The notes under the pieces are model-generated. The model had not been told where the DNA came from. It made no database searches and saw only the letters and a list, made by a program, of their open reading frames with translations. Positions 1 through 64,000 of a stretch of 64,000 nucleotides of DNA are shown piece by piece. Positions within the stretch are counted from its first letter, which is position 1. Each line of letters starts with the position of its first letter. The translations under genes were made by a program, and so were the position numbers. The stretch spans positions 285,794-349,793 of the IMG/VR virus record IMGVR_UViG_3300018080_000098; one strand, 5' to 3'.

Positions 1-67
1 GTCTTGGGTTGTTCAATCAGTTTCTATCGGGGATTGATTCGACAGTCCAATTCAGGAGCTCCCAGTC

Positions 68-1195
68 ATGGCTCTGCACAAGAAAACACCGCTGAAAAAT
101 ATTACCTTCAAGGGCGCCAACTACAAGCTCGCAGACGGTGCAGATTTGCCTGTGCCAGAGTTCTCCCCCGAGCTGGCACCCTCCGAAGAAAACATCTACG
201 TCCGCATGTCCATGGACGACTACCAGCTACTGGCTTCCCTGCCTGAATCTACGTACGGTCCAGTCAAAAGACTTCTAAGCCGCTTCAATCGAAAGAAACT
301 CGAGTCTGGTCGTGCGGAAGTCATGGCAACAGAGACAGAAGTAGCCGATGTCATCGCGGCGTTAGAGGATTTCATCGACGAAGAGGAAGGGGCAGCAGCT
401 TCCACAGTGCACGCTCAGGACATGCTCGCCAAGTGGAAGCGCAACTACCTAATGCCTGATAAACCTCTTCCCAAACCGATGCCCAGCTACACCTCAGATC
501 TCCCCCGAAGCACCAACGTGCGTGTGTTCAACTACAAGGGTGCCAAATACGTTCTGGTAGAGGCGGACGATACTCCCCCCGATTACATGAAAAAGCGGGA
601 GTCGCCCACTTACGAGGAAGTAATCGATCAAGAAATCTTCAGCGACCTCGTCAAGAACATCAAGCCCTCTATCCGCGACAACATTCCCGTTTCGCAGCTG
701 AAGCGAAGTGTGGACGCTGTACAGCAAGCTGAAGGCTCTCTGCGGAAAGCGAGTGATGCGCTGAATAACGACCGACGTCCTGGTGTCCGCTGGCTCACTG
801 ATGCCTTTTTCTCTGGCAATCAAGGCATTCTCAACAAGCTCATGGAAGACCCGGAGCTCGTGCGCACTTCCATCAACCAATACATCGAGGACCTCCAGAC
901 TGCTCTTGCCGCCGCGCAGACCGCAGTAACTGTGATCACCGACATCTCCAACATGGTGGAAGAGAAAGACTGGGCTAGTAAGTGGACGATGAAGAAGCGA
1001 CGCAGTGAGCTCCGCAAAGAGATCCTCGAGAAAGCCTACGGCATGTCCGCCCAGGAAATCAAGGATTTCTTCAGCGAAGCGTACGCCATCAAACAGAAGC
1101 GCTCAGAGGAAAAGAAACCAGAGAAGCAAGCGACCGCTTCCACTGTACCACGCACCGTCAAATTCAAAGGCCACCCCTACGTTCTGGTTGCTTAG
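68..1195 (+). CDS. Probable virion/internal protein with 3 copies of the [IV]x[YFV]xGxxY motif
   Basis: 375-aa ORF; motifs ITFKGANY, FNYKGAKY, VKFKGHPY. Virion role is inference. Confidence 0.75.
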   Translation: MALHKKTPLKNITFKGANYKLADGADLPVPEFSPELAPSEENIYVRMSMDDYQLLASLPESTYGPVKRLLSRFNRKKLESGRAEVMATETEVADVIAALEDFIDEEEGAAASTVHAQDMLAKWKRNYLMPDKPLPKPMPSYTSDLPRSTNVRVFNYKGAKYVLVEADDTPPDYMKKRESPTYEEVIDQEIFSDLVKNIKPSIRDNIPVSQLKRSVDAVQQAEGSLRKASDALNNDRRPGVRWLTDAFFSGNQGILNKLMEDPELVRTSINQYIEDLQTALAAAQTAVTVITDISNMVEEKDWASKWTMKKRRSELRKEILEKAYGMSAQEIKDFFSEAYAIKQKRSEEKKPEKQATASTVPRTVKFKGHPYVLVA

Positions 1196-1197
1196 CG

Positions 1198-2175
1198 ATG
1201 CGGAAACGTGGATTCACCATCGAGGAAGCAGAACGGGTAGCTACAGAGCTTGGTCTTCTGTGGCCCGAAGTTCTATTCGGCGTCGAGCAATTCCGTAAAG
1301 GCATGGACGTCGAGCTCGAGCATGGCAAGCTGCACGCCGAGACAAACGTCACCAACGACGACCCGGTACTCACCGGAAAGATAGCGTGGGCCCACCTGAT
1401 GGAGCGCCCTGATTACTACGAGCTCTTGGAGCTGGTAGAGAGCGGTGCCATCAAGATGCAAGAGGGCCCCGAGATGACCACCAAGGAAATAGCGGACGCT
1501 GCGCAGGACTACGCACGCACCGTATCTTTTGCAGACTCCAACAACGGGGAGCGAGGAACCATGGAGCACCCGAATTTCATCAAGGTCGCAGGTCAACTGT
1601 ATCAGCTGGAGGAGACTCCTGAAGAGAAGCCGCTTCCCCAAGTCATCCGCGTAAACGGGTTCGAGTACGAACGCGCCGCAGAGGAGCCCGAATCCTCCCC
1701 TGAGTACATCCGTGTGAAGGGGATGCTGTTTAAGCGGGACGACGAGCTCACCCTTCACGAGGCTGCCAAGAAGAAGGGTAAAGGCAAAAAGGATGACGAA
1801 AAGGAGAAGGGGAAGAAGGGGAAGGGAAAGAAGAAGAAGGACGATAAAAAAGATACCAAGAAGGGTAAGGGCAGCAAGAAGAAAAAAGACGACAAGAAGG
1901 GGAAGGGAAAGTGGAGCACCCTTCCCAAAGGGTGGACCAAAAAGTCGGCTGAGTCGTTCTGGAATTCCATCGGTGGCTCTGTTACGAAGTGCAGAGAAAA
2001 GCTGAAGGATGCTAAAGAGATAGATGATACCGGGGCATTCTGCGCCTCATTAAAAGACTACGCCCAGGGGGAGGGTTGGCGTAAAGGCCCTCGTAAAAAG
2101 AAGACCAAGAAAAAGGCCTCCACTGCTCCACAATTCATCAATTACAAGGGCACTCGGTACGAGCTGGAGAGCTAA
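1198..2175 (+). CDS. DUF5661-like N-terminal domain + Lys-rich tract + 4 GxxY motifs
   Basis: N-terminus EQFRKGMDVELEHG...TNVTNDDPVLTGKIAWAHLMERPDYY recalls DUF5661; K/G/D low-complexity tract follows. Confidence 0.75.
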   Translation: MRKRGFTIEEAERVATELGLLWPEVLFGVEQFRKGMDVELEHGKLHAETNVTNDDPVLTGKIAWAHLMERPDYYELLELVESGAIKMQEGPEMTTKEIADAAQDYARTVSFADSNNGERGTMEHPNFIKVAGQLYQLEETPEEKPLPQVIRVNGFEYERAAEEPESSPEYIRVKGMLFKRDDELTLHEAAKKKGKGKKDDEKEKGKKGKGKKKKDDKKDTKKGKGSKKKKDDKKGKGKWSTLPKGWTKKSAESFWNSIGGSVTKCREKLKDAKEIDDTGAFCASLKDYAQGEGWRKGPRKKKTKKKASTAPQFINYKGTRYELES

Positions 2176-2176
2176 A

Positions 2177-2629
2177 ATGTCTGCACCGGACACCATCACC
2201 TACCAAGGCCGCGAGTACGTTCGAGTAGCTGGAGCGGGCACGCCTGAGGAGTTGCGGCAGCAGTCCATCGTTCTCCACGAGCTCGCACAGCAGCTTCGGC
2301 CCAGCATCGCGAGCTCGGATATCGCGGGCGAGCTCAGTTCCATACGGGAAGCGTTGACCAACATGGTACGCGCCAACAATTTCCTGCTGGGCGAATCTCA
2401 CTTGCTACCCAACAGTGTTCCTGGTAACAGCGAACGCATATTCGCTTTGGCTACAGCGGCTGCTGATGAGGTTACCAACCTGGGCGACCGGTTGCAGAAG
2501 TTGGCGGCTCGTTTGGGAACGTGGGCACTCAAAATCGATGAGCTCGTGAAGGAAAAGGCAGCTCGAGAAGACGTGCCCACGAAGGTGGTCAAGCAGCAAG
2601 AGTCGAAACAGTTTAGTCACCTTTGGTAG
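2177..2629 (+). CDS. Hypothetical protein with N-terminal GxxY motif
   Basis: TAAAATG coupling to upstream gene; PDTITYQGREY. Confidence 0.75.
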   Translation: MSAPDTITYQGREYVRVAGAGTPEELRQQSIVLHELAQQLRPSIASSDIAGELSSIREALTNMVRANNFLLGESHLLPNSVPGNSERIFALATAAADEVTNLGDRLQKLAARLGTWALKIDELVKEKAAREDVPTKVVKQQESKQFSHLW

Positions 2630-2639
2630 GAGTTGACCG

Positions 2640-3044
2640 ATGAGCCATCCTCAATACATAGAGTTGGACGGAAACATCTACCGCTTGGTGGAAGCTGCGG
2701 AGGAGCAGCGAGCTCCCGTTTCCTACGGGGACGCAATGCGCGCTCTCAAAGCGGTGTACTTTCGGTTCTTCGAGAAAGCCGACCCGGATCCGGCGCTCCA
2801 CGCCATCCTGGATGTGCTGAACTTCGCTCACGCAGCAGCGAAGGATGTGGAGAAGCAGCTGCCCGATGCCGCGCGTCCCAGTAAGTGGAGTGTGTCCGAC
2901 GAGTTTCGGGATACGTTCAATCAGCTTGAGAGAACGTACAAGAAGCTGGACCAGGCATTCCGTGCGGCGGACCGTCGGAAGGCTCTGCAGAAGTTCCTGA
3001 TGGCTCGTGGCATTCACGTTCCGGAAGCGGAGCGCATCGACTAA
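2640..3044 (+). CDS. Hypothetical protein with N-terminal GxxY motif
   Basis: GGAG RBS; PQYIELDGNIY. Confidence 0.75.
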   Translation: MSHPQYIELDGNIYRLVEAAEEQRAPVSYGDAMRALKAVYFRFFEKADPDPALHAILDVLNFAHAAAKDVEKQLPDAARPSKWSVSDEFRDTFNQLERTYKKLDQAFRAADRRKALQKFLMARGIHVPEAERID

Positions 3045-3045
3045 A

Positions 3046-4827
3046 ATGTCTTTCCGTCGGACAGCGATCCTCAAGAAGTGTCGTGACCAGGATAAAAAGC
3101 CTGGACGCAAGTATCCTGTGAGCGAGCAGGAGTATTGCTTGTGGGACACTGAGGAAAAGAAGATTTTGATGGCGGGTCCGAAAGCAGCGGTCAAGAAGCA
3201 AGAGAAAGCCGTTCAGTACTACAAGCGGCAAGGGGCTCCCGTCCCGGAGTGCACTGAAATGCAGCAAGCCAGCACTATTAGATACAAAGGCGCTTCTTAC
3301 GTAGCTCTGCGGGCAGGCCGTCGTTTGGTTACGGCGCAAGGTCCCTCAGAGCGTGTTAAGGAAGAGCTCCGGATTATGTCTCCCGAGCTTCGCGGTGACC
3401 TTGACGAGTTGGTCCGCGAGCTAGGTATCCCCGCGTGGCGTATTGTGATGGACGCGCAGGACCGTGGGATGTCGGTCTTCAAGGAGATTCAAGAGCTCCG
3501 TGGTGACCCCGAGAGCGCTTCGGAACTGAAGCAGTTGGTGGAGCTCGAGCAAGGCTACATTCAGGAGCACGGCGTAGAAAAAGAGTACGAAGGCGTGGAG
3601 TGGGAGCCGAAGGTTCCAAAGAAAACTGCCCCTCCTGTTCCTGCTATAGAGTTGGTATCTCCTGAGGAGCAACGAGAACTCGGCCCTGCGAAGGACGTCA
3701 TAAAAGAACGCATCGAAGAACGGGCTCGGAAAAGACGGCGCAGACAACCAGAAAAGCTTGCTCCTGCGAAGGACGTAATAAAACAACGCATCGAAGAGCG
3801 AAAAGAGCGGTCTCAGCAGAAGCAATTCCAGCGAAAAGAAAAGAAGCTGTCGCCGCAAAGGGAACTCGTCAAGACTGTTGAGGTCGTCGACCTTCCTTAC
3901 GAGGTCGAGGAACGGTTCTCCGAGAAGGCTCGTCGTGAGAAACTTCGTCGGGAGATCATGGCTCTCGAGTCCCGGCTCGACTTCAAAAATCTATTCCCAA
4001 AAGAGCTCACAGAAGACGACATTGAGTTCGCGTTGCCCTACTATCGGAAGCTCAAACAGAAGCACAACGAAGGGGGTAAACGGCGTGCGAATGTTGTAAA
4101 ATATAAGGGAGCCTACTACACCCCAGTAGAAGCGCTTAAACAAGAAGTCGACCCTTCCAAAAGGCTTCCTCAACAACAGGGCATCAACGAATTCGTTTCC
4201 ACACAAATTCACATGCACCGTTTGGATACAGCGCTTCAGAACGCGGAGAAAGTGTTCGATACTCTAGTAGCTTCTCCCGGGCTGGAGAAGTACGACGACA
4301 AGCGACAGCAGATAGACGCACAGCTGAGTGAGGTACGTCGGAACGTTGAGGTAGTAAAATCTCTGACCCAATGCATGGGTGACACTATCGAAGCCCAACA
4401 GGAAACTATTGGGCGTTTTCAAGATGCCTTACAGCAACTACAAGAACAACGCACGTCGAGTGCACAAGGAACTAGCGGAATGGCTACCCAAGAAGAAACT
4501 CCCCAGATGGTAAAGTACGCCGGTCACTTCTACGTGCTCGCGGAAGACGAGGACAAGGAGCCAGAAGAGGTAGAGGAGCTCGAGGAAGAGGTCGAGGAGC
4601 ACCTGGAGGAGGAAGCTGAAGAGATGGAGCTCCTGGATGCGCTGAAGTCGCACTGGCAGACCATCCTCGACAAGCTTCCGGACGACCTCGAGGTGGACGA
4701 CGAGTTCGAGGCTGCTCTCAACGGCATTGATGAAGTCATCTCCGTGATGGACAAAATCCACGCGGAGTACGCCGAGGAGCCTCCGGGTGAAGAGGAAGGT
4801 CTACCGGAAGAACCTGAAGCTGAGTGA
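3046..4827 (+). CDS. Coiled-coil, acidic-tailed probable virion protein with 3 GxxY motifs
   Basis: Start moved to ATG 3046 (TAAAATG); IRYKGASY, VKYKGAYY, VKYAGHFY; Glu-rich C-terminus. Confidence 0.75.
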   Translation: MSFRRTAILKKCRDQDKKPGRKYPVSEQEYCLWDTEEKKILMAGPKAAVKKQEKAVQYYKRQGAPVPECTEMQQASTIRYKGASYVALRAGRRLVTAQGPSERVKEELRIMSPELRGDLDELVRELGIPAWRIVMDAQDRGMSVFKEIQELRGDPESASELKQLVELEQGYIQEHGVEKEYEGVEWEPKVPKKTAPPVPAIELVSPEEQRELGPAKDVIKERIEERARKRRRRQPEKLAPAKDVIKQRIEERKERSQQKQFQRKEKKLSPQRELVKTVEVVDLPYEVEERFSEKARREKLRREIMALESRLDFKNLFPKELTEDDIEFALPYYRKLKQKHNEGGKRRANVVKYKGAYYTPVEALKQEVDPSKRLPQQQGINEFVSTQIHMHRLDTALQNAEKVFDTLVASPGLEKYDDKRQQIDAQLSEVRRNVEVVKSLTQCMGDTIEAQQETIGRFQDALQQLQEQRTSSAQGTSGMATQEETPQMVKYAGHFYVLAEDEDKEPEEVEELEEEVEEHLEEEAEEMELLDALKSHWQTILDKLPDDLEVDDEFEAALNGIDEVISVMDKIHAEYAEEPPGEEEGLPEEPEAE

Positions 4828-5176
4828 CCCTTTGCTTAAGGAAGCCAGGATAGCTACCGAGGACCAGAAGCTTCCGGAGCTACTGAAGGAGCTTCCTCGG
4901 CAACTGCGCAGCGATGCACGAGTGGAAGAGTTGCTCGTGCGCGCTATCGTCCTGGCCTTCATTCTTCCGTTGCAGGGTAAAGCTTTGCAATCGCGACCTG
5001 GGATGGCTCTTGTTTACCAGAAGCTTTTCGGGAACGCGTGGAGTGCTGCAGCAGCGATGGTACGTAGGATCCGTCCTGGGGTGCTGGCAGAAACCCGGAA
5101 GTTACTCCGAGTGGGCCCCGAAGCGTACACCAATACGGCGCTTCGTGAAATAAGCGAGCTTTTCAAGGCGAGCTAA
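4787..5176 (+). CDS. Hypothetical protein (start uncertain)
   Basis: Fills gap between neighbours; stop overlaps next ATG; true start probably near 4820-4835. Confidence 0.5.
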   Translation: MKRKVYRKNLKLSDPLLKEARIATEDQKLPELLKELPRQLRSDARVEELLVRAIVLAFILPLQGKALQSRPGMALVYQKLFGNAWSAAAAMVRRIRPGVLAETRKLLRVGPEAYTNTALREISELFKAS

Positions 5177-5478
5177 TGTCCAACAAGGCACCGAACTACA
5201 TCAGAGTCAACGGGCGCGTCTACAAACGGGCGAAGGTTTGGCAACTTTCTCCAGAAGACAAAACCGTATTCGAGCGCTTGATGTACGAGTGGTTGGATGG
5301 TGAGGGTTGGCGCAGCCTTTTCACTTACGATTTTGGCCATTGGCCTGCAGAGCGCCTTGGAGACCGAATGGCTGAAGAGTTTGGCGCCTACCTTGGTAGT
5401 CTAGCAGAAGAAGCTCTTCCGTGGAAAGAGTACGCGATGGAGCTCAAGCGTGCAAAGAATCAAAAGAAGGAACGATAA
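5176..5478 (+). CDS. Hypothetical protein with N-terminal GxxY motif
   Basis: TAATG overlap; PNYIRVNGRVY. Confidence 0.75.
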   Translation: MSNKAPNYIRVNGRVYKRAKVWQLSPEDKTVFERLMYEWLDGEGWRSLFTYDFGHWPAERLGDRMAEEFGAYLGSLAEEALPWKEYAMELKRAKNQKKER

Positions 5479-5479
5479 A

Positions 5480-5851
5480 ATGTCTGAACGCCATCCAGAG
5501 TTCATCATGGTCCGCGGGCGCAAGTACCGCTTGGCTGCCAAGAAAACGGTCACGCCTGAAGATGTCAAAGAAAGCATCTCCCAAGCGGCGGACAAAGCGG
5601 CCATCGAGAACATCATCAGCAACCTCGTGGTACACGCGGGCCACATCCAAGAAGCGGCACCCCGCATCCTCGAGATGCTGGAGGGTCCAAAATCCAAAGC
5701 GGACAAGGCGGTCGACCAACTGAAGGCACACTGTTCTGTCCTCCAAGAATTCTTGGGGCAACTCATGCCGACCTATAACCGGTACAGCCAGAAACATCCT
5801 CCTCGTAAGAAAAAGAACAAGGAAGAAGAAACTCCGGCTGCTGAGGAGTAG
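5480..5851 (+). CDS. Hypothetical protein with N-terminal GxxY motif
   Basis: Start moved to ATG 5480 (TAAAATG); PEFIMVRGRKY. Confidence 0.75.
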   Translation: MSERHPEFIMVRGRKYRLAAKKTVTPEDVKESISQAADKAAIENIISNLVVHAGHIQEAAPRILEMLEGPKSKADKAVDQLKAHCSVLQEFLGQLMPTYNRYSQKHPPRKKKNKEEETPAAEE

Positions 5852-5857
5852 AGTTTC

Positions 5858-7210
5858 GTGGATCGCGACGCAGACGGAAAAGTCGAAGTCTCCGACGATG
5901 AGACTTTCGACCTGCTCCAAATCGGGCAGCACGTTGAAACACCCCTCGGTCCTGGCGTGATCTCGCGCATTGGTCTGCAAGCTGCTCGTTACGGTGACCG
6001 CATCGAGCTCGAGCCTCCGGTGGTTACAGTGGAGCTGGATGACCCTGAACCTGGACAGCCAGACGAAGTTAATGTCTGTATGTGTAGGTTGGGGCTCGAG
6101 GACCCGAAACACGAAGCGATCATTAGTAAAGAATTCGCTCGACTGTGGCCCCCTATTGAAGAAGAAGTGCCGGAGGATGTGCACATGCTTATGGACGTAA
6201 AGAAAAACGAAGAGGACATGGAAAAAGTCCGGTCCCGCTTCGACCAGCAGACCATGACTGCGCACCGTGTGGCCTCTGTAGCCCTTCGGCACCGTCGCCA
6301 GCGCCGCATCTACCAAGACTTCGTTACGTTGGCTATGCACCTAGCAGAGCCCGCCATCGATGAGACCAGCATTCTCGAACCTGGAACGGTGGTTACGGGA
6401 GTGGAGGGTGTGGACCTGGGGGAAGCTGGTGTCGTCGTCAAGAAAATGAAACTAAAGGGGAGAGATGGAGAGGACGCTGGACAGGTCTATGTAGTTCTGT
6501 ATAACCCCGACTCTGACACCCTTCGCCAGCTGACTGTTCCGGAAGACTCCAAATTCATGGGCCACGATGGTGTAGGTGCCACAGATATGATGCCGACGGT
6601 GTACGATCCGCAGGCGTTGGACAGCCCAGAGCTCCACCCGATTCGGATTTTGCCCAACACGTACCTTCCACAGAACCCGAACTACCCGAGCTCTATTACG
6701 GATACCGTGTGGAGGCCGACGATTCGCCAGACGCCAATCCGCTACTACAAGGTCCGCGAGGCTGGAGGTTTCCAGCGGCGCCCCGATTACAAGGACCCAC
6801 AGGAGTGGCCACCCACCAGTACGGTGAACTACCCTACCCCGGACACTGTGAACCCTCCGGGTAAGCAGCGTACACGGAAGCGTGGGAAGGATGCGTACGA
6901 CCCTCACGATCAAACTCCGGACATGGATGAGAAGGTCAACCAGAAGATGGAGGACCTGGCCATGAAGTTCTGGGGTGATTATCAGCGGTATCGGGAGCAG
7001 AAGATCCCTGGCAAGGGAAGCACGCTCGACATTCACATCGAGGACTTTGCAGACGTGTTCCAGGGTCGCACTGAGATGAGCGACGATGACATGCTCAACC
7101 TGTTCAACTATCTGGTGCAGATTGGGATGATGGACGAATCGATGCTCCACAAGTACCTCATGCGCCAGGACGAGAAGTTCCGCCAGGTGAACCTCCGCAC
7201 TCACTACTAG
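5858..7210 (+). CDS. Hypothetical protein, possibly with SH3/KOW-like beta segments
   Basis: 450-aa ORF, GTG start; LQIGQHVETPLGPGVI and LEPGTVV...GVVVKK segments. Confidence 0.65.
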   Translation: MDRDADGKVEVSDDETFDLLQIGQHVETPLGPGVISRIGLQAARYGDRIELEPPVVTVELDDPEPGQPDEVNVCMCRLGLEDPKHEAIISKEFARLWPPIEEEVPEDVHMLMDVKKNEEDMEKVRSRFDQQTMTAHRVASVALRHRRQRRIYQDFVTLAMHLAEPAIDETSILEPGTVVTGVEGVDLGEAGVVVKKMKLKGRDGEDAGQVYVVLYNPDSDTLRQLTVPEDSKFMGHDGVGATDMMPTVYDPQALDSPELHPIRILPNTYLPQNPNYPSSITDTVWRPTIRQTPIRYYKVREAGGFQRRPDYKDPQEWPPTSTVNYPTPDTVNPPGKQRTRKRGKDAYDPHDQTPDMDEKVNQKMEDLAMKFWGDYQRYREQKIPGKGSTLDIHIEDFADVFQGRTEMSDDDMLNLFNYLVQIGMMDESMLHKYLMRQDEKFRQVNLRTHY

Positions 7211-7218
7211 GTGCGCCT

Positions 7219-8733
7219 ATGGTTAAACAGCCACCCAGCAAAACTCTGTTGTACAAAGGGGCTACCTACGATGCTGTAGAGCTGCCGAAGGCTCTTTTGT
7301 ACCGAGGGGCTGCGTACGAGTTGGTGACAGCTGCTGAGGATGATAAAGAAACCGGACGCGCGGTAAAAGATGTTCTGCAAACACTGAAAGAGAAAGCGCC
7401 ACAGCTTAACGATGCAGAAGAAACTTCGATGGAAGAACGTCTTGCGCCCATTACCGTAGAGGAGGAGAAGGTAGTTGAGGAGAAAGCTCCTCCAGAAAAG
7501 GAAGAAGTTCCTCTTCTGTTTGGAAAGGAGCTGCTTAATTCTTTGGAGCCCTTCGTTGCGGAATTACGTAAAGATGTACAAGGGTGGTTGTCCAAATATG
7601 GTATTGATGCCTCAGGAGAAATTGCAGTAGAGGCAGATGAAGCCGACGGTATCGATATGGGGGTGCCAATAGCTACTAAGAATTTCTCTGCACTTCCTAA
7701 TACGAGCCTCTCCTTTGACTACTACATCAGGCTACCCGAAGAGGATTTGGAGGCGTTGCGCGCACGTGGACTCACCGATATAGAAAAAGAAGGTTTTGCC
7801 GGGCGTATTCTTCGGAACATCAAAAACTTGGTAGGTAGCAACAACAAGTTGCAAGAGGTCGTGCTCCACTTCTGCAACCACGGTTTTGTAGGCACAGGGA
7901 ATACAGTCGGAGAGCTCCTGGATACTGTAGGATTTCTGCAAAAGAAAACACAAGTACGCCCCGGTGAGCTTTTGGAGGTACCTGAAGAGGAGGCTTCCGA
8001 AGAGAATATTAAAGAGTGGGTGTCTGAAGTCTTTAAGCAAATTATTGAAAACGAGATGCACCACCATGCAGGAGTAGACATCTTCCGCAAGTCACAGTGG
8101 GGCGACATCGGAAAAATGAAGGAAGTCCTCAAAGGATTGCAAGCTAAAAACATTCTTGGCGGTGACCAGGTAAGCGTGTTGATGAAATTTTTAGGGGGGT
8201 TGAAACCTACTGAGTACGCTTCCATGATCCGCGATATTCTTACACCTACAAGAGCCACAGAAAAATACAGTCTGCGCAAGGTGGTCGAAGCAAAGATTGC
8301 TGAGCTTACCAAGCACGAACAGTACAAAGGGGAAGTGAAATTCGGAATAGCCGATGATGGTAATATTGTAGCAGCTATTGATGCACCTTACCCATTTCAG
8401 TACATACTCAAACAGCGCACTGGAGGGAAGATAGAGCTTCTTCACGCAGACACAGAAATCTGTGACTTCAGTTTTATTGTGGATACGGAGCAGGCCGCGA
8501 AGGATTTGTTGACTGCAAGCTTGAATATGGCGGATGCGTACAAGCGTGCAGTGAACCCCTCTGTGAGCCAGAACAGAAAAGAGCGAGAAAAGGAGGAGCT
8601 CTTTTTGAAGATCCACGATCTTTCCAAGAAGCTTCATGAGCAAGAAGGGTTGGAAGTGGAACATCCTACAGAAGAGGAATCTGTGGGCGCCCAGCAAATG
8701 CCGGGGTACGAGTCCACACGTGTGCAGGAATAA
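7219..8733 (+). CDS. Acidic probable virion protein with 2 tandem GxxY motifs
   Basis: 504 aa; LLYKGATY and LLYRGAAY at N-terminus; last gene before a promoter-containing gap. Confidence 0.75.
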   Translation: MVKQPPSKTLLYKGATYDAVELPKALLYRGAAYELVTAAEDDKETGRAVKDVLQTLKEKAPQLNDAEETSMEERLAPITVEEEKVVEEKAPPEKEEVPLLFGKELLNSLEPFVAELRKDVQGWLSKYGIDASGEIAVEADEADGIDMGVPIATKNFSALPNTSLSFDYYIRLPEEDLEALRARGLTDIEKEGFAGRILRNIKNLVGSNNKLQEVVLHFCNHGFVGTGNTVGELLDTVGFLQKKTQVRPGELLEVPEEEASEENIKEWVSEVFKQIIENEMHHHAGVDIFRKSQWGDIGKMKEVLKGLQAKNILGGDQVSVLMKFLGGLKPTEYASMIRDILTPTRATEKYSLRKVVEAKIAELTKHEQYKGEVKFGIADDGNIVAAIDAPYPFQYILKQRTGGKIELLHADTEICDFSFIVDTEQAAKDLLTASLNMADAYKRAVNPSVSQNRKEREKEELFLKIHDLSKKLHEQEGLEVEHPTEEESVGAQQMPGYESTRVQE

Positions 8734-8861
8734 CGGCACCTGCATCGAGTGATCTCCCTCCCACCACTCCACCAACTTTTTCCGGTTGGCAAATCACAAC
8801 CCTCCCGCTAACATCCCAAAAACATTACTGTTCTTCCTGTAAGCTGCCTTCCACAAAAAAC

Positions 8862-8889
8862 TTGACTCCCTCGAACTCGCTGGTATACT
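8862..8889 (+). promoter_or_regulatory. sigma70-type promoter
   Basis: TTGACT-N16-TATACT with TGn extended -10, upstream of ATG 8920. Confidence 0.7.
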
Positions 8890-8919
8890 TGCTTCTTGTC
8901 CAAGGGAAGCAGGTACACA

Positions 8920-10278
8920 ATGCTGGGAACGATCCGAGTACGTCTCACCTCCGTGCTAGAGCGGGCACGTATCCTTTCAAAGATCCAAGATTTAGCAAGA
9001 GTTTTGGCACGTTACGTATGCCGACTCATAGGAGCGCGAATATTCAGGCACGAGATCCGGGGGATACTTTCAGAGTATGACAATGCTCAGAAAGAGGTCC
9101 TTGATCTGAAGGAAGACCTGGACAATTCGGTACGGAAGAACCGGTTGTTCAGGGCTATACACGAGCTAGCTGGAACGGTATTTTCCTCGCCTTCTGAAGT
9201 AGTTAGCACAGCAACTCGATATGGTGTAGATGGGGATGACGTGTGGTTTCTTTACGCAGCGTTATCAGAGGATGATGTTAGTGAGATAGCGTCGTTTGTT
9301 CTATCGGAGAGCGACTACTCGGACGAAGAAGTTCTACAAATATTGAAGGATACGTCGTACTTGGCGCGGCGTTTAGTACATCGGAAGTTGTGGTTTATTT
9401 TGGCTCACGATCCGATGTTTGAGAGTGCGGAGGATCTGGTTGGGGAGCTGCATGTAGCGGTGTTGCGAGTGATCCGGGAGTACGAGGTACAGTGCACAAC
9501 AAGTGCGCACATGACAGCTAGGGTAGCGAAGTCTGTGAAGAACGAAGCTATCAATCTGGTGGAAAAGCATGGACGGGAGAAACGTCGGGTGGTGGGGCGT
9601 GTACGGGAAAGTCGAGCTCAGCGGGTGTTGTACCATTTGGATGTGCAGAGTGGGGTGGTAACGGAGGTGGAGGTATTTGCGCATCGGGAGCTTCGGCAGG
9701 TACGGGGTGGAAACGTATTGGTAGCGGTGCGAAATTTGACAACGCGTGAGTGGATGGTGGTGCACCACAAGCGGCTGTACGAATCGATGGAGGAGGCGGA
9801 ACACGCGCGTTCTTTGCGGCTAGCTGGTAGGCGCAGCAAGCGGGCACGGTACGCAGACCTGGCTCCTCAGGACATTGACGACTTCCAGCTGAACGTGTTA
9901 TCTATCGATGTGATGGACGAACGTCAAGGAGCTCGTCCTTTCGCGGAGACGTGTGCAGCGGAGGAGCGTACGTGGAAGCTGGACGACGGGCAGCGGCGGG
10001 AAGACATTCTGAAGAGCATCAGTCCGCGCAGCCGTCCATTCGTGGAGCTCGTGTTCGAGTCTGCGGTGGACGAGCTTTTCGACGCGTGGTGTGAGGACCA
10101 CGGGTACAATACGGCTACCTTCGACCTGGCGAAAATGGGCCGCGTAGCATGTCGGTACTTACGTGTGACGAAGCAGCAGCTGCGGAAAGACCTAGCCGAT
10201 ACTCCGGCTGCACTGTGGAGCGATCAGCAGATTGACTTGATTCTAGACCACACTTCTGGTACAACGGTTGACAACTAA
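8920..10278 (+). CDS. Sigma-factor-like protein (region 2-like segment)
   Basis: AEDLVGELHVAVLRVIREYE...VAKSVKNEAINLVEKH resembles sigma region 2; C-terminal helical segment may be an HTH. Start moved to ATG 8920. Confidence 0.5.
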   Translation: MLGTIRVRLTSVLERARILSKIQDLARVLARYVCRLIGARIFRHEIRGILSEYDNAQKEVLDLKEDLDNSVRKNRLFRAIHELAGTVFSSPSEVVSTATRYGVDGDDVWFLYAALSEDDVSEIASFVLSESDYSDEEVLQILKDTSYLARRLVHRKLWFILAHDPMFESAEDLVGELHVAVLRVIREYEVQCTTSAHMTARVAKSVKNEAINLVEKHGREKRRVVGRVRESRAQRVLYHLDVQSGVVTEVEVFAHRELRQVRGGNVLVAVRNLTTREWMVVHHKRLYESMEEAEHARSLRLAGRRSKRARYADLAPQDIDDFQLNVLSIDVMDERQGARPFAETCAAEERTWKLDDGQRREDILKSISPRSRPFVELVFESAVDELFDAWCEDHGYNTATFDLAKMGRVACRYLRVTKQQLRKDLADTPAALWSDQQIDLILDHTSGTTVDN

Positions 10279-11179
10279 AGCACCGAGAATTCACCGACGC
10301 CTTTGCGAATGGTGTAACAGATTCTACAGCGGCCCTACGGGTACACGGTGCACCTGTGGAAGCATGGGACGGATTTTTACCCGCCCTTTCGGCTCAGCTA
10401 AACGGGACAGACTTATGGATCACATACCTTTCAACCACACCTTTTTCCACATCGCTACGGTGACTCCTAATTGGGAACCCTACGACCCGAACGACCCAGG
10501 TTTTCCTCACCCCGTGCACCATCAACCTATAGGTGCTAGCCTTCTTCGCTTGACCAAGGAGAAGGACGAAGATGGGGAAGCCCAAGTTGCGGTCACCATC
10601 ACCTCGAAGGTCATCAAGAACCTCGAGCAGGAGGAGCGAGGTCTGGTAGCTGCCTTCTTCGAGAAAGTACCAGGGGAAACCTCCTTCCTGGTGTCGTTCA
10701 ACGGGCGCTCCTTCGCCCTTCCTGTGATGGTCTACCGAGCTCTGAGGCACGGTGTGAACGCGTCCAAGTACCTCCAGGAACAGGAAGTGTTCACCGCGCG
10801 CTACTCGTCGCAACACGTCGACTTGGCGGACTTCCTCTCGGGCTACGGAACACTCGCCCAAGATGGGGCGTCTCTATCCCTCTACGCGCAGATGCTCGGG
10901 CTTGCCAAGCGCCCCTACCTCAAGGTAGAGGAAGCCTTCCAGAAGGGTCAAACAGACGCCATTAAGGAACGTTTGGAGGTGGACGTCCTGATTATGGCAG
11001 CCATCTTCTTCCGGCTCCTACTTTCACAAGGGCGCCTTACTCTGGATAGCTTTCGAGCTGTATCCAAACTCACTCTGCGTAAATATTTCGATCAGAACGA
11101 TCTGGCTGCCAAGTACCTCGAAGACTCAAACATTACTGAGTACTTCCGAGGTGGCGTACCAGCTGAGAAGAAAAAATGA
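10268..11179 (+). CDS. PolB-type 3'-5' exonuclease-like protein (DNA_pol_B_exo2-like), likely inactive, with N-terminal Cys cluster
   Basis: LVSFNGRSFALPVMVYRALRHGV and RYSSQHVDLADFLSGYG match the family as I recall it; acidic Exo I/II residues are replaced. Confidence 0.7.
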   Translation: MTTKAPRIHRRLCEWCNRFYSGPTGTRCTCGSMGRIFTRPFGSAKRDRLMDHIPFNHTFFHIATVTPNWEPYDPNDPGFPHPVHHQPIGASLLRLTKEKDEDGEAQVAVTITSKVIKNLEQEERGLVAAFFEKVPGETSFLVSFNGRSFALPVMVYRALRHGVNASKYLQEQEVFTARYSSQHVDLADFLSGYGTLAQDGASLSLYAQMLGLAKRPYLKVEEAFQKGQTDAIKERLEVDVLIMAAIFFRLLLSQGRLTLDSFRAVSKLTLRKYFDQNDLAAKYLEDSNITEYFRGGVPAEKKK

Positions 11180-11418
11180 CCCCAGACAACGCACCTGCTA
11201 CTGAACCACGAGCAGCCGCGAAATCCTCCACTCGGAAGAGGAAGTCTACTCGTAAGTCGCTCAAAATTTCGCACGACCCAGAAGAGTGCAGTCACACCAT
11301 CTTTCGCTACACACCCAAACGAGCTCGTCAAATCTGTGTATCCTGCAAGTCCGTGCGTCGTATTAGCATCAAAGCAGACAACACCGCCACCGTAGGTCCG
11401 TGGCGCCCACCTGCGTAG
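11176..11418 (+). CDS. Small basic protein, possible Zn ribbon
   Basis: ATGA overlap; CSH...CVSC. Confidence 0.55.
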   Translation: MTPDNAPATEPRAAAKSSTRKRKSTRKSLKISHDPEECSHTIFRYTPKRARQICVSCKSVRRISIKADNTATVGPWRPPA

Positions 11419-11445
11419 AATTGCTGTTGTAAGAAGGAGGGGGAT

Positions 11446-11961
11446 TTAGCGCAGGTCTGCGTTGGCGCAGCTCTGCTCGAACTCGCGGGCTGTCGTCCAG
11501 TGATCCAGACAGGCAGCGCACTGAACACTACCATCGGGCTGCTTGTCGAAGAGAGCTCCCGTTCTGCAGGTGGGGCACTCGAGGCAATCCTGGCAGATAG
11601 CGGGCTCGTCGGTGCCCAGTCTGCTCCAGGCGGTCCTGTGAGGATGGTACACGTCTTTACCGCACACCCGGCAAATGGGGGCAGCTTCCGCGTACGCTTT
11701 GTGGATAACCTCTCGGTCGAGCTCGAGGCGCGTGCGCCAACGAGCTTGACATTTCGTGCACCGTACCGCGGTCAGCTTCTGCTTCGTGGCCACACAGATG
11801 TAGGGTTCTGTCTGGAAGCACTCCTCAGCGGGGGTGCCACACTCAGGGCAGCTGTGGCAGCTGCGACAAACGGAGACGCTGTAGAAGCTGATACTGTGTA
11901 TCCGATGGCACACAGCGCATTCACCCTGGATTGATTCTTTGACTTGTCCGTAATCTTGCAT
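11446..11961 (-). CDS. Multi-CxxC zinc-finger protein
   Basis: At least 7 CxxC pairs in 171 aa. Confidence 0.7.
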   Translation of the reverse strand: MQDYGQVKESIQGECAVCHRIHSISFYSVSVCRSCHSCPECGTPAEECFQTEPYICVATKQKLTAVRCTKCQARWRTRLELDREVIHKAYAEAAPICRVCGKDVYHPHRTAWSRLGTDEPAICQDCLECPTCRTGALFDKQPDGSVQCAACLDHWTTAREFEQSCANADLR

Positions 11962-12019
11962 GAGTCACCTCCGCTACCGTCCCCTTCAATTTAACAACTC
12001 GGCTGTACTTTGTCAAGTA

Positions 12020-13414
12020 TTAGTTGAGATCTGACGAAGAGGGTGCGGAATTCCAGAGGGGTCTCCAGCCTGCCAGTTTTTGCTTCAGCATTTCTTCCTG
12101 AATATGATTCAGGCTCATTGTGAGTGCTTCGTGGAGCTCGGAGCGTCCTGTTGCGAAGGGCGCGGTGACGTCGTCCGTTTCCATGCTTTCCACCACTTCG
12201 AGGGACTCCTCGACGTAGCGTTTGGCGACTACCAGGTTGCCGTATCGATTCATGAGTACGGACATGTTGCTCAGCGCTGCCACGAGGCTGGATTTGTGTT
12301 GGTCGGATTGCTCTGCGAGTTTTCTGCTTCGTGTGATGGCACGTCGGAATGTTTCTTGCGCTTCTACAAGGTTGCCTTGCACGCCGTGTACGATACCCAG
12401 CTCGTTCATGTAATTGGTGTGTTGGTCCTGAAAGTAGGTGTTCAGAGGGACCTTATCCATTGCTACTGAGCACCACTTCATTGCGTAGTGGAAGTTTTCG
12501 CGGGCGTCGTCCCACGATTCCGCTACACTGTAAAGCTCTGCTTTCTTGTGGAAGGCTACGCTGGCAAGGAAGGCACCTTTGGCGGTGATTTTTCTTTTGG
12601 GGATGGTAGTGACCCGATGGATTGCTTCCTCCACCATTTGGATGCACTTTCTGTGTTTATCTCTCATCATGAGTACCTCGGCGTAACCGAGGAGCGCTGC
12701 TACGTGGTCAATTGAGTTAAGCTTGTGGCTTTTTACTAGTGTTGAATAGAGTTCGTCAGCCAGCCCAACAGCTGCTCCTACTCGTGGCTCATCTTCATCA
12801 TCGTGGAATATTCGTGCTAGTAGCCACGCACTAGGTGCAGCTCTTTTAGTGATTCGCAGTTCCACGTAATCAGGGTCGTCGGTTTCGTACGTCTTTTTGA
12901 ATGCTTCTACACCAGCGGCCACATCCAGGATGGAGATAAGGTTGTGTTGTGCAAACTTGTATTCCTTCATCGTGTTCAGTGCGAGAGCAATATGGAACAG
13001 GAAATCCAGGCCAGCCTCTACGTAATGGAAGGGTGCGTTATCTATGTCTGTATGTTTTTTCAATATTTGGAAGGCTCCTCCCAGCAGCGCGAGGGATGCC
13101 ATTGGGTCTTCATAGACCATCCCATAGCATTCCTTTTCTAGGAAGAGCTGTTTGATGAACAAAGAGTATTGTAGCTCATCCTCTTCACGAAGTCCTTCCG
13201 GCGGGTAGTTCGTGAATATGTAAAGGAGGTCGCTTGTTTGTTTGGACTGGCGCATCCCGGTTGAGATCTCTTCGAACTCGTTGAGTGTAGCTATCGCTAC
13301 TGAGACGTATTCCGCGTTGTAACCTTTGGGAAGGTTATCCCGCAGACCTACCAGGATAGAATGTACAAGGCGTGCGTTTGGCATTGGTGTTTGCATAACA
13401 GCAGTTATACTCAT
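12020..13414 (-). CDS. TPR-like alpha-helical repeat protein
   Basis: C-terminal helical repeats such as MNELGIVHGVQGNLVEAQETFRRA and LSNMSVLMNRYGNLVVAKRYVEESL. Confidence 0.7.
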   Translation of the reverse strand: MSITAVMQTPMPNARLVHSILVGLRDNLPKGYNAEYVSVAIATLNEFEEISTGMRQSKQTSDLLYIFTNYPPEGLREEDELQYSLFIKQLFLEKECYGMVYEDPMASLALLGGAFQILKKHTDIDNAPFHYVEAGLDFLFHIALALNTMKEYKFAQHNLISILDVAAGVEAFKKTYETDDPDYVELRITKRAAPSAWLLARIFHDDEDEPRVGAAVGLADELYSTLVKSHKLNSIDHVAALLGYAEVLMMRDKHRKCIQMVEEAIHRVTTIPKRKITAKGAFLASVAFHKKAELYSVAESWDDARENFHYAMKWCSVAMDKVPLNTYFQDQHTNYMNELGIVHGVQGNLVEAQETFRRAITRSRKLAEQSDQHKSSLVAALSNMSVLMNRYGNLVVAKRYVEESLEVVESMETDDVTAPFATGRSELHEALTMSLNHIQEEMLKQKLAGWRPLWNSAPSSSDLN

Positions 13415-13432
13415 AAGTAGCTAAGAAGTCAA

Positions 13433-14065
13433 CTACTTCGGCATCCATATCTTTTGTTTCCAGAGGATAGTGCTTTTCTTGTTTCGGTGCAGGACGTTCC
13501 AGAGCAGTGTACTATCTATGTCTAGTTGCAGTTTGTCTATAGGTATTTGGACGCCGCCTGTAAGTACCTGGACGCCACCTACAAGCTGTTTCTTATTCCA
13601 GTCTTCCTTGACGTTATTCAGCTGTATCCCATGACGGGTTGCGGCTGCTTTTACATTTTCCCACCCCTTCTTGGCGAGTGTAAGCGCTTCTTCTTTTGTG
13701 ACGTGTACCGCCAGTGACATGACCCCATTTTTACCTTGGAGCGCCCAAGATCCGTCTTCGATAGCGACGTATTCCTTCATCTGGATGATGACTGCTTCTC
13801 GTAGCAGGTTAACAGAATCTTGCGCGGTCTCTTTCGCGATGTCTTTGACGAGGCCCTGCTTGAGCGCTTTGTTCATGAGCGCTATCGTGGGAGGGGCCAT
13901 GTTGTCCACTGGTTTGAAGTTCGTTTCTATCCAGTACTGAGGATGGACAACAACTTCTACACCTGCATGTGAAGGATGTTCCTCTTCAAGGAGCGGAGAG
14001 GGGGATGCAGCATTCTGCTTTCCGCGCAATCGAGCTAATATATTTGAAAGTACTTTCCCAACCAT
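13433..14065 (-). CDS. Hypothetical protein
   Basis: 210-aa ORF in co-directional run. Confidence 0.65.
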   Translation of the reverse strand: MVGKVLSNILARLRGKQNAASPSPLLEEEHPSHAGVEVVVHPQYWIETNFKPVDNMAPPTIALMNKALKQGLVKDIAKETAQDSVNLLREAVIIQMKEYVAIEDGSWALQGKNGVMSLAVHVTKEEALTLAKKGWENVKAAATRHGIQLNNVKEDWNKKQLVGGVQVLTGGVQIPIDKLQLDIDSTLLWNVLHRNKKSTILWKQKIWMPK

Positions 14066-14068
14066 CAG

Positions 14069-14449
14069 CTACACACGATAACCTTTGCCAGTAGTCTTCT
14101 CTTCAATATTATTCAGAATGCTTTCGCACGTATCACTGATGAACACGTCGATGGCTTCCTTTAGCGACAGTGCTGGTCGCATACGTTCTGCGAGCACCTT
14201 CATCTTTTCTGGGCTAGCTTCCTGCTTTTTCATCACCTGAAGAGACATCATGATTGCGGTCGAGTGGTTCGCCAACTTCTCTGCAATCTCCAGGATGGGA
14301 GCGAGCTCCTGCAGGTCAGCTATCAACGCTTTGATGTTGTGGCACTTGGGGTCAATTTTCGTTTGCCACTTTGTTGTCTTCTCGGGAGGAGGCCCAAGGG
14401 GGTTGTCAACACTTCCAGGTTCAGCTGCACTTCGTTTGTCGTTTGCCAT
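14069..14449 (-). CDS. Hypothetical protein
   Basis: GAGG RBS before ATG; packed against next gene. Confidence 0.65.
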   Translation of the reverse strand: MANDKRSAAEPGSVDNPLGPPPEKTTKWQTKIDPKCHNIKALIADLQELAPILEIAEKLANHSTAIMMSLQVMKKQEASPEKMKVLAERMRPALSLKEAIDVFISDTCESILNNIEEKTTGKGYRV

Positions 14450-14506
14450 GATTTCACCTCTCTACGTATTTTACAAGATACGGATTGGGGGATACACGGG
14501 GGTAGA

Positions 14507-15178
14507 TTAGTCGGAACTTTCTATTGTTCTGGCATCGATTAGCTTCTCTAAACGGTCACATTCATTGAGTAATTTTATATCGTCGTCTTTGTGGCGGTCC
14601 AGATACGCTCGAGCTTCCTCCAGCATTTCTTTGAGGTTTTCGATAGTTCCAGTGTTCTGTTTGAGCGTCCACCCTACTAAGAAAATAAGTACGTTTGCTG
14701 CGTCACGATACTTCTCTATGACCTTGAATGCGTCGATAGCAGCTTGCATGTACCATCCAGCTTCCTGCACGTTCATTTCAGTGGAGTAGCTGTCGAGTGC
14801 GTTGATGTACTGTCTTCCTTCTCGGTACAACGTTAACGCGATTCCAGGCATTGCTTTCCGAATAGCTTCTTCTCGGAGCTCATCTACGCGCTGCTTCACT
14901 CGGGTCCGTGCTCGTGCGGAAGGAGACTCCTTTGGGGGAGCTCGCTTCTTCACCCTTTGGGCTACAGCGCGTCTGCGCTGTTTAGCCTTTTGAGCTCGGG
15001 GGCGTCTTGGAGGGCCCACTCGAGGCTTCACTGCTGGTACCAGGTCTTCCACTTCTTCCCCGTCGGAGTTTCCTTCTTCGATTAGAGAGGGCTCGTCTGA
15101 TGTGACAATACCACCGAGGAAGGCCAAACGGTTACCCCAAGCGGCTTCTTGGGGGTCTTTTTTACGCTTCTTCGTCAC
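14507..15178 (-). CDS. Hypothetical protein with basic N-terminal half
   Basis: 223-aa ORF, GTG start overlapping upstream stop. Confidence 0.6.
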   Translation of the reverse strand: MTKKRKKDPQEAAWGNRLAFLGGIVTSDEPSLIEEGNSDGEEVEDLVPAVKPRVGPPRRPRAQKAKQRRRAVAQRVKKRAPPKESPSARARTRVKQRVDELREEAIRKAMPGIALTLYREGRQYINALDSYSTEMNVQEAGWYMQAAIDAFKVIEKYRDAANVLIFLVGWTLKQNTGTIENLKEMLEEARAYLDRHKDDDIKLLNECDRLEKLIDARTIESSD

Positions 15179-15755
15179 TGTACGGAATGGTGCTAAGGAG
15201 GTGGAAGGGTTTCTTTACCTGGTGGTCGTACTGGGCTGCGGTTTCCAAAGCGGTAAGCATAGGTTCCGCTGGACTGGGGAGGTTAGGTGCAGTTCTAGCT
15301 TTCTCTAGGATGGTGAGCGCTCCTTGTGCTACCCAGCCGCCGGACCCGATGGCGACGACTTGCGGCTCCGCTACTTCGAGCCAGCAATCCTTGTCGACGA
15401 TGAGGTACATGCTTCCGTTCATCCCTACCAAGATAGCGCTTCCGTCGTCGGAGTGGCGGTTGAAACTTTTCCACAGACTAGCTTTTTCCAGGATACTGGT
15501 AAGGAGCGTTTTAACGTACGAGAATGTGACCGACTTCTCGAGTGTTTCTTCAGCCAGCTCATCGTGAAGTGTGCATAGTACTGCAGCGTCTCCGGTAACT
15601 CCGATGAGGACTTGCTCATCGTTGCCTTCGATAGGAACGGTGATGATTTTTCTGGGGGACTTGGCTTCCCAGACAGCTCCGTCGGACAGGGTGAAGGCAG
15701 AGTCACACCCCATGTAAACGACGCCATTGTTCTGCAATGCTACGATACAGCTCAA
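15162..15755 (-). CDS. HslV/proteasome-beta-like Ntn peptidase
   Basis: MSCIVAL...MGCDSA N-terminus, a K33-like Lys (PRKII) and AIGSGG motif; TTG start with GAGG RBS. Confidence 0.7.
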   Translation of the reverse strand: MSCIVALQNNGVVYMGCDSAFTLSDGAVWEAKSPRKIITVPIEGNDEQVLIGVTGDAAVLCTLHDELAEETLEKSVTFSYVKTLLTSILEKASLWKSFNRHSDDGSAILVGMNGSMYLIVDKDCWLEVAEPQVVAIGSGGWVAQGALTILEKARTAPNLPSPAEPMLTALETAAQYDHQVKKPFHLLSTIPYSDEEA

Positions 15756-16324
15756 TCGAGCACCTCCTCTTGTGTTTGCCGGGCCTCTCGAAGGCCACCA
15801 ATTTTGTCCATTACCACTTCTTCTACCATCTTGTGAACTCGCTGGTAGCTGTCATCTGCTACGCTTTTCCGCCATTCATTCACAATATGCGGAAGCATGT
15901 GTAGTAGCACGTATTTGTTGTGTACGTCAAGATCAGATGGTGAAGCCATTCTTGCAGTACTGAGTGGGGGCGACTCCTCCAAATGGATGTTTATTTGTGG
16001 CGCACCTTTGCTGTCGAAAGTAAATGACATACATTTAATCTCGTTGAAGAACCTGGATTGCCGATGAAGGTTTCGATGTAAAGATTGGTCGGCGGGCGCT
16101 GCGGCTAGTGCATCCAGTACTTCATCTGAATTCGTTGGGACGATCGCTCGAGCTTTCTTCCCTTCAGCTTGCATCTCTTCGTGCACCTCGTTGAGCGCTT
16201 CGTTCAGCTCTTTCGAGATGATTTGGGAGAGTGTAGGGGACGTATTCAGCGTTGTCACGAGGATAGTCGCTGAGAATTTCTTGATGAAGCGAGCTTCGAG
16301 GTCGACGTTTTTATTTTTGGCCAC
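15752..16324 (-). CDS. Hypothetical protein
   Basis: 190-aa ORF, coupled overlaps at both ends. Confidence 0.6.
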   Translation of the reverse strand: MAKNKNVDLEARFIKKFSATILVTTLNTSPTLSQIISKELNEALNEVHEEMQAEGKKARAIVPTNSDEVLDALAAAPADQSLHRNLHRQSRFFNEIKCMSFTFDSKGAPQINIHLEESPPLSTARMASPSDLDVHNKYVLLHMLPHIVNEWRKSVADDSYQRVHKMVEEVVMDKIGGLREARQTQEEVLD

Positions 16325-16670
16325 GATCGACGATCTCCTTGCATGATAGGTAGCCGATAGCTTCCATCATAGCGATTAGCCGCACAGCTTCTGAGGCGAT
16401 GCTTACCGCTACCTGGTTGTCTTCGTGGCTTTTGAGGATCTCGGCCACTTCGAGGAGGATATCTTTCCCGAGGAGGTCGTGGAGCGCTTGCCCCATGGTG
16501 ACCACTCCAAAGAGGAAAGAGTTGTCTTGTGCAGCGAGCAGTGTCTGCAGCTCCTTTGGAATAAGGGGAAGGAGTTGTTGGACACGTTCCAGGTTGGGTG
16601 CTTCCTTGACGACCTGTTGTGCGTACTCGAGGTCGAGGGGAGGAAGATTATCTTGGGGTGTAGAATCCAT
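16311..16670 (-). CDS. Hypothetical protein
   Basis: Start moved to ATG 16670 (MDSTPQ). Confidence 0.6.
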   Translation of the reverse strand: MDSTPQDNLPPLDLEYAQQVVKEAPNLERVQQLLPLIPKELQTLLAAQDNSFLFGVVTMGQALHDLLGKDILLEVAEILKSHEDNQVAVSIASEAVRLIAMMEAIGYLSCKEIVDRGQK

Positions 16671-16680
16671 GGTTGTCCTA

Positions 16681-16920
16681 CTAATTTTGCTTGTGGTGTT
16701 TGTTCCATAGGAGAATTGGTGGAGTGCCAAGCAGCGCAAAGGTTGTTACGAACGCTGCAAAGCTGGCCAACATTCCTACACTTGCTGCTACGGGTTCAAG
16801 GTAGTAGTCTCCTACTAGCTGTGCTTTGATGTACGACTTGAGCGGCAGTGTGAGGAAGAGGCTCAGAAAGAGTGCGGCAGCTCCTCCAACGGCGCCCATG
16901 ATGGAAGCCGTTCTACTCAT
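16681..16920 (-). CDS. Small two-TM membrane protein
   Basis: Two hydrophobic stretches. Confidence 0.55.
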   Translation of the reverse strand: MSRTASIMGAVGGAAALFLSLFLTLPLKSYIKAQLVGDYYLEPVAASVGMLASFAAFVTTFALLGTPPILLWNKHHKQN

Positions 16921-17377
16921 CAGAGCTTTCCTCTTTTTCTGCGTCCTCTCGGTCGGTCATGACGTTAGCCGCCATCCAACCTACACCTTCGACTACAGAG
17001 GAAACGGTGATGATGAGGCGGTCGGTGGGGTACTGTAGCTGTTCGCCGTTTATCTGGCTTCCGGGAGTGACCACACCTCTGGCTTGCTGTAGGGTAATGA
17101 GGCGTCTGCGGACATCGTCGAGTAGTGCTTTGAGACCGATGTCGTGGGCGCATTGAATGCCATTCAGAAAGCCCAGAACGAAGTCGTCGGGCTGCTCTTC
17201 CAGCATCTCTTTGATGCCTGTAGGCAGTTGGAGGATAATAGCTCGTGCTTGTGCTGTGTGATGCCATCCTTCAGCTACTTTACGGGCGAAGTCCATCCCG
17301 AGGGGCTGCATTTTTACCTTGGGTGGCTTTCCGTCTGCATCATCCGTCGCTGGTGCGGGTTTTTCATCTCCAGCCAT
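16913..17377 (-). CDS. Hypothetical protein
   Basis: Start moved to ATG 17377 (MAGDEKP), AAAGGA RBS. Confidence 0.6.
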   Translation of the reverse strand: MAGDEKPAPATDDADGKPPKVKMQPLGMDFARKVAEGWHHTAQARAIILQLPTGIKEMLEEQPDDFVLGFLNGIQCAHDIGLKALLDDVRRRLITLQQARGVVTPGSQINGEQLQYPTDRLIITVSSVVEGVGWMAANVMTDREDAEKEESSDE

Positions 17378-17402
17378 TGTGTTGTTCCTTTCACCTGTGA
17401 CT

Positions 17403-17750
17403 CTATCTTTTTTGCTTTCCAGTGTCAAGCTTGTTTGTCGACTTTTCTTTGCTAGCGTTAAGGAATCGTTTGAGTTTTTGCTTCAATTGCATCCATTTTA
17501 AAGGATTTCGTTTAGCTTGTGCTGCCCAGCGCCTGTAGTTTCGTGAAATATACGTGAGAATACCTATTCCGTTATCTTTTGGTAGTGTTTTTGTGTGCAT
17601 GATAGCTACTGCATCTTTTTGCTGTTGGGCAATGCGGTGAAGGTGATCTTTTTCACCCGCGTGCAGTTGCAGTAGACCGATTGCTGTGATAACAACCGTA
17701 ACCAGGATAAAGCTGCTCCTGAGAGCGAGCTCAAGCTTTCTTTTGGGCAT
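17403..17750 (-). CDS. Hypothetical protein with N-terminal TM helix
   Basis: SSFILVTVVITAIGLLQL segment. Confidence 0.55.
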   Translation of the reverse strand: MPKRKLELALRSSFILVTVVITAIGLLQLHAGEKDHLHRIAQQQKDAVAIMHTKTLPKDNGIGILTYISRNYRRWAAQAKRNPLKWMQLKQKLKRFLNASKEKSTNKLDTGKQKR

Positions 17751-17997
17751 CAGGAAGCAGCTGCGCGACTAGTTTAACGAAAACGGGAAGAGGAATCAGC
17801 CGACGGGAGCGCCCGGAGAGGCCACGAGATAGGTGGTCGATTTGGTCTTCTTCAATCTGCACCGAGACCAGGATTCTGGTTGGGTCTTCTTGGAATACTT
17901 CTTCTACTGTGACCACATTGCGCTCTATCAATGCGTCAAACGCGTCTGAGTGGACGACGATTAGCTCTGGAGAGGGTATTTTTGTGGAACCGGACAT
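17731..17997 (-). CDS. Hypothetical protein
   Basis: 88-aa ORF with RBS-like GAAGG. Confidence 0.55.
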   Translation of the reverse strand: MSGSTKIPSPELIVVHSDAFDALIERNVVTVEEVFQEDPTRILVSVQIEEDQIDHLSRGLSGRSRRLIPLPVFVKLVAQLLPDAQKKA

Positions 17998-18026
17998 GCG
18001 ACTACCTTCAAGCTGTTTGCGAAAAG

Positions 18027-18323
18027 CTAACTACTCTGCGAGTCTTCTTCTATTTTACAGTTTGACCTTCGGAAGTAGAGTTCGAGCACGGTGCCGACCG
18101 CGGCCACCGCGAGCACCGTAAAAAACCAACCTTCGGGGACAAACCAGGGATTGGTCGGGGTGAGCTTCGCGCACACCGCGAGAAACAGGAGGAACGCGAG
18201 GAGAACTCCGGCAGCGTACGCGGTAATGGCAACGCAAAGAAATCGAAGAACCGCTATCAAGGATAACAATCCATAGGGCAGATGGCGTAGACTTCCAGAC
18301 CGTCGCAGATACCGTTGCCGCAA
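18027..18323 (-). CDS. Small multi-TM membrane protein (start uncertain)
   Basis: Three hydrophobic segments; overlaps end of upstream gene. Confidence 0.45.
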   Translation of the reverse strand: MRQRYLRRSGSLRHLPYGLLSLIAVLRFLCVAITAYAAGVLLAFLLFLAVCAKLTPTNPWFVPEGWFFTVLAVAAVGTVLELYFRRSNCKIEEDSQSS

Positions 18324-19741
18324 GTAGAGAGGCAGTCAGGCGGACAATTGTTCATCGTTTCTCCCATATCGCACGAACCGTCACCGCAATTCTGAGCACA
18401 ATCGAGGCTACAGTTGCTATACGCTTCCCCATAACCAACTGCACAGATACCATCACCGCAGCTTCCGGGGCAATCCTGCTGGCAGGTCACCCAGGTTTCT
18501 GCGCCATCGCAAAGATTGTTTCCGCAGACACCAGCACCGCAATCAGCTGGGCAGCTACCCGCGTCCTCTCCATGAATAGCCAGGCACAATCCGTCACCGC
18601 AACTGGTGCCACAATCCATAGGACAGCTAATAGGGCCTTCGCTGCCTTCGCAAGTGCCGTTGCCGCAGACGTTGGGGGGACAGTCGAAGGAGCAGTTTAG
18701 AGAATTCTCCCCGAGAGAGATCTCGCAGGTACCGTTGCCACACAGCCCGGGTCCGCAATCCTGTGGGCAGCTTTGTACATCCTCAGTGGGTTCGCACAAG
18801 CTGTTACCGCAAACGTAGGTGGTTGGGCAGTCCTGCGGGCACGATATGGCGTTGTCGGCAAAGTTGGGATCGCAGACACCGTCACCGCAGATGGGCCACG
18901 TACAGTCTTCTCGGCACGCATCCGGTGTGGTGTCGCTATTGAAGACGCCGTTGTCGCACGCCTCGCCAGTTTCTTGAATGCCGTTACCGCAGACGGGGCT
19001 AGTGGGCTCGGTTTCGCAGACGGCGTTACAACCGTCCCCGTCGACGGTGTTTCCGTCGTCGCACTCTTCCCCAGTGTCCTGGACGCCGTCGCCACAGTAG
19101 GCCACCAAGCAATTCAGCCGACAAGCGTCGGGCTCGGTATCGGAGTTGTCGACTCCGTCGTCGCACTCTTCACCCGGTTCTTGAACTCCGTTACCGCAGA
19201 AGGGGTCGGTAGGTTCGGTTTCGCAGATGGAGCTACACCCGTCCCCGTCGACGGTGTTACCGTCGTCGCACTCTTCCCCGGTATCTTGGACACCGTCCCC
19301 GCAGAAGGGGACCTCGCAATCGAGGCGACATGCGTCGGGTTGCGAGTTGGAGTTGCTGGAGCCGTCGTCGCAGGCTTCCCCGACCTCTTGGATACCGTTG
19401 CCGCAGACGGGGTCCGCCTCCGTTTCGCAGGTACCGGAGCAACCGTCTCCGCTGGTGCTGTTGCCGTCGTCGCACTCTTCTCCGGTGTCCTGCACACCGT
19501 CTCCGCAGTAGAAGACGGTGCAGTCGAGGCGACACGCGTCCGGTTCCGTATCGGAGTTAGCCGCGCCGTCGTCGCACTCCTCGCCCCAGTTCTGAACTCC
19601 GTCCCCGCACTCTCCTGGGTTGTCGTTCTGGTTTATGTTGTTGGCGTTGGTGCCAGCGTCGTTACCGTTCGTGAAGGTGTCTCCACTCGTACCACAGGCA
19701 GCCAGCATCAGTACCATTAGCAGTGCAAAAATTCGTTCCAT
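18257..19741 (-). CDS. Myxobacterial-type cysteine-rich repeat lipoprotein (DUF4215/myxo_disulf_rpt-like)
   Basis: Start moved to ATG 19741 (GGAGG RBS); lipobox LAA/C; repeated CGDGVQDTGEECDDGN...DGC and CGNGxC...E...SCPxDC units. Confidence 0.85.
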   Translation of the reverse strand: MERIFALLMVLMLAACGTSGDTFTNGNDAGTNANNINQNDNPGECGDGVQNWGEECDDGAANSDTEPDACRLDCTVFYCGDGVQDTGEECDDGNSTSGDGCSGTCETEADPVCGNGIQEVGEACDDGSSNSNSQPDACRLDCEVPFCGDGVQDTGEECDDGNTVDGDGCSSICETEPTDPFCGNGVQEPGEECDDGVDNSDTEPDACRLNCLVAYCGDGVQDTGEECDDGNTVDGDGCNAVCETEPTSPVCGNGIQETGEACDNGVFNSDTTPDACREDCTWPICGDGVCDPNFADNAISCPQDCPTTYVCGNSLCEPTEDVQSCPQDCGPGLCGNGTCEISLGENSLNCSFDCPPNVCGNGTCEGSEGPISCPMDCGTSCGDGLCLAIHGEDAGSCPADCGAGVCGNNLCDGAETWVTCQQDCPGSCGDGICAVGYGEAYSNCSLDCAQNCGDGSCDMGETMNNCPPDCLSTCGNGICDGLEVYAICPMDCYP

Positions 19742-19797
19742 GGTAAAATCCTCCCAAAAAATCAATGTCCCCAGTATTGACGATGTCAAGAAAGATG

Positions 19798-20292
19798 TCA
19801 AGAAAATTGTGGTGAGGTTGCACGAGTAATGAGCCAAAGAAGCATATACACTTCCTCGCTTCTATCGAGTTCCACGGAGAATTGTTTCTTGTTGTCAGCG
19901 TACGCACCGAAAACGCGCTCATCCGGAAAACCCTCGAAGTATACACCATGAATGGATTCTTCCGCATATTTCCCGAAAAGATCGTGAAAATCCACGTCGA
20001 TTTCCACTGGTGAGTCAACCGACACTTTGTAGTCGTGAAAATTGTCGCGAATAGTGAAAACGACCCCTCCTGGGGTACGTAGTTCCACGACGGGTAGTCT
20101 AATAGACTTAGAAGTGTGGGTGCTGATTACTATAGGCTTCAGTGTCTTATACACCTTATAATCTGCGCCTGGGGGACAAACTGCCCACGTCAAACGGTGG
20201 AAGAAGTCGAATTGCACGTGTGCAGCTTTCTTCCACACCATTTCATCTGCAGGAACATTCTCCTTGCACCACTCTTCGAGCGTAATGGTCAT
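19798..20292 (-). CDS. Hypothetical phage protein
   Basis: Start moved to ATG 20292 (MTITLEEW); GGAGG RBS supplied by the pentamer tract. Confidence 0.7.
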   Translation of the reverse strand: MTITLEEWCKENVPADEMVWKKAAHVQFDFFHRLTWAVCPPGADYKVYKTLKPIVISTHTSKSIRLPVVELRTPGGVVFTIRDNFHDYKVSVDSPVEIDVDFHDLFGKYAEESIHGVYFEGFPDERVFGAYADNKKQFSVELDRSEEVYMLLWLITRATSPQFS

Positions 20293-20297
20293 CGTAA

Positions 20298-20377
20298 CCT
20301 CCTTGGATTGCCTTACCAGGCGTGGCCAAGCCAAGCCATACCGTGCTCCACGGTACCAAGCACCACGCAGCCACGCC
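20298..20377 (-). repeat. 5-nt periodic (N)GY-NN tract T1, candidate guide RNA directly 3' of the RAMP-like gene
   Basis: Minus strand: GGCgt GGCtg CGTgg TGCtt GGTac CGTgg AGCac GGTat GGCtt GGCtt GGCca CGCct GGTaa GGCaa TCCaa GGAgg; first 14 units all NGY. Confidence 0.9.
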
Positions 20378-20386
20378 CGGTAAAAT

Positions 20387-20974
20387 CTACGCCACCGCTT
20401 CAGCGTCGTCCTCGACCACCTCCCATCCAGTCACCTGGAACTTCCCGAAGGTTCCCTTCTTCGTAGGCCGGTAGTCGCCCAGCCCCACACGCTTCCCCGC
20501 AGCCTCCACGATGTCGTGAATGAGGTTTACATCGAACACATCCTCGTCCACCTCGAGCGTGAACTTCAGCTTCCACTTGTCCAGGCGTGCCCGGTGGCGC
20601 AGCACCGCACCCTTCGTGGAGGGATTCACCACCCGGCGGCTGTCCACCTCGAACTTCTTCGTGCCAAACGAGCACGTGAGCTCCTCTACCGTCACGCCTC
20701 CCGTGAGCAGCGTCCCACTCGTTGTGGTTACCTTGTTCTTTCCCAGCTTGAAGAACTTCCCGGCCTCGATGAGACACGCCAGGATGTTGGTCCCCGGGAA
20801 GTGGAGCATTCCCTTGTTGTCCATGTAGGCGCTCCGTTCCGCTTCCTCCCGTGGCGCGAGCTTCTTCTTGCGCGTCGGGCGGTGCCCCGCCGAGAGCTCC
20901 ATCTCCGCCGCGTCGGTGAACCGGTTCATGAGTAGGGGGGTTTTTCCTTCGATTTGCACTTTCACAATGGCCAT
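20387..20974 (-). CDS. Solitary Cas7/RAMP-like RNA-binding protein (Vipr-like)
   Basis: RAMP-like motifs: VQIEGKTPLLM, FPGTNILACL, and C-terminal G-rich loop GLGDYRPTKKGTFGKF; no other cas gene in window; pentamer tract immediately downstream. Confidence 0.75.
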   Translation of the reverse strand: MAIVKVQIEGKTPLLMNRFTDAAEMELSAGHRPTRKKKLAPREEAERSAYMDNKGMLHFPGTNILACLIEAGKFFKLGKNKVTTTSGTLLTGGVTVEELTCSFGTKKFEVDSRRVVNPSTKGAVLRHRARLDKWKLKFTLEVDEDVFDVNLIHDIVEAAGKRVGLGDYRPTKKGTFGKFQVTGWEVVEDDAEAVA

Positions 20975-21076
20975 GGCGTCTGTTCCTTTCTGTTCTGTGA
21001 TCTATTCCTCGCCTAACAATACCCCGTCCCAATGGCCACTAATCAAAGGGGACGGGCTTCGCGCAACATTGCGCGC

Positions 21077-21286
21077 CTAATCAATGCTTCTACTTCGCTG
21101 CCACGCGAAACAGCCCTCCGCGCCCACGCACCCCAGCCACAACACCCACACCCACCAGGGCAGCACAAACAATGCCAGGTAATCGTTGAACGCTACCGCT
21201 AACGCTACCAGGAAGAGCACCGGTCCCATTCCTAGCACGGCGACAGTAACGGTAAACACCCTAAATATTTTTATCAAGAAGGTCAC
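21077..21286 (-). CDS. Small membrane protein
   Basis: 69 aa, almost entirely hydrophobic. Confidence 0.55.
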   Translation of the reverse strand: MTFLIKIFRVFTVTVAVLGMGPVLFLVALAVAFNDYLALFVLPWWVWVLWLGCVGAEGCFAWQRSRSID

Positions 21287-22067
21287 CTGATGCCCAGAAA
21301 CCTGCGTCCTTCAAGATAGCTTCACACTCCTGCCGATAGCCCTTCTTGAGCTCGATTACGTTCACACCCGGGTGGCGCATCAACCACAAACCGAACACGG
21401 AATTGGTAGCCACAATAAACTGCACTTTCCCAGAGCACCCCTCACGCTGCACCCACTGCCACAACGGGAGTTTGGTAGGCCAGTCCAGAACAGCGTCAGG
21501 CTCGTCGAGAAGAACTGTTGGAGGCCCCTTTTCAATAACAGGCTCGAGCAGCTCTTGCGCCATCTTGATTCTGTGCGCCCATACGTCGTTCACGTTGTTC
21601 GGGGTAATTCTCCAATTGATGCTTTCTTCCTGCGAGCGCTGTACTAGACGCATAAAGCGTCCTGCAACCTGCTGCCCTGCAGATCCCTTGTCGGTTGCAT
21701 TTATGACACCCTCCATCCCAAAATCCCAATCGAATCCACCTCCCACTAGCCCCACTTGTACAGAAGGGTCAAAGTACATCACAGACTTTCCATCAGACTT
21801 GATGGACATGTTCTTCCTGGGGGTATTTCGGAAACCGAACCCAAAGAGCTCATCAATTGACTGCTGGGTAACTGTAGAAGTTCCTCCCTGTTCGCAGTGC
21901 GTGATCCGCGCCAGCGCTTTTATTACCGTGGACTTCCCCGACCCATTCGGGCCCCAGAGCACGTTGACACACGGCTCAAAGTTGAACGTACGCCGTTTAG
22001 GGAACGGTTTCGACCACCACGTAATGGGTGGCTTGTCTCGATTTATTACCTTCAGCTGCTCGATCAT
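21261..22067 (-). CDS. ABC/SMC-like ATPase (AAA_21-like)
   Basis: Walker A GPNGSGKS, degenerate signature SAGQQ, Walker B LLDEPD. Confidence 0.8.
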   Translation of the reverse strand: MIEQLKVINRDKPPITWWSKPFPKRRTFNFEPCVNVLWGPNGSGKSTVIKALARITHCEQGGTSTVTQQSIDELFGFGFRNTPRKNMSIKSDGKSVMYFDPSVQVGLVGGGFDWDFGMEGVINATDKGSAGQQVAGRFMRLVQRSQEESINWRITPNNVNDVWAHRIKMAQELLEPVIEKGPPTVLLDEPDAVLDWPTKLPLWQWVQREGCSGKVQFIVATNSVFGLWLMRHPGVNVIELKKGYRQECEAILKDAGFWASGDLLDKNI

Positions 22068-22876
22068 CAGTCCACCGCACAGTAGTATCCAGGCATCGGA
22101 CGCTGCAGGTTGCCCTTTTTAAGCTGACGCTGCAGGTACTTCGAGATGGCGTTGTTGGTGGGAATCGCTTTGCGGGGAACGCTCTTGTTTGCCTCCAAAA
22201 GCGCTCGCAAGTCCGTCACCGCGAGCATCTCGTACTCCGCTAGCAGCTTGTCCGCTGGGTCCATCCAAGCTGTCCGAGGCTTACCACCACGGACATTTTT
22301 CTTCCGCTTGGACGCGTTCTTACCGTTGCCCTTCTTCGCCCTAGCAACAGCTTTCTTCTCTACCTTTTTGTTCATGAACGGAGACTTGGCTCCATCCCGC
22401 CATCGGTAAGCGCCCTTCGCTACTTTGACAAGCTTCTTCTCCTTGGCAAGCTTGTCGATGTAGTACCACACCAACCCGTAAGTGATGTCATTGTACATGG
22501 GCGACAGCTCCATGGTCAGATAGGTGACAATGTCCACTACCGAGTGCGCTTTTTTGGTACTGAAGAACTTGCGCGCAATGGCTTTCTTCGCGTCCTTAAA
22601 AGAATGCTCAGGAGGAGATTGAGGACGTTTGACCGCTGCCTTCATCTTTTCTACCCGTTGCTTCCCCTCCTCGAGCTCCTCCATGTCTTTCAGCTTTTCC
22701 AGTGCTTGTGTTACTGCAGTGTACACGCCACCTGTTTTTACAAGCTCGCGCTGAGCCTGCTCAAGTATGCGCTTCTGCTCCACCATCAGTTTCTGGAGCT
22801 CCTCACTCTGCTTGATGAGGAGAGCCCTCGTGTGGACGATCGCTTCCGGTTCTGCTGCCTTCTTTTTTCGAGACAT
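22067..22876 (-). CDS. Coiled-coil protein with two winged-helix-like DNA-binding segments
   Basis: N-terminal coiled coil; LAKEKKLVKVAKGAYRW and LKKGNLQRPMPGYY resemble wHTH wings. Confidence 0.6.
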   Translation of the reverse strand: MSRKKKAAEPEAIVHTRALLIKQSEELQKLMVEQKRILEQAQRELVKTGGVYTAVTQALEKLKDMEELEEGKQRVEKMKAAVKRPQSPPEHSFKDAKKAIARKFFSTKKAHSVVDIVTYLTMELSPMYNDITYGLVWYYIDKLAKEKKLVKVAKGAYRWRDGAKSPFMNKKVEKKAVARAKKGNGKNASKRKKNVRGGKPRTAWMDPADKLLAEYEMLAVTDLRALLEANKSVPRKAIPTNNAISKYLQRQLKKGNLQRPMPGYYCAVD

Positions 22877-22905
22877 TAATAATCACCTCCGAGAATTGTT
22901 TCTCA

Positions 22906-22934
22906 GTGATACCAACCCCCACTTACGTTGTCAA
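22906..22934 (-). promoter_or_regulatory. sigma70-type promoter
   Basis: TTGACA-N17-TATCAC on minus strand upstream of 22876. Confidence 0.55.
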
Positions 22935-22953
22935 GAAAATAATAGGAGGGAAT

Positions 22954-23008
22954 AAGCCTTGCGTTGCACCGCCCAGGCTGACAGTGCTACGGTGCACCAT
23001 AGCGCACG
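22954..23008 (-). repeat. (N)GY-NN pentamer tract T2
   Basis: CGTgc GCTat GGTgc ACCgt AGCac TGTca GCCtg GGCgg TGCaa CGCaa GGCtt. Confidence 0.7.
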
Positions 23009-23011
23009 TGG

Positions 23012-24169
23012 CTACCGTTTCGCTACACGTTCCGTCTTTTCCCATACACGCCACCGAAGATGAACGCCGTCCACCATCTCCATCCGAGCCCAGTGTACCC
23101 GCTTTTTCGGACCTTCCTTCCAACCGGTGACCCACTCCTTCTCCGCTTTCTTGATCCACGTCGGCAGCGTCGGAGACATCGGACCCGTTTCTCCCTTCAG
23201 CCACACCAGGCACTGGTCTGCCGGGATGTGCTTCTGCACAGCCGTCGTCCAGAAGGAATACTCGGTGCAGCGAGTCAAGAAACGAAGCTGCTCGATGAAA
23301 CCGGTGAGACGGCTCTTCAACGACCGCGCAGCCTTGAAGTCCTCCTGCGTAGCCTCGTAAGGCGTGTACTCTCCCTCGAGCTCCACACCGTCCACTTTCG
23401 CCTCGAAGGCCCACACCTTGATAGCCTCGTCCTCACCTACCTTCTCACTCTTCGGCCACTCCGGCGGCTTAATGTCGAGCTCCTCCCGCAACCGCTTCAC
23501 CTCCGCGCGCAAAAATCGAAGCTCGTCCTCCAACCGCGAAATAGCAGCCTTCGCCACCAGATAGTACACCCCGTAGAAAGAAGGCCACCGCATCGGGTGT
23601 ACCAGGTACTGGAACCGCAACTCGTTCGCCGCACCGCTCAGCTTCTCGAACACGTCGTTCGGCAAGCCCGTCGGCATGATGTCCACCGATTCCCAACCCT
23701 TGTACCACTTCCCCGTCACGTCCTGCAGCAGCATCGCCCGGTAAGCTCCCACCTCAGCATCCGTCGTCCCGTCTTCCTTGGTTTTCGCTTGGATAACATT
23801 CATATCCTCAATACGAATACCGAATGAGAATGCTGCTTTGTTGGAGGTGAGCCCACTCAAACGACCGTGCCGGTTCTCCTTCGACGTGACCCACTCACCC
23901 TCACGTTTCGTGGACGCGCGGCGCGATTGGTACTTTGGCAGATTCACTACCACCCGGTTCTCTACCAGCGGCGTGAGAAAAGCTGCCAGGTCCAGGTCGG
24001 TTACCGGAACACCATCCGGGTCTACCCAGGCTACTCCGGGCTTCCGCTTGTCGAGGTTGTACCCCCACGCATCCAGTAGCCGTTTGCAGAGGACGCGCAT
24101 GTCCTCCTGTCTGTTCTTGACGATGTCCAGGTCCCGAGCGTCGATTGTTTTTCTTTCTGACGTTACCAT
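23012..24169 (-). CDS. Hypothetical phage protein
   Basis: Start moved to ATG 24169 (MVTSERK; AGGAG RBS); the ORF-track extension runs through pentamer tracts. Confidence 0.75.
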   Translation of the reverse strand: MVTSERKTIDARDLDIVKNRQEDMRVLCKRLLDAWGYNLDKRKPGVAWVDPDGVPVTDLDLAAFLTPLVENRVVVNLPKYQSRRASTKREGEWVTSKENRHGRLSGLTSNKAAFSFGIRIEDMNVIQAKTKEDGTTDAEVGAYRAMLLQDVTGKWYKGWESVDIMPTGLPNDVFEKLSGAANELRFQYLVHPMRWPSFYGVYYLVAKAAISRLEDELRFLRAEVKRLREELDIKPPEWPKSEKVGEDEAIKVWAFEAKVDGVELEGEYTPYEATQEDFKAARSLKSRLTGFIEQLRFLTRCTEYSFWTTAVQKHIPADQCLVWLKGETGPMSPTLPTWIKKAEKEWVTGWKEGPKKRVHWARMEMVDGVHLRWRVWEKTERVAKR

Positions 24170-24189
24170 GTTCTCTGTCTCCTGTTGAC

Positions 24190-24249
24190 TATCCTTGCAA
24201 TGCCTTAGTGGGCATAGGCTCGCTTTGCCACTCCCAGCCTGAGCACACT
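24190..24249 (-). repeat. (N)GY-NN pentamer tract T3
   Basis: AGTgt GCTca GGCtg GGAgt GGCaa AGCga GCCta TGCcc ACTaa GGCat TGCaa GGAta. Confidence 0.7.
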
Positions 24250-24272
24250 TCGTATTACTATCTTTACAAGAT

Positions 24273-24377
24273 GAACCTTGGACTACGATACGCTGCCACG
24301 CATTAGACGCCATCGCAATATATTGCGCTACGATGCCTTGCACTACTTGGCGTCACCACACTCTGCAACACTCAACC
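24273..24377 (-). repeat. (N)GY-NN pentamer tract T4 (21 units, possibly two fused tracts)
   Basis: GGTtg AGTgt TGCag AGTgt GGTga CGCca AGTag TGCaa GGCat CGTag CGCaa TATat TGCga TGGcg TCTaa TGCgt GGCag CGTat CGTag TCCaa GGTtc. Confidence 0.8.
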
Positions 24378-24383
24378 AAGAAA

Positions 24384-24770
24384 CTACTCTTCTTCAATGC
24401 GCTCCGGCAAAGCGTACGTGTGCTGCGCCCAGATGTAAGGCTTCAGCAAACTGGCTACTCGTATGTACTCAGGATTTTCCTGCGCCCACTTTTTAGCTCG
24501 TTTGGTTGCCTGCTCGAAAATGCTTTGCGCTTGCCTGTATGTAAAAGTGAGTAGGACTTCGTCGTCACCATCGTGATCGATTGCTTTTTGTGCTTCCTCC
24601 AGAACAATTAAGCAATCCAGGCAGATAGGTGAAACCAGATACGCACCACTGAACTTGGTGGTACTTTCGTTGAAACGTCTGTCACATTGGGAACAAGTCA
24701 GACCGTTCACTGAAGGGAACCGTTGCTCTCGTGGGACCTCTTCCTTCCGTTCGTAGCTCCATTTGTACAT
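24384..24770 (-). CDS. Hypothetical protein with Zn-finger-like CxxC pairs
   Basis: CSQC...CLDC; RBS supplied by tract T5. Confidence 0.65.
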   Translation of the reverse strand: MYKWSYERKEEVPREQRFPSVNGLTCSQCDRRFNESTTKFSGAYLVSPICLDCLIVLEEAQKAIDHDGDDEVLLTFTYRQAQSIFEQATKRAKKWAQENPEYIRVASLLKPYIWAQHTYALPERIEEE

Positions 24771-24775
24771 AACAA

Positions 24776-24855
24776 ACTCCTTGCAGCGCTTTACTCCACT
24801 TCACACTAGCTAGCCACACACCGCCGAGCTCCACAGTACTTCGCCGGGCGACGCC
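24776..24855 (-). repeat. (N)GY-NN pentamer tract T5
   Basis: GGCgt CGCcc GGCga AGTac TGTgg AGCtc GGCgg TGTgt GGCta GCTag TGTga AGTgg AGTaa AGCgc TGCaa GGAgt. Confidence 0.85.
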
Positions 24856-24858
24856 AGG

Positions 24859-25146
24859 TCAGTCTTTCGACAACTCCAACGGAACACACGTGTCCACACA
24901 CTGCTCAAAGCACTTCTTGTGCTTCTGCAGCACCTTTTCTTTGTAGCGATCTTTCAGTACGGATTCGGTAGGGAGGTCGAAATAGTAAAGCGCACTGATC
25001 ACGACAGCCGAGCACAGGATTTCGAGGAAAATAACACGCCAGCCTATCCCGCCCTTCTCGCTGAACCAGTTGTTCAGCAGAGCTGAAAGCACGATTACGC
25101 CCATGCAGATACTGACACCCATCACGATGATTTCGTTGTGCGTCAA
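24859..25146 (-). CDS. Small two-TM membrane protein
   Basis: TTG start after GGAG; two hydrophobic helices. Confidence 0.6.
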   Translation of the reverse strand: MTHNEIIVMGVSICMGVIVLSALLNNWFSEKGGIGWRVIFLEILCSAVVISALYYFDLPTESVLKDRYKEKVLQKHKKCFEQCVDTCVPLELSKD

Positions 25147-25152
25147 AACAGA

Positions 25153-25221
25153 CTCCTTGCCTCACCGGTCCACGCTCCACCGAAGCTTGCCCCACGCAGC
25201 CCCGCCACTCCGGGCGATGCC
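25153..25221 (-). repeat. (N)GY-NN pentamer tract T6
   Basis: GGCat CGCcc GGAgt GGCgg GGCtg CGTgg GGCaa GCTtc GGTgg AGCgt GGAcc GGTga GGCaa GGAg. Confidence 0.8.
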
Positions 25222-25232
25222 TGGTGCGTTTA

Positions 25233-25302
25233 TTTCCTTGCCAAACCATACGTGACCATACCATTCCGCGGGTTGCGGTTCCGAGACGAGCGGCGCCACT
25301 CC
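25233..25302 (-). repeat. (N)GY-NN pentamer tract T7
   Basis: GGAgt GGCgc CGCtc GTCtc GGAac CGCaa CCCgc GGAat GGTat GGTca CGTat GGTtt GGCaa GGAaa. Confidence 0.75.
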
Positions 25303-25306
25303 GGGC

Positions 25307-25864
25307 CTAGTGATTGCTGATCCGCTTGTGGGGAAGGTTCTGGAAAACGTTTCCGTGCTCGAGTGTTGTGGACACGTCACCATCGTTGTCACTGTACGCG
25401 AACCGAAGGATAACCTTTCCTTCATTCTCCTCCAAAAATTTTCGCGCAGCTTCTTCTTGATTTGCATAGATTTCTTTTTCTTCTTCCTCGCGCGCTTTGT
25501 CCCTTTCGGGACCTTTTTCTTTGTACTTCTCCCAATAGTGCTTTCTGTACTGCCTACTGGTGTAGCACCCTGGTATTCCGGGGATCTCCTTTTCGATGTA
25601 GAACATGTCCCAGTACACGAGGTTGTGCAGATCGTCCGCGATGGTCTCGAGAGAGTAGGGAAGCTTGTGCAGCTGCGCTTGTATGTCATTCCACACGACT
25701 TGCGCGAGTGTTTTCGTGGGGACTGGGTCACCGTAAACATCCAGCTCTTGTGTGTCTCCAAACAGAAGCTCCTGCAGGGCGTCAGCACTTTCAGGGATCT
25801 CGTCGAACGCCACAATGAAAGAGGAGCTCGAGCTGTTACTCACGAATCCGTTACGAATTTTCAT
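25307..25864 (-). CDS. MKIRxGFVSNSSSSSF-motif protein 1
   Basis: Start moved to ATG 25864 (AGGAGG RBS); begins MKIRNGFVSNSSSSSF. Confidence 0.8.
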   Translation of the reverse strand: MKIRNGFVSNSSSSSFIVAFDEIPESADALQELLFGDTQELDVYGDPVPTKTLAQVVWNDIQAQLHKLPYSLETIADDLHNLVYWDMFYIEKEIPGIPGCYTSRQYRKHYWEKYKEKGPERDKAREEEEKEIYANQEEAARKFLEENEGKVILRFAYSDNDGDVSTTLEHGNVFQNLPHKRISNH

Positions 25865-26216
25865 TTTGGTCCTCCTTCTTTTTCGGCACCCAAAAGATTC
25901 CCACCCGCTCATACTCCACCCCTTCAGCTTCCTCTTTCGCGCGTTTCTCTGCACGCTTCTGTGCTCGTTTCGCAGCTTCTGCTTTAAGCTTTGCCGTTGT
26001 CTCTTGCGTGGCTTCCATCATACGCGCTGTAGCGTCTGTGAGTTTCTCTTCGTCGAGCGACATGAGGATGATCTGAATAATCTCGTCACGGCCTAGAACC
26101 TCTTCATTCGCTAAAGGTTCACAGCACCTAGGGCATCCGTAGGCCGCACCTGCATCTTTCGCTCTCTTTTTGAGCTCCTCGTCAGCGAACGCTTCGATAA
26201 GCTCAGGCCGCGTCAT
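25851..26216 (-). CDS. Hypothetical protein with CxxC and coiled coil
   Basis: Start moved to ATG 26216 (MTRPEL). Confidence 0.6.
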   Translation of the reverse strand: MTRPELIEAFADEELKKRAKDAGAAYGCPRCCEPLANEEVLGRDEIIQIILMSLDEEKLTDATARMMEATQETTAKLKAEAAKRAQKRAEKRAKEEAEGVEYERVGIFWVPKKKEDQNENS

Positions 26217-26288
26217 CGCTGGCTGCTCCTTGTTAGAAAGGCAGCGTCCGCACAATTTCAGAGGGAAAAAGTCAAACATAGAAACCTC

Positions 26289-26684
26289 CTAACCCATCCT
26301 CGTTCCCACGAACAGCTTGATGGGAGCTTCCTCTTTCGACAAGCCCAATCTCTCCCGAGCTTCCCCGGCCGACGCCAGCAGTTCTACCACATCGAACTCA
26401 TACTGGTCTGGAGGACTCGTGTCACTCCAACCAGCTACCTCGACACCAACCAAGTCTTTGCCGGGAGGAGCTCCGTTCTCCTCGTGATCACATACTGTGT
26501 ACTTCCCGTTGTGCATCAAGTCGTGGAACTCGTCCTCCCCCTCTTCAATGGAGTTCCAGGTGTGCACGTCGTAGAGGTGCTGTAGGTAATACTGCCACGA
26601 GAACTTCTCACGGGGTACCGTGAAGCCCATGATGACGAAGCTGCTGGTAGAACTGTTGCTTACGAAACCTGTGCGGATTTTCAT
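26289..26684 (-). CDS. MKIRxGFVSNSS-motif protein 2
   Basis: Begins MKIRTGFVSNSSTSSF. Confidence 0.8.
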   Translation of the reverse strand: MKIRTGFVSNSSTSSFVIMGFTVPREKFSWQYYLQHLYDVHTWNSIEEGEDEFHDLMHNGKYTVCDHEENGAPPGKDLVGVEVAGWSDTSPPDQYEFDVVELLASAGEARERLGLSKEEAPIKLFVGTRMG

Positions 26685-26685
26685 C

Positions 26686-27234
26686 TTATGACTCCATGAC
26701 TACCACGAAGGGTAGGTGCTCGAGAAAATCGAAGTTGTTGAACATCTCCTGCTCCACGGGACCACATCCGGAACCGTAGCCCAGCAGGTAGACTTCTTTC
26801 GTGTCGTGGGGAGGGAAGCAGCGCATCGAGGCACCGTAGCTTCTAGCTTTCTCTACCATTAATTCGATGACCGCTTTGCCAAACGCTGCTGGATCCTGCT
26901 CCTCCAGATCGAACAGCTTCTCCTGTTCTTCCTTGGGAACGTTCATGGTTTGGAGTGCGTCCTCCACATCGCGGATATAGTACCGCTCTCGGCACATAAA
27001 CACAAGCCTACTAATAACGTCATCAATCTGACGCTGCTCCTGAATATCCTTCCATAGCTGCTCCGCTAACATGCGTGCAGTGATGGTGTCCTCTTCATCA
27101 TCCCAAGCTCGGGACTCGTAGCCTTCTGGGAAAAAGATTTCCTCCACATCCTCTACCGACTCCGGGCGCGATGGAAGAATGACCACGAAGCTCGAGGAAC
27201 TCGAATTGCTAACGAAACCGGTGCGGATTTTCAT
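26686..27234 (-). CDS. MKIRxGFVSNSS-motif protein 3
   Basis: Begins MKIRTGFVSNSSSSSF. Confidence 0.8.
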   Translation of the reverse strand: MKIRTGFVSNSSSSSFVVILPSRPESVEDVEEIFFPEGYESRAWDDEEDTITARMLAEQLWKDIQEQRQIDDVISRLVFMCRERYYIRDVEDALQTMNVPKEEQEKLFDLEEQDPAAFGKAVIELMVEKARSYGASMRCFPPHDTKEVYLLGYGSGCGPVEQEMFNNFDFLEHLPFVVVMES

Positions 27235-27551
27235 AGCTCACCCCACTCGTGCCAGGTGGCGTAGTTGTCGTCGACTTCCACGTGGTCCAGCGATACGCCG
27301 ATCGCTTCCAGGAAAGCTTCCATGTCGATGTTGTCCATGATGGTGCTACCCTCGACTGTAGTGTCCGTTTCGTGGATCGCCCACTCATCACTGTCCCGAG
27401 GTTTGTAGCGCTGCCCGTATTTCGCGGGGTCTTTTTTGATTTTGTGCAGGTGGCTCTTGATGAGCTTGATTTGGGCAGGGCTTATCCACTCCTTCTGAAT
27501 TACGAAGGATGAGCTCGAGCTATTGCTCACGAAGCCTACTCGGACTTTCAT
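27231..27551 (-). CDS. MKIRxGFVSNSS-motif protein 4
   Basis: Begins MKVRVGFVSNSSSSSF. Confidence 0.8.
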   Translation of the reverse strand: MKVRVGFVSNSSSSSFVIQKEWISPAQIKLIKSHLHKIKKDPAKYGQRYKPRDSDEWAIHETDTTVEGSTIMDNIDMEAFLEAIGVSLDHVEVDDNYATWHEWGEL

Positions 27552-27560
27552 CGTCTGCTC

Positions 27561-27914
27561 CTACCAATACATCTGTAACCCTGCCGCCTCGTCACCAGCG
27601 GCCAGTATTTTCTTTTTGACTTCTTCCCAAGCGTCGTAAATTTTGTCGTGCAAGTCGTCGTCGAATGCGCACTCGTCGGGGAAGTCTGCATGATCCATCG
27701 CCATCTCTACCCACGACATTCCACCATCACCGTAAGTGGCGAACGCCATGAAAGTACGCCCAAGAAGTTTGATGTTCCCCTGCTCAAAGAAGTCCGCGAT
27801 AGCATCCTCCAACGGAGTTAGCGTCGGCTTTACCTTCTCCCATGTTTCCGTTGTTGCAAGCAACAGGAAGCTTGCAGAGCTCGAGTTGCTAACGAAACCT
27901 GTGCGGATTTTCAT
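27561..27914 (-). CDS. MKIRxGFVSNSS-motif protein 5
   Basis: Start moved to ATG 27914; begins MKIRTGFVSNSSSASF. Confidence 0.8.
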   Translation of the reverse strand: MKIRTGFVSNSSSASFLLLATTETWEKVKPTLTPLEDAIADFFEQGNIKLLGRTFMAFATYGDGGMSWVEMAMDHADFPDECAFDDDLHDKIYDAWEEVKKKILAAGDEAAGLQMYW

Positions 27915-27928
27915 GCCCGTCTCCTTTA

Positions 27929-28279
27929 CTACCAATCGTCTCCGTTGGTAGTCACCAGGTCTGGATTCTCCATCAGCTTATGCGCCGTGTCCGACCACGC
28001 TCTGTGGACGTCCGTACCGAAACGTTCAGAAGGAGGGCCATCGTAGTTATGCGTATCCTCTTCCTCCATCCACGTGGACCAACTCGTAGAGTGGCTACTC
28101 CACGTAGAGAAGGACACGATGTCGATACCGCAGAAGTTGTCCTTTTGCATGATGGCTTCCGCTACCGCGATTTGAAAAGGTTCGAGCCCTCTTTTCACCT
28201 TCTCCCAGTTCTCCGCTGTCGTCGTGAGAACGAAAGAGGAAGAGCTCGAGTTGCTAACGAAACCAGTGCGAATTTTCAT
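27929..28279 (-). CDS. MKIRxGFVSNSS-motif protein 6
   Basis: Begins MKIRTGFVSNSSSSSF. Confidence 0.8.
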   Translation of the reverse strand: MKIRTGFVSNSSSSSFVLTTTAENWEKVKRGLEPFQIAVAEAIMQKDNFCGIDIVSFSTWSSHSTSWSTWMEEEDTHNYDGPPSERFGTDVHRAWSDTAHKLMENPDLVTTNGDDW

Positions 28280-28357
28280 AATACTTTCCTCCTACGTCCA
28301 TTCCCGGTGGGTGAGCACCGAACCATTCAGATACGTGAGCGATTGGTGTACGTTCTC

Positions 28358-29152
28358 CTAAAACTCAAAGGTGGCCCCTTTCCCTACGAAGCCCCAAAAG
28401 CCTGCTTCTACAGCTTTTTCTTGCCACTCTTCCCATTCTTTAATGATGTTGTCATGATAATGAACGAGCCTCATTTTTCCCTTCGTATCCGAATTGAGCT
28501 CACAGAGCTCCTCAAAGTGGGCGTGTACCCCCGATTTAAAGGGAAGTGTTTCTACATCATGAAAAATGATTGCTGCTTCGTTGTAGAAGTCGCGGATCTG
28601 GTTGGGCGCATGCTGGGTATCTGTCGTCAGAAAAACTTTTTCATCTGTGGAAGCTCTGAACATGAGTCCGAAAGATGGCTCAAATGTGAACGCATTCACA
28701 AAATGGATCATTTGTATGAGGCGGAAGTTTGGGCAGCTGGCTTCGGAGGGGATCACGAAAGATTGGTTGCGCTCGATAACATGGACATCGAAGTACGTAT
28801 CGAGCGTGGCGCGTTTCACTTGGAGGGAAGCGAGTCCAGCACTCAGACCGCGTTCCCATAGGGCGTCCACCATGAACTCAGAGATGAACATGTCGGGACG
28901 CCCTTTGTACCGGGGGTCGAAGTAGGAGGAAAACGCCAAGTATTCCAGGCCACCGATGTGGTCCGCATGCAGATGCGAAATGTACACTCCGTTGATGTCT
29001 AGGTAACTAAGTCCTTGAGCTGCGAGGGAGAAACGTATGTCACCACCGCAGTCGATGAGGAGCTTGTAGCCACGGTCGAATTCGATGAGTGCGTTCGTCT
29101 GGAAGTTTTCCAGAGTAAAAGCGTTGCCGGTTCCGAGCCAGGTAATTTTCAT
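28358..29152 (-). CDS. MBL-fold metallo-hydrolase, Apyc1-like cyclic-nucleotide phosphodiesterase
   Basis: GTGNAF, LLIDCG, HLHADHIGGLE (HxHxDH), TTDT, FHD...GVHA, HYHDN; start moved to ATG 29152. Confidence 0.8.
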   Translation of the reverse strand: MKITWLGTGNAFTLENFQTNALIEFDRGYKLLIDCGGDIRFSLAAQGLSYLDINGVYISHLHADHIGGLEYLAFSSYFDPRYKGRPDMFISEFMVDALWERGLSAGLASLQVKRATLDTYFDVHVIERNQSFVIPSEASCPNFRLIQMIHFVNAFTFEPSFGLMFRASTDEKVFLTTDTQHAPNQIRDFYNEAAIIFHDVETLPFKSGVHAHFEELCELNSDTKGKMRLVHYHDNIIKEWEEWQEKAVEAGFWGFVGKGATFEF

Positions 29153-29472
29153 GGTACACTCCATGTTCTTTTGGGTTCGTCTGTAGGAACCTCGAACGGT
29201 GAAAAACCGTACTCTTCTTCAAACACGTACCATACCATCCCGAAGGTCCAGGTACGAAAAATGCTGTCCCGCATACGCTTGCAAGACATACACGTCTTCG
29301 CTTCAAACCACGACCCATCGCAGCAACCCTTTACGTGCTCGTAGTGCTCACCGGGACAAATGAGCTCCCAACACTCTCCGCAGCGGTGCTTTTTGCGCGC
29401 CTTGCGGATGGTGATTGTACACGGGTCGACAGGTTCCGCGTCGTAACCACCGTCTATGCAGCTCTCGTACAC
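29149..29472 (-). CDS. Cys-rich phage protein
   Basis: RKARKKHRCGEC...CMSC. Confidence 0.65.
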   Translation of the reverse strand: MYESCIDGGYDAEPVDPCTITIRKARKKHRCGECWELICPGEHYEHVKGCCDGSWFEAKTCMSCKRMRDSIFRTWTFGMVWYVFEEEYGFSPFEVPTDEPKRTWSVP

Positions 29473-29484
29473 AGGAAGAATTCC

Positions 29485-30894
29485 TCAGAACTTGATTTGG
29501 ATAGTCCCAAATGGGTCCGTGTCGCTACCGAAGATGGTGCTAGTACCATCTCGGAAGAAGTCTTTCCTATGAAGGTAAGCGTACCCTCCGCTAACCCTCT
29601 CGATTTTCACCCATTTGCTGTTTGCAAACTCCAGTTTCAGCTTCGTTTTTCCATCGGGCGCGAGTACCCAGTAGCTCCCCTCACTCACCCGAGAGATGTC
29701 GAGGACGGTGATAAACATTTCGTGGTCGGTCGCGTGGGTGTAAAAACGGAACCGGTCCAGCGGACCGTTCACGAACCCCTTTCCGATGAACAATTGCAGC
29801 CTCTCTTTCAGAGTGTCTACAAAAGTGGTCAGCTCCTTCAAGGAGCCGTCGGGGTTAGGCTGCAAATGGTGCCACATCCATTCACGGAGCTGGGTACGCA
29901 CTTCATCGTCCCATTCCATTTTGGAAAGAGAGTGTGGGCTGGAGGTGATGTGACGCTGAGCGATACGTTTGATGCTACCAGGAACTGTTACTTCTTCCTC
30001 TTCCTTTTCAGAGTAGACTTCGTCCCACGTTTTTTGAAGGGTAGTGGGGAAGTCCGCCTTGGTTGGCGCCACGTTAGCAGGAGGGGATGCTGTGTCAAAT
30101 CCAGCTTCCTTTCTTCTTGAATATGGCCAGAGATGCTCCGGGATCCCGAAAGCTGTCAATTTCGCTTGTGTAAGCTCACCGTATTCATCTGCGTAGCTCC
30201 AAATCTTTGTTGGGGGCCCCGAAGTTGTTGTAGGTGTCCACAAGTGCCCACACGATGCGTTCTCAGCGTCGCAGATGGCACACGTACCCTTCTCCACAAG
30301 AGCTCCCATCGAGTGGCCTTTGCTGGGCGTTTTTTCTGGCTCCTGTCGCTCGTAGAAGAAACCTTGGTACTTCAGTGACTTCGGCGGCTTGAGCTCCTTG
30401 GGCTCGTTGGTACCCCTGATTGCCACCCTTTCCATCATGTGGGCGTGATCTTGTTCACCCGCTGCGATAAAGGTATTCTTGATCGTCTCCCACTTCATCT
30501 CCACAGGCTCGTCGAAAATAAACTTTATCTTCGGTCGCTCCAGCAAATCCACCACGAGCTGCGCGGGCAGCCGCATTTTCTCGAAGCCCTCTTCTTGACA
30601 AAGAGCAAACTCGCGCTGTACCTGCAAGAGGTCCCATGCTTTTTTGTTCCACCATCTCCCGCGCCTCAACACCTCCTCAACCAAGGATAAGGGAAGCACT
30701 ATACTTCCGTCTTTCGTAGTCCGGTCGTGACGGTACTTTTTCTGAACGTGCGTATGCCAAGTTACTACCTGCTTAGCCCGAACCAGTAGGTCCTGAAGCT
30801 CCTCCGTCAACTTTCCGGGCCAGACGGACTTGTCTCGCGCTTTGATGGAAAACTTGAAGCTGGGAAATTCGTCGTTGTTTTTGTTCGCTGGCAT
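29485..30894 (-). CDS. Hypothetical protein
   Basis: 469-aa ORF, GAGGAG RBS, internal CAIC...C..H. Confidence 0.7.
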   Translation of the reverse strand: MPANKNNDEFPSFKFSIKARDKSVWPGKLTEELQDLLVRAKQVVTWHTHVQKKYRHDRTTKDGSIVLPLSLVEEVLRRGRWWNKKAWDLLQVQREFALCQEEGFEKMRLPAQLVVDLLERPKIKFIFDEPVEMKWETIKNTFIAAGEQDHAHMMERVAIRGTNEPKELKPPKSLKYQGFFYERQEPEKTPSKGHSMGALVEKGTCAICDAENASCGHLWTPTTTSGPPTKIWSYADEYGELTQAKLTAFGIPEHLWPYSRRKEAGFDTASPPANVAPTKADFPTTLQKTWDEVYSEKEEEEVTVPGSIKRIAQRHITSSPHSLSKMEWDDEVRTQLREWMWHHLQPNPDGSLKELTTFVDTLKERLQLFIGKGFVNGPLDRFRFYTHATDHEMFITVLDISRVSEGSYWVLAPDGKTKLKLEFANSKWVKIERVSGGYAYLHRKDFFRDGTSTIFGSDTDPFGTIQIKF

Positions 30895-30904
30895 TAGCTT
30901 CTCC

Positions 30905-32026
30905 TCAATAAATGTCGAACTCCGGACACTGCCGACAACCCGACACCAAACACTTCTTACCCTTCGCCGTTGCCAGGAGCTCCTCGCGCCACTTCACCGT
31001 CCGCGGATGATACCACACGTCCCGCAGAAAGTCCTCTGCCTCGATCACGTCGATACCCTCGAAGCCGCTTTCTTCGAGGAAAGAACAGGGAAACATACGA
31101 CCTCTTACATCCACGTAAACCGAGAACAGCGTGGACTCGCAGGGCTCTGCCAACATCTCGTACTGTTCGTAGTTTTCCGAATCCTCCACCGACTTGAGAA
31201 ATAGGGGTGCGGAGCAGCTGTCGAAGCCGATGCCAACACCCTTGTCCATGGCTGTCTGCACGAGCTTCTGGTACTTAGCAGCGCTTCGGAGTGGTGTAAA
31301 GGACTTACCACGCCCAGCGGGTTTGAGGGCGAGGAAGACGATGGCCCTGAGCCCCTTCAGACGCGGGTCGTTCTTGGCGTCCTCGAGGAGCTCGAAGCAA
31401 GAGTCGTACGTTTCCTCGCAGAGCAGCTGGTGAATGTTGACCTGCTCGAGACCAGCTTTCGACAGTTGCTCTACGGCGTCGTAGCACACGTCCTTCGGGT
31501 CGTACCGGGACACCGCGACCGCGCCACACAGGTTCGCCAGCGCAGCGTACTTGTCGTCGTCCATCCGCGCGCCGTTGATGGTCACGTTTGGGATGACGCC
31601 GTTTTCTCGGCAGTGGCTGAAGATGGCCCACAGGTCGGGGTTGGCGTCGATGGAGCCGATGCCAAAGGCGATCTGAGTTAGTGGTTTTGGGAGTTTCTCG
31701 AAGACCTTTTTGAAGGTTTCGAGGGACATGTTTTCCCCAGTTGGGCGGTTGGACTTGTAGCAGAATTTGCACGGGGTCCCAGTGATGCCGTCACAGACAG
31801 TGGACAGCTCGATATCTGCGAGCTCGGGGCCCCAGGGTGCCATTTCCGGGTCATCCTTTTTGGTGGCCCCCCACCGAGCGAAGAAACCATCGTCCTTCCG
31901 AAAAATGTAGTTGTAGTTTTCGGACGCGAGGGCTTTCAGGTGTGAAGACTCTTGGATTCTACAAGTGGGAATGCTTTCTAGGAAGGCCAAGCGGTTTTCA
32001 AACGTGGGGTCTGATTTTGTGGTCAT
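30905..32026 (-). CDS. Radical SAM enzyme with SPASM/twitch-like C-terminus
   Basis: CX7CX2C motif (CDGITGTPCKFC), PNVTING, C-terminal CES...FPCSF...CLVSGCRQC. Confidence 0.85.
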   Translation of the reverse strand: MTTKSDPTFENRLAFLESIPTCRIQESSHLKALASENYNYIFRKDDGFFARWGATKKDDPEMAPWGPELADIELSTVCDGITGTPCKFCYKSNRPTGENMSLETFKKVFEKLPKPLTQIAFGIGSIDANPDLWAIFSHCRENGVIPNVTINGARMDDDKYAALANLCGAVAVSRYDPKDVCYDAVEQLSKAGLEQVNIHQLLCEETYDSCFELLEDAKNDPRLKGLRAIVFLALKPAGRGKSFTPLRSAAKYQKLVQTAMDKGVGIGFDSCSAPLFLKSVEDSENYEQYEMLAEPCESTLFSVYVDVRGRMFPCSFLEESGFEGIDVIEAEDFLRDVWYHPRTVKWREELLATAKGKKCLVSGCRQCPEFDIY

Positions 32027-32049
32027 AGTAATGTTGCTCCTCGTAATAA

Positions 32050-32114
32050 TTGCCTTGCATTACCAAACAGTGCCTAGCCCAACTCGACGTGAGCACGCCG
32101 TACTGAGCGCGGCA
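32050..32114 (-). repeat. (N)GY-NN pentamer tract T8
   Basis: TGCcg CGCtc AGTac GGCgt GCTca CGTcg AGTtg GGCta GGCac TGTtt GGTaa TGCaa GGCaa. Confidence 0.85.
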
Positions 32115-32122
32115 GAGTATTT

Positions 32123-32151
32123 AAGCTACCAGCTCTATTTTACTGCGTCAA
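32123..32151 (-). promoter_or_regulatory. sigma70-type promoter driving tract T8 and the radical SAM operon
   Basis: TTGACG-N17-TAGCTT; tract begins 8 nt downstream of the -10 box. Confidence 0.65.
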
Positions 32152-32159
32152 GAAAATAA

Positions 32160-32783
32160 TCAGCCATCCAGCTGCGGAATCAGGAAGCTCACGAAGCACA
32201 CGCCGACGAGAACAGTACCGAATTTGTCGTCCACGACGAGGTCTTTGATGTGGTACTGCTGGTTGGCCATGAAATAGTGCTTGTTGCCTACGATGTGGCT
32301 AGACTGACTAGCCGGTCCGTAGCGACGCTCGAACAGACCGTTCATCGACTGGGTGAGCATCTTCCGAGCCTTCTCCGTAGAGCCACACCCTTCGTACTCA
32401 CAGGCGAAGCCGCCCACAAGTTCGTCAGAACGCTCTTCAGCAGGAAATGTCTTGTACACATCAAACGTGGCCACCCCCGCACAGAGGTGCTGCCCTTCTT
32501 CGCCGTTCATCTGGGCCATAATGCACTCGAGCACCATCCCGTGGTGCATGAGGCCCTGCTCCTGTGCGTCCTGGAGGGTGATCTGCTCCGCTTCCTTCGG
32601 AATCACACTCGTGTATTTTACGATGTTGCAGTTCTCGATGCCACCCTCGAGCAACGCGATGTCGTAGTCGGTCGTCTCCCACGGATCCGACCCGGGGCCG
32701 AAGTTGCTCTGCCCGGCGCCCGCGACGACGATGTATTTCTCGGGAATGCAGCTGGCTGTTCGGATCAGCTTGTGCTCACTCAT
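32160..32783 (-). CDS. pdaD: Pyruvoyl-dependent arginine decarboxylase
   Basis: ALLEGGIENCNIVKYTSVIP with Thr-Ser self-cleavage site as in chlamydial AaxB; G..LECIMA and GFACEY motifs. Confidence 0.8.
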   Translation of the reverse strand: MSEHKLIRTASCIPEKYIVVAGAGQSNFGPGSDPWETTDYDIALLEGGIENCNIVKYTSVIPKEAEQITLQDAQEQGLMHHGMVLECIMAQMNGEEGQHLCAGVATFDVYKTFPAEERSDELVGGFACEYEGCGSTEKARKMLTQSMNGLFERRYGPASQSSHIVGNKHYFMANQQYHIKDLVVDDKFGTVLVGVCFVSFLIPQLDG

Positions 32784-33366
32784 TCTCGTCTCCTATAATT
32801 CTCGGATTCCCGACAGCGTAGCCATGCTTGTCGTACTCCGTGGGCCAACGTTGCAGCGCGAGTATCTGAACTCGCTTCTCATTGGTAATTTTGAGAGCGT
32901 GCTGCTCATCTCTGGCTAGCACACCATTCAATACCATGAACTCTGTGCTGTTTAAGCGCTCCTCTACTTCCTTGCTTTCACCGTTGGCCCAAAAGCGTTT
33001 GTGCGAGGACTTCCAACCTTTGGAGTCGGGGACGGGCGGACCGTAAAAGGAAACTTTATTTCTGGCTTTGAGAGCGTCTGCGAGTGATTTGCGACGGACC
33101 GCGGAAGTCTCACCATCCTTCGACATAAAGACATAGAAGCCGTACTTATCTTTTGGCACCTCCGGGAAGGCTGCGTCAACTTCCCAAGTTTCGACACGGT
33201 AATCCGGAGTGTACCGGTAGCTACCATCCTCGTTACAAACGTTTTCACCGTCTTCCTTTTCGGTGTTGTGGAGTTTGCAGAACTCGTGTGCTTTTTCTTT
33301 GGTGGAGAACATGGCGGCGATTCCGTAGTCAGAATACTCACCACATGTTACTACATATACTTCCAT
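32776..33366 (-). CDS. Hypothetical phage protein
   Basis: MEVYVVTCGEYSDYGIAAMFSTKEKA; follows tract T9. Confidence 0.7.
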   Translation of the reverse strand: MEVYVVTCGEYSDYGIAAMFSTKEKAHEFCKLHNTEKEDGENVCNEDGSYRYTPDYRVETWEVDAAFPEVPKDKYGFYVFMSKDGETSAVRRKSLADALKARNKVSFYGPPVPDSKGWKSSHKRFWANGESKEVEERLNSTEFMVLNGVLARDEQHALKITNEKRVQILALQRWPTEYDKHGYAVGNPRIIGDENE

Positions 33367-33369
33367 GGG

Positions 33370-33439
33370 TTACCTAACCTTGCATCACGTGGGCGTGCTG
33401 TGCGCAACCGCGCATGAGCTTGCAGCACTCGGCCGCTCC
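33370..33439 (-). repeat. (N)GY-NN pentamer tract T9
   Basis: GGAgc GGCcg AGTgc TGCaa GCTca TGCgc GGTtg CGCac AGCac GCCca CGTga TGCaa GGTta GGTaa. Confidence 0.8.
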
Positions 33440-33448
33440 TCGAGACGT

Positions 33449-33726
33449 TTATGGGCGTTTGTTGATTTTACGTACTTCGTCGATCGCTTCCAGCACAAAC
33501 TGCAAGCGCTTCTCGTCTTTAGCTACCAAGCGATTGCGCTCAGCAATCGCTACTTGACGATCACACACGGAGTTTGGGTAGTGCTTGATCCACCCTTCGT
33601 GTGTAGTCAGACGTCGAAGTGTGTTCTTGTTGTCACATTTGTACACTCGGTACTCTGTGACAAAAACACCAGCGTCTACTCCCTCAAAACTAAGATGCGC
33701 CCTGTATTTGAAAAAATGTTGTACAT
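33449..33726 (-). pseudogene. Hypothetical gene with apparent frameshift at a T6 run
   Basis: RBS-backed ATG 33726 frame stops after 16 codons; adding one T joins it to the open frame ending at 33449. Confidence 0.45.
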
Positions 33727-33731
33727 CGTAA

Positions 33732-33796
33732 TCTCCTTGCGTTGCCTTACTGCACAGCTCCCTACCTTTCCAGACCAGGCGTTGCTCCGCTCTGCA
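33732..33796 (-). repeat. (N)GY-NN pentamer tract T10
   Basis: TGCag AGCgg AGCaa CGCct GGTct GGAaa GGTag GGAgc TGTgc AGTaa GGCaa CGCaa GGAga. Confidence 0.8.
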
Positions 33797-33809
33797 GTAG
33801 AATACCTCG

Positions 33810-34001
33810 TTAAAGCTCGTCGGCTCTCATGCTCTTCTTCCAAACGACCGCTCCGTTCTCGTCGAGAATGCGGAGCTCCGCTTGGACAGCTTTGTCAACT
33901 CGAGGAATTTCGTCGTCGCTGGAAGCCCACGAAAAATGGGATGCCAGGGCCTCCGCTACTTGCCGTAGCCTGCTTACCAAGTGCCTACGTTCTTCTGACA
34001 T
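33810..34001 (-). CDS. Hypothetical protein
   Basis: Start moved to ATG 34001 (MSEERR) behind tract T11. Confidence 0.6.
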   Translation of the reverse strand: MSEERRHLVSRLRQVAEALASHFSWASSDDEIPRVDKAVQAELRILDENGAVVWKKSMRADEL

Positions 34002-34002
34002 C

Positions 34003-34057
34003 TCGCCTTTCCTTGCACCGCCCGGCCCGACTGTGCTACGCCAAGCCACCTATAGCC
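34003..34057 (-). repeat. (N)GY-NN pentamer tract T11
   Basis: GGCta TAGgt GGCtt GGCgt AGCac AGTcg GGCcg GGCgg TGCaa GGAaa GGCga. Confidence 0.75.
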
Positions 34058-34085
34058 TCTATTTTACAATACACCGCGAGTTACT

Positions 34086-34631
34086 TTAATGGGTCTGTGG
34101 TGAAACCCGTTTTGGTACCCACTTTAACTTGGTAGAAGGCACCCTCCAGACAATATCCGCGCGAACACCATCTACCCGGTAGGATAGTCTACCATTGGGA
34201 TCATCGAGTAGATCTTGGACCCGAAGGACGCAGGCGTTCGCTTTCGCGTGCCATAGTTGGCGGTACGCAGGCGCATACTTGCTGATAGGTCTCCCTGTGA
34301 TGTAGGAACAGTTGTACGGAACGACCCCGTCGCCAGGAAAGCCGCCACGTATGGCAACGTTCCAATCGTTGTCTGTTCCCATTGGATGACAGTCGCTCAT
34401 CGCAAGCTCGTACTTCCTGCAGTAACACTTTTCACAAACGTTGTCTTGCTTCTCCTCGAAGTGCTTAACCCTTTCCGAAAGCTTGCGAATCAGCTTGCGC
34501 TGCGTAGCCTTCTGCATCTGCAGACGTGCTACCTGCTGCTTGAGCGCACACGCTTGGCCGCAGGGCTGCATTTCTGTAGCACCGCCAGTGCAGCTACTTA
34601 GCAAAAACAACCATACAATGATGTACCTCAT
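34086..34631 (-). CDS. Probable secreted lipoprotein
   Basis: Start moved to ATG 34631; MRYIIVWLFLLSS/C lipobox-like N-terminus. Confidence 0.65.
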   Translation of the reverse strand: MRYIIVWLFLLSSCTGGATEMQPCGQACALKQQVARLQMQKATQRKLIRKLSERVKHFEEKQDNVCEKCYCRKYELAMSDCHPMGTDNDWNVAIRGGFPGDGVVPYNCSYITGRPISKYAPAYRQLWHAKANACVLRVQDLLDDPNGRLSYRVDGVRADIVWRVPSTKLKWVPKRVSPQTH

Positions 34632-34640
34632 ACTATACGA

Positions 34641-34670
34641 ACTCCTTGCATTGCCGGGCCTTGACATGCC
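34641..34670 (-). repeat. Degenerate (N)GY-NN tract T12
   Basis: GGCat GTCaa GGCcc GGCaa TGCaa GGAgt; phase is disrupted further upstream. Confidence 0.5.
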
Positions 34671-34740
34671 CACGCAAACCCACCCAGTGCTTCTATGGCA
34701 GACCAGTACTCGAGCTCAGTCGTCGGATGTTTTTTCAGCA

Positions 34741-35205
34741 TTAGCGTAATCCCTTCAGTAATGCCTCCACGCGATCGGGGGCTAGTTGCTGCAGCCGTTG
34801 CTCCGCTCGTTCATAAAAAGCGGGCGGACGTCCTGCTGCAGTAATAGTTAGTACCGCAAGTAGAAGGCTGATGGACAGCCGTTCCAGGTCAACGAGACAA
34901 AGAAGCTCATCTACGCACACAAACCTCCCAGCCAACAGCTGATTATCTACCCTGCGGAACAGCATATCGATAGCTGAATCGGTTTCCTCTGCACAACGGT
35001 ACCAGTCAAGCAGCCAAAGACTGTTCGTGAACTCTCCGTGCTCCACCCAGTAGGCGTACTCTCCCCACGTCATCCCCAGGAAGTCGTGGAGCTCTTTTCC
35101 GGACCCTCCCTTGTGCCACTCGTCGATGTAGGCGTCGATTTCTTCGGCGCGCACGAGCCCCTTCAAATATTTGGCTGTGAAACTCTTTGGAGGTCTTACC
35201 TGCAT
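34741..35205 (-). CDS. Hypothetical protein
   Basis: Start moved to ATG 35205 (MQVRPP; GGAG RBS). Confidence 0.6.
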   Translation of the reverse strand: MQVRPPKSFTAKYLKGLVRAEEIDAYIDEWHKGGSGKELHDFLGMTWGEYAYWVEHGEFTNSLWLLDWYRCAEETDSAIDMLFRRVDNQLLAGRFVCVDELLCLVDLERLSISLLLAVLTITAAGRPPAFYERAEQRLQQLAPDRVEALLKGLR

Positions 35206-35231
35206 TGGCGCTCCACGTAAGACGCTAGGAG

Positions 35232-35546
35232 CTACCCATTGGGGCGCTTGAAAATACACTCGTAGCCCCAAGTGTTCTTCTCGTTGCGCGCTCGACGGCA
35301 GTGGACAAGCTCCCACCCCTTTTCGCCCAGGTCGTTGAACTTGTCGGTCAGCTTGCTGTCGGTGGCGAAATCACCGCCGTACTCCCACTTCTGGGTCTGG
35401 GCTTTCGTGGGAACCCCTCCCAGCAGAGTCACCGCGAAGTTGGCCGTGAATACGATAGCGATGATCATCAGCCAGACCCACGTCCAACTCTTTTTGGGAG
35501 GGGGCGGGGGTGGCTGCATAGCGTTGTTTTGAGGCATTCCTTGCAT
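35232..35546 (-). CDS. Membrane-anchored DUF4177-like protein
   Basis: TM helix then QKWEY...FNDLGEKGWELV. Confidence 0.7.
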   Translation of the reverse strand: MQGMPQNNAMQPPPPPPKKSWTWVWLMIIAIVFTANFAVTLLGGVPTKAQTQKWEYGGDFATDSKLTDKFNDLGEKGWELVHCRRARNEKNTWGYECIFKRPNG

Positions 35547-35623
35547 GTTGTCTCTCCTTTATGAAGTTCTATACCCAAACAACGTACAGAACGTAATTTA
35601 CGATGTCAAGAAAATAATCAGTA

Positions 35624-35678
35624 GTACCGCGCATTACATCTCCTGGCCGTACCCGGCATAAGATGACGCTGCCTTGCT
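35624..35678 (-). repeat. (N)GY-NN pentamer tract T13
   Basis: AGCaa GGCag CGTca TCTta TGCcg GGTac GGCca GGAga TGTaa TGCgc GGTac; lacks the usual GCAAGG end. Confidence 0.6.
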
Positions 35679-35919
35679 ACCACTCCCTGTTCGGGAAAGC
35701 CTTCTGCAAAACTTCGCGGAACACTTCCCGTACGAGGATCAATTTTCTGATGTCGTCCCGGTCCAGCTTATTGTTGGCCAGCGCAACGTCGATAGCAGTA
35801 CAGTTCGCGTGGATGTGCGCCACGGCGAACCTCGCGGTTAGAGTCTCGAGGTCCTCCTGGCTCATTTCCTCGAGCTCTGCTGCCGACAGTTTCTCGAAGT
35901 CTTTAATCACTCCATTCAT
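35677..35919 (-). CDS. Hypothetical protein
   Basis: Start moved to ATG 35919 (AAGGAG RBS). Confidence 0.6.
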   Translation of the reverse strand: MNGVIKDFEKLSAAELEEMSQEDLETLTARFAVAHIHANCTAIDVALANNKLDRDDIRKLILVREVFREVLQKAFPNREW

Positions 35920-36109
35920 CGTGATACACTCCTTCTCCCCCACATTTCACAGTCTTGGGATCCCCTCTAACGAAAATACCGCTCTGTGTGGGCTCCCCAC
36001 AGAAGCAGCACGGGAACGGCTTGAGTCGGACGGTGTAGCGCACAGGCTGCCTATCGCTACGTATCCGCCACCAACAATTCTCGCAGATAATGTGCGTCCA
36101 TCTGGACAT
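35903..36109 (-). CDS. Small Zn-finger-like protein
   Basis: CENC...CCFC; RBS from tract T14. Confidence 0.65.
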   Translation of the reverse strand: MSRWTHIICENCWWRIRSDRQPVRYTVRLKPFPCCFCGEPTQSGIFVRGDPKTVKCGGEGVYHDEWSD

Positions 36110-36115
36110 GCTATA

Positions 36116-36170
36116 TTTCCTTGCGTTGCGTTTCCTTAGTCAGCCACGCACTAACACGGGTGGCCCCACA
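36116..36170 (-). repeat. (N)GY-NN pentamer tract T14
   Basis: TGTgg GGCca CCCgt GTTag TGCgt GGCtg ACTaa GGAaa CGCaa CGCaa GGAaa. Confidence 0.6.
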
Positions 36171-36285
36171 ATAAGAGTAGTATCAACGTAAACACACCGC
36201 TCAGCACAATACCGAGCGCTGCCGACTCAAGTAAGAGATAGGCGTACGCAACAAGCAGCATCCCTGTGGGCGGCGCTCCTCGCAT
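36151..36285 (-). CDS. Possible 44-aa membrane peptide (below ORF-track cutoff)
   Basis: MRGAPPTGMLLVAYAYLLLESAALGIVLSGVFTLILLLLWGHPC; fills the gap. Confidence 0.4.
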   Translation of the reverse strand: MRGAPPTGMLLVAYAYLLLESAALGIVLSGVFTLILLLLWGHPC

Positions 36286-36288
36286 GGA

Positions 36289-36930
36289 TTACTTGTGCTC
36301 CTGATGCCACACAATGAGCACCTTGGTTGCGTCATCTATGTCGATCCCCAGGTTCAATATCCTGTCCGCTATCTCGAGGTACCGTTTACGTATAGCACAC
36401 GGACGCTCCCAGCTGCTGGTGTGCCAGCTACAGCACTCGTCGTCGCACAGCCTAGTGTGTAGCTGTTCCGCGCACTGCTGCAGGTACGCAGTCGTAGGCC
36501 GTAGCTCGTTCCTTCTTGTTATGAAATATTTGTCAGCTGCTTCTACGATAGGCCCACCATCTGGTTCGAACTCCACTCCCCTACGCACAGCGTTTATCAC
36601 GTCAGTGAGAATGTTACGTAGATCGGGGTCCTTTACCTTATGCAGCCGTTTAGCAGCTTTGCGTAGAAGGTCCCACGCTGAGTCTGGCCGCTCCATCTCA
36701 ACCGCTGTGTGATTATCCGCTTCGGTGTGGAGCCCACACTCCATCCCACAGTGACACACGCACTCTTCGTGCTCCTCCAGATGCACGAGGGGAATAGCTA
36801 CGTACTTCCGACCGGGGCTCGAGGCGTACACTGTAGGCAGCCAGTCCTCCTTCGGTGGACTCAGCGCGTTCAGTAAAATCGCGAGAGTGTTCCTGTAAAT
36901 CCAGACTTCTTTGAGAGGCTTGTCTGCCAT
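36289..36930 (-). CDS. Hypothetical protein with Cys/His clusters
   Basis: Start moved to ATG 36930 (MADKPL) behind tract T15. Confidence 0.65.
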   Translation of the reverse strand: MADKPLKEVWIYRNTLAILLNALSPPKEDWLPTVYASSPGRKYVAIPLVHLEEHEECVCHCGMECGLHTEADNHTAVEMERPDSAWDLLRKAAKRLHKVKDPDLRNILTDVINAVRRGVEFEPDGGPIVEAADKYFITRRNELRPTTAYLQQCAEQLHTRLCDDECCSWHTSSWERPCAIRKRYLEIADRILNLGIDIDDATKVLIVWHQEHK

Positions 36931-36934
36931 AAAA

Positions 36935-36999
36935 TCTCCTTGCATTACCGTTCCAGACACCGCCATGGCGCACATTGCGCCTCCAAGGCCAGCCGCACG
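36935..36999 (-). repeat. (N)GY-NN pentamer tract T15
   Basis: CGTgc GGCtg GCCtt GGAgg CGCaa TGTgc GCCat GGCgg TGTct GGAac GGTaa TGCaa GGAga. Confidence 0.75.
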
Positions 37000-37284
37000 T
37001 CAACTATCCTCGTCATCGTTTATTTCTACTACGTCGTCGGGATTCGTCACGTAATCCTCTAACGACGACAACACGATCGCCATCGTTTGTGTCAAAGTGG
37101 TACGTGTAGCGAGGTTAGCTCCCTTGTCCTGAAACTGCTTGAGCATCTTATTCATCCAATGGAGCTCTTTGAGCAGCAGTCCCTCGGTCTCGTCCGTGAT
37201 GTCACCCGACCGTTTCGTTTTAACATTGTGAGGCAACAGTGATGACATTACTACTTTCTTTTTATAGGTCCTCGGGTGACTCAC
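37000..37284 (-). CDS. Hypothetical protein
   Basis: Start moved to GTG 37284 behind tract T16. Confidence 0.55.
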   Translation of the reverse strand: MSHPRTYKKKVVMSSLLPHNVKTKRSGDITDETEGLLLKELHWMNKMLKQFQDKGANLATRTTLTQTMAIVLSSLEDYVTNPDDVVEINDDEDS

Positions 37285-37288
37285 AATA

Positions 37289-37348
37289 TTTCCTTGCGTT
37301 GCCCTACCGGGCCTTACTTCGCCCCGCTGGGCTTTGCCTGGCAGTGGA
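37289..37348 (-). repeat. (N)GY-NN pentamer tract T16 (overlaps 3' end of upstream CDS)
   Basis: TCCac TGCca GGCaa AGCcc AGCgg GGCga AGTaa GGCcc GGTag GGCaa CGCaa GGAaa. Confidence 0.8.
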
Positions 37349-37718
37349 CTGTATCCCAAGTTCGTTTTCTAAGTTGCTGCAAAGCGTTTTTATAGTCTTC
37401 CGGCGAATCGAGAGTCCAATCGTGGGTGGAAAGCTCGAAGAGCTCTAGGTCCCGGTTGAACGCTACGTCTAGAATTCGAACGGGCTCGCAAAAAGCGCGT
37501 TTACTGTGCAGAAGGATGTCTTTTGTGGGAACGAAGGGAAGGGTGAAGTATCTGTCCATCACTGTCTCCTCTTCGTAGGGCAAGCTCATCCACTTGTTGC
37601 GCTTAATGATTTCCACAGACATAAGGAAAGAGGAAGCGTCGGGAGGGGCTTTCCACTCGTCGGGCATGGGGTGCTTCCAGCCAACTTTTATACGGAGGCG
37701 ACAGTTGTACTCGGGCAT
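37314..37718 (-). CDS. Hypothetical protein
   Basis: ATG behind tract T17. Confidence 0.65.
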   Translation of the reverse strand: MPEYNCRLRIKVGWKHPMPDEWKAPPDASSFLMSVEIIKRNKWMSLPYEEETVMDRYFTLPFVPTKDILLHSKRAFCEPVRILDVAFNRDLELFELSTHDWTLDSPEDYKNALQQLRKRTWDTVHCQAKPSGAK

Positions 37719-37726
37719 CGTTCGTT

Positions 37727-37786
37727 ATTCCTTGCGTCACGTTGCCGCGCCCTACCCCGGTTTGCCAGTGCTAGCCGGGCGCGACC
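37727..37786 (-). repeat. (N)GY-NN pentamer tract T17
   Basis: GGTcg CGCcc GGCta GCAct GGCaa ACCgg GGTag GGCgc GGCaa CGTga CGCaa GGAat. Confidence 0.8.
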
Positions 37787-37901
37787 GGGTTTCGTTACTT
37801 GTTATCTTCCAAGCGTTCCCACAATTGTTTTACCATTTCAAGTAGCGCTAAATCAAAAGCGCGCCGATGTTGCTCCTCGTACGTCATCGAGATAGCTTTC
37901 T

Positions 37902-38144
37902 TTATTCTTTTGCTACCGACCACCCGCGCCGCCCGCGCTGGACACCTTCCAAGAAGGCAGCCAACTCGGGCAAGCCATTCGACTGGAAAAGGATATCCGA
38001 TTGGAGAAGAACGTCCCCTTCGGGAGGAACGTGCTCCTCAGCTATAACAGTGGCCCACGTTTCGCCCCACATAACCGCCAATCCGAGCTCTCGAGCAAGT
38101 GCACTGCATCGCACTGCCTCACCGTATTTCTCCATCTGTTTCAT
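37902..38144 (-). CDS. Hypothetical protein
   Basis: TAAATG coupling to upstream gene. Confidence 0.55.
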   Translation of the reverse strand: MKQMEKYGEAVRCSALARELGLAVMWGETWATVIAEEHVPPEGDVLLQSDILFQSNGLPELAAFLEGVQRGRRGWSVAKE

Positions 38145-38339
38145 TTACTTCTCCTCCAGTTTTGCCCAACGGCAATCCGGGCAAAGGTCTTCTCCGCCAG
38201 GGCGACCAACGCTCCACCCGAGTTTCCGAAGGTCATTACGCAATTGATGCACAGGTCTGCGTGTCGGTCCCCGGCTCCAACCGAATCGGGAGTGCACCTG
38301 GTTGCACCCGTCACAAATAATTCGTAGTTCAATGCTCAT
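38145..38339 (-). CDS. Small Zn-finger-like phage protein
   Basis: Start moved to ATG 38339; CDGC...GW...DLCPDC. Confidence 0.65.
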   Translation of the reverse strand: MSIELRIICDGCNQVHSRFGWSRGPTRRPVHQLRNDLRKLGWSVGRPGGEDLCPDCRWAKLEEK

Positions 38340-38343
38340 TAAA

Positions 38344-38388
38344 GCTCCTCGCGTTGCCGCACCCAGCGTTGCATAACCGTTCAACGCC
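38344..38388 (-). repeat. (N)GY-NN pentamer tract T18
   Basis: GGCgt TGAac GGTta TGCaa CGCtg GGTgc GGCaa CGCga GGAgc. Confidence 0.7.
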
Positions 38389-38391
38389 TAG

Positions 38392-38640
38392 CTAAGCATG
38401 TCGCCAATCAGGCTGCAACTCCTCGAACGCTTTACACTCCCAGGGACCATCCCGCCTCGGCACGTCCTTTAGGTATTTTACAGGGCCCTCTCGCCGCTCT
38501 CGAAACAATCGAGCTCGAGGTTCACCTTCTTCCCGACCGAACCACGCTTGCTGCTCTTGCAGATGACAATACTCGAAGGTCTTGTCACCGCGAGGACCAC
38601 CCCAGTGAACACAGCGTCGACACAAGCTATTCGCCATCAT
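38392..38640 (-). CDS. Small Cys-containing protein
   Basis: AAGGAGG RBS; CRRCVHW...C...C. Confidence 0.6.
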   Translation of the reverse strand: MMANSLCRRCVHWGGPRGDKTFEYCHLQEQQAWFGREEGEPRARLFRERREGPVKYLKDVPRRDGPWECKAFEELQPDWRHA

Positions 38641-38831
38641 CTTCCTCCTTCACGTAGCGTCCTCGGTCGCGGCCACCGTAGCCTCCATCAAGAAACTACG
38701 CGTAACGCCATGTTATCCCCTCGTGCTCAATAAGAGTAGGCACTAAACGGCTATCATTGCCCAAGTCCAACACGAGCTCGTCCTTCTCAACAGACAAAAC
38801 ACGGAAAAGTAATCTCGCGTAGGCTTTCGTT

Positions 38832-39041
38832 TTACTCGCCATCATCTTCCTCCCGGGCACGTCTAGCGAGCGCCCGCTTCAACATCCGCTCACCGCACTT
38901 TCTAGCTGCACCTCTACTCCTGTGGGCGTGTCGACACGTGGCCACCACTTTCCCGTCATCGTCGAGGACAACAGGATAACAGTACTTGGGCATCTCGTGT
39001 ACTTTAATCTTCATCACCACAACCCCGATCGCGCGCAACAA
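38832..39041 (-). CDS. Hypothetical protein
   Basis: CRHAH motif; overlaps upstream stop. Confidence 0.5.
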   Translation of the reverse strand: MLRAIGVVVMKIKVHEMPKYCYPVVLDDDGKVVATCRHAHRSRGAARKCGERMLKRALARRAREEDDGE

Positions 39042-40680
39042 GCTCAGCGAGCTCCTTCTTCAAGGCATCCCGCTCAGCCTCCACGCCCTTACGGTACTCG
39101 ATAGCCATTTCCATGCTCTCGTACAGAATAGCCTGGAACTCCTCGCGCGCCTCATCCAGCCTGGCGGCGTACTCTCCCTGCAGACGCGCAGCCACCGCCC
39201 CAGCAGCACAGGATGGACAGGGGTGCCGTACCTCGTTCCCCGAAAACCCGGTGCCCTGGCATTCCATGCAGCAACCCGTTTGCTCAGGAACACCGCGGAC
39301 GGGGAAACGATACCACTCCATCCCGCTTCGCCCATCCATCTCTGCCTGGTGGTGATCTGGTGGAGCGAAAGCTACGGCTCCAAGGGCTGGGGTTTTTCCG
39401 TTGGCTCGCGTTGGCAGCCTAACCCAAACCTCCCCCTGGTCTGCGATCGGCTTTTCCAGCTCTTTGTCCCGGGCTTTCCGCTCCTCCATTTCTGCCTTCA
39501 GCGCGTCCCTCGTGCTGCGAAGCTCGTTGACGCGAGCCAGAAGTGCCTCGCTCATCGGCAGGGACAACCGACACATGGCTGAGCTTAATTCCCCCTGTCC
39601 GCTCTCAAGGCGCTTTCGCATCAGTCCTACCGTTTCAATTATGTCTGCGATGTTAAATGTACTCATGTCTTCACATTCCTCCACCCCCTCCCTCTGCGGC
39701 GGGGCAGACCGGACTGCACAATGAATAAACCAGTCCATCCTGGGGATATCCCAATTAACGCACCCACACGGCGGGGGACCCGCTCCACACAGAGTTGGCC
39801 AACAGCCCCCGCACACGGGACAGAGCGGCGTTTTTTCGGGTAGGCGAATCGGTGCCTTTTCCCACGACTCCATTTCCAGGAGGCGGGTGTGTAGCGCATT
39901 CCGCTGCGCTTTCCAGTTCTGCTCCACCTTTTTGGCGTGGGCTTCAGCGGCTTCGGCGCGGGCTAGGGTTATCTGGAGTTGGTTACAAACCTCCACAATG
40001 TCATAGCCCAGATCGGCAGCCTGTTTGCATCCCTCACACTCCTGCGGTTTCTCGGCGCCGGTTACCTTAATCGGCCCCCACAGGTTGACAGTATTCAGGT
40101 CTTCTTTTGTTGTTCCGGCAACGAATGGGCCATTCTTGGTATCTCTGCCAATCCAAACAGTGGGTGGGGCCTGCTCACGTTCCCTTTCTCCTTGAAGTAG
40201 GGCTCCGTGAATAGGCACGCGGTAGAGATATAATCCGCAGTGGTCACCGTTGGGGTACTCGCTCCACACGCGCATGTTGTCGCAGTGATCGTGCTCTCCG
40301 TCGTCGCCATCTGGCAGGATGTGCTCGTTGCACTCTGGCGGCAACCCCACCCATACCTCCCCAACCCCCTGCGCCTCGGGTTCGCTAACACGCGGGGCTC
40401 CGTGAACGGGGACGCGTTTGTATTTCTGGACAGGTTCTGCCCACACGTCCAGCCAAACCGGGACAGTCTCCCCGTGGTGCTTGATGGTAAACAGCGTCCC
40501 GTTCCCTCGCTCTGATTCGTCACCGAACACGTGCACCCAAACATCCGAGGCGGTCTCCGTCTCCAATTCCTCTATCCTGTCCAGCGCGGCGCGGGTTATG
40601 GAAAGGAGCTCTATGTAGCACTCGCGGATATCCATCTTGGCCAACTTGTCCATCCGCTCTCTCAATTTCTTAGTGTCCAT
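39004..40680 (-). CDS. Mosaic hypothetical protein with internal repeats and coiled coils
   Basis: 558 aa; GEVWVGLP/GEVWVRLP and three RVPxHG-like segments; CxxC pairs. Confidence 0.7.
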   Translation of the reverse strand: MDTKKLRERMDKLAKMDIRECYIELLSITRAALDRIEELETETASDVWVHVFGDESERGNGTLFTIKHHGETVPVWLDVWAEPVQKYKRVPVHGAPRVSEPEAQGVGEVWVGLPPECNEHILPDGDDGEHDHCDNMRVWSEYPNGDHCGLYLYRVPIHGALLQGEREREQAPPTVWIGRDTKNGPFVAGTTKEDLNTVNLWGPIKVTGAEKPQECEGCKQAADLGYDIVEVCNQLQITLARAEAAEAHAKKVEQNWKAQRNALHTRLLEMESWEKAPIRLPEKTPLCPVCGGCWPTLCGAGPPPCGCVNWDIPRMDWFIHCAVRSAPPQREGVEECEDMSTFNIADIIETVGLMRKRLESGQGELSSAMCRLSLPMSEALLARVNELRSTRDALKAEMEERKARDKELEKPIADQGEVWVRLPTRANGKTPALGAVAFAPPDHHQAEMDGRSGMEWYRFPVRGVPEQTGCCMECQGTGFSGNEVRHPCPSCAAGAVAARLQGEYAARLDEAREEFQAILYESMEMAIEYRKGVEAERDALKKELAELVARDRGCGDED

Positions 40681-40694
40681 CGTCTTCTCCTTTA

Positions 40695-40904
40695 CTACTC
40701 GCTCCTCAACAAAGCTACCACTCCCCGCTTCCGTACCTCCCGACGCCGAAAATAAAACTCCCAGGACCCCGCCACCCTACGAAAGAAAGTCACCCACCGC
40801 CGCGCCACTACCAAATCCCCCACCCGCGTCTTCAACCACACCCCCTCCAGCTTCAGCCCACGACAAGAGTCGCAAACGTACAAACGAGCACTAGAGCAGC
40901 TCAT
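40695..40904 (-). CDS. Hypothetical protein
   Basis: Start moved to ATG 40904; region has strong strand compositional bias. Confidence 0.4.
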   Translation of the reverse strand: MSCSSARLYVCDSCRGLKLEGVWLKTRVGDLVVARRWVTFFRRVAGSWEFYFRRREVRKRGVVALLRSE

Positions 40905-40968
40905 ACTAAACAAGTTCCCCTGCTCCCAGGCTACCCGAGGCTCCTGCGACAACTCTCTCCACCTGTGT

Positions 40969-41181
40969 CTACACCGTTTCACTGTCGCCCTCCTTCGCAC
41001 ACCCCTCGCTCCGCCGATGACGCGCCCCACACCGAAAACACAACCGCACACCATCGAAGCGCCGCTTCACTTCTCCCGTAGCCCACGACGCACACCCCAA
41101 CACCCGAGCTCGAGCATTACAGGGACTGCCGTCGTTGTAGTACAAAGGTTTATCTACTGTGTCCCAGTAGGAACTACTCAT
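40969..41181 (-). CDS. Hypothetical protein
   Basis: Start moved to ATG 41181 (MSSSYW; GGAG RBS). Confidence 0.45.
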   Translation of the reverse strand: MSSSYWDTVDKPLYYNDGSPCNARARVLGCASWATGEVKRRFDGVRLCFRCGARHRRSEGCAKEGDSETV

Positions 41182-41365
41182 CGCTTCTCCTTCCACACTC
41201 ACAAGAAGGACCGTCCTCAGACCACCCCACGTGCGCCTCTCCTAGCAGGCGCCGCATGCACGTGGCTGTGCTGTCGCGCACCTCCACCAAGCCCCACGCT
41301 TCCGTGAACGCTCTCTCGCTAAAGAAACCCTGGTCAGCGAAAGCTAGTACCTCGTCGCGCGTCAT
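41174..41365 (-). CDS. Hypothetical protein
   Basis: ATGA-coupled to upstream gene. Confidence 0.5.
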   Translation of the reverse strand: MTRDEVLAFADQGFFSERAFTEAWGLVEVRDSTATCMRRLLGEAHVGWSEDGPSCECGRRSDE

Positions 41366-42117
41366 TTGTCACCCTCATCATCCCACAGAGTCAACTTCAC
41401 AGGAATTCTTTTATCCATCAAGTACTCCAAACGGCCACTCACCTCCATAGCTACCATGTCATCGGCAGGCAAACGGACAGACAAATCCACGCCAGCACTC
41501 TCGCCACCCCACGAAGGAAACTCCAGCCGCACAACCAACCCTTCCAATCCCTTCACACTCTCCGCGAAGTACACCAGAGGATACTTGCGTACACCCTTCC
41601 CGGGCAAAGGAGGCTCCGGTGGACCCGGCAACCCCAGAGACCCCTCGGCGCGCGAAAACTCCCCCTCTCCCTCTCCCTCCCCCACAACACTAGCACCCCC
41701 AATACACAGTCCATCAGCATCCTCGAAAGCAGGAAGACCCAGACACTCACGAATAGCAGCAACAGGGATACCCACGAGCTCCCCTCTAGAGTTGATACCC
41801 TGCTCACTGAACCCCTTACGCTGGTACTCCAGGATAGTGTAAGCACACAGGGCTACGACCTTCTTTATCTTCTCGAGAGCTTCGTTCCTCTCACACACGA
41901 GAGACTCTACCATGGCATCCTGCTTACGGGTAGTGTCGTCACCCCTCCTCCATTTACCCTCGTGCTCCTCCAACCACTCCTCGAACTCCCTACAGCTGGC
42001 TACACCGTGGCGTACCCTACGTTGGCACTCCTCCACAGATACAAGAGCATACTCAGAGTTGTGGTAGCACTCGTCACACGGGATAGGGGAACCCTTCTTC
42101 TCAATCTCACCGCTCAT
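41362..42117 (-). CDS. Hypothetical protein
   Basis: 251 aa; TAAATG coupling. Confidence 0.6.
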   Translation of the reverse strand: MSGEIEKKGSPIPCDECYHNSEYALVSVEECQRRVRHGVASCREFEEWLEEHEGKWRRGDDTTRKQDAMVESLVCERNEALEKIKKVVALCAYTILEYQRKGFSEQGINSRGELVGIPVAAIRECLGLPAFEDADGLCIGGASVVGEGEGEGEFSRAEGSLGLPGPPEPPLPGKGVRKYPLVYFAESVKGLEGLVVRLEFPSWGGESAGVDLSVRLPADDMVAMEVSGRLEYLMDKRIPVKLTLWDDEGDK

Positions 42118-42309
42118 TTATTCGTCTCCCAGCACTTCAGGTGCCACCGCAGCCTCACAACCACCACTTCTTCGCTCATGGTAACGCATAGCCTGCATGC
42201 GAGGCAATACTACACGACACCAACAGGAGGAACACACGTACTGAATAGTAGTAGCTCCACCAGAGTGAACAGAGACAGGTATTCCACAGTACGGACAGAT
42301 GCCTAGCAT
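42118..42309 (-). CDS. Small Zn-ribbon-like protein
   Basis: CPYC...CSSC; RBS from tract T19. Confidence 0.6.
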   Translation of the reverse strand: MLGICPYCGIPVSVHSGGATTIQYVCSSCWCRVVLPRMQAMRYHERRSGGCEAAVAPEVLGDE

Positions 42310-42315
42310 TTAAAC

Positions 42316-42400
42316 ACTCCTCGCTTTACCTTGCAGTGCAGTACACCGTCATGCCTCACCACACCCAGCGCCACGTCACCTTACGCCACCTCGCTTCGCA
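42316..42400 (-). repeat. (N)GY-NN pentamer tract T19
   Basis: TGCga AGCga GGTgg CGTaa GGTga CGTgg CGCtg GGTgt GGTga GGCat GACgg TGTac TGCac TGCaa GGTaa AGCga GGAgt. Confidence 0.85.
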
Positions 42401-42810
42401 ACGTTGGTGTAATAGATTTTGTCTTTTGCTGGAGCTTCGGGCGTTGCCCTCCGAGCCCGAAGCGGTTGGTTAAGAAGGCTCCGTAATACTCGAGTACCTG
42501 GAATTCCTGGCCCCATGGTAAAGAGTCCCAGGAACTACCAGCGTACCCCGGGTGGCCAGCGACCACCGATTAAATGGTGACCACTTTTTCATGCAACCGA
42601 GTGTAGGAGAGTTGCCAGCTAACTGTCAAGTTTTTTCTGGAGCTCCTGGGAGATTGTTTAGCAGTGACCTCTGGGATGAAGCGGAACCGAGGAATATTTT
42701 TTGTTGTGTGCTCTGAGAAAAGAAATAAATTTGGTGGAGAGACAGCTGTGAAGTAGAAACGTTTTTCTTCAAAAAGTGACAGAGGAGATGTGCAGAGGAA
42801 GTGAATAAAG

Positions 42811-43030
42811 TGGAACACAGGGACAGTGGAACATCGGGAACACCGTGGAACAGTATTGGAACATCCTGGAGCAGAGAAAGGAACAACCAGTACCAGCATG
42901 GAACATTTCAAGATGACAAATGTGGAACAATCAGTATCCAACTGGAACATCCTGGACCAACAAAAGGAACATCATGGTACACCAGGAATATACTGGAACA
43001 TGATGGAACAACCGCTAACCAGTTGGAACA
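42811..43030 (+). repeat. GGAACA direct-repeat cluster (iteron-like; candidate origin)
   Basis: 13 GGAACA copies (mostly TGGAACA) in about 220 bp, all on one strand, next to an AT-rich non-coding stretch (43200-43560). Confidence 0.7.
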
Positions 43031-43659
43031 TAGACCCAGAACAATACAACCCAAATGTAAAAACCCCAAACATAACCAGAATATACAAGAGAACACAAAC
43101 AGCGAAAATAACACCAAAAGAACAAGTGGGATACAGTGGGACAAAGTGGGGAGAAGAGGGGAACATTGGGTTCCAGCCCCCTATACCCCTATATACCTCC
43201 TAAAAACCGTGTATTTCCGTGTATTTAGCCTATATAGGGCCCTATATACCCCATATTACAGGCCTTTTTGGCGATCAGATCCCCTGTTTTCCGTGTCTAC
43301 AGACCCTATTAGTCCACTATTACCCGCTCCCAACCCCTACAGATCCCCTATTACGGGTAGACTTAGTCCTATTTCTGCACCCAGATCCCCAACAAAAAAC
43401 ATGCCAATAAAAAGTAATAAATGTTTTCCTTGGCACTTGACATTGTATTGTTTGATCTGTTTTGTGCTTGGGGATCTATTATTTCCATTAAATCATGGTA
43501 ACTTTACATTGTCAAGTAAAAAATAAATTCTTTTTTCTGCGTAAGTGTGTTGACAACGTAAAGATCGTTGTTACGCGTACCCTGGTCTAATGGTTTAACC
43601 GAATACCGTAGGGGAAGGGGCTCCGGGAATTCCCGGAGCCCTGGGGGAGGGGACGCGGG

Positions 43660-43965
43660 CTAGTTGAACTGGCGGACGGGCGGACCGGCGTTGACGCAGA
43701 TGTATCGGTCCTCCTCCGGGACCTTCACTCCGCGCTCTTCGAGCCAAACCGCCAGGGCGTGCACAATGAACTTGAACGTTTCCGTCATCACGTGCAGATC
43801 GTTGTGGGGGCCTTCGGGAATCTGCCGACGCTTGATGATCAGCTTGATGGCCCTTTCCGTGGCCTTCTGCATGCCCGGCCGCTTGAGAGCATCCCTGATC
43901 TCCTGATCCCCGGCGTGCGCCGCGACCATCTTCCGGATCTTCCGGCAACGTTGCTTCAGAGTCAT
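43660..43965 (-). CDS. Hypothetical early-cassette protein
   Basis: AAAGGA RBS; own promoter/leader upstream. Confidence 0.65.
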   Translation of the reverse strand: MTLKQRCRKIRKMVAAHAGDQEIRDALKRPGMQKATERAIKLIIKRRQIPEGPHNDLHVMTETFKFIVHALAVWLEERGVKVPEEDRYICVNAGPPVRQFN

Positions 43966-44548
43966 TCACGTTCCTTTCGTTGACTGCGGTTTCCGTCGAC
44001 ACACCAAATATAATAACGCACAGCTGCATCGGCAACCCATTAAATGAAATATTTTTGACACACCACCCCAGGGGACCTTAGACTAGAACTAATGGTTTAA
44101 CCGAATACCCAGGATATAAAAAATCCCCGGGTGGCGAGAGTAGACCACCCGAGGAGAGGTCAACGGGGTGAACTGGGGTCCTTTCTTTTCCTGCGAACCC
44201 GGGCCCACCTGAATCGCAATCCGCGAAGCACCACCAGTCTCCGTTGGCTACCGGTCCGACGCGGTAACCCTGGCAGCGTTTCGCGAGCAACAGAACCAGA
44301 CAGGGAACGCGGCCACCAAAGGCCAATTGATCGTCGTGTTTCCTCTCTGCTCCTGTTCCGTCCGACCACTCAAAGATAAGTCGCCACCCGAAAAACGCAA
44401 GAGGGAAAAATGAGATATTTTTGACGCGCCGAAACGCGCCATTCGATTTAATTGAACGCGCGCCCGCGCACACGCGAGATTAGGAGTATTGGTTAAACCA
44501 ACTAGACAAGGTGACAGCCCAGAGCTCGAGCCCTGGGTGCCCCTTTGT

Positions 44549-44722
44549 CTACTCCTCTTCCAGCTTGACGCAGATGGAGATGAGGGTATCCCGATGGGTC
44601 ACGAGGTACTCGACCCCGTTTCTCTCGGGCAGCGGGATGATCGCGCCGAGCAGGTAATCGTCGCGCTTCTCTTTGAAAAGGGTACGGACGCTTTCGATAA
44701 CGTCCTTCAGTGCTTGGTCCAT
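44549..44722 (-). CDS. 57-aa hypothetical protein (not in ORF track)
   Basis: AAAGGAGG RBS; MDQALKDVIESVRTLFKEKRDDYLLG...KLEEE. Confidence 0.65.
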   Translation of the reverse strand: MDQALKDVIESVRTLFKEKRDDYLLGAIIPLPERNGVEYLVTHRDTLISICVKLEEE

Positions 44723-44736
44723 GGGACCTCCTTTGT

Positions 44737-45132
44737 TTAGCAGTAGACCTGACGCTTCAGGGCGTGCCAGTAGTTACGGTGGGCGTCCGCGGGGCGCTGG
44801 TAGCCCTTGCCGTGGCAACGGAAGCAGATACCACCGGGCCCCTTGGGTTGGCCGTTCTCGACCATGGTGACAAACTGCCCCGTACCCGCGCACCGTTTGC
44901 AGTGCCAGGACACCCGACGCGCGTACTTCACCCAGTCCTGGGGAGTGGGCTCAGTGACCCCGGCCTTTTCCATGAGCTTGCGCACTGCGGCGTCGAATTT
45001 CTCATTGGTGGGGTACTCGGCGGAGCCGGAGTAGGACACCTTGACGGTGTACTTACGCGCGGCGCGGTACGCCTTACGGCAGCCTTCATCCGTGGTGAGA
45101 TCGTATCCCTCGAATTTCGGCATTCTCGACAT
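44737..45132 (-). CDS. DnaJ-type Zn-finger-like protein
   Basis: CKRCAGTG and CFRCHGKG (CxxCxGxG) motifs. Confidence 0.7.
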   Translation of the reverse strand: MSRMPKFEGYDLTTDEGCRKAYRAARKYTVKVSYSGSAEYPTNEKFDAAVRKLMEKAGVTEPTPQDWVKYARRVSWHCKRCAGTGQFVTMVENGQPKGPGGICFRCHGKGYQRPADAHRNYWHALKRQVYC

Positions 45133-45141
45133 GGGGTACTC

Positions 45142-45357
45142 CTACCGGCACAGCCGGTGCGGGTCGTCGTTCGCCCGGCAGTTGATCCAGTTGCGCGGGT
45201 CCTCGGGCCGCGAGCGCACGTTGAGGTCCTCGTCCAGCTGGGGGATCAGGTCGCGCAGGACGTCGTTGGTCCGCTCGCGGTGCCTGAGCCACACCAGGAC
45301 GACCAGCTCCCGCTTGGCCTCACGCTTCTCCTCGTCCGTCATGTTGGGGTAGTGCAT
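45142..45357 (-). CDS. Hypothetical early-cassette protein
   Basis: Start moved to ATG 45357 (GGAG RBS). Confidence 0.65.
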   Translation of the reverse strand: MHYPNMTDEEKREAKRELVVLVWLRHRERTNDVLRDLIPQLDEDLNVRSRPEDPRNWINCRANDDPHRLCR

Positions 45358-45448
45358 GTGTGTTTCTCCGCTGCTAGGTGTTTCCGTCCGACTGCACACA
45401 AGGTAAGCACGCGCATTACATTGTCAAGAAACTTTTTTCAAAAATATT

Positions 45449-45649
45449 TCACGCGCCATGGTTAGCACCCTCCAACCATTCCTCTATTATCAAACGGGAA
45501 TACCATTTTCTTTCCCGGTCTTGTCGGCACTCCCACATAAAAGCGATCTGTTCCTCTATACTCCTACGCTCTAACCAATGAGGGCACACCTCGCAAGCGA
45601 TATGGTTCTCACCTAGGGGAAGGTTGTACGGGCAGGTGTTACAGGTCAT
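45449..45649 (-). CDS. Small Cys-rich protein
   Basis: CNTC...CEVC; ATGA-coupled. Confidence 0.55.
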   Translation of the reverse strand: MTCNTCPYNLPLGENHIACEVCPHWLERRSIEEQIAFMWECRQDRERKWYSRLIIEEWLEGANHGA

Positions 45650-45813
45650 TCGACTTCACCCGTAAGCAGAGCTCTCAGGTCTGCTTGTAGTTCACTAGCT
45701 ATAACTAGGTGTCTCTCGGTGGCCTGGGTATCCCCTTTGATGCACGCTGCTAGCGCGCGGTCTAGCTGAATCCGAACATTATCACTGTACCAGCGAATCA
45801 GATTGTTCCACAT
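45646..45813 (-). CDS. 55-aa hypothetical protein (not in ORF track)
   Basis: AAGGAGG RBS; MWNNLIRWYSDNVRIQ...LLTGEVE. Confidence 0.6.
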   Translation of the reverse strand: MWNNLIRWYSDNVRIQLDRALAACIKGDTQATERHLVIASELQADLRALLTGEVE

Positions 45814-45916
45814 GTTGCGCCTCCTTCATAAGAAGAACGCGCGTATGCGAAAAACCTGACAAGAAAAATGCGTGCCGGGGAGGGCTACTGGTTAAACCGA
45901 ATGGTAAGGGGAAGGG

Positions 45917-46090
45917 CTAGGCTGGGTCCTGCTGGACCTTACCCCGGCAGGCTTTTTTGCGCTGGGCGTTGCGCTTGTTGGGGTGGCGACCCGCGCCACT
46001 GCGCCACGAGGCGATCAGCGCGTAGGGGTTACGCTTAGCCTTCGTGGCCTTGCGCACGCGCCGCTGTTTTTTCTTTCGCCTACGTGCCAT
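45917..46090 (-). CDS. Small very basic protein
   Basis: Start moved to ATG 46090 (MARRRKKK); RNPYA motif. Confidence 0.55.
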   Translation of the reverse strand: MARRRKKKQRRVRKATKAKRNPYALIASWRSGAGRHPNKRNAQRKKACRGKVQQDPA

Positions 46091-46234
46091 GCGTACAATG
46101 TAGCAACGATGCTTTACTGCGTCAAGCGGCAACTAAAATATTTTGCACAGGATGTTAGGTTAAACCAATAAACACAGACAAAGAAAACCCGGAGCCGTGG
46201 CCCCGGGTATTAGGGAGGATAGGTTGCTAGTAGG

Positions 46235-46678
46235 TTACTGCGCCGTCTGGAGCGCCAACGAGGGGTCGATGACGGCGGCGACGACGAGGTATTTCCCTTT
46301 GACGGTCCCGAAGGACAGCAGGCCCAGCTTGGGGCGGTAGCCCAGAATACTGGTCACAGCCTGCATGGCGTGGTCCCCGGCGATTTTGCCGCGCTTTTCC
46401 TGATTGAGTACAACGATGGAGACGGAGGTTGTACTCCGCGACATGCAGCCCCGCGTGACCACGACGTAGGCGTGGCTGGTCTTGGCTTTCCCGAGCACCT
46501 TGCAGCGGGAGCTGAGCTTGCTCGGCTGGGCGGTCTGCGTTTTCTTGGGCTTGTGCGCCGTGGGGTTGTGCGTCTGCGCCGCGCAACCCGTTCCGAAAAG
46601 CAGGGAAACGAGAACGGCGAACAGCGCGCCCGCCGCCATCAGGGAAACCACTTGGCCTGCCTCTTTCAAATTGTCCAT
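46235..46678 (-). CDS. Membrane-anchored/lipoprotein-like early protein
   Basis: GGAGG RBS; hydrophobic helix ending GTGC. Confidence 0.65.
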   Translation of the reverse strand: MDNLKEAGQVVSLMAAGALFAVLVSLLFGTGCAAQTHNPTAHKPKKTQTAQPSKLSSRCKVLGKAKTSHAYVVVTRGCMSRSTTSVSIVVLNQEKRGKIAGDHAMQAVTSILGYRPKLGLLSFGTVKGKYLVVAAVIDPSLALQTAQ

Positions 46679-46836
46679 TGTTGCCTCCGCTCGCTAGTTG
46701 TTTCCGTCCGACTGCGAAAAAGATAATCACGCAACTTGACGCGGTCAAGTGACAAAATGAAATATTTTTTACGTGCATCCCCAGGGGCAGGGCTATCGGT
46801 TTAACCGAGTAGAGTACGGGGGCGCACCCCGTGCAG

Positions 46837-47022
46837 CTAAAGCCTCCTCTCCCAACTCGCATTGGGGGTGAACCAGATGCTTTCGTTGCCGCACGCGTTT
46901 CGGCGTGCCTCGGCTTCCGTCGAATATTCGGCAGCCTGTTGACGGTCGCTTGTGTAGGACCGCTCAGAGCCGGGACGCGCTACGTACTTTCCGTCACTTG
47001 TCCGCTTGATTACGTAGACCAT
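46837..47022 (-). CDS. Hypothetical early-cassette protein
   Basis: Start moved to ATG 47022 (MVYVIKRTSDGKY). Confidence 0.6.
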   Translation of the reverse strand: MVYVIKRTSDGKYVARPGSERSYTSDRQQAAEYSTEAEARRNACGNESIWFTPNASWERRL

Positions 47023-47023
47023 C

Positions 47024-47413
47024 CTAGTAGCACTCCGTCCAGTGCTCACCCGTCTCCTCGCCCCACTGGGAACGGGGCGCCAGAGCCTGCCCGGACATGT
47101 TGTAGTCCGTCTCGCACTCGTAGCAGGTGTTCGTGAACCGGGACAGTTCCACCTCTTCCCCACAGCTACACCGACCCACGCGGGGATGGCGGTAGGTCCA
47201 CTCCCGCTTGATGACCCCGCGGCAAACTACGTCAACCTCGCCGCATAAACACTTGCCAAAATTCTCGCGCGCCGCTGGGTGCATGGCGTCGATGTCCACG
47301 TTCCCGTCTTCGTCACAGTCGAACGTGAAACCCCAACCCCGATGCCCTCGGTAATCGAAGTCCAGCGTGTAGTCCACACCCGTCTCTTCGTAAGACTCCC
47401 TGATGATCTTCAT
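47024..47413 (-). CDS. Hypothetical protein with Cys pairs
   Basis: 129 aa; coupled to neighbours. Confidence 0.7.
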   Translation of the reverse strand: MKIIRESYEETGVDYTLDFDYRGHRGWGFTFDCDEDGNVDIDAMHPAARENFGKCLCGEVDVVCRGVIKREWTYRHPRVGRCSCGEEVELSRFTNTCYECETDYNMSGQALAPRSQWGEETGEHWTECY

Positions 47414-47414
47414 C

Positions 47415-47795
47415 TTAATACCCCATCACGTCGTTGTACCCGTCGCACCCGAAGGCCATCCCCGCCTGCATGGCCATCTCGTTATCCCAATCGGAATAAT
47501 CGACGGGCTGCGGGCTGAAAGATTTGATTCGGATTTCCCGATGCACGTCGGGACCGTCGAGCACCACGTACTCCGTGTCCTTGTTGGAACAGTAACCACC
47601 CTGCACCCGCTTCCCCGACTCGAGCTCCTCGACCACCTCCTTGAGATACGCCTCCGCCTCCTCCCGCGTGGCGAAAGCCGCACCCGCCCAACAGTCGTCA
47701 TCGGTGAAGGGCTCACTGCCCCACAGGTCCACCGTGTAGTCGGTGGGCTGAACGGGCTTGTTGACGGCGTTACGATCTTCGCGATAGGTATTCAT
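47415..47795 (-). CDS. Hypothetical early-cassette protein
   Basis: First gene behind promoter/leader at ~47817. Confidence 0.7.
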   Translation of the reverse strand: MNTYREDRNAVNKPVQPTDYTVDLWGSEPFTDDDCWAGAAFATREEAEAYLKEVVEELESGKRVQGGYCSNKDTEYVVLDGPDVHREIRIKSFSPQPVDYSDWDNEMAMQAGMAFGCDGYNDVMGY

Positions 47796-47922
47796 GTGTG
47801 TGACTCCGTGTGCGTTGTCCGTCCGACAAAAACAAGATAACCATGCAGCTTGACGGCGTCAAGTTTTTCCGCAAAATATTTTTGCGCGCCTGGTAGGGTT
47901 GTCGGTTTAACCAATAGACCAG

Positions 47923-47995
47923 GGTGCATGACGGAACTCGAATCCGCAACCTCCGGGACCACAACCCGGCGCTCTACCGATTGAGCTACATGCAC
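47923..47995 (-). tRNA. trnH: tRNA-His (GTG)
   Basis: Cloverleaf: acceptor GTGCATG/CATGCAC, anticodon arm CCGGG-TTGTGGT-CCCGG, T loop TTCGAGT; discriminator C; CCA and G-1 not encoded. Confidence 0.85.
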
Positions 47996-47996
47996 A

Positions 47997-48084
47997 TGGC
48001 AGGGGTAGGATTCGAACCTACGGTGGTACTCGTGGAGTGACTAGATTTACAGTCTAGCGCCTTCAACCTCTCGGCCACCCTGCC
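47997..48084 (-). tRNA. trnY: tRNA-Tyr (GTA)
   Basis: GGCAGGG acceptor, CTAGA-CTGTAAA-TCTAG anticodon arm, long variable arm, GGTTCGAATCC; CCA not encoded. Confidence 0.9.
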
Positions 48085-48090
48085 GAAAGT

Positions 48091-48170
48091 GCTTCGGGTA
48101 GGACTGAGCCCTTTTGTTGTCCTGTGGGAAGCTATCTCCACAGCCCTGTCAATTCAGAGCTACCCGAAGC
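48091..48170 (-). ncRNA. Structured RNA with 11-bp closing stem and internal hairpins, upstream of the tRNAs
   Basis: GCTTCGGGTAG/CTACCCGAAGC closing stem; internal TGTGG/CCACA and GGAC/GTCC stems. Confidence 0.45.
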
Positions 48171-48335
48171 TGTAGGGTTAAGGGAAGCGCTTCATAGGTT
48201 TCCCTCCACGCGGCCCTCTGAGTGCCCTACGTCACTGCCTCGTTAGGTCGTGGCCACTCCCTGTTTTTTGCTGGGACCATCCAGCTTCTTCGTGGGGTGG
48301 CGTCCCCACTAGCCTGTGGTTAGCAGGCACGTTCG

Positions 48336-48509
48336 TTACATCGGGATGACCAGCACCCCGCGCTTCTCTTCGTCCTGGGGAACGTCCTCGCGCTGCCCTT
48401 CGAGGTACTCCAGATACCTCGGATCGTAGACCTCCACTCGGGGCTGCGGGCGCTCACGTTCCGCGATCTCCTGAACCAGCTTCTCACTACGTCGCCAATC
48501 GATCAACAT
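48336..48509 (-). CDS. 57-aa hypothetical protein (not in ORF track)
   Basis: GGAG RBS behind leader; MLIDWRRSEKLVQEIAE...VIPM. Confidence 0.6.
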   Translation of the reverse strand: MLIDWRRSEKLVQEIAERERPQPRVEVYDPRYLEYLEGQREDVPQDEEKRGVLVIPM

Positions 48510-48596
48510 GATTCATCTCCGTGTGCTGTTTCCGTCCGACGTGAAAAATATAACAACGCGTCTTTACGTTGTCAAGAAACTTTTTCGCGCCCGGCG

Positions 48597-48809
48597 TCAA
48601 TGCACCTCTCGGTGAGGCCTCGACAGATGAGCGATGAGCGTGGCACAGCATAGCATGTTGATATGAACCTCGTCCAGCTGCTTGGCCAGCACCTTACGGG
48701 TAGCATCCGACATAGTCTCGGTCTTCAGCTTAGTGGCCAGATGCTCCACCCAACGGGAAGCCTGCTTCCCTTCCTTCATCAACAGTTCGATTGCTTCTTT
48801 GTGCGACAT
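48597..48809 (-). CDS. Hypothetical early-cassette protein
   Basis: Start moved to ATG 48809 (MSHKEA). Confidence 0.65.
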   Translation of the reverse strand: MSHKEAIELLMKEGKQASRWVEHLATKLKTETMSDATRKVLAKQLDEVHINMLCCATLIAHLSRPHREVH

Positions 48810-48933
48810 GAAATTTCTCCGTTTCCGTCCGACGCACACAAGGTAAGCACGGCACTTTACGCGGTCAAGTATTTTTCTGCAAAATATTTCGCGCGCTATC
48901 CTACGTATCGGTTAAACCGAGTAGCTGAATAGC

Positions 48934-48968
48934 GAAGGGGATCCGTCCACACAAAACGGATCCCCTTC
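48934..48968 (-). terminator. Intrinsic terminator-like hairpin
   Basis: GAAGGGGATCCGT/ACGGATCCCCTTC stem. Confidence 0.65.
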
Positions 48969-49038
48969 TAGTAGTCTTGCCCACGGGAGTTACTTACTCT
49001 CCCTGCCTGATGTGGGCGCGTGTCGGCCAGGCGACGGA
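48969..49038 (-). ncRNA. Pseudoknot RNA candidate, copy 1
   Basis: GCCTG/CAGGC stem; loop GCCCAC pairs with downstream GTGGGC; nested GGGAG/CTCCC hairpin; homologous to 50345-50413. Confidence 0.5.
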
Positions 49039-49046
49039 GTCCTTAG

Positions 49047-49135
49047 TGCCCCATCCCGGATTTGAACCGGGAACCTCTTGGCCCGACTTTTTCACAGGTG
49101 CGGACCTGTTACTTCCTGTCGGAAGGGAACGGGGG
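49047..49135 (-). ncRNA. tRNA-like RNA with canonical T arm but non-canonical D/anticodon region
   Basis: CCCGG-TTCAAAT-CCGGG T arm; CCCCGT/ATGGGG acceptor-like stem; CTTCC/GGAAG and ACAGGT/ACCTGT hairpins; no 7-nt anticodon loop. Confidence 0.55.
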
Positions 49136-49506
49136 TATCGCCCTAGGCAATCTGTACCGCAATAAGATCACTTCATCTTTACAGACCTCCTAGGCGCTAG
49201 CCTTTCCATTCGACGGCTACCTTTCCGTCGTTGGGGCTTACGGGCGTTTCCGCCAGTGGATCTAACATAATCACGTTGCTTGACGGCGTCAAGTGAGAAA
49301 ATCGAACGCGCGTTTTCTTTTAATGAACGCGCGCACGCGCACGCGAGGTATACCATTCGGTTTAACCAGTAGACGTAGGCAAAAAGAAACGGCGTGCTTA
49401 CATCTCACACGCCGCTTCACTCAACCGTATTTAGTTTTTCTCGCTAGTCTGCTGTGTTCGGCCCCGGCCACCCACTGCTGAAGTGCCCTTTCGCAGATGG
49501 CCGGGG

Positions 49507-49707
49507 CTAGAGTAAACGAAGTCTCGGGTCTTTAGGATAGATGAGCTTGACTTTATTCCCAACACTGAAGGGCATCGGTACCACCCACCTGTCCACTGGC
49601 ATACCCCGTTGCTCGGCCGCACGCAGGGTTACCACCAGACTGCGCAGCCGCACACAACGCACCGTTGTCAATGCGACCAGCAGGATATGGAGGATACCGT
49701 TCAGCAT
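49507..49707 (-). CDS. Hypothetical protein
   Basis: 66 aa; followed by 10-bp GC hairpin. Confidence 0.5.
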   Translation of the reverse strand: MLNGILHILLVALTTVRCVRLRSLVVTLRAAEQRGMPVDRWVVPMPFSVGNKVKLIYPKDPRLRLL

Positions 49708-49714
49708 TCTAAAC

Positions 49715-49930
49715 CTAGTGGACCACGTCCCGAGGACGCATCAGGTGCCCCACCAGCAGAGCGCACACCATGACGTTTCGCCCCAGCTCCTCGATCTGAG
49801 CCCGGACCACCGCGGCCCCCGCCGACGACATGGGCTCGTTTTCCAGCACTTCCGCCAGATACTGCGCGTGCCGCAGCGATACCGCACCGTCTTCCCGAAG
49901 GGCCTCGACACTCTCGTAGACCATCGTCAT
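49715..49930 (-). CDS. Hypothetical early-cassette protein
   Basis: AAGG RBS; resembles 48597-48809 at the C-terminus (CALLVGHL vs CATLIAHL). Confidence 0.65.
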   Translation of the reverse strand: MTMVYESVEALREDGAVSLRHAQYLAEVLENEPMSSAGAAVVRAQIEELGRNVMVCALLVGHLMRPRDVVH

Positions 49931-49945
49931 CGCCTTACCCCTTTC

Positions 49946-50146
49946 CTAGCAGACCACCGCCCGCACCAGAGTCGAGTCGCTCCGGTACTCCGCGTACCGA
50001 TTGGTCGAAGCGAACCCCTCCACCGGAGCGTCCGGCATCAGGTATTGACGAATGGCCCAGAACGCCGACTTGGCCCGAAGGACCGTACTGTAGACCTTCG
50101 TCCGCTGCCCGTCCTTCTCCTCGAAATGATTGACCTGGAATCGCAT
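49946..50146 (-). CDS. Hypothetical early-cassette protein
   Basis: Start moved to ATG 50146 (MRFQVNH). Confidence 0.65.
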   Translation of the reverse strand: MRFQVNHFEEKDGQRTKVYSTVLRAKSAFWAIRQYLMPDAPVEGFASTNRYAEYRSDSTLVRAVVC

Positions 50147-50315
50147 TTTTCTCTCCGTGCGTTGTTTCCGTCCGACGAAACAAACATAAATCGCCGCAAG
50201 AAAAACGCAACCGAAAAAACGACACACGCACAAATTTTTTAATGGTCCACAGGAAAGACTCGAGCCCTACCCCTACCCTACACCTAATGGTTTAACCGAG
50301 TACCCCAATAGCGAA

Positions 50316-50341
50316 ACGGAGCCCCCACCCAAGGGCTCCGT
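50316..50341 (-). terminator. Intrinsic terminator-like hairpin
   Basis: ACGGAGCCC/GGGCTCCGT stem followed by TTCGCTATT on the minus strand, as for the hairpin at 48934. Confidence 0.6.
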
Positions 50342-50344
50342 CTC

Positions 50345-50413
50345 TAGTAGTTTCGCCCGCGGGAGTTACCTAGTCTCCCTGGCCAGCTACGGGCTTACTG
50401 GCCTGGCAACGGA
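50345..50413 (-). ncRNA. Pseudoknot RNA candidate, copy 2
   Basis: GGCCAG/CTGGCC stem; loop GCCCG pairs with CGGGC; nested GGGAG/CTCCC hairpin; ends ACTACTA as copy 1. Confidence 0.5.
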
Positions 50414-50452
50414 CATCGCCACCGTTTAGTCTAGTCGATAACAGCTACCGCG

Positions 50453-51016
50453 TCAATCGCTTTCCGCCTCGACCGCCTGGACGAGCGCCAGCATTTCCCG
50501 ACACTCCCCAGCTTTGCTCTCAGCCCACCGCGCCGCACACTCGGCCGACTCCAGACAGGCTTGGAGAATACCCTTGGACCTTGGGTGGCGCTTCCACCCC
50601 GACATCCGAGGCAGCCGACAGAAATGGACCGGGGGCAGGTAACCCAGGGCGACGAAAGCCCCGCAGATCTTCCACGTCAAATCCACCCCGCCACCCGTCA
50701 AGGCAAGCCCCGTTAACCCGTTCGAGAACTCCACGATACACAACGGGAAATCCGCGATTTTCTCCGCCGCACCCTCGCAGTCCTGAATGTCCACGGGATA
50801 CCAGTAGCTCATCATCGGACCCGTGTCGCCCTCGTACTCCGTGCCACACTCGGGGCAACAGGGGAATACCCCTACCCCCACGTACTCGTGACCACACTCG
50901 GGGCACTCCACCGCCTCGTAGACGACGTACCCTTCCAGATCCTCGCCCAGAGCCTTCCCCCAGTCGATGTCCTGGGGTGTGCTGTCCACCGCGTTACAGC
51001 TCAGCTTGTTACGCAT
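50453..51016 (-). CDS. Hypothetical phage protein with double Zn ribbon
   Basis: CPECG x2; GLALTGGGVDLTWKIC. Confidence 0.7.
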   Translation of the reverse strand: MRNKLSCNAVDSTPQDIDWGKALGEDLEGYVVYEAVECPECGHEYVGVGVFPCCPECGTEYEGDTGPMMSYWYPVDIQDCEGAAEKIADFPLCIVEFSNGLTGLALTGGGVDLTWKICGAFVALGYLPPVHFCRLPRMSGWKRHPRSKGILQACLESAECAARWAESKAGECREMLALVQAVEAESD

Positions 51017-51194
51017 GGGCCACCTCCCACCGCTCGAACGCCACCCGCGCCGACTCCTCCGCGTCCTTGTCCTTCGCCGTACCGAAGTCCGAACGAATGG
51101 ACATGAGCTCGTTGAACCCCTGCTCGTCCCCCTCCTCCGCCACCCGTTCCAGGTGACTCCACAGCTTGTCGTACCAGTGTTCTCCGAATTTCAT
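51009..51194 (-). CDS. Hypothetical early-cassette protein
   Basis: Start moved to ATG 51194 (AAGGAG RBS). Confidence 0.6.
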   Translation of the reverse strand: MKFGEHWYDKLWSHLERVAEEGDEQGFNELMSIRSDFGTAKDKDAEESARVAFERWEVAHA

Positions 51195-51385
51195 TTTGCA
51201 CTCCTTCGCAGTTTCCTTCCGACACACACAAGTTAAATCGCCGTGCGAAAAAAGCAACTGAAAAAATGAAATATTTTTGAGCGCCGCGGCGCAAGCTTAC
51301 CCTGGGGAGGCAGGGGCTATTGGTTTAACCGAATATCCTGGGGAGCCTTTCGGCTCGAGTCCCCCTATTCGGTTATGTCACTGGG

Positions 51386-51532
51386 CTAGGCGCCGACGAC
51401 GTCGATGGTCCAGCCCCGGCCGAAGGCCATGCGGTACTCCATGGCGAGGATCTCCGCCTCCTGCTTGGACTCGGCCTCGTCCACGACCTCGCTGTTGCCC
51501 TCGTAGTAACCGATAATCAGATACTTGCGCAT
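51386..51532 (-). CDS. 48-aa hypothetical protein (not in ORF track)
   Basis: AAAGGAG RBS; MRKYLIIGYYEGNSEVVDEAESKQEAE. Confidence 0.6.
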   Translation of the reverse strand: MRKYLIIGYYEGNSEVVDEAESKQEAEILAMEYRMAFGRGWTIDVVGA

Positions 51533-51545
51533 AGGGAATCTCCTT

Positions 51546-51986
51546 TCAACACCAGTAGAAACCGCACCCCTTCTCCTGGCAGTGCTCCACCAGTTCCATC
51601 AGGTCATCCAGACGACGGGTGACGTAATCGTCGTCCCGACCACAGTAGACCACCCGACACTGGCCAGTCCCCGGACCACCCGACTCGTAGGGCTCCGCCG
51701 TGGCGCCCGTGCGCACGCTGGCCACGTTGCGCGCTTTGATGATCGCGCGCCGGGTACGGGGAAGGTCCTCGACCTCGACGTGCCCGGAGTAGTCCAGGGA
51801 GCACCCCAGCAGTTCCATCATGGCGTAGGCATTGGCGTTGGCCATGTTGATCGTGGGGCAGTCGGGATCTTCCCGATAACCCGTGCAGAACGGATCGTCG
51901 TTGGTATCCGCATCACACACCTTGCAATAGGTGCAGGGACGCTTGACCATCTTATACTCGTAATCGGGATAGAAGGTGATCGACAT
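51546..51986 (-). CDS. Hypothetical early-cassette protein
   Basis: Start moved to ATG 51986; INMANANA motif. Confidence 0.7.
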   Translation of the reverse strand: MSITFYPDYEYKMVKRPCTYCKVCDADTNDDPFCTGYREDPDCPTINMANANAYAMMELLGCSLDYSGHVEVEDLPRTRRAIIKARNVASVRTGATAEPYESGGPGTGQCRVVYCGRDDDYVTRRLDDLMELVEHCQEKGCGFYWC

Positions 51987-52169
51987 GTTGTGTGCTCCAC
52001 TGTTTCCGTCCGACCAATCAAATATAAGTCGCCTCAATTTTCGCGCAACCCCACAAAAAATTATTTTTGCACGTCGCCTCCCCTCACCTACCGGTTTAAC
52101 CATTAACCCCAAACAAAGAAACGGGGAGAACCCGTAGGCCCTCCCCGCTCCCCTAACTCGTGTGCTCCC

Positions 52170-52409
52170 CTAGTCCGCGATCTCCTCCAGCGCCAGCAGA
52201 TCCCGAAGCAGCGCCCGCTCCGCCGCGCCGCCGGATCCGAAAGCACAGATCGTCACCCAACCACCCGCACCCTTCCGCAGCCAACACCCGTTCACACTCA
52301 CCGGAACCGAGCCCCCGCAGTGCTTGTCCTGCTCCCGCTCGATCGTCGCCAGCACTTCCCCCTTCACCTGCACCCGCGCCGCCGTGTCACTGATCATCTT
52401 GACTTTCAT
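52170..52409 (-). CDS. Hypothetical early-cassette protein
   Basis: Start moved to ATG 52409 (GAGGAG RBS). Confidence 0.6.
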   Translation of the reverse strand: MKVKMISDTAARVQVKGEVLATIEREQDKHCGGSVPVSVNGCWLRKGAGGWVTICAFGSGGAAERALLRDLLALEEIAD

Positions 52410-52586
52410 TTTTGATCTCCTCGCAAACTGTTTTTCCATCCGACCAATCAAATATAAATCGCCGCACAAAAAACACAAGTGACAAAATGAAATATTTTTG
52501 CGCGCAGTGCCCACGACCAGGACAACTCGGTTTAACCAAATATCGTAGGGAAGGGGGACAGGGCGCACCCTGTCCCGTGGGGTATG

Positions 52587-53159
52587 CTACTCGGCGGAGT
52601 GAATGAGGCGAGTCAACTCGTTGGACAACCGCAAAGCGTGCTCCATACCCAGGAACGTCTTGAGCAGGAACACGTTGGTCACCTTGAGCTCTCGGTCGTA
52701 GGGGTCATCCTTATGGTAGATGTCCACGTGAACGTAGTGGCCTTCGCTTCCTCCCTCGACGGCGAACACGGCGATGCGATGGACATTGTCGGGCCAGTGG
52801 GTCCACTCGCGAGTGTACCGCGCACCCGGCCCCACGTCGAAATATTCGTCGACGATCAGACCGGCGTCCTCCAGACGGCTCGACAATTTCTTGAGAATCT
52901 CCGACAGCGGGCGCCCGGACGCGCGCCGGATGTACCCCGTCTCCTCCCCCGTGGATTTCTCCACGACGGGAGCCCAGTCTTCGAGGACTAGCTCGTAGGG
53001 CTTTGTCTCGTTGGGCTCGCCCAGCACGTAGAGCTCTGCCAACTCGTCTTTGCTCAAGTTATACTTGAGGACGTGGTGACGCGCCCACGCATTTTCCGCA
53101 GCAGCGTAGGCACGCTGATCTGCCTCGTTCAATTTGTCCAAGTATTTCTTGGGGATCAT
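52587..53159 (-). CDS. Hypothetical early-cassette protein
   Basis: Start moved to ATG 53159 (AGGAG RBS). Confidence 0.7.
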   Translation of the reverse strand: MIPKKYLDKLNEADQRAYAAAENAWARHHVLKYNLSKDELAELYVLGEPNETKPYELVLEDWAPVVEKSTGEETGYIRRASGRPLSEILKKLSSRLEDAGLIVDEYFDVGPGARYTREWTHWPDNVHRIAVFAVEGGSEGHYVHVDIYHKDDPYDRELKVTNVFLLKTFLGMEHALRLSNELTRLIHSAE

Positions 53160-53374
53160 GTGTGCTCCTGTGTGTTTCCGTCCGATGCACAACAAGTTAA
53201 GGCGGCCCCACAAAAAGTCAACCAGATATTTTACAAACACCCAATTTTATTTCGATAAAATTCGACGGCGCGAAATGAATAATACCCTACGCCCTAACCC
53301 CTTCCCCCTCACCTACTGGTTTAACCATTAAACAGTGCCCCAGGACGGGGCAAGGAATGTGCTGGGCGTAGAGC

Positions 53375-53764
53375 CTAGGCGGGGTAAGGTAGGTCGTCCA
53401 CGTCTACCGAATACATCAGAGCATAATCGCCGCTGTACTCCATGTAGCCGAAGTAGACGGAACCCGGCAGATCAGCAGGCAATTTCGCATTGATCTGCTC
53501 GGCCAGTTTCTCTGTCCCTTCTTCGACGGCTTCGTTGCCGTCGTCATACTTGATGTCTTCGTCCGTGAGTACGATGTCCAGGACCTCCGCGACGTGGCGC
53601 GGGATGTAGATCCCCCGGCAGCAATCCGCGAGGATCTGCAAAGCGACCTCGCATCGATCGTCGTCGCAGTAATCCGCGAAATCGTCCGGGGTTTTCCACC
53701 CGTCCAACCAGCTACGGATCTCCGCCTCGATCCCTTCGACCATCGTTTCCGTGACCTCGATCAT
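53375..53764 (-). CDS. Acidic hypothetical early-cassette protein
   Basis: Start moved to ATG 53764 (AAGGAG RBS). Confidence 0.7.
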   Translation of the reverse strand: MIEVTETMVEGIEAEIRSWLDGWKTPDDFADYCDDDRCEVALQILADCCRGIYIPRHVAEVLDIVLTDEDIKYDDGNEAVEEGTEKLAEQINAKLPADLPGSVYFGYMEYSGDYALMYSVDVDDLPYPA

Positions 53765-53935
53765 TCTGTGTGCTCCTTTTCCGTCCGACGTGCAAAATAT
53801 AATGCGCCGCAATTCGCCGCGCAAGTGCAAAAACGACACGCACTGAATTTTTTTAATGGGCGTCCCCATACCCTATGCCCAGGGCGAGCTCGAGTAGGTT
53901 AAACCAAATAGCAAAGGGGAGAAGCTCCCCCTGGG

Positions 53936-54295
53936 CTAACAGCCCATCATCCTTTCCATCCGACACTCCTGCTCGTAGCACGCCTCGTACTCCAGGTATT
54001 GCTGGTACGCCTTACACGCTTCCGGGTTCTGCTCCTCGAACGTCTCCCAGTCCACCTCCAGCACCTTGCCCGTCGAGCGGCAAGCGGCGCACGGGCGGTC
54101 GTAACCACCCGACATGTAGTGCGCGAAGTCGTCGTGGTCCCAGTCCCGGTCCCGGTCTTCCTGCGTGATGGCTCCGAGGTAGGCCGACTCTTTACCCTCC
54201 CCGTTGCAGACGTAGCAGATCTGCCACTCCATAGGGATCTCCACACAGACTTCGTCGCCGTCGTCGTTCTCGTACTCGAAAAGTTTGCTCGGCAT
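53936..54295 (-). CDS. Acidic protein with CxxCxGxG zinc-finger motifs
   Basis: Start moved to ATG 54295; CYVCNGEG and CAACRSTG. Confidence 0.7.
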   Translation of the reverse strand: MPSKLFEYENDDGDEVCVEIPMEWQICYVCNGEGKESAYLGAITQEDRDRDWDHDDFAHYMSGGYDRPCAACRSTGKVLEVDWETFEEQNPEACKAYQQYLEYEACYEQECRMERMMGC

Positions 54296-54499
54296 CTTGC
54301 GCTCCTGATTCGGTTGTCCGTCCGACACACAAAAAGTAAACCGGCCACACAAAAAGTCAATCGAATATTTTGCAACGCACGGATTTTGTTGCAATAAAAC
54401 TTGACGACGTAAAGACGTGTACCCTAGGGGTATAGCAGCGGTGTTCGGTTAAACCAAAAGGTGAACGCCCCGGGAAGGGGCATCCCGTAGCCGAGGGGT

Positions 54500-54850
54500 C
54501 TACTCGTACCGGACACCCGGGCCGAAGCGCATCCCTGCCTCCGCTCGGCGCTCGGCTTCCTCCTCCGCCCTACACTCCCGGGCGTAGGCCAACTGCTGCT
54601 CCGTCTCCGGGTCCAGGATAGCAGCATCGCTCCAGTAGGGGCTGACCGTGAAGTGCTCGGCGCCCATCCCGCGATACTGGATCGCCCGGTTGACGTTCAC
54701 ACACAGCCGACCGAGACGCGCGGGGACACCCGGCTTGTCGGTCCATTCCGTGTGCTCGTGATACCAGCACCGATTGCTGACATGGTCCTTCACCACCAGC
54801 AAGCAAAGGGTTGCTTCTTCCAGCGGCCAAAGCTCAACGTGTGCGCGCAT
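54500..54850 (-). CDS. Hypothetical early-cassette protein
   Basis: Start moved to ATG 54850 (GGAG RBS). Confidence 0.65.
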   Translation of the reverse strand: MRAHVELWPLEEATLCLLVVKDHVSNRCWYHEHTEWTDKPGVPARLGRLCVNVNRAIQYRGMGAEHFTVSPYWSDAAILDPETEQQLAYARECRAEEEAERRAEAGMRFGPGVRYE

Positions 54851-55081
54851 TGTGTGTCTCCGTGTGCTGTTTCCGTCCGACGCACACAAGATAAATCTGG
54901 CAACCGGAAAGTCAACCAGATATTTCACAACGTCCGAATTTAATTGCGAAAAAACTTTACAACGTCAAGTGTCGTGCGCCCACCCTATCCCCAGGGGTAG
55001 GGCGTTAGGTTTAACCGAGTAATGGAAAAGAAAAAGCGCGCCCCCGAAGGGGCACGCCTTATCCGTGGCGTAGCCCACGGG

Positions 55082-55432
55082 CTACTTCTTCGCCGCCTTC
55101 TTGTCGGGCAGGATGTCGGCGTTCTCCTCGATGAACGCCTCCACCCGCTCCTTGTTCTCGAACAGACGCTTCCACTGGCTCTTGTAGAGGGACACGGGGA
55201 AGCGCATCAGACCGTACACGCAGACGCAGCCCTTCTGGCTGGCCTTGATCGTCAGCTCACCCTGAGCCCGGGTCTTCTTGGCCTGGAGGTTGGCGACCTC
55301 CCGCTTCATGGCCTCCAGCTCCGCGCGGAGGGCGTCGGCTTCGCTCTGCTCGTCGGTCTGGGCCTGAGCCTCGGGGGCGTCCTTGGTAGCGGCTTTTTTC
55401 GTGGGCTTACCGTTGATCGGGTTCTTTTTCAT
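55082..55432 (-). CDS. K[VA]SxKGxVxVYG..RFP-family small protein, copy 1
   Basis: Start moved to ATG 55432; paralogue of 55899-56240. Confidence 0.75.
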   Translation of the reverse strand: MKKNPINGKPTKKAATKDAPEAQAQTDEQSEADALRAELEAMKREVANLQAKKTRAQGELTIKASQKGCVCVYGLMRFPVSLYKSQWKRLFENKERVEAFIEENADILPDKKAAKK

Positions 55433-55725
55433 GCTGTCATCTCCGTGGGCATTGTGCCCGGCTGTTGATTGCGGCGGCTGCTGAATTGCTCCGTCCGACG
55501 CTGCAAAGATAGCAACGCGCGCCGCCCCGCACAAGTGCCAAATTGAATTTAATTTGCAAGGTGCGAATTTTTCAAACGAAAAACTTTACGCTGTCAAGTG
55601 CGGCGCCCCTTGTGCGCGGATAGCCTATCGCGCCACACCCCTAGGGGTACAGGGTATCCCCTGGGCCTCCCCGGAGGCGTTAGGTTTAACCGAATATCCA
55701 CCCCGTCCCCTTGTCATCGGTGTTA

Positions 55726-55840
55726 GGTTTAACCGGGACGGCTGCGGCGCCGCACCCTTTATAGACTATCCAGATCCCCCAGGGGTTATTCACTGACCAC
55801 CCTACCCAACTGGACCACCCACATTTTGTATAGAGAGAAC
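55726..55840. repeat. Long conserved intergenic element C, copy 1
   Basis: GGTTTAACC...GCTGCG...CCTTTATAGACTATCCAGATCCCC...TTTTGTATAGAGAGAAC. Confidence 0.75.
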
Positions 55841-55844
55841 ACCC

Positions 55845-55877
55845 CTTCCCCGGGTAGCACTACGCTACCCGGGGAAG
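55845..55877 (-). terminator. Intrinsic terminator-like hairpin
   Basis: CTTCCCCGGGTAGC/GCTACCCGGGGAAG stem just after stop at 55899. Confidence 0.65.
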
Positions 55878-55898
55878 CGCGGCTGCGTAGCAGCGTAG

Positions 55899-56240
55899 CT
55901 ACTTGGCAGCCTTGTCCTTCTTGTCCGGGAGCAGGTCCTCGTGCTCCTCGATGAACGCCTCGATGTCATCCTTCATGGCGAACAGCCTACGCCACTGCGA
56001 CTTGTAGAACGAGATGGGGAAGCGGCCCATACCGTACACGGACACGCAGCCCTTCTTGCTCACCTTGATGGTGTTCTTCGCCTTGCCCTGCGCGGCGGCA
56101 AGCTGCTGCTTGGCCTGCGCCAACTCCAGCTTGAGAGCGGCAAGCTCCGCCTCGTCTGCGCTCGGCTCGGGGGCCACCTCGGGCTTGCTGGGCTTGCGGG
56201 TTTTCTTTCCGGTGATCAGGTTCTTCTTCGCCATAGTCAT
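55899..56240 (-). CDS. K[VA]SxKGxVxVYG..RFP-family small protein, copy 2
   Basis: KVSKKGCVSVYGMGRFPISFYKSQW; paralogue of 55082-55432. Confidence 0.75.
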   Translation of the reverse strand: MTMAKKNLITGKKTRKPSKPEVAPEPSADEAELAALKLELAQAKQQLAAAQGKAKNTIKVSKKGCVSVYGMGRFPISFYKSQWRRLFAMKDDIEAFIEEHEDLLPDKKDKAAK

Positions 56241-56509
56241 CTCCGTTTGGCCTGTGGGCTGTGCGCCCTGGTTTGTTTGTGTCGGGTGCGTCCGACAGAA
56301 CCCACAGTATCAAAGCAGCATTACGTCGTCAAGTATTTAATCGAATATTTTACAAGCCCGTAAATTGATTTGGATTATGCAGCACCGCACAACACGCTGC
56401 ATCCCTTAGCGCGTACAGCCCATACTCCATCGGGTACAGGGTAGGGCCAGGACGTTCGGTTAAACCAAATGTCCAACGCGCATAGGGTAGGACGTATCCC
56501 ACGCCGTTA

Positions 56510-56634
56510 GGTTTAACCCGTACCCTGCTGCGCCGCGCTGCGTCGTGCAGCCTTTATAGTCTATCCAGATCCCCAGGCCCTCCCAGAATATACCAGAGTA
56601 ATATTTACCACCCCTCATTTTGTATAGAGAGAAC
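56510..56634. repeat. Long conserved intergenic element C, copy 2
   Basis: GGTTTAACC...GCTGCGCCGCGCTGCGTCG...CAGCCTTTATAGTCTATCCAGATCCCC...TTTTGTATAGAGAGAAC. Confidence 0.8.
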
Positions 56635-56641
56635 TACCCCC

Positions 56642-56836
56642 CTACCACCCCTGCCAACGCTTGGGCTTGCGCCACCCCACGCACTGCTCGTAGTGCTCCA
56701 ACGCACCAGACTGCCGCGGGTTGCAACAGTGACACACGTACATAATGATAGGCTTGCCGTCCGCATCATTACCTACCAACTGCGCCTCCATGTTCTGCGC
56801 GCACCGCGGGCAAATACTTTCCTCGGGTCTGCTCAT
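56642..56836 (-). CDS. Small Zn-finger-like protein
   Basis: Start moved to ATG 56836; CPRC...CHCC. Confidence 0.55.
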   Translation of the reverse strand: MSRPEESICPRCAQNMEAQLVGNDADGKPIIMYVCHCCNPRQSGALEHYEQCVGWRKPKRWQGW

Positions 56837-57045
56837 GATGCTTTCCCCTCCCGCCACTTCCGCATGGCCTGGTTATATCCCGAGTCCGGGTTGCACAGGA
56901 TACAGTCCCCGTGCCCGCAGTCCCGCACCCCGTTCGACTGCGCGGCATCCTGGCGCCGCTCCACCGCACCCACGCCCACCCGCTCCCGGTACTGCGTACA
57001 CACTACACAGGCGCAGTGTACCGCGTTGTGTCCTTTGGGCAGCAT
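56833..57045 (-). CDS. Small Cys-rich protein
   Basis: HCACVVC...CGHGDCILC. Confidence 0.55.
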   Translation of the reverse strand: MLPKGHNAVHCACVVCTQYRERVGVGAVERRQDAAQSNGVRDCGHGDCILCNPDSGYNQAMRKWREGKAS

Positions 57046-57047
57046 GA

Positions 57048-57218
57048 CTACTCCTCGTGCTCCAGCTTCACGAACTCCACTATCCTCGGAACCCCGTCCG
57101 TGCTGTACTCACTGTACCCATCGAACGTGTAGCCCCGCTCCGCAGCTTCCGCGAAACTCGCTTCACAGTTGGGCCGTACCAGATATTTCACGGCCTTGAG
57201 TTTCTTTTCTTTGTCCAT
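57048..57218 (-). CDS. Hypothetical protein
   Basis: Start moved to ATG 57218. Confidence 0.5.
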   Translation of the reverse strand: MDKEKKLKAVKYLVRPNCEASFAEAAERGYTFDGYSEYSTDGVPRIVEFVKLEHEE

Positions 57219-57228
57219 TGGAACCACC

Positions 57229-58119
57229 CTAGAACGCACTCGCCTTCAGCGGGCTACCGCAGATGGGGCAGTGGGGTACGCCGTCCTCGTCCACGTAGAT
57301 GTACCCGGCGCCCGGCTCGGGGTCCGACCCGTCCTCCATCTCCGCATCGTACTTGACGATCTCGCAGTCCTTCAGCGCCACGACGTCATTACCGTTCGGG
57401 TCACAGGCGTACTCCTCGTACCCGTTGCACAGCTCCCAGTGTGCGCCGCACGGACCACCGTCCGACCCACCATCCATCCGAAGCTGCTCGGGACGGTTCG
57501 CCGTGTCCTCACAGTAGATCGTCGCCCGCCCGTCGTCGAACATCGCGAGCTCACTGTTGCCGCTCACGTCGAAGGCCACCGCCCGGGTGTACCCACCGCG
57601 CACGTCCGCGCCGCCGTGAATTTGGAGCAGCACGTGACCACCGTCCTCGTCCTCCCAGTAACAATACTGGATGACCTGCGACAGCAGCGACTCGTGGTTG
57701 TAGGTGTTCACCGTCACCGGCGAACCCTCACCGTAGATGCCGCCGAACTCCGTGCCGTACTCCTCGGCCTCCATCTCCAGCAGCTTCATGAACTCCTCGA
57801 CACAGGCGAACCAGGACTCGTCCTCCATCTCGCCCGTCGTCGCGAAAGTGTGGAACCGCTTGTCCAACTCCTCGTTGTACTCCAGCCGGTCCTTCAGCCA
57901 GTGGTACAGGTTGAGCGTGATGTCCAGGTAGTCCCAGCTACCGTCCAGCACAGCCTCGGGCTCGTTCTCGAAAGCCCGACCCTGGTTACGTTGCCAGTGA
58001 CGACCACACGCCCCGCCACTGTCCATCATATGAATACCCGTCCGCTCGGTCAACATGTCGTGAATGACCTGAGCCGTCACGTCCTGAATGTCCTGGTCGT
58101 TGTCCTTGATGGCGTTCAT
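57229..58119 (-). CDS. Conserved-looking phage hypothetical protein
   Basis: Start moved to ATG 58119; TGIHMMDSGGACGRHWQRN, VNTYN, LLQIHGGADVRGGYT motifs. Confidence 0.75.
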   Translation of the reverse strand: MNAIKDNDQDIQDVTAQVIHDMLTERTGIHMMDSGGACGRHWQRNQGRAFENEPEAVLDGSWDYLDITLNLYHWLKDRLEYNEELDKRFHTFATTGEMEDESWFACVEEFMKLLEMEAEEYGTEFGGIYGEGSPVTVNTYNHESLLSQVIQYCYWEDEDGGHVLLQIHGGADVRGGYTRAVAFDVSGNSELAMFDDGRATIYCEDTANRPEQLRMDGGSDGGPCGAHWELCNGYEEYACDPNGNDVVALKDCEIVKYDAEMEDGSDPEPGAGYIYVDEDGVPHCPICGSPLKASAF

Positions 58120-58341
58120 TTCGCTTGCCTCCGATGCGGTTTGTTTTTTCCGTCCGACGAAACAAATATAAATTCGGCGCACAAAAAAGTCAATCAAATA
58201 TTTTTGACGCGCCGATTTTTTCGCGGGTATGCCTCCCTTCCCGCACGCACTCTATAATAGGTATACCCTACACTCTACCCCTCGAGCTCCCCGTTCGGTT
58301 TAACCATACGCCCTACCCCATACCCCTTGTCCACGTTGTTC

Positions 58342-58467
58342 GGTTTAACCAACAGACCTGCCGCGCCGCGCTGCGTCGAGCAGCCTTTATAGTCTATCCA
58401 GACCCGCCAGGAATATTTCGCACGCTGCCAAACGAATAGACTAAAGGGAATTTTGTATAGAGAGAAC
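58342..58467. repeat. Long conserved intergenic element C, copy 3
   Basis: Same blocks plus GGAATATTT.CACGCTGCC...GACTAAAGGGAA shared with copy 4. Confidence 0.8.
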
Positions 58468-58695
58468 CTACCCCTCCGGGTTGCTCCTATTACATCGACC
58501 GTTCATCGTCGAAGCCTCCCACCCCACCTCTTTGCGCTCGCGCCATTCTGCTACCGCTTTATCCACTTCGGCTTGTCGCTCCGGTGGAGGATCGGCATAG
58601 CGTTCCCTCGGTAGGATACAGTGGCACGTTGGCCCACAGCACCAACTGAATTTACACTGCTCGCAGTCATAGCGATAACGTGGTACGCGGTCCAT
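58468..58695 (-). CDS. Small Cys-rich protein
   Basis: CEQC...CCGPTCHC. Confidence 0.55.
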   Translation of the reverse strand: MDRVPRYRYDCEQCKFSWCCGPTCHCILPRERYADPPPERQAEVDKAVAEWRERKEVGWEASTMNGRCNRSNPEG

Positions 58696-58696
58696 T

Positions 58697-59179
58697 CTAC
58701 CACTCCCCCAGCCTACTTAGCTCCGTAGGATACACCCTGTCCTCCGGCAACGGGTAGTCCTCGTCCGACACGAACACGTAGCCCACCAGGCTAGTGTAGG
58801 GTGGGTTCCTGTCGTGGCTCCCGTCGTCCACCCACACTTCGTACAGTAGTACCTGCGGGTAGTCTTTCAACGGGCGCCGGGTCCTCGGCAGCACCACGTC
58901 GCCGCGTTCACTCTTGGGCTTGTCTAGTGGTCTGCTGTCCAACTCTAAGTCCAGGTCCCGAATGGTCCAGCCCTTGCCGTCGAACGCTCGCAGGTCCGTG
59001 GAAAATACACGAGCCACCCGGGGCGCCACGAGCGTAGGCTTTGTCACCGTGACCCGAGTAGGCAAGTACAGGTCCACAGGTAGCCGCATGAAAAACTGCG
59101 ACACCTTGGGGCACTGGAATTCCTCCAAGGGAATAAACTCTCCCAGCGTCACCGTGGGTTTGGGGTTGGGCTTCGGCAC
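58697..59179 (-). CDS. Hypothetical protein
   Basis: AAGGAG RBS; GTG start. Confidence 0.6.
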   Translation of the reverse strand: MPKPNPKPTVTLGEFIPLEEFQCPKVSQFFMRLPVDLYLPTRVTVTKPTLVAPRVARVFSTDLRAFDGKGWTIRDLDLELDSRPLDKPKSERGDVVLPRTRRPLKDYPQVLLYEVWVDDGSHDRNPPYTSLVGYVFVSDEDYPLPEDRVYPTELSRLGEW

Positions 59180-59189
59180 CGGCTACTCC

Positions 59190-59591
59190 TTATTTCAGTT
59201 CCGCCGTGGCACCCACGTTCTTGAGCGCCTTGACCAGCGCCAGCTTGCGACCACCCGAGAGCTTCTGGGTTCCCCGGAATTTGTTGTCCAGCTTTACCGG
59301 GGTACGTTCGGACAACTCCTTCGCCTCCTTCAGCCCAATCTCCAGGTGCTCACGCAGCGCCTTGATTACCTGGATTTTCTGTTGTCCGTGGTTTACCAGG
59401 ACAAGGCTTCCCATGATGGCGTTCTCTGCACCCTCCGGGTCCTTCACTGCTTCCGTGAACAGATGCAATACACAACGGCTCACCGTGATACCGTACATGT
59501 GATTCAGCGTACCTACCACCGCCATCGCTTCGCGCGGGGTTAGCGTGCTCAGTCCCTCGGCCAGCAGAGAAATCTTTTCCTTGTTTCGCAT
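59190..59591 (-). CDS. rplL: Ribosomal protein bL12 (L7/L12) homologue, copy 1
   Basis: NTD-like LSTLTPREAMAVV...YGITV; CTD QKIQVIKALREHLEIGLKEAKELSE; ends ALKNVGATAELK. Confidence 0.8.
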   Translation of the reverse strand: MRNKEKISLLAEGLSTLTPREAMAVVGTLNHMYGITVSRCVLHLFTEAVKDPEGAENAIMGSLVLVNHGQQKIQVIKALREHLEIGLKEAKELSERTPVKLDNKFRGTQKLSGGRKLALVKALKNVGATAELK

Positions 59592-59692
59592 TGTCTTTAG
59601 CTCCTGTGCGTTTTTCCGTCCGACGCAATCAAAAATATCAAACGCTCATTACGTTGTCAAGAAAAAAAAATCGGCGCGCGGCTTCGCCTTCA

Positions 59693-59715
59693 CTAGCTAG
59701 TTATTATCTAGCATC
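59693..59715 (+). promoter_or_regulatory. Conserved upstream motif of + strand gene (candidate phage-specific promoter), copy 1
   Basis: CTAGCTAGTTATTATCTAGCATC, near-identical to 63100-63122; both precede CAGGAG RBS and an MPAK start. Confidence 0.55.
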
Positions 59716-59739
59716 ACACCCACACAGGAGAACTCCCTT

Positions 59740-59989
59740 ATGCCTGCAAAAACGAATTAAAGTCAACGGGCAGACCTACATAGCTGCGGACGCCTACAGC
59801 CAGCAACTACTAGGAAACATCAAACAGACTATCAAGGAAGCACTCGACGCCTTCACTCTCTACAACGGGTATGCCTACGGGGCTCGAGCAGAGGAGCTAG
59901 ACGCAGGCCTTCGACAAGACCTGGAAGAAACCGAAAGCAACCTGCGCAATAAGCTAGACGCCCTCAAGAATCTCGCGGCTAGACTGTAG
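59740..59989 (+). pseudogene. GxxY-motif small gene interrupted by one extra A in an A5 run
   Basis: ATG CCT GCA AAA ACG AAT TAA; removing one A gives MPAKRIKVNGQTYIAAD..., parallel to 63146 MPAKHIQVNGHKY. Confidence 0.65.
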
Positions 59990-60013
59990 CCCTACCCCTT
60001 CCCCACGTTGTTC

Positions 60014-60137
60014 GGTTTAACCGTTCGTCCGGCTGCGCCGCGCTGCGTCGGGCAGCCTTTAGACTATCCAAACCCACAGGGAATATTTTTCACGCTGCCC
60101 AGCAGACAGACTAAAGGGAATTTTGTATAGAGAGAAG
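60014..60137. repeat. Long conserved intergenic element C, copy 4
   Basis: Near-identical to copy 3; lies where + and - genes converge. Confidence 0.8.
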
Positions 60138-60347
60138 CTGGTCTACCAACCTCTTCCAGTTCTCTATCCATTCTTTTTGTTCTTGCAGACATTCCTGACA
60201 GCGGTCCGTTTGGTCTATTTTCCCTCGACACAAAGGCTCACCGCACCTTGTTCCTCCGAGCAACTCAGGCAAAAATACCAGACGCCCAGCCTCGGGGACA
60301 AAGTCTTCGTACTTGAACCGCAGGTCCCTACCCCTTCTCCAGCCCAT
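60111..60347 (-). CDS. Hypothetical protein
   Basis: Start moved to ATG 60347; 3' end runs into element C. Confidence 0.45.
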   Translation of the reverse strand: MGWRRGRDLRFKYEDFVPEAGRLVFLPELLGGTRCGEPLCRGKIDQTDRCQECLQEQKEWIENWKRLVDQLLSIQNSL

Positions 60348-60597
60348 CGAGCAGCTTGTCCAGCACCACGTCGTGCATGAGCTTGCGGCGGATAGTGTAC
60401 CCCGAATCAAAACGAGTGTCCGCAAACTCTACCATGTTCACCATGCCCATGAACAACACCACGAAATCCTCGGTGGACATGCGCCGCAATACCCGGTCCA
60501 CGTACCAGTCCAGCCCGTAGTGGGAACTCTTCCCGTAACGCTCCTCGTCCTGAGCTTTGTCCTTCCGAGCCTGCTCTATGACTTCGCGGATAGTCAT
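60328..60597 (-). CDS. Hypothetical protein
   Basis: AGGA RBS; 89 aa. Confidence 0.6.
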   Translation of the reverse strand: MTIREVIEQARKDKAQDEERYGKSSHYGLDWYVDRVLRRMSTEDFVVLFMGMVNMVEFADTRFDSGYTIRRKLMHDVVLDKLLDGLEKG

Positions 60598-60609
60598 GGT
60601 TCCTACCTG

Positions 60610-60828
60610 CTACTCCTGCACGTGAAGACTACCCGCGAGCATCCCCCACAATTCGTCCAGCGTGACACCGGACTCCAAGATGTACTCCACTTGTTCGGTA
60701 AGCCCACCGTTGTTGATGGCGCTCGCTTCACCGGCTTTCAGGTCGTGGACAATCTCGTCCAGGTCCACAGACTCGCACCCGTCTGCCTCCAGCAGCTTGA
60801 CCACCCGGTCCAACTCTTTCGCGTCCAT
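60610..60828 (-). CDS. Hypothetical phage protein
   Basis: LDEIVHDLKAGEASAINNGGLTEQVEYI motif. Confidence 0.65.
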   Translation of the reverse strand: MDAKELDRVVKLLEADGCESVDLDEIVHDLKAGEASAINNGGLTEQVEYILESGVTLDELWGMLAGSLHVQE

Positions 60829-60831
60829 GAC

Positions 60832-60996
60832 TTACTCCTGCTCCTTTTTCTTTTGGAGCCCCACCCCTCCACACTTCGTGCAGCGGTCCACACCCTCCGG
60901 GTCTTTCAGACTCGAACCGTACCCGTCGCAGTGATCACAGAATTCGTACCCGTGAGCCTCGGGGTTCATCATTACGTCGAAGTCCAGAACTTTCAT
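60832..60996 (-). CDS. Small DnaJ-type Zn-finger-like protein
   Basis: Start moved to ATG 60996; CDHCDGYG and CTKCGGVG. Confidence 0.6.
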   Translation of the reverse strand: MKVLDFDVMMNPEAHGYEFCDHCDGYGSSLKDPEGVDRCTKCGGVGLQKKKEQE

Positions 60997-61077
60997 TTCC
61001 GTCTCTCCGTTTCGCAATTCGTGCGATCGAAAATATCAAACGCGCTTTACGCCGTCAAGAAAAAATTTCGCAAGCAG

Positions 61078-61518
61078 CTAAAAGTCGTGAACGTCCCCAC
61101 ACTCCGGACACGCCGCGCAAACCTCCGCACACACTATCCCGGTGTCCGGGTCGCAGTAGGGCAGCACTGTGTGCGCCGCTCCGCAACACTCGAACTCTCG
61201 ATACAACTCCGGTCCAGGTTCCGGGACCTCCCCGTAGCTGAACACAAACTGAGGGTTCACCACCGCGTACTCCCGACTGCCCCCGTCCTTCACCGAAGCG
61301 TGGGAACGGAAAGACTTGAGCGGACTCACCACCAACCGGCGTACCGTCCGGTTATACTCCCCCTCCTCGATCAGTGCCACGCGAGGTAAACTCGTCTCAC
61401 GCTCGTACCCCAGAACACACTCCCGACTGTACCCGTGAATAGTCGCGTGCCCATCCTCCCCCACCGTGAACGCTACCGTCCACACCGAATCAATCAGCCT
61501 CTTCGTTGCGTACCGCAT
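61078..61518 (-). CDS. Hypothetical protein
   Basis: AAGGAG RBS; C-terminal Cys cluster. Confidence 0.65.
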   Translation of the reverse strand: MRYATKRLIDSVWTVAFTVGEDGHATIHGYSRECVLGYERETSLPRVALIEEGEYNRTVRRLVVSPLKSFRSHASVKDGGSREYAVVNPQFVFSYGEVPEPGPELYREFECCGAAHTVLPYCDPDTGIVCAEVCAACPECGDVHDF

Positions 61519-61528
61519 CCGTCTCTCC

Positions 61529-61930
61529 TTACCTGAACTCCACCACCGCTCCTACACCCCGAAGCGCCTGCGCCAAAGCCAGCTTCCGCCGACCCGTCAA
61601 CTTCTCCCGATTCCGGTACTTGTTCCCCAGTACCACAGGGACCGCCTCCGACAAGTCCTTGGCTTCCTTCAGCCCGATCTCCAGATGCTCCCGCAGCACC
61701 TTGATCACCTGGATCTTCCGCTCCCCATACCCCACCAGCATCAGCTTCCCCACTACCGCCTCCGCTGACCCCTCCGGATCCTGCGCAGCCTCCCCCAGCA
61801 GATGCACCACACAACGACTCACCGTGAGCCCATACGTGTGGTTCATCGTTCCCACCACAGCCATCGCCTCGCGAGGCGTCAACGTGCTCAACGCCTCCGC
61901 CAACAAAGAAATCTTTTCGTGGTTACGCAT
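61529..61930 (-). CDS. rplL: Ribosomal protein bL12 (L7/L12) homologue, copy 2
   Basis: Paralogue of 59190-59591; RKIQVIKVLREHLEIGLKEAKDLSE; ends ALRGVGAVVEFR. Confidence 0.8.
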   Translation of the reverse strand: MRNHEKISLLAEALSTLTPREAMAVVGTMNHTYGLTVSRCVVHLLGEAAQDPEGSAEAVVGKLMLVGYGERKIQVIKVLREHLEIGLKEAKDLSEAVPVVLGNKYRNREKLTGRRKLALAQALRGVGAVVEFR

Positions 61931-62011
61931 CGCTCTAGCTCCTGTTGTTTCCGTCCGACGCGATCAAAAATATCAAATCAACTTGACGCTGTCAAGAAAA
62001 AATTTCGGCGG

Positions 62012-62533
62012 CTACTTCTCTTCTTTCCTTAACCGCAACACACCTTCTCCACCCGGGTCTACGCCCGCAGTGACACTCACCACAGACTCCACCCCTACCG
62101 TGTCCCCGTCCCAATACTCACAGTTGTCCGCGTGAGCTACCAGCGTAGCCCGAGTATCCTTGTCGAGAATATCCTGCACGCTATCAGCTTCCACGTAGAA
62201 CTCGACTTCCTCGACCACCGTCCGCTGCATCTTGACCAAGTAGACCTTGCGCTTGTCGTACTCCGTCCCGTCCGCGCAGACTACTTTCTCCAGAGTCTTC
62301 GACGTGCCTGCCCCTATCAGCTGCACCCCAACCTCCGGATTGTCCGCGTGTACCGAAATAGCAGACCCCTCCCGACCCGCTATCCTCTGTGCCAAACTGC
62401 GCGCAGTCTCCAGAGCTTCCACATGGGTAGGGATACTATCCTCGTACAGTTGCCACTCAGGCTTGTACGCTCGGTAAATACCCACCACCCAAAAAGACCC
62501 TCGGTGTTTTACGTGAACTTCCACAGCAGCCAT
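62012..62533 (-). CDS. Hypothetical protein
   Basis: AGGAG RBS; 173 aa. Confidence 0.65.
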   Translation of the reverse strand: MAAVEVHVKHRGSFWVVGIYRAYKPEWQLYEDSIPTHVEALETARSLAQRIAGREGSAISVHADNPEVGVQLIGAGTSKTLEKVVCADGTEYDKRKVYLVKMQRTVVEEVEFYVEADSVQDILDKDTRATLVAHADNCEYWDGDTVGVESVVSVTAGVDPGGEGVLRLRKEEK

Positions 62534-62542
62534 TGGCTTCTC

Positions 62543-62995
62543 CTACGCCCAAAGACTCTTGAGCTTCGTCTTCCGCGCCCGCAGGTACACCCCCCGCCCC
62601 ATGGCGAACCCGGAATAAATATCTCCCTCGAACTCGAAGCGAAGGTAGGTCCGCTCGCCCCCGAAGTTGTCGCGGCACTCGTTCAGAATGTTCACCCTGG
62701 CCGACAGTACCCCACCGGGCCAGTTGGTCACACTCTTCCCGTCACTCGACAGGTAAGCGAACACCCTACCCGTCTCCTGAATGTGAGCCTTCTCTCTTTC
62801 CGTTGCACACTCGTAGCAGAACGTCTCCCCCGTCTCCGGGTTCTCCCCGTACCCCGTGGTCATCGGCATACCGTGGGGATGCAGATGTCTCGGTGCGCTC
62901 GGCTTGTGTCCGCAGTCCAGCTTCCGCGCGTAGTACGCATCGGCAAAGTTCTGCGCGAACAGGCTACGTCTCTCTTCTTCACTCGTGTTGTGCAT
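62543..62995 (-). CDS. Hypothetical phage protein
   Basis: Start moved to ATG 62995; FCYECA, AYLSSDGKSVTNWPG motifs. Confidence 0.7.
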   Translation of the reverse strand: MHNTSEEERRSLFAQNFADAYYARKLDCGHKPSAPRHLHPHGMPMTTGYGENPETGETFCYECATEREKAHIQETGRVFAYLSSDGKSVTNWPGGVLSARVNILNECRDNFGGERTYLRFEFEGDIYSGFAMGRGVYLRARKTKLKSLWA

Positions 62996-63099
62996 TTTCT
63001 CGCTCCACTGTTTCCGTCCAACAAATCGAATATAAATCGCCGCGCCGCGTTTGTCAATCAAATATTTTTCACGCACCGATTTTTTGCGGCTCACCTTCC

Positions 63100-63122
63100 C
63101 TAGATAGTTATTCTCTAGCATC
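63100..63122 (+). promoter_or_regulatory. Conserved upstream motif of + strand gene, copy 2
   Basis: CTAGATAGTTATTCTCTAGCATC. Confidence 0.55.
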
Positions 63123-63145
63123 GTACACCAACAGGAGCATTTATC

Positions 63146-63409
63146 ATGCCTGCGAAACATATTCAGGTCAACGGCCACAAGTATCAACTCGTTACCGCAG
63201 ACCAGGACGAGCTAAACGCACTGCGCCAGCAATTAGAGCGCCACAAAAAACAGGCGAAAGAAATGTTCTTCGCCCTCGGCTACATCATATCGTGGATAGT
63301 AAAAGACGAGGTCGCCCCCAAGGTAGGAGAAGAAGTAGCGAAGGATATAAGGAGTAGGCTGGAGAGTATCAGAAACAACCTACGTTCATTAGGGTGGCCG
63401 TCCGGATAA
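63146..63409 (+). CDS. Small GxxY-motif protein on the + strand within the early region
   Basis: CAGGAG RBS; MPAKHIQVNGHKYQLVTA. Confidence 0.7.
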   Translation: MPAKHIQVNGHKYQLVTADQDELNALRQQLERHKKQAKEMFFALGYIISWIVKDEVAPKVGEEVAKDIRSRLESIRNNLRSLGWPSG

Positions 63410-63462
63410 CCCCTCAAGCTCCATCCCTACCCCCTGAGCGTACACCCACCTCCCCGTCGTTC

Positions 63463-63596
63463 GGTTTAACCATTCGTCCCGCTGCGCCGCGGCGCATCGA
63501 AGCAGCTCACCAACCCTTTAGACTATCCAGATGCGACAACAATATTTTTGAAGGTGCGAAGCGGTTAGACTATCCACAATTTTGTATAGAGAGAAC
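63463..63596. repeat. Long conserved intergenic element C, copy 5
   Basis: GGTTTAACC...GCTGCGCCGC...CCTTTAGACTATCCAGAT...TAGACTATCCA...TTTTGTATAGAGAGAAC. Confidence 0.75.
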
Positions 63597-63601
63597 CTAC
63601 C

Positions 63602-64000
63602 CTACCCACACTCAGGACACTCATCACCGTGCGTCAGAAGCGCCCCGCACTCAGCGCAAGCCGGAACTTCGATTACGTGATCCTTCAGCCACTGAGCCGC
63701 TAGGTCGATAAAGGCTTTGTACTCCTTCAGCTCCTCTTCAGAGTAGCCGTGAGACTCCCCGATCTCCCGGTAGTTCTTCAGCCAATACTCCACCGTATGT
63801 ACCTCACACCCCACGGCAATCTTGTCCGCGGCGGCTGTAGTCAGGAAATACCGAGAGCCCTGGATTTGCAGCGGCGAAATTTCCCAAGCACTCCCGTACA
63901 CCCGAGCATCCCCGTACACCCGAGCATCCCCGTACACCCGAGCATCCCCGTACACCCGAGCATCCCCGTACACCCGAGCATCCCCGTACACCCGAGCATC
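63602..64000 (-). CDS. Hexapeptide (VYGDAR) repeat protein, 5' end outside window
   Basis: 18-bp tandem repeat CCCGTACACCCGAGCATC (x6) at ~63893-64000 encodes VYGDAR; left-handed beta-helix-like; C-terminal CAEC...CPEC. Confidence 0.75.
   Translation of the reverse strand, partial: DARVYGDARVYGDARVYGDARVYGDARVYGDARVYGSAWEISPLQIQGSRYFLTTAAADKIAVGCEVHTVEYWLKNYREIGESHGYSEEELKEYKAFIDLAAQWLKDHVIEVPACAECGALLTHGDECPECG

What the first reader, a model, noticed from the sequence alone, without database searches (positions are those of the whole stretch)
43590..63600. A 20-kb array of stand-alone expression cassettes with a conserved +1 leader GTCGGACGGAAAC
Seen: over 20 modules with fixed order on the - strand: GGTTWAACC, GC block, AAAATATTT UP-like element, TTGACN (sometimes TTGCGG), 16-17 bp, TAnnTT, ~7 nt, GTCGGACGGAAAC, RBS, 1-4 small ORFs or RNAs, hairpin. 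The 13-mer sits at the predicted transcription start, so every early mRNA would begin with the same sequence. Established: SPO1/T5-like phages cluster host-takeover genes behind strong host-RNAP promoters, and some mycobacteriophages have start-associated sequences. Inference: the leader is an operator for coordinated shut-off or a shared RNA tag (stabilising, translation-enhancing or protein-bound). Cassette duplications (bL12 pair, KVSxKG pair) suggest the modules are mobile units.
Basis: partly seen in the sequence, partly recalled or inferred. Interest (0 to 1): 0.7.

Follow-up and report, generated by a model that had tools for sequence, protein, structure and literature searches.

The report
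Phage early leaders matched by antisense RNA
A 350-kb uncultivated phage drives about 45 small early-gene cassettes from host-type promoters whose transcripts share a 13-base start, and the same phage encodes a conserved tRNA-like small RNA with a perfect complement to that start, which points to one antisense RNA controlling a whole early gene set.

Summary
In window 43590-63600 there are 20 minus-strand sigma-70-type promoters (TTGACN or TTGCGN, 16-17 nt, TAnnTT), each followed after 6-7 nt by GTCGGAYGGAAAC. There are 25 GGTTWAACC palindromes, placed after terminator-like hairpins. The array is larger than reported: about 51 kb, running across the genome ends. It is not uniform. A second leader class (..TTGCGAAACGGAGA) sits behind the same promoter type.

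The 13-mer is kept in relatives found by protein homology (62-72% identity) while promoter spacers diverge. It occurs in at least 29 metagenome contigs (GC 44-60%) and was not found as a feature of bacterial genomes.

The decisive result lies outside the window, at genome 26636-26759 (minus strand). It is a 124-nt tRNA-like RNA gene with its own promoter. One apical loop holds a perfect 13-nt complement of leader 1. A second loop holds a 14-nt complement of leader 2 plus its Shine-Dalgarno sequence. Four diverged homologues keep both boxes, and one stem covaries.

The best reading is that the leader is an RNA pairing site for coordinated post-transcriptional control, similar in logic to the P1 C4 and P4 CI antisense RNAs. 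No transcript data exist, so the start sites, the RNA itself and the direction of the effect are all inferred.

The parts
43590..64000 (-). Window part of the early cassette array. The array continues past the window's right end, across the genome end, to about 31 kb of the genome.
63010..63057 (-). L1 promoter plus leader GTTGGACGGAAAC (-35 at 63057, leader 63022-63010)
61947..61995 (-). L1 promoter plus leader GTCGGACGGAAAC, upstream of bL12 homologue 1
59612..59660 (-). L1 promoter plus leader GTCGGACGGAAAA, upstream of bL12 homologue 2
58146..58193 (-). L1 promoter plus leader, upstream of the 296-aa gene used to find relatives
56284..56332 (-). L1 promoter with variant leader GTCGGACGCACCCGAC (5' hairpin) and a 62-nt UTR; KVSxKG gene 1
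55487..55534 (-). L1 promoter with leader GTCGGACGGAGCA and a 67-nt UTR; KVSxKG gene 2
54869..54915 (-). L1 promoter plus leader
54314..54360 (-). L1 promoter plus leader GTCGGACGGACAA
53777..53824 (-). L1 promoter plus leader
53174..53221 (-). L1 promoter plus leader ATCGGACGGAAAC
52432..52478 (-). L1 promoter plus leader GTCGGATGGAAAA
52002..52048 (-). L1 promoter plus leader
51211..51257 (-). L1 promoter plus leader GTCGGAAGGAAAC
50164..50210 (-). L1 promoter plus leader
48821..48868 (-). L1 promoter plus leader, directly followed by GGAG
48528..48575 (-). L1 promoter plus leader; the cassette ends with tRNA-Tyr and tRNA-His
47815..47862 (-). L1 promoter plus leader GTCGGACGGACAA
46700..46748 (-). 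L1 promoter plus leader
45380..45427 (-). L1 promoter plus leader
44354..44400 (-). L1 promoter plus leader GTCGGACGGAACA; it drives a roughly 250-nt structured stretch with no convincing ORF
43989..44035 (-). Promoter with shortened leader GTCGACGGAAAC
61004..61058 (-). L2-class promoter: same -35 and -10 type, leader ..TTGCGAAACGGAGA (61004-61017), no GTCGGA
43592..63471 (.). 25 GGTTWAACC palindromes. First bases: 43592, 44094, 44491, 45890, 46158, 46798, 47904, 48910, 49359, 50289, 51322, 52093, 52529, 53318, 53897, 54447, 55008, 55683, 55726, 56458, 56510, 58297, 58342, 60014, 63463. Each lies 10-25 nt after a terminator-like hairpin and 81-231 nt before the next +1.
43502..61996 (-). 12 copies of the near-palindrome CTTKAC-N3-GTMAAG, either overlapping the -35 or standing about 60 nt upstream of it (for example 61982-61996, 54400-54414, 47849-47863)
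47922..48084 (-). tRNA-His(gtg) and tRNA-Tyr(gta) at the end of a cassette
48920..49293 (-). Non-coding cassette: its own promoter (49293-49264) without GTCGGA, then a roughly 200-nt RNA with acceptor-like and T-arm-like helices

Best explanation
The cassettes are early genes of a 350-kb phage transcribed by the host sigma-70 RNA polymerase. The 13-mer forms the first 13 nucleotides of one class of early transcripts (L1). Its most likely role is as an RNA pairing site. The phage encodes a 124-nt small RNA at genome 26636-26759 (minus strand), 26.7 kb beyond the window's right end on the circular map, with its own sigma-70-type promoter. A tRNA-like scaffold closes the RNA: a 6-bp acceptor-like stem and a 5-bp T-arm-like hairpin. 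The RNA presents two apical loops. Loop 1 is the exact complement of GUCGGACGGAAAC. Loop 2 is the exact complement of UUGCGAAACGGAGA, which is the second leader class (L2) including its Shine-Dalgarno sequence. Pairing with loop 2 would cover the ribosome binding site. Pairing with loop 1 would sequester the 5' end of L1 messages. One stable RNA could therefore act on most early cassettes at once, as a timer or shut-off, or as a switch between the two classes. What is shown: the motifs, their positions, their conservation, the complementarity, and the conservation and fold of the small RNA. What is inferred: the transcription start sites, that the RNA is made, that pairing happens in vivo, and whether the effect is repression, decay or protection.
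For: (1) The genome holds an exact reverse complement of the 13-mer outside promoters only once. It lies 31 nt from an exact 14-nt complement of the L2 leader, in one short conserved non-coding stretch. The L2 14-mer has 0.01 expected matches in that 14-kb locus. (2) Homologues sit in the same gene neighbourhood in three further lineages whose flanking protein is 61-77% identical. All keep GUGGUUUCCGUCCGACAAC and CUCCGUUUCG unchanged, while loop flanks and sequence outside the RNA diverge. Conservation begins about 7 nt after a TTGACA-16/17-TAnAnT promoter and ends at the closing stem. (3) The stem of hairpin 2 is kept by different sequences (GCUUGC/GCAAGC against CUCAC/GUGAG), and the long stem shows a U-A to C-G change. 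(4) Both boxes lie in apical loops in all four homologues. Unpaired probability is 0.55-0.63 for box 1 and 0.67-0.84 for box 2, against 0.36-0.42 for the whole RNA. The always-open part of box 1 (CCGAC) pairs with GUCGG, the invariant start of the leader. (5) Perfect duplexes are predicted at -22.9 and -22.8 kcal/mol. Of early translation-start regions, 51 of 79 pair at -16 kcal/mol or better with one of the boxes, against 32 of 310 elsewhere. Reversed boxes show no difference. (6) The 13 conserved leader positions are exactly the 13 complementary positions. Nothing upstream of the predicted +1 or beyond +13 pairs. (7) The leader is anchored to the -10 (6-7 nt in 26 of 26) rather than to the start codon (24-67 nt). 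When the spacing is 7 nt, the G is still the nearest purine. (8) All 16 orthologous promoter pairs keep the motif. Identity is 0.80 over the motif, about 0.66 at positions not used to define it, against 0.34-0.44 in the spacer, discriminator and flanks. (9) The commonest leader variants, C7 to U and C3 to U, would still form G-U pairs with the RNA. (10) L2 promoters share the same core elements but lack the 13-mer, so the 13-mer is not needed for promoter function as such.
Against: There are no transcript data. No RNA run was listed, so neither the start sites nor the small RNA are demonstrated. Only four distinct homologues of the RNA were found, so covariation is thin, and one homologue (L189) weakens the hairpin-2 stem. 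Part of box 1 is predicted to pair weakly within its own loop. No lineage with a changed leader could be paired with its own small RNA, so the key covariation test is missing. The enrichment for box 1 is partly circular, because the RNA was found through the motif. One RNA gene against about 45 strong promoters raises a stoichiometry problem unless the RNA is very stable or acts through a nuclease. An additional DNA-level role of the same bases is not excluded.
Confidence: 0.6

Rival explanations
1. DNA operator. A phage protein binds the double-stranded 13-mer at +1 to +13 and blocks host RNA polymerase at all L1 promoters, giving transcriptional shut-off. This would resemble the asymmetric 13-bp stoperators of Cluster A mycobacteriophages.
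For: The motif is asymmetric, has one orientation, and overlaps the region RNA polymerase must occupy. It also occurs on a cassette with no convincing ORF at 44354. Stoperators set a precedent for about 13-bp asymmetric sites present in tens of copies (own knowledge; contrasted with SAS in PMC3203893).
Against: Relatives insert or delete units after the invariant GTCGGA (GTCGGAACGGAAAC, GTCGGAAACGGAAACGGAAAC, GTCGGAAAC), which changes the spacing within the site. The site never occurs at another position or in the other orientation. No candidate binding protein was identified. This model does not explain the conserved small RNA with exact complements of both leader classes.
Confidence: 0.14
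2. Promoter-intrinsic initial transcribed sequence. The GC- and purine-rich first 9-13 bases fix the start site and speed promoter escape from very strong promoters (UP element, near-consensus -35 and -10). No trans-acting factor is involved.
For: The position relative to the -10 is strict, and the strongest conservation covers the first 9 nt, about the length of the initial RNA-DNA hybrid. The promoters are near-consensus with AT-rich upstream tracts. That transcribed sequence affects escape is established for T5 N25 (own knowledge).
Against: L2 promoters have the same -35, spacer type and -10 but a quite different transcribed sequence. Escape effects depend weakly on sequence and would not hold an exact 13-mer across phages of 44-60% GC. 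The small RNA's complementarity is left unexplained.
Confidence: 0.12
3. Protein-bound or ribosome-bound leader. The unstructured, U-poor 5' UTR with repeated CGGA units acts as a translation enhancer or standby site, or as a binding site for a GGA-recognising RNA-binding protein of the CsrA type or a phage protein.
For: UTRs are 24-39 nt, 10% U against 20.5% background, and fold weakly (-0.13 against -0.25 kcal/mol per nt). The units resemble the local Shine-Dalgarno sequence CGGAG, and unit number varies among relatives.
Against: Each CGGA offers only about 3 bp to the anti-Shine-Dalgarno sequence. The second GGA is not invariant (GGCAAAC, GGGAAAC). No RNA-binding protein was identified. The anchoring to +1 is not explained.
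Confidence: 0.09
4. Common descent only. The promoters are recent copies of one cassette and the 13-mer has no function of its own.
For: Some cassettes are duplicated (bL12 pair, KVSxKG pair).
Against: Spacers, discriminators and UP regions differ among promoter subtypes while the 13-mer is kept. It is retained at 16 of 16 orthologous promoters in relatives where flanks are 34-44% identical, and in contigs of 44-60% GC.
Confidence: 0.03

Closest known systems
C4 antisense RNA of phages P1/P7 and CI RNA of satellite phage P4 (Rfam C4 family)
   Same: A small phage RNA with short loop sequences complementary to target sites in phage transcripts, including a ribosome binding site, shaped so that its precursor is an RNase P substrate. 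The RNase P processing of C4 is cited in PMC11143913. The two-loop/two-target design and the P4 details are from my own knowledge.
   Different: C4 and CI control one operon for immunity in temperate elements. Here the predicted targets are dozens of separate early cassettes in two leader classes, one target being the extreme 5' end of the messages. No Rfam C4 match was found at E up to 10. The RNA is longer (124 nt) and has an explicit acceptor-like and T-arm-like closure.
T4 RegA (translational repressor) and RegB (endoribonuclease cutting GGAG) acting on early mRNAs
   Same: Coordinated post-transcriptional shut-off of many early messages through a shared short feature in the translation initiation region (own knowledge).
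   Different: Those effectors are proteins. Here the candidate effector is an RNA, and one target is the 5' terminus rather than the Shine-Dalgarno sequence.
Start-associated sequences (SAS) of Cluster K mycobacteriophages
   Same: A 13-bp asymmetric repeat, 11-19 copies, one orientation, in non-structural gene regions next to larger intergenic gaps, function unknown, conserved across subclusters (PMC3203893).
   Different: [quoted passage not shown] Here the motif is fixed 6-7 nt after the -10 and 24-67 nt from the start codon. The sequences are unrelated.
Stoperators of Cluster A mycobacteriophages (L5 gp71 sites)
   Same: Asymmetric sites of about 13 bp in tens of copies, oriented with transcription, giving genome-wide silencing (own knowledge; mentioned in PMC3203893).
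   Different: Stoperators are protein-bound DNA sites scattered between genes. These sites are only at +1, vary in internal spacing among relatives, and have an RNA complement encoded by the phage.
Host-RNAP early promoter clusters of T5, SPO1 and T4
   Same: Many strong sigma-70/sigma-A-type promoters with AT-rich upstream elements in front of small host-takeover genes. The phage supplies sigma factors rather than a polymerase (background from own knowledge).
   Different: To my knowledge none has an invariant 13-nt transcript start, a second defined leader class, or a per-cassette boundary palindrome.
KorB/ParB operator networks (for the GGTTWAACC palindromes only)
   Same: Many copies of one short palindrome at variable distances from promoters, together with a ParB_N-domain protein encoded in the same region (KorB biology from own knowledge).
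   Different: No binding evidence exists. The sites are positioned relative to terminators, and a 52%-identity relative uses GGGAWTCCC instead.

Membership tests
Sigma-70-type (host RNAP) promoters | -35 TTGACA-like and -10 TATAAT-like hexamers 16-18 nt apart | tested here: met
   24 consensus sites against 6.7 +/- 2.7 in shuffles; 26 parsed promoters with 16-17 nt spacers
Sigma-70-type (host RNAP) promoters | Transcription starts 6-9 nt after the -10, shown experimentally | not testable with these tools
   No RNA run was listed; +1 is inferred from spacing
Sigma-70-type (host RNAP) promoters | The phage lacks its own RNA polymerase for these genes | tested here: inconclusive
   No PF00562 hit, with positive controls. 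PF00940 had no hit, but its control also failed. One sigma70_r2 ORF was found at 157.9 kb.
Mycobacteriophage start-associated sequences (SAS) | Repeat lies within a few nt of the start codon and includes the ribosome binding site | tested here: not met
   The motif is 24-67 nt from the start codon and fixed to the -10; definition from PMC3203893
Mycobacteriophage start-associated sequences (SAS) | Sequence GGGATAGGAGCCC | tested here: not met
   The consensus here is GTCGGAYGGAAAC
Stoperators (Cluster A mycobacteriophages) | Bound by the phage repressor as duplex DNA | not testable with these tools
   No repressor candidate was found
C4/CI antisense RNA family (Rfam) | Match to the Rfam covariance model | tested here: not met
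   No C4 hit at E up to 10 on the small-RNA locus
C4/CI antisense RNA family (working principle) | Loop sequences complementary to target sites in phage mRNAs, one covering a ribosome binding site | tested here: met
   13-nt and 14-nt perfect complements in apical loops, conserved in four lineages
C4/CI antisense RNA family (working principle) | tRNA-like shape processed by RNase P | tested here: inconclusive
   An acceptor-like 6-bp stem and a T-arm-like 5-bp hairpin are invariant. The T-loop sequence is canonical only in this phage. Processing is not testable.
tRNA | Cloverleaf recognised by ARAGORN or Rfam tRNA | tested here: not met
   Not called by ARAGORN on the genome and no Rfam tRNA hit
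ParB/KorB operator system (GGTTWAACC) | A ParB-family protein is encoded by the element | tested here: met
   ParB_N 1.9e-12 in the 289-aa ORF at genome 24650-25519
ParB/KorB operator system (GGTTWAACC) | That protein binds the palindrome | not tested
   Inference only

The most novel reading that the evidence does not exclude
The small RNA is a two-headed master regulator that treats the two leader classes in opposite ways. It would silence L2 messages by covering their Shine-Dalgarno sequence. It would clamp the triphosphate 5' end of L1 messages in a 13-bp helix, either shielding them from 5'-end-dependent decay or, with its tRNA-like body, presenting the duplex to RNase P or another nuclease as a natural external guide sequence. 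This would give an RNA-only temporal switch inside the early programme of a whole clade of huge phages.
Probability: 0.15. Interest if true: 0.9.

Novelty: new variant of a known kind. Interest (0 to 1): 0.72.

Why it matters
Phage antisense RNAs are known as single-operon immunity devices (P1 C4, P4 CI, lambda OOP). If this reading holds, one trans-acting RNA addresses about 50 independently transcribed early cassettes through two standard leaders. That would be a regulon-scale RNA control system in a virus. It would explain why a transcript start can be conserved as strongly as a -10 element across phages of 44-60% GC. It also gives a directly testable pair of short sequences, leader and loop, that can be moved into reporters without culturing the unknown host. 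It would supply a compact orthogonal promoter-leader-sRNA toolkit. Finally, it flags a widespread, uncharacterised group of sediment and seawater huge phages with an unusually ordered early region: promoter, leader, small ORFs, terminator, boundary palindrome.

Tried and rejected
1. Transcript evidence: two run searches found only DNA metagenomes (8 runs) and no RNA run.
2. Rfam: only the two tRNAs scored in window 42000-64000, and nothing meaningful scored on the small-RNA locus.
3. A conserved 5' hairpin in the leader was rejected. UTRs fold more weakly than controls (mean z +0.33), and only the 56296 variant forms GTCGG/CCGAC.
4. The flanking inverted repeat GTGTGC...GCACAC is present in only a few promoters and does not covary.
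5. Host origin of the motif was rejected. A scan of 596 Gb of prokaryote genomes gave 22 scattered single hits, which is chance level.
6. First IMG/VR scans were uninformative. The 14-base pattern gave only chance single hits, single-protein locus searches gave none, and later scans returned only a second record of the same phage.
7. Distant relatives of the 296-aa protein (39-45% identity; L122-L125, L127) lack the architecture.
8. The apparent plus-strand ORF at genome 26685 ('LSDGN', with an L2-like ribosome binding site) was rejected. It is the antisense image of the small RNA.
9. Duplex folding of whole 124-nt RNA against targets was uninformative, giving long unspecific duplexes. It was replaced by loop-box tests.
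10. Pfam, PHROG and PDB sequence searches of 20+ cassette proteins gave only bL12, one PHROG of unknown function and coiled-coil noise.
11. The second tRNA-like RNA in the window carries an 11-of-13 anti-leader match (49118-49130), but that match lies in a predicted stem. Only a near-identical homologue was found, so it is treated as chance.
12. A resemblance of the 13-mer to a 16S rRNA segment, and of the L2 leader to the crRNA 5' tag, were recalled from memory only and not pursued.

Full report
**What the window is.** The window is the last 64 kb of a single-contig, 349,793-bp virus record (GC 53.7%). IMG/VR classes it as complete with direct terminal repeats. The same sequence appears in the metagenome collection as Ga0180433_10000009. 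Runs that hold it are sediment and seawater DNA metagenomes. No RNA polymerase beta-type domain was found, and the controls for that search were positive. One sigma-70 region-2 ORF lies at 157.9 kb. The T7-type polymerase search found nothing, but its control also failed. The phage therefore most likely uses the host polymerase and redirects it later with its own sigma factor.

**Checking the observation.**
- GTCGGACGGAAAC with up to two mismatches occurs 22 times in the window against 2.1 expected.
- Parsing the minus strand gives 20 units in the window of the form TTGACN (or TTGCGN/TTGTGN), 16-17 nt, TAnnTT, 6-7 nt, GTCGGA...
- Genome-wide there are 26 such units.
- Consensus scans confirm an excess of sigma-70-like sites (24 against 6.7) and of terminator-like hairpins (38 against 18.8).
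- Information content at +7 to +13, which played no part in selecting the sites, is 0.9-1.7 bits per position, comparable to the -10.
- Simple gene calls using GC3 and a ribosome binding site show one to four small ORFs per cassette. Almost all lack any Pfam or PHROG match. The exceptions are two full-length bL12 homologues.

**GGTTWAACC palindromes.** The 9-mer occurs 30 times in the genome, 29 of them in the early region, against 1.6 expected. It lies 10-25 nt after the terminator-like hairpin and T-rich tail of each cassette. Its distance to the next +1 varies from 81 to 231 nt. It is therefore positioned relative to the cassette end, not relative to the next promoter.

**Two corrections to the observation.**
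- The array runs on across the genome ends to about 31 kb, roughly 51 kb in all, entirely on the minus strand.
- It contains a second leader class, L2. One promoter in the window (leader box 61004-61017) and about ten outside it have the same -35, spacer type and -10. Instead of GTCGGA.., they carry ..ATTG(N)GAAACGGAGA running into the Shine-Dalgarno sequence.
- L2 dominates the 7-31 kb part of the early region, and L1 dominates the 329-349 kb part.
- An L2-like box also precedes an internal gene that has no promoter (genome 3074-3139). L2 therefore belongs to the translation start region rather than to the promoter.

**Is the 13-mer under selection?** I found relatives independently of the motif, through the 296-aa protein encoded behind the promoter at 58158.
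- Contigs at 72% and 62% protein identity (L119, L120) are syntenic and carry the same promoter-leader design.
- All 16 orthologous promoter pairs have the motif 4-8 nt after a TAnnnT.
- Identity is 0.80 over the 13-mer, about 0.66 at positions not used for parsing. It is 0.34 in spacers, 0.41 in discriminators, 0.38 just downstream and 0.44 upstream.
- Relatives keep GTCGGA invariant but vary what follows: GTCGGAACGGAAAC, GTCGGAAACGGAAACGGAAAC, GTCGGAAAC, GTCGGACGGCAAAC.
- A 52%-identity relative (L126) has GTCGCGCAAGAAAAC at the same place and uses the palindrome GGGAWTCCC instead of GGTTWAACC.
- Relatives at 39-45% identity lack the design.
- A metagenome scan for promoter plus leader returned more than 120 contigs. 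At least 29 of the 80 listed are true relatives, with several such promoters and palindromes, and their GC ranges from 44.5 to 60.7%. These contigs were found through the motif, so this count is biased.
- The same scan over 596 Gb of prokaryote genomes gave 22 scattered single hits, which is chance level.
- The motif is therefore a feature of a phage clade, not of a host.

**What the leader is not.** It forms no conserved hairpin. The UTRs are short (mostly 24-39 nt), U-poor (10% against 20.5%) and weakly folded. The motif is tied to the -10 and not to the start codon, which separates it from mycobacteriophage start-associated sequences. No Rfam family matches it.

**The decisive lead.** Outside promoters, the only exact copy of the 13-mer in the genome lies on the opposite strand at 26717. 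At first I read it as part of a plus-strand ORF.

It is instead the antisense image of a minus-strand non-coding gene. A TTGACA-16-TATACT promoter is followed after 7 nt by a 124-nt sequence at genome 26636-26759. That sequence opens with GGAGCG and closes with CCAGG-7 nt-CCUGG and CGCUCC, giving an acceptor-like stem plus a T-arm-like hairpin. ARAGORN and Rfam do not call it a tRNA.

Inside it are two boxes:
- GUUUCCGUCCGAC, the perfect complement of the L1 leader.
- UCUCCGUUUCGCAA, 31 nt further on, the perfect complement of the L2 leader including GGAG.

**Conservation of the small RNA.** I used the neighbouring 368-aa protein as an anchor. That recovered the same gene order in three more lineages with 61-77% protein identity: the 368-aa gene, a small gene, this RNA, a 63-65-aa gene, a methyltransferase, and a ParB_N gene, with a BrxL-like gene upstream.
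- Each lineage has the RNA, with its own promoter at the same distance.
- GUGGUUUCCGUCCGACAAC and CUCCGUUUCG are invariant, while neighbouring loop and linker bases change. Similarity stops at the RNA's ends.
- The stem of hairpin 2 is maintained by different sequences in L276 (CUCAC/GUGAG against GCUUGC/GCAAGC).
- The long stem shows a U-A to C-G exchange.

**Accessibility and pairing.**
- In all four homologues the boxes sit in apical loops. Unpaired probabilities are 0.55-0.63 for box 1 and 0.67-0.84 for box 2, against 0.36-0.42 overall.
- The constantly open part of box 1, CCGAC, faces the invariant GUCGG at the transcript start.
- Perfect duplexes are predicted at about -23 kcal/mol each.
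- Among my rough gene calls, 51 of 79 early translation-start regions pair at -16 kcal/mol or better with one of the two boxes, against 32 of 310 elsewhere.
- At -18 kcal/mol, box 2 alone gives 22% against 1% (Fisher p = 2.6e-10). Reversed boxes show no difference.
- In L276 the loop reads CCUCCG and its messages mostly carry CGGAGG. In this phage the loop reads UCUCCG and messages mostly carry CGGAGA. The L278 lineage would form G-U pairs. This is consistent but based on small numbers.

**How it most likely works.** Host RNA polymerase fires all early cassettes and the small-RNA gene. The RNA is stabilised by its tRNA-like closure and may be trimmed by tRNA-processing enzymes. As it accumulates, it pairs through loop 2 with the Shine-Dalgarno region of L2 messages, and with the CGGAG of many L1 messages. 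Through loop 1 it pairs with the extreme 5' end of L1 messages.

This explains several features:
- why exactly 13 nt are conserved;
- why conservation begins at the predicted +1;
- why the motif has a fixed orientation and a fixed distance to the -10, while its distance to the start codon is free;
- why C-to-U variants are tolerated;
- why the same promoters come with two alternative leaders.

The sign of the effect on L1 is open. It could be occlusion, induced decay, or protection of the 5' end. All transcript-level steps are inferred, because no RNA data exist.

**Rivals.**
- A protein operator of the stoperator type remains possible, perhaps in addition. It fits poorly with the variable unit number after GTCGGA, and no binding protein was found.
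- A purely promoter-intrinsic role is weakened by the L2 promoters and by the exactness of conservation across GC contents.
- A protein- or ribosome-binding leader fits the U-poor, unstructured UTRs but not the anchoring to +1.
- Descent alone is contradicted by the conservation pattern.

**Comparison with known systems.**
- The working principle is closest to the C4 RNA of P1/P7 and the CI RNA of P4. The RNase P processing of C4 is cited in PMC11143913; the remaining details are from my own knowledge. The Rfam C4 model does not match, and the predicted target set is regulon-sized.
- In outcome it resembles T4 RegA and RegB (own knowledge).
- It shares with Cluster K SAS only the form of a 13-bp asymmetric repeat (PMC3203893).
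- I therefore file it as a new variant of a known kind.

**Cassette mobility.** Relatives differ by whole-cassette insertions and by rearrangements. For example, the non-coding cassette plus the 70-aa cassette at 49290-48597 is absent from L120, and homology breaks about 12 nt after the GGTTAAACC site. The bL12 cassettes have no counterpart in L119 or L120. This shows modular gain and loss, not active mobility.

Noticed in passing
Window 43592-63471 (25 sites); genome 24650-25519 (minus strand) for the ParB_N gene: GGTTWAACC marks nearly every cassette end: 29 of 30 genomic copies lie in the early region. A 52%-identity relative uses GGGAWTCCC in the same place. A ParB_N-domain protein (1.9e-12) is encoded in the early region, so a KorB/ParB-like binding protein is a lead. 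It was not tested.
   Followed up: partly
Window 61982-61996, 54400-54414, 49279-49293, 47849-47863, 46735-46749 and seven more: A 15-bp near-palindrome, CTTKAC-N3-GTMAAG, either includes the -35 hexamer or stands alone about 60 nt upstream of other promoters, sometimes inverted. It looks like an operator for a dimeric protein. Counts are 15 and 25 genome hits for the two half-patterns against 0.3-0.5 expected.
   Followed up: partly
Window 63579-63594, 60120-60135, 58450-58465, 56617-56632, 55823-55838 (box A), each with box B about 50-60 nt downstream: A composite element of about 130 nt follows the last stop codon of some operons: TTCTCTCTATACAAAAT, a variable stretch, TCTGGATAGWCTA(TA)AAGG, a GC hairpin, then GGTTAAACC. 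Box A has 10 exact copies, all on the minus strand in the early region. There is no Rfam match. It could be a second promoter type, a processing site or a small RNA.
   Followed up: partly
Window 48920-49293 (minus strand): A second tRNA-like non-coding cassette has its own promoter without GTCGGA, an acceptor-like GCCCCA/UGGGGC stem and a canonical-looking T arm. It contains a mini-ORF (AGGAGG, 9 nt, ATG AAG TGA) and an 11-of-13 anti-leader match that lies in a predicted stem. Only a 97% identical homologue was found.
   Followed up: partly
Window 46090-46126 (minus strand): The promoter TTGACG-17-TACATT is followed after 6 nt by ATG. This is a probable leaderless mRNA for a 57-aa, very basic protein (MARRRKKKQRR..).
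   Followed up: no
Window 42811-43030 (minus strand), within the AT-richer non-coding stretch 42570-43500: Ten copies of TGTTCCA lie within 220 nt, all on one strand, with GGGGATCT repeats nearby. They sit directly at the downstream end of the array. This looks like an iteron-type origin or a packaging region.
   Followed up: partly
Window 63146-63409 (+), about 59630-59989 (+), 2640 (+); genome about 5100-5990 (+) and 8400-9000 (+): A family of divergently oriented genes has the N-terminal motif ..YI.V.G..Y.L. Two of them are preceded by CTAGNTAGTTATTNTCTAGCATC. The copy at about 59640 seems to need a 1-nt frame correction in an A run. Further paralogues lie in the first 10 kb of the window.
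   Followed up: no
Window 61529-61930 and 59190-59591 (minus strand): Two full-length bL12 (L7/L12) homologues, 69% identical, each sit in their own L1 cassette. Their N-terminal part also resembles the bL12 dimerisation domain, so they may enter the ribosomal stalk. No counterpart was seen in L119 or L120.
   Followed up: partly
Window 63602-64000, continuing at genome 1-117: An ORF reads across the record's ends through an 18-nt tandem repeat (CCCGAGCATCCCCGTACA) that forms the 'terminal repeat'. The record is therefore probably a circularly closed assembly rather than one with true long terminal repeats.
   Followed up: no
Genome 29492-30910 and 25924-26331 (minus strand), outside the window: A BrxL-like Lon-type ATPase (4e-102) and a small methyltransferase lie among the early cassettes next to the small RNA. 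They may be defence or counter-defence genes.
   Followed up: no
Window 57229-58119 (minus strand): The 296-aa early protein belongs to a large uncharacterised family with 722 database hits (PHROG 11344, C-terminal zinc-ribbon-like CxxC). The family is spread over very different phage contigs.
   Followed up: partly

What the first reader, a model, noticed from the sequence alone, without database searches (positions are those of the whole stretch)
43592..63471. Twenty-five GGTTWAACC palindromes marking cassette junctions
Seen: one site (sometimes two) between each terminator and the next promoter, in both orientations, against about 0.15 expected by chance in 20 kb. Several read GTTAGGTTTAACC or GTTCGGTTTAACC. 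The core contains GTTAAAC/GTTTAAC, which fit the GTTRRRY/RYYYAAC integron core consensus, but no attC-type long hairpin or integrase is in the window. Inference: a binding site for a dimeric phage protein (repressor, insulator or DNA-entry/organisation factor), or a recombination site that shuffles cassettes.
Basis: partly seen in the sequence, partly recalled or inferred. Interest (0 to 1): 0.65.

Follow-up and report, generated by a model that had tools for sequence, protein, structure and literature searches.

The report
Palindromic operator array in jumbo phage
A 350-kb uncultured phage carries the same short palindrome in the untranscribed gap at the head of about 25-30 small early transcription units. 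This is most likely an array of docking sites for a phage-encoded dimeric DNA-binding protein, with a ParB/KorB-like CTP switch as the best candidate, and not an integron-like recombination site.

Summary
GGTTWAACC occurs 25 times in the window (0.4 expected) and 30 times in the complete 349,793-bp phage genome. All copies are intergenic and lie in one ~40-kb arc of minus-strand mini-operons. Each sits after a terminator hairpin and 32-210 bp before a sigma-70-like promoter.

The site is really a 13-bp odd palindrome (T-Y-GGTT-W-AACC-R-A). At orthologous junctions in relatives the 8 fixed core bases are invariant while the flanks are only 41-57% identical. A relative with 60% polymerase identity has 23 copies in the same layout. 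More distant relatives carry GGCT-W-AGCC, GGTA-W-TACC or GGGA-W-TCCC in the equivalent position.

The complete genome has no tyrosine or serine recombinase and the sites have no attC-like hairpin, so the integron reading fails. An orphan ParB/Spo0J/KorB-family protein is encoded 4.5 kb upstream of the arc. It has intact CTP motifs, an HTH domain and a predicted C-terminal dimer, and no ParA partner. Its recognition helix is shared by the two phages with GGTT sites and differs in the two with GGGA sites.

Best reading: operator or loading sites for coordinate control of early units. This is KorB/OB-like, and binding is unproven. Rival binders include a neighbouring ribbon-helix-helix protein.

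The parts
43592..43600 (.). site 1 (last in the direction of transcription)
   Evidence: Upstream stop to site 59 nt. The next called start is 1474 nt away, with a promoter-like TTGTCA/TTGACA just downstream.
44094..44102 (.). site 2
   Evidence: A T-rich terminator at 44124-44155(-) lies 21 nt upstream. Site to next start 128 nt.
44491..44499 (.). site 3
   Evidence: Stop to site 49 nt. Shares a 583-nt intergenic region with site 2.
45890..45898 (.). site 4
   Evidence: Site to next start 76 nt, the shortest such distance.
46158..46166 (.). site 5, the exemplar junction
   Evidence: Terminator at 46187-46208(-) upstream. A/T-rich element, then -35 TTGACG and -10 TACATT at 46125-46097(-) downstream.
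46798..46806 (.). site 6
   Evidence: Stop to site 217 nt, site to start 119 nt. -35 is 49 nt downstream.
47904..47912 (.). site 7, directly after the tRNA pair
   Evidence: tRNA-His 47922-47995(-) and tRNA-Tyr 47997-48084(-) lie just upstream. -35 is 41 nt downstream.
48910..48918 (.). site 8
   Evidence: Site to start 100 nt, -35 is 41 nt downstream.
49359..49367 (.). site 9
   Evidence: Shares a 905-nt gene-free stretch with site 8. A T-rich terminator lies upstream.
50289..50297 (.). site 10
   Evidence: Stop to site 155 nt, site to start 142 nt. Hairpin dG -24 ends 15 nt upstream.
51322..51330 (.). site 11
   Evidence: Intergenic region of 191 nt: 55 nt to the upstream stop and 127 nt to the next start.
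52093..52101 (.). site 12
   Evidence: Intergenic region of 183 nt. Hairpin dG -31 with a T-rich tail ends 12 nt upstream.
52529..52537 (.). site 13
   Evidence: Intergenic region of 177 nt. The leader block lies 94 nt downstream.
53318..53326 (.). site 14
   Evidence: Intergenic region of 215 nt. The leader block lies 141 nt downstream.
53897..53905 (.). site 15
   Evidence: Intergenic region of 171 nt. The hairpin ends 3 nt upstream of the site.
54447..54455 (.). site 16
   Evidence: Intergenic region of 204 nt. Terminator-like hairpin at 54463-54485(-).
55008..55016 (.). site 17, second exemplar junction
   Evidence: Terminator at 55033-55060(-), -35/-10 at 54915-54888(-), leader block at 54872-54881(-), gene 54500-54850(-).
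55683..55691 (.). site 18 (double site, downstream member)
   Evidence: Lies 43 bp from site 19 in the same 466-nt intergenic region.
55726..55734 (.). site 19 (double site, upstream member)
   Evidence: Preceded by the long conserved unit: CTCTATACAAA at 55825, a GGATAGTCTA repeat and a GC hairpin.
56458..56466 (.). site 20 (double site, downstream member)
   Evidence: Lies 52 bp from site 21 in a 407-nt intergenic region.
56510..56518 (.). site 21 (double site, upstream member)
   Evidence: Preceded by the long conserved unit with CTCTATACAAA at 56619.
58297..58305 (.). site 22 (double site, downstream member)
   Evidence: Lies 45 bp from site 23. A strong promoter (TTGACT-17-TATATT) is 103 nt downstream.
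58342..58350 (.). site 23 (double site, upstream member)
   Evidence: Preceded by the long conserved unit with CTCTATACAAA at 58452.
60014..60022 (.). site 24
   Evidence: A possible plus-strand ORF (59654-59989) converges on it from the other side. The intergenic region is 736 nt.
63463..63471 (.). site 25
   Evidence: The plus-strand ORF 63146-63409 converges on it. The long conserved unit lies upstream, with CTCTATACAAA at 63581.
54872..54881 (-). example of the conserved leader block RTCGGAYGGA just after the -10
   Evidence: 19 copies on the minus strand of the window. 24 of the 26 genome copies lie in the arc, and 18 of those 24 have a site in the same intergenic region.
43592..64000 (-). 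window part of the ~40-kb arc of minus-strand mini-operons that holds every site
   Evidence: Own hexamer gene caller, negative GC skew and promoter/terminator scan. The arc runs on into genome positions 1-20156, outside the window. The candidate reader genes also lie outside the window: ParB-like at genome 24650-25519(-) and RHH at genome 23943-24317(-).

Best explanation
GGTTWAACC is the core of a 13-bp odd palindrome (T-Y-GGTT-W-AACC-R-A). It serves as an operator or loading site for a phage-encoded symmetric dimer. One or two copies sit in the untranscribed gap at the head of each terminator-bounded early transcription unit, after the previous unit's hairpin and 32-210 bp upstream of a sigma-70-like promoter with an A/T-rich UP-like element.

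The most likely reader is the orphan ParB/Spo0J/Noc/KorB-family protein encoded 4.5 kb upstream of the arc (genome 24650-25519, minus strand). It has intact CTP-binding motifs, an HTH domain and a C-terminal dimerisation domain, and no ParA partner.

By analogy with KorB on its distal OB operators, the protein would load at the sites as a CTP-gated clamp and reach the adjacent promoters, switching the ~25-30 early units together. Shut-off is the more likely direction; VirB-like anti-silencing is the alternative. Placing the sites in non-transcribed gaps keeps RNA polymerase from stripping the loader off.

Shown here: the sites, their placement, symmetry, conservation and type-switching, and the protein's family, motifs and predicted dimer.

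Inferred: that this protein binds these sites, that it slides, and the direction of the effect.

My estimates: about 0.85 that this is a selected protein-binding element, and about 0.5 that the binder is the ParB-like protein given that.
For: Non-randomness and placement:
- 25 sites against 0.4 expected.
- 30 of 30 genome sites lie in one arc and all are intergenic.
- Each sits between a hairpin and a promoter.
- Promoters in short intergenic regions without a terminator lack the site, so it marks unit boundaries and is not a core promoter element.

Symmetry: positions -6/+6 are T/A in 22/30 G000 copies and A/T in 21/23 and 19/23 G001 copies. In G001, +5/+6 lie outside the adjacent conserved block and still mirror -5/-6.

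Selection: at four orthologous comparisons (G000 vs L110 three times, vs L030 once) all 8 fixed core bases are identical while the +/-100-nt flanks are 41-57% identical. G001, with polymerase 60% identical, has 23 copies in one 30-kb minus-strand arc with the same layout.

Specificity switching: each relative has a single enriched GGNN-W-NNCC type. The types are TT in G000, G001, L110 and L030; CT in L114; TA in L115; GA in L124 and L125.

Candidate reader:
- Pfam ParB_N at 1.9e-12.
- phmmer to Spo0J 1vz0 at 1e-11 across the N-domain (GERR motif) and the HTH, plus hits to ParB-CTP, Noc and KorB structures.
- AF2 model with pLDDT 82.8 superposes on the ParB-parS complex, Spo0J and KorB with target TM-scores of 0.67-0.70.
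- Homodimer prediction: ipSAE 0.52 against a best control of 0.00. At that mark 20/30 solved homodimers and 1/23 solved monomers pass. Runs agree in at least 94% of contacts, partner pLDDT is at least 77, and the interface is residues 222-280.
- No ParA-type ATPase in the genome.
- The gene is clade-specific (22 homologues) and sits in a conserved block just upstream of the arc.

Helix and site type: the recognition helix is S-x-G-W-V-D-Q-M-x-T in both GGTT phages, which are only 49% identical overall, and W-V-E-Q-R-R-V in L124 (GGGA sites). L125 has the L124-type helix and was predicted to carry GGGA. It has exactly one GGNN-W-NNCC in 15.6 kb, and that one is TA-GGGATTCCC-TA, intergenic.

Precedent: KorB's OB operators lie 4-10 bp or 45 to more than 1000 bp upstream of promoters, and KorB reaches them as a CTP clamp (PMC11790492).
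Against: - No binding data of any kind exist.
- The invariant core is 9 bp (13 bp with the softer flanks), which is shorter than the 16-bp parS/OB.
- The helix/site correlation rests on two helix types and is confounded by phylogeny.
- L188 (ParB 41% identical) shows no such palindrome within 8 kb of its ParB gene. L122 and L123 show none within 4-10 kb.
- In G001, L114 and L115 a second, asymmetric conserved block (YTYRCGCGTWAC...) abuts the palindrome and remains unexplained.
- A ribbon-helix-helix protein encoded two genes from the ParB gene is an equally natural reader of a compact palindrome.
- Six leader-type promoters in the arc have no site, so control cannot be strictly one site per promoter.
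- 'Early' is inferred from promoter type only. There is no expression data, and no RNA runs were found.
Confidence: 0.45

Rival explanations
1. The element is the same kind of thing, an operator for a symmetric dimer that coordinates early units, but a different protein reads it. Candidates are the conserved 134-aa ribbon-helix-helix protein two genes downstream of the ParB gene (genome 23943-24317, minus strand), an unrecognised arc-encoded ORFan, or a host factor.
For: - The RHH domain (TacA1/CopG-like) scores above the Pfam cutoff in the L120 and L123 orthologues.
- Orthologues are present in G000, G001, L110 and L120-L123.
- From general knowledge of the RHH family (MetJ, Arc, CopG): these proteins are obligate dimers that read short symmetric sites of about the size of the 9-bp core.
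- Most proteins of this phage have no family match, so unrecognised DNA binders are likely.
- G000 and G001 come from similar samples and could share a host.
Against: - No RHH orthologue is detectable in L124 or L125, which still have palindromic sites.
- The RHH beta-strand (T/A-x-S-x-R) is nearly constant wherever the protein is found, so it offers no correlate for type switching.
- A host factor would not readily explain four or five site types among related phages, nor the parallel change in the phage ParB helix.
Confidence: 0.3
2. The junction modules are PeSL-like mobile regulatory cassettes. Repeated terminator-plus-early-promoter units would act mainly as portable homology for recombination that shuffles ORFan cassettes, and the palindrome would simply be their best-conserved part.
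For: - The composition matches PeSLs: a stem-loop plus an early promoter at cassette borders in a hyperplastic region (PMC2839356, PMC4122927).
- The G000 and G001 arcs share few genes, and those are in scrambled order.
- G001 junctions share exact words of up to 47 nt, with 79 pairs at 20 nt or more.
- One indel boundary between G000 and L110 lies ~60 nt upstream of a site.
Against: - G000 junctions share only short exact words: median 10 nt, maximum 24, none of 30 or more.
- Passive homology does not explain an invariant 9-mer inside diverged flanks, two-fold symmetry, or switching of the inner dinucleotide between phages.
- Shuffling also occurs inside cassettes.
- The other boundary of the indel is not at a site.
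- No rearranged contigs were found.
Confidence: 0.1
3. The site is a site-specific recombination site, integron-like or otherwise, at which a dedicated recombinase excises and inserts cassettes.
For: - One reading of the core (GTTAAAC) fits GTTRRRY.
- The sites bound cassette-like units.
- Double sites exist.
Against: - The complete genome has no Phage_integrase and no Resolvase match, while the control genomes rang.
- No attC-type imperfect long hairpin accompanies the sites.
- Arms of 4 bp around a single base are too short for known tyrosine or serine recombinase core sites (general knowledge).
- The GGTTTAACC reading, 20 of 30 copies on the plus strand, does not fit GTTRRRY.
Confidence: 0.03
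4. The site is a core promoter element for a phage sigma factor or a divergent promoter, or a target for DNA modification or nicking directed by the neighbouring methyltransferase and ParB pair.
For: - The phage encodes a sigma-70-family protein, and relative L115 encodes two in its arc.
- In G001 the opposite strand reads A/T-rich, TTGAC, 12 nt, TGGTAAC..., palindrome, which looks loosely promoter-like.
- A Methyltransf_23 gene sits next to the ParB gene across the clade.
- ParB-fold/methyltransferase associations are common in phages (PMC12704722).
- ParB-like activators of phage T-dioxygenases exist (PMC13229309).
Against: - A palindrome with a free centre is atypical for a promoter element.
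- The distance to start codons varies from 76 to 1474 nt.
- In G001 the unit occurs in both orientations relative to the genes.
- The implied -35/-10 spacer is only 15-16 nt.
- The dioxygenase-linked ParBs lack a DNA-binding domain, whereas this one has an HTH.
- No Tet_JBP match was found, but that control was silent, so this is weak.
- A modification target would not be confined to 30 intergenic gaps.
Confidence: 0.07

Closest known systems
KorB with its OB operators (plus KorA) on IncP plasmid RK2
   Same: A ParB-family CTPase with an HTH acts as a global transcription regulator through a dozen or more palindromic operators placed at variable distances upstream of promoters (4-10 bp, or 45 to more than 1000 bp; PMC11790492). 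Here the sites lie 32-210 bp upstream of -35. The candidate protein matches KorB structures, and one clade member hits the Pfam KorB domain.
   Different: The setting is a lytic-looking 350-kb phage, not a plasmid. There is no ParA/IncC partner and no recognised KorA-like clamp lock. The core is shorter (9-13 bp) and there are ~30 sites confined to one 40-kb arc, each in a terminator-to-promoter gap. Binding and sliding are untested.
Chromosomal and plasmid ParB-parS, and Noc-NBS
   Same: The protein has the same architecture: N-terminal CTP-binding domain with GERR and ENLxRE motifs, an HTH, and a C-terminal dimer. The sites are clustered palindromes near the gene. Like Noc, the protein has no ParA partner.
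   Different: The sites are not 16-bp parS or NBS sequences. Their strict placement at the heads of transcription units points to regulation and not to segregation or membrane tethering. No N-terminal ParA-interaction motif is seen.
VirB of Shigella (a ParB-family, CTP-dependent anti-silencer)
   Same: A ParB-like protein acts on transcription from sites well upstream of promoters (cited within PMC12704722). The A/T-rich promoter-upstream elements here could be targets of host silencers.
   Different: VirB controls a handful of virulence promoters against H-NS. Nothing here shows silencing or anti-silencing, and the direction of any effect is unknown.
PeSLs (promoter-early stem-loop cassettes) of T4-type phages
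   Same: Composite terminator-plus-early-promoter repeats at the borders of ORFan cassettes in hyperplastic regions, with scrambled gene content between relatives (PMC2839356, PMC4122927).
   Different: PeSLs act through extended sequence identity between copies, whereas G000 junctions share at most 24 identical bases. PeSLs have no reported invariant palindrome that switches type between phages. This phage is unrelated to the T4 group.
Stoperators of cluster A mycobacteriophages (L5 gp71 repressor sites)
   Same: From my own knowledge: about 24-30 copies of a 13-bp site in short intergenic gaps across a phage genome, read by one phage protein, with site and protein co-evolving between related phages.
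   Different: Stoperators are asymmetric, are oriented with transcription, lie throughout both genome arms of temperate phages, and block elongation in lysogens. Here the site is a palindrome in untranscribed gaps of one arc, and the phage shows no integrase or partition ATPase.
Integron attC sites with the GTTRRRY core
   Same: They bound gene cassettes, and GTTAAAC fits the 7-base core.
   Different: There is no integrase, no attC hairpin and no attI/Pc arrangement. Every cassette has its own promoter and terminator, and the other reading of the palindrome does not fit the core.

Membership tests
ParB/KorB-type protein plus palindromic operator system | Protein with a ParB N-terminal CTPase fold that keeps the arginine-patch (GERR) and ENLxRE-type motifs | tested here: met
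   Pfam ParB_N at 1.9e-12. The alignment to Spo0J shows iaGERRiRA. The motifs are invariant across the 11-member clade alignment.
ParB/KorB-type protein plus palindromic operator system | Central helix-turn-helix DNA-binding domain | tested here: met
   The phmmer alignment to Spo0J 1vz0 runs over residues 32-199 and includes the HTH. Foldseek aligns ~200 columns to the ParB-parS complex, Spo0J and KorB with target TM-scores of 0.67-0.70.
ParB/KorB-type protein plus palindromic operator system | C-terminal dimerisation | tested here: met
   Prediction only. ipSAE 0.52 against a best control of 0.00. At that mark 20/30 solved homodimers and 1/23 solved monomers pass. Runs agree in at least 94% of contacts and partner pLDDT is at least 77. 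The interface is symmetric, at residues 222-280. The pass may partly reflect the model's memory of ParB-family dimers.
ParB/KorB-type protein plus palindromic operator system | Multiple palindromic sites clustered on the same replicon near the gene | tested here: met
   30 copies of a 13-bp palindrome begin 4.5 kb downstream of the gene. In L124 one site lies directly after the ParB gene.
ParB/KorB-type protein plus palindromic operator system | The protein binds these sites specifically, with CTP-dependent clamp closure and sliding | not testable with these tools
   There is only a correlation: the recognition helix is the same in the two GGTT phages and different in the two GGGA phages.
ParB/KorB-type protein plus palindromic operator system | ParA-type partner ATPase (needed for the partition role) | tested here: not met
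   No AAA_31 or CbiA match in the complete genome, while the controls rang in 14/14 genomes. A partition system is therefore unlikely; an orphan regulator of the Noc or VirB type remains possible.
PeSL mobile regulatory cassettes | Composite stem-loop terminator plus early promoter between cassettes of a hyperplastic region | tested here: met
   for the architecture, for the scrambled gene content.
PeSL mobile regulatory cassettes | Copies alike enough over tens of bases to support homologous recombination | tested here: not met
   In G000 the longest shared exact word has median 10 nt and maximum 24 nt, with none of 30 or more. G001 partly meets the feature, with a maximum of 47 nt.
PeSL mobile regulatory cassettes | Indel and replacement breakpoints between close relatives fall at the modules | tested here: inconclusive
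   Only one resolvable indel between G000 and L110. One boundary is ~60 nt from a site and the other is not at a site. Contigs of other samples are identical where they overlap.
Integron (attC/IntI) | Tyrosine recombinase IntI | tested here: not met
   No Phage_integrase match in the 100%-complete genome, while the control rang in 14/14 genomes. No Resolvase match either.
Integron (attC/IntI) | attC: an imperfect 57-141-nt palindrome with R''/L''-L'/R' boxes at each cassette end | tested here: not met
   The junctions hold ordinary terminator hairpins of 14-44 nt at variable distance from the site, and no paired inverse core sites.
Integron (attC/IntI) | Promoterless cassettes expressed from a common Pc | tested here: not met
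   Most units carry their own sigma-70-like promoter and leader block.
Stoperator/repressor system (cluster A mycobacteriophages) | An asymmetric site oriented with transcription in a temperate phage | tested here: not met
   The site is a palindrome. In G001 the adjacent block occurs in both orientations. No integrase or partition ATPase was found.

The most novel reading that the evidence does not exclude
A clade of uncultured jumbo phages has co-opted an orphan ParB-family CTP clamp as the master switch or organiser of its host-takeover region. About 30 dedicated loading sites each sit in the untranscribed gap at the head of an early unit. The half-site specificity has switched repeatedly between related phages (GGTT, GGCT, GGTA, GGGA, perhaps GGTG). 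Each phage would then control only its own early genes, giving an immunity-like private code that could also act on co-infecting relatives.
Probability: 0.3. Interest if true: 0.8.

Novelty: new variant of a known kind. Interest (0 to 1): 0.62.

Why it matters
If the ParB-like protein reads these sites, this would be a phage using the ParB/KorB CTP-clamp mechanism for genome-wide temporal control of early genes, with no role in segregation. It would come with a ready-made natural series of specificity switches linking a recognition helix to half-site bases.

It would give a concrete, testable handle on how a very divergent 350-kb phage organises dozens of ORFan host-takeover genes. It would also extend the short list of long-range bacterial-type regulators (KorB, VirB).

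Tried and rejected
Searches that found nothing useful:
- The arc and a large protein against cultured phages (INPHARED): no match. The best polymerase hit is 27% identical.
- PHROG and Pfam scans of large and arc proteins: almost nothing.
- Literature search for the 9-mer: only primers and unrelated oligonucleotides.
- IMG/VR scans with the 296-aa arc protein, the G001 extended block, the AAA+ alignment and the ParB alignment: only G000's own fragment and G001.
- Metagenome scan with the AAA+ alignment: mostly distant family members, with only L030 informative.
- Bacterial and archaeal genome scan with the ParB alignment: one unrelated ParB.
- Rfam on the arc: only the two tRNAs.

Read-level test for cassette circles or rearrangements: only Logan contigs were available. 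The joints reported in the source run are self-matches between repeated junction modules within one colinear 61.5-kb contig, and the other runs gave identical short pieces. This is uninformative and not negative.

Ideas rejected:
- Roadblock-assisted termination: the gap from hairpin to site ranges from 0 to 44 nt, so in some junctions a bound protein would stop RNA polymerase before the hairpin is transcribed.
- An RNA-level role: the site lies between terminator and promoter, and a 4-bp stem with a 1-nt loop cannot fold.
- Avoidance of the 9-mer in the other 309 kb: about 2.4 would be expected and 0 were seen, which is not significant.
- Tet_JBP search: no match, but the controls were silent, so it carries no weight.

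None of the contigs handled was taken to be human DNA. L061 is a microbial contig from a gut metagenome and was not used beyond a motif count.

Full report
**1. The observation**

GGTTWAACC occurs 25 times in the window, at exactly the positions listed. The expectation from dinucleotide shuffles is 0.40, and no shuffle gave more than 3.

The window is the last 64 kb of a single 349,793-bp viral record that IMG/VR and CheckV class as complete with direct terminal repeats. The whole genome holds 30 copies. The other five lie at genome positions 5882-20156, so all 30 form one ~40-kb arc across the contig junction, and the remaining ~309 kb has none.

A self-trained hexamer gene caller puts every gene of the arc on the minus strand and every site in an intergenic region.

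**2. Anatomy**

Read in the direction of transcription, a typical junction has these parts in order:
- the stop codon of the previous unit;
- a GC-rich hairpin, with a T-tract in some junctions, ending 0-44 nt before the site;
- the site itself;
- a G-rich stretch;
- an A/T-rich UP-like element;
- a sigma-70-like -35 (TTGACN) and -10;
- a conserved leader block, RTCGGAYGGA;
- the ribosome-binding site and start codon.

Of the 24 leader-type promoters in the arc, 18 have a site in the same intergenic region, mostly 86-148 nt upstream of the leader. The six without a site sit mostly in 81-115-nt gaps with no room for a terminator. The site therefore marks terminator-bounded unit borders and is not a core promoter element.

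The upstream half of the arc has a longer conserved unit in front of the site and three double sites 43-52 bp apart.

Lying between terminator and promoter, the site is essentially untranscribed, so it must act as DNA.

**3. Symmetry**

The central base is free: T in 20 copies and A in 10 on the plus strand. The flanks are symmetric out to position 6: T at -6 in 22/30 copies and A at +6 in 22/30, with Y and R at -5 and +5. The unit is a 13-bp odd palindrome, which is what a two-fold symmetric dimer reads.

**4. Relatives**

The phage is very divergent. Its large proteins have no PHROG or Pfam match apart from a PolA-UDG fusion, and the best polymerase hit among cultured phages is 27% identical.

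*G001.* IMG/VR holds a 260-kb relative (G001) with 60% polymerase identity. It has 23 copies of the same 9-mer, all within 19,965-49,804. They again lie between minus-strand mini-operons, after hairpins and before sigma-70-like promoters. Its flanks differ from G000's. Positions -6/-5 and +5/+6 read A-G and C-T, still mirror images of each other. An asymmetric conserved block, CTCACGCGTTACCA, abuts the palindrome; it faces the promoter in 19 copies and is inverted in 4. The distance from site to -35 in G001 falls at about 58, 68, 78 or 88 nt in 15 of 19 cases.

*Orthologous junctions.* A relative at about 80% protein identity (L110) has three sites syntenic with G000's 20156, 16914 and 12993, and fragment L030 has the middle one. 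In these four comparisons all 8 fixed core bases are identical while the +/-100-nt flanks are only 41-57% identical. The -35 and -10 are the only other conserved islands. This is a phylogenetic footprint.

**5. Site-type switching**

More distant relatives have no GGTTWAACC in the equivalent region but carry another odd palindrome of the same form in the same position:
- GGCT-W-AGCC, five copies in L114;
- GGTA-W-TACC, four copies in L115; in both L114 and L115 the palindrome is followed by the same kind of adjacent block as in G001;
- GGGA-W-TCCC, three copies in L124 and one in L125, with palindromic flanks;
- a single GGTG-A-CACC in L113, at the orthologous first junction.

In a table of all 16 possible inner dinucleotides, each phage has exactly one enriched type. 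Uniformity within a genome combined with switching between genomes is the signature of a cis site co-evolving with its reader.

**6. Candidate readers**

*No recombinase.* The complete genome has no tyrosine integrase and no serine recombinase, while the control genomes rang.

*The ParB-like protein.* The genome encodes a 289-aa ParB_N protein 4.5 kb upstream of the first site in the direction of transcription.
- Its sequence aligns to Spo0J across the N-domain, including the GERR motif, and the HTH. It also hits ParB-CTP, Noc and KorB structures.
- An AF2 model (pLDDT 82.8) superposes on the ParB-parS complex, Spo0J and KorB with target TM-scores of 0.67-0.70.
- A homodimer prediction passes: ipSAE 0.52 against a best control of 0.00. 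At that mark 20 of 30 solved homodimers and 1 of 23 solved monomers pass. Runs agree in at least 94% of contacts and partner pLDDT is at least 77. The interface is symmetric, at residues 222-280. This shows likeness to ParB-family dimers; it is not a measurement.
- No ParA-type ATPase is present, so the protein is an orphan, like Noc or VirB.
- It belongs to a narrow clade of 22 proteins, found only in phage-like contigs, in a conserved block of BrxL-like ATPase, methyltransferase, ParB, RHH protein, AAA+ and DUF7227, followed by the arc.
- Its recognition helix is S-x-G-W-V-D-Q-M-x-T in both G000 and G001, which are 49% identical overall and both have GGTT sites. It is W-V-E-Q-R-R-V in L124, which has GGGA sites.
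- L125 has the L124-type helix, so I predicted GGGA sites there. Its only GGNN-W-NNCC in 15.6 kb is TA-GGGATTCCC-TA, and it is intergenic.
- This correlation is small and confounded by phylogeny. L188 and L122/L123 show no such sites within 4-10 kb of their ParB genes. In G001 the nearest site is also ~10 kb from the ParB gene.

*The RHH protein.* A 134-aa ribbon-helix-helix protein is encoded two genes downstream of the ParB gene. It has orthologues in G000, G001, L110 and L120-L123, with a constant beta-strand, but none is detectable in L124 or L125.

**7. Mechanism proposed**

The array is a set of operator or loading sites through which one phage protein, most likely the orphan ParB/KorB-like CTP switch, acts on ~25-30 early units together.

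The closest working model is KorB. Its OB operators lie 4-10 bp or 45 to more than 1000 bp upstream of promoters, and KorB reaches the promoters as a CTP-gated sliding clamp (PMC11790492). VirB provides the opposite direction of effect.

Siting the element in the only untranscribed stretch of each unit border would protect the nucleation complex from transcribing polymerase. It would also explain why promoters without an upstream terminator have no site.

Shown: sections 1 to 5, and the protein's family membership. Inferred: binding, sliding, and the direction of the effect.

**8. Recombination readings**

The junctions resemble T4-type PeSLs in composition, and the arcs are hyperplastic: G000 and G001 share few genes there, in scrambled order, including within cassettes.

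Against this as the primary function:
- G000 junctions share at most 24 identical bases.
- Only one boundary of the one resolvable indel between G000 and L110 lies near a site.
- Contigs from four runs in separate studies (sediment and seawater metagenomes) show no rearranged form. That test cannot see rare molecules.

Incidental recombination between modules, especially in G001, remains possible as a side effect.

**9. Verdict**

The integron idea is rejected. The idea of a dimeric phage protein site is supported, and it now has a specific, testable candidate. I rate the finding a new variant of a known kind, an operator array of the ParB/KorB type in a jumbo phage's early region, and moderately to highly interesting. 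The binder is unproven.

Noticed in passing
window 55825, 56619, 58452, 60122, 63581 (minus strand); also genome 6003, 20285, 21552, 31630, 32320: An 11-12-nt block, CTCTATACAAA(A), occurs 10 times and only on the minus strand, directly after stop codons. The same block is found after stops in relatives (L114, L123, L188, G001). It may be a second promoter class, for example for the phage sigma factor, or a processing or termination signal.
   Followed up: partly
window 44357-61950, 19 copies on the minus strand (e.g. 54872-54881): A conserved leader block, RTCGGAYGGA(AAC), lies just after the -10 of the arc's promoters. 24 of the 26 genome copies are in the arc. G001 has a different but equally conserved leader (CGGCGGGAGAAAC). 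This is the initially transcribed region, and its function is unknown.
   Followed up: partly
window 46735, 47849, 49279, 61982: Several -35 hexamers are embedded in perfect 15-bp palindromes, CTTGAC-NNN-GTCAAG. Related forms (TTGACAACGTAAAG) recur in both G000 and G001. This may be a second operator overlapping the -35, or back-to-back -35 elements.
   Followed up: no
L023/L024 (G001 19965-49804): In G001 the distance from the palindrome to the -35 falls at about 58, 68, 78 or 88 nt in 15 of 19 junctions (binomial p about 1.5e-5 against a 0.3 chance). This is helical-turn phasing. It could reflect face-of-helix constraints, or 10-nt indels in duplicated A/T-rich spacers.
   Followed up: partly
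L023 (G001), L114, L115: An asymmetric conserved block (YTYRCGCGTWAC...) abuts the palindrome in G001, L114 and L115. It stays similar while the palindrome type changes, and in G001 it is inverted together with its TTGAC partner in 4 of 23 copies. It is absent in this form from G000 and remains unexplained.
   Followed up: partly
window 47922-47995 and 47997-48084 (minus strand): tRNA-His(GTG) and tRNA-Tyr(GTA) form their own 'cassette' in the arc, immediately upstream of site 47904.
   Followed up: yes
window 63901-64000 and genome 1-110: Tandem 18-bp repeats, CCCGAGCATCCCCGTACA, lie at both contig ends, and the ends overlap by ~100 nt. This is the 'direct terminal repeat' that makes the record count as complete. 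The repeats sit inside the arc.
   Followed up: partly
window 42118-43592 and 48919-49714: Two gene-free stretches next to sites, of 1.47 kb and ~0.8 kb, have promoter-like elements but no confident ORF and no Rfam match. They may hold unannotated small genes or novel RNAs.
   Followed up: partly
window 63146-63409(+), 59654-59989(+); genome 5201-5863(+), 8699-8947(+): A few plus-strand ORFs, one of 220 aa with a good coding score, run against the arc's direction, and each ends within ~20-55 nt of a site. Those sites therefore sit between convergent genes. The ORFs have no family matches.
   Followed up: partly
genome 60096-63086 (L004:96-3086, minus strand): The DNA polymerase is a 996-aa fusion of a uracil-DNA-glycosylase-superfamily domain, a 3'-5' exonuclease and a family A polymerase.
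   Followed up: no
L120-L125 and genome ~24-30 kb: A BrxL-like (BREX Lon-like) ATPase and a Methyltransf_23 protein are conserved just upstream of the ParB-like gene across the clade. The phage also encodes a 481-aa sigma-70-family protein (genome 157233-158678), and relative L115 has two in its arc.
   Followed up: no
L001:16574-16900 and L030:~1900-2050: Downstream of site 16914 both G000 and L030 contain a small unannotated ORF with a conserved CPDCGA (zinc-ribbon-like) motif. My gene caller missed it.
   Followed up: no
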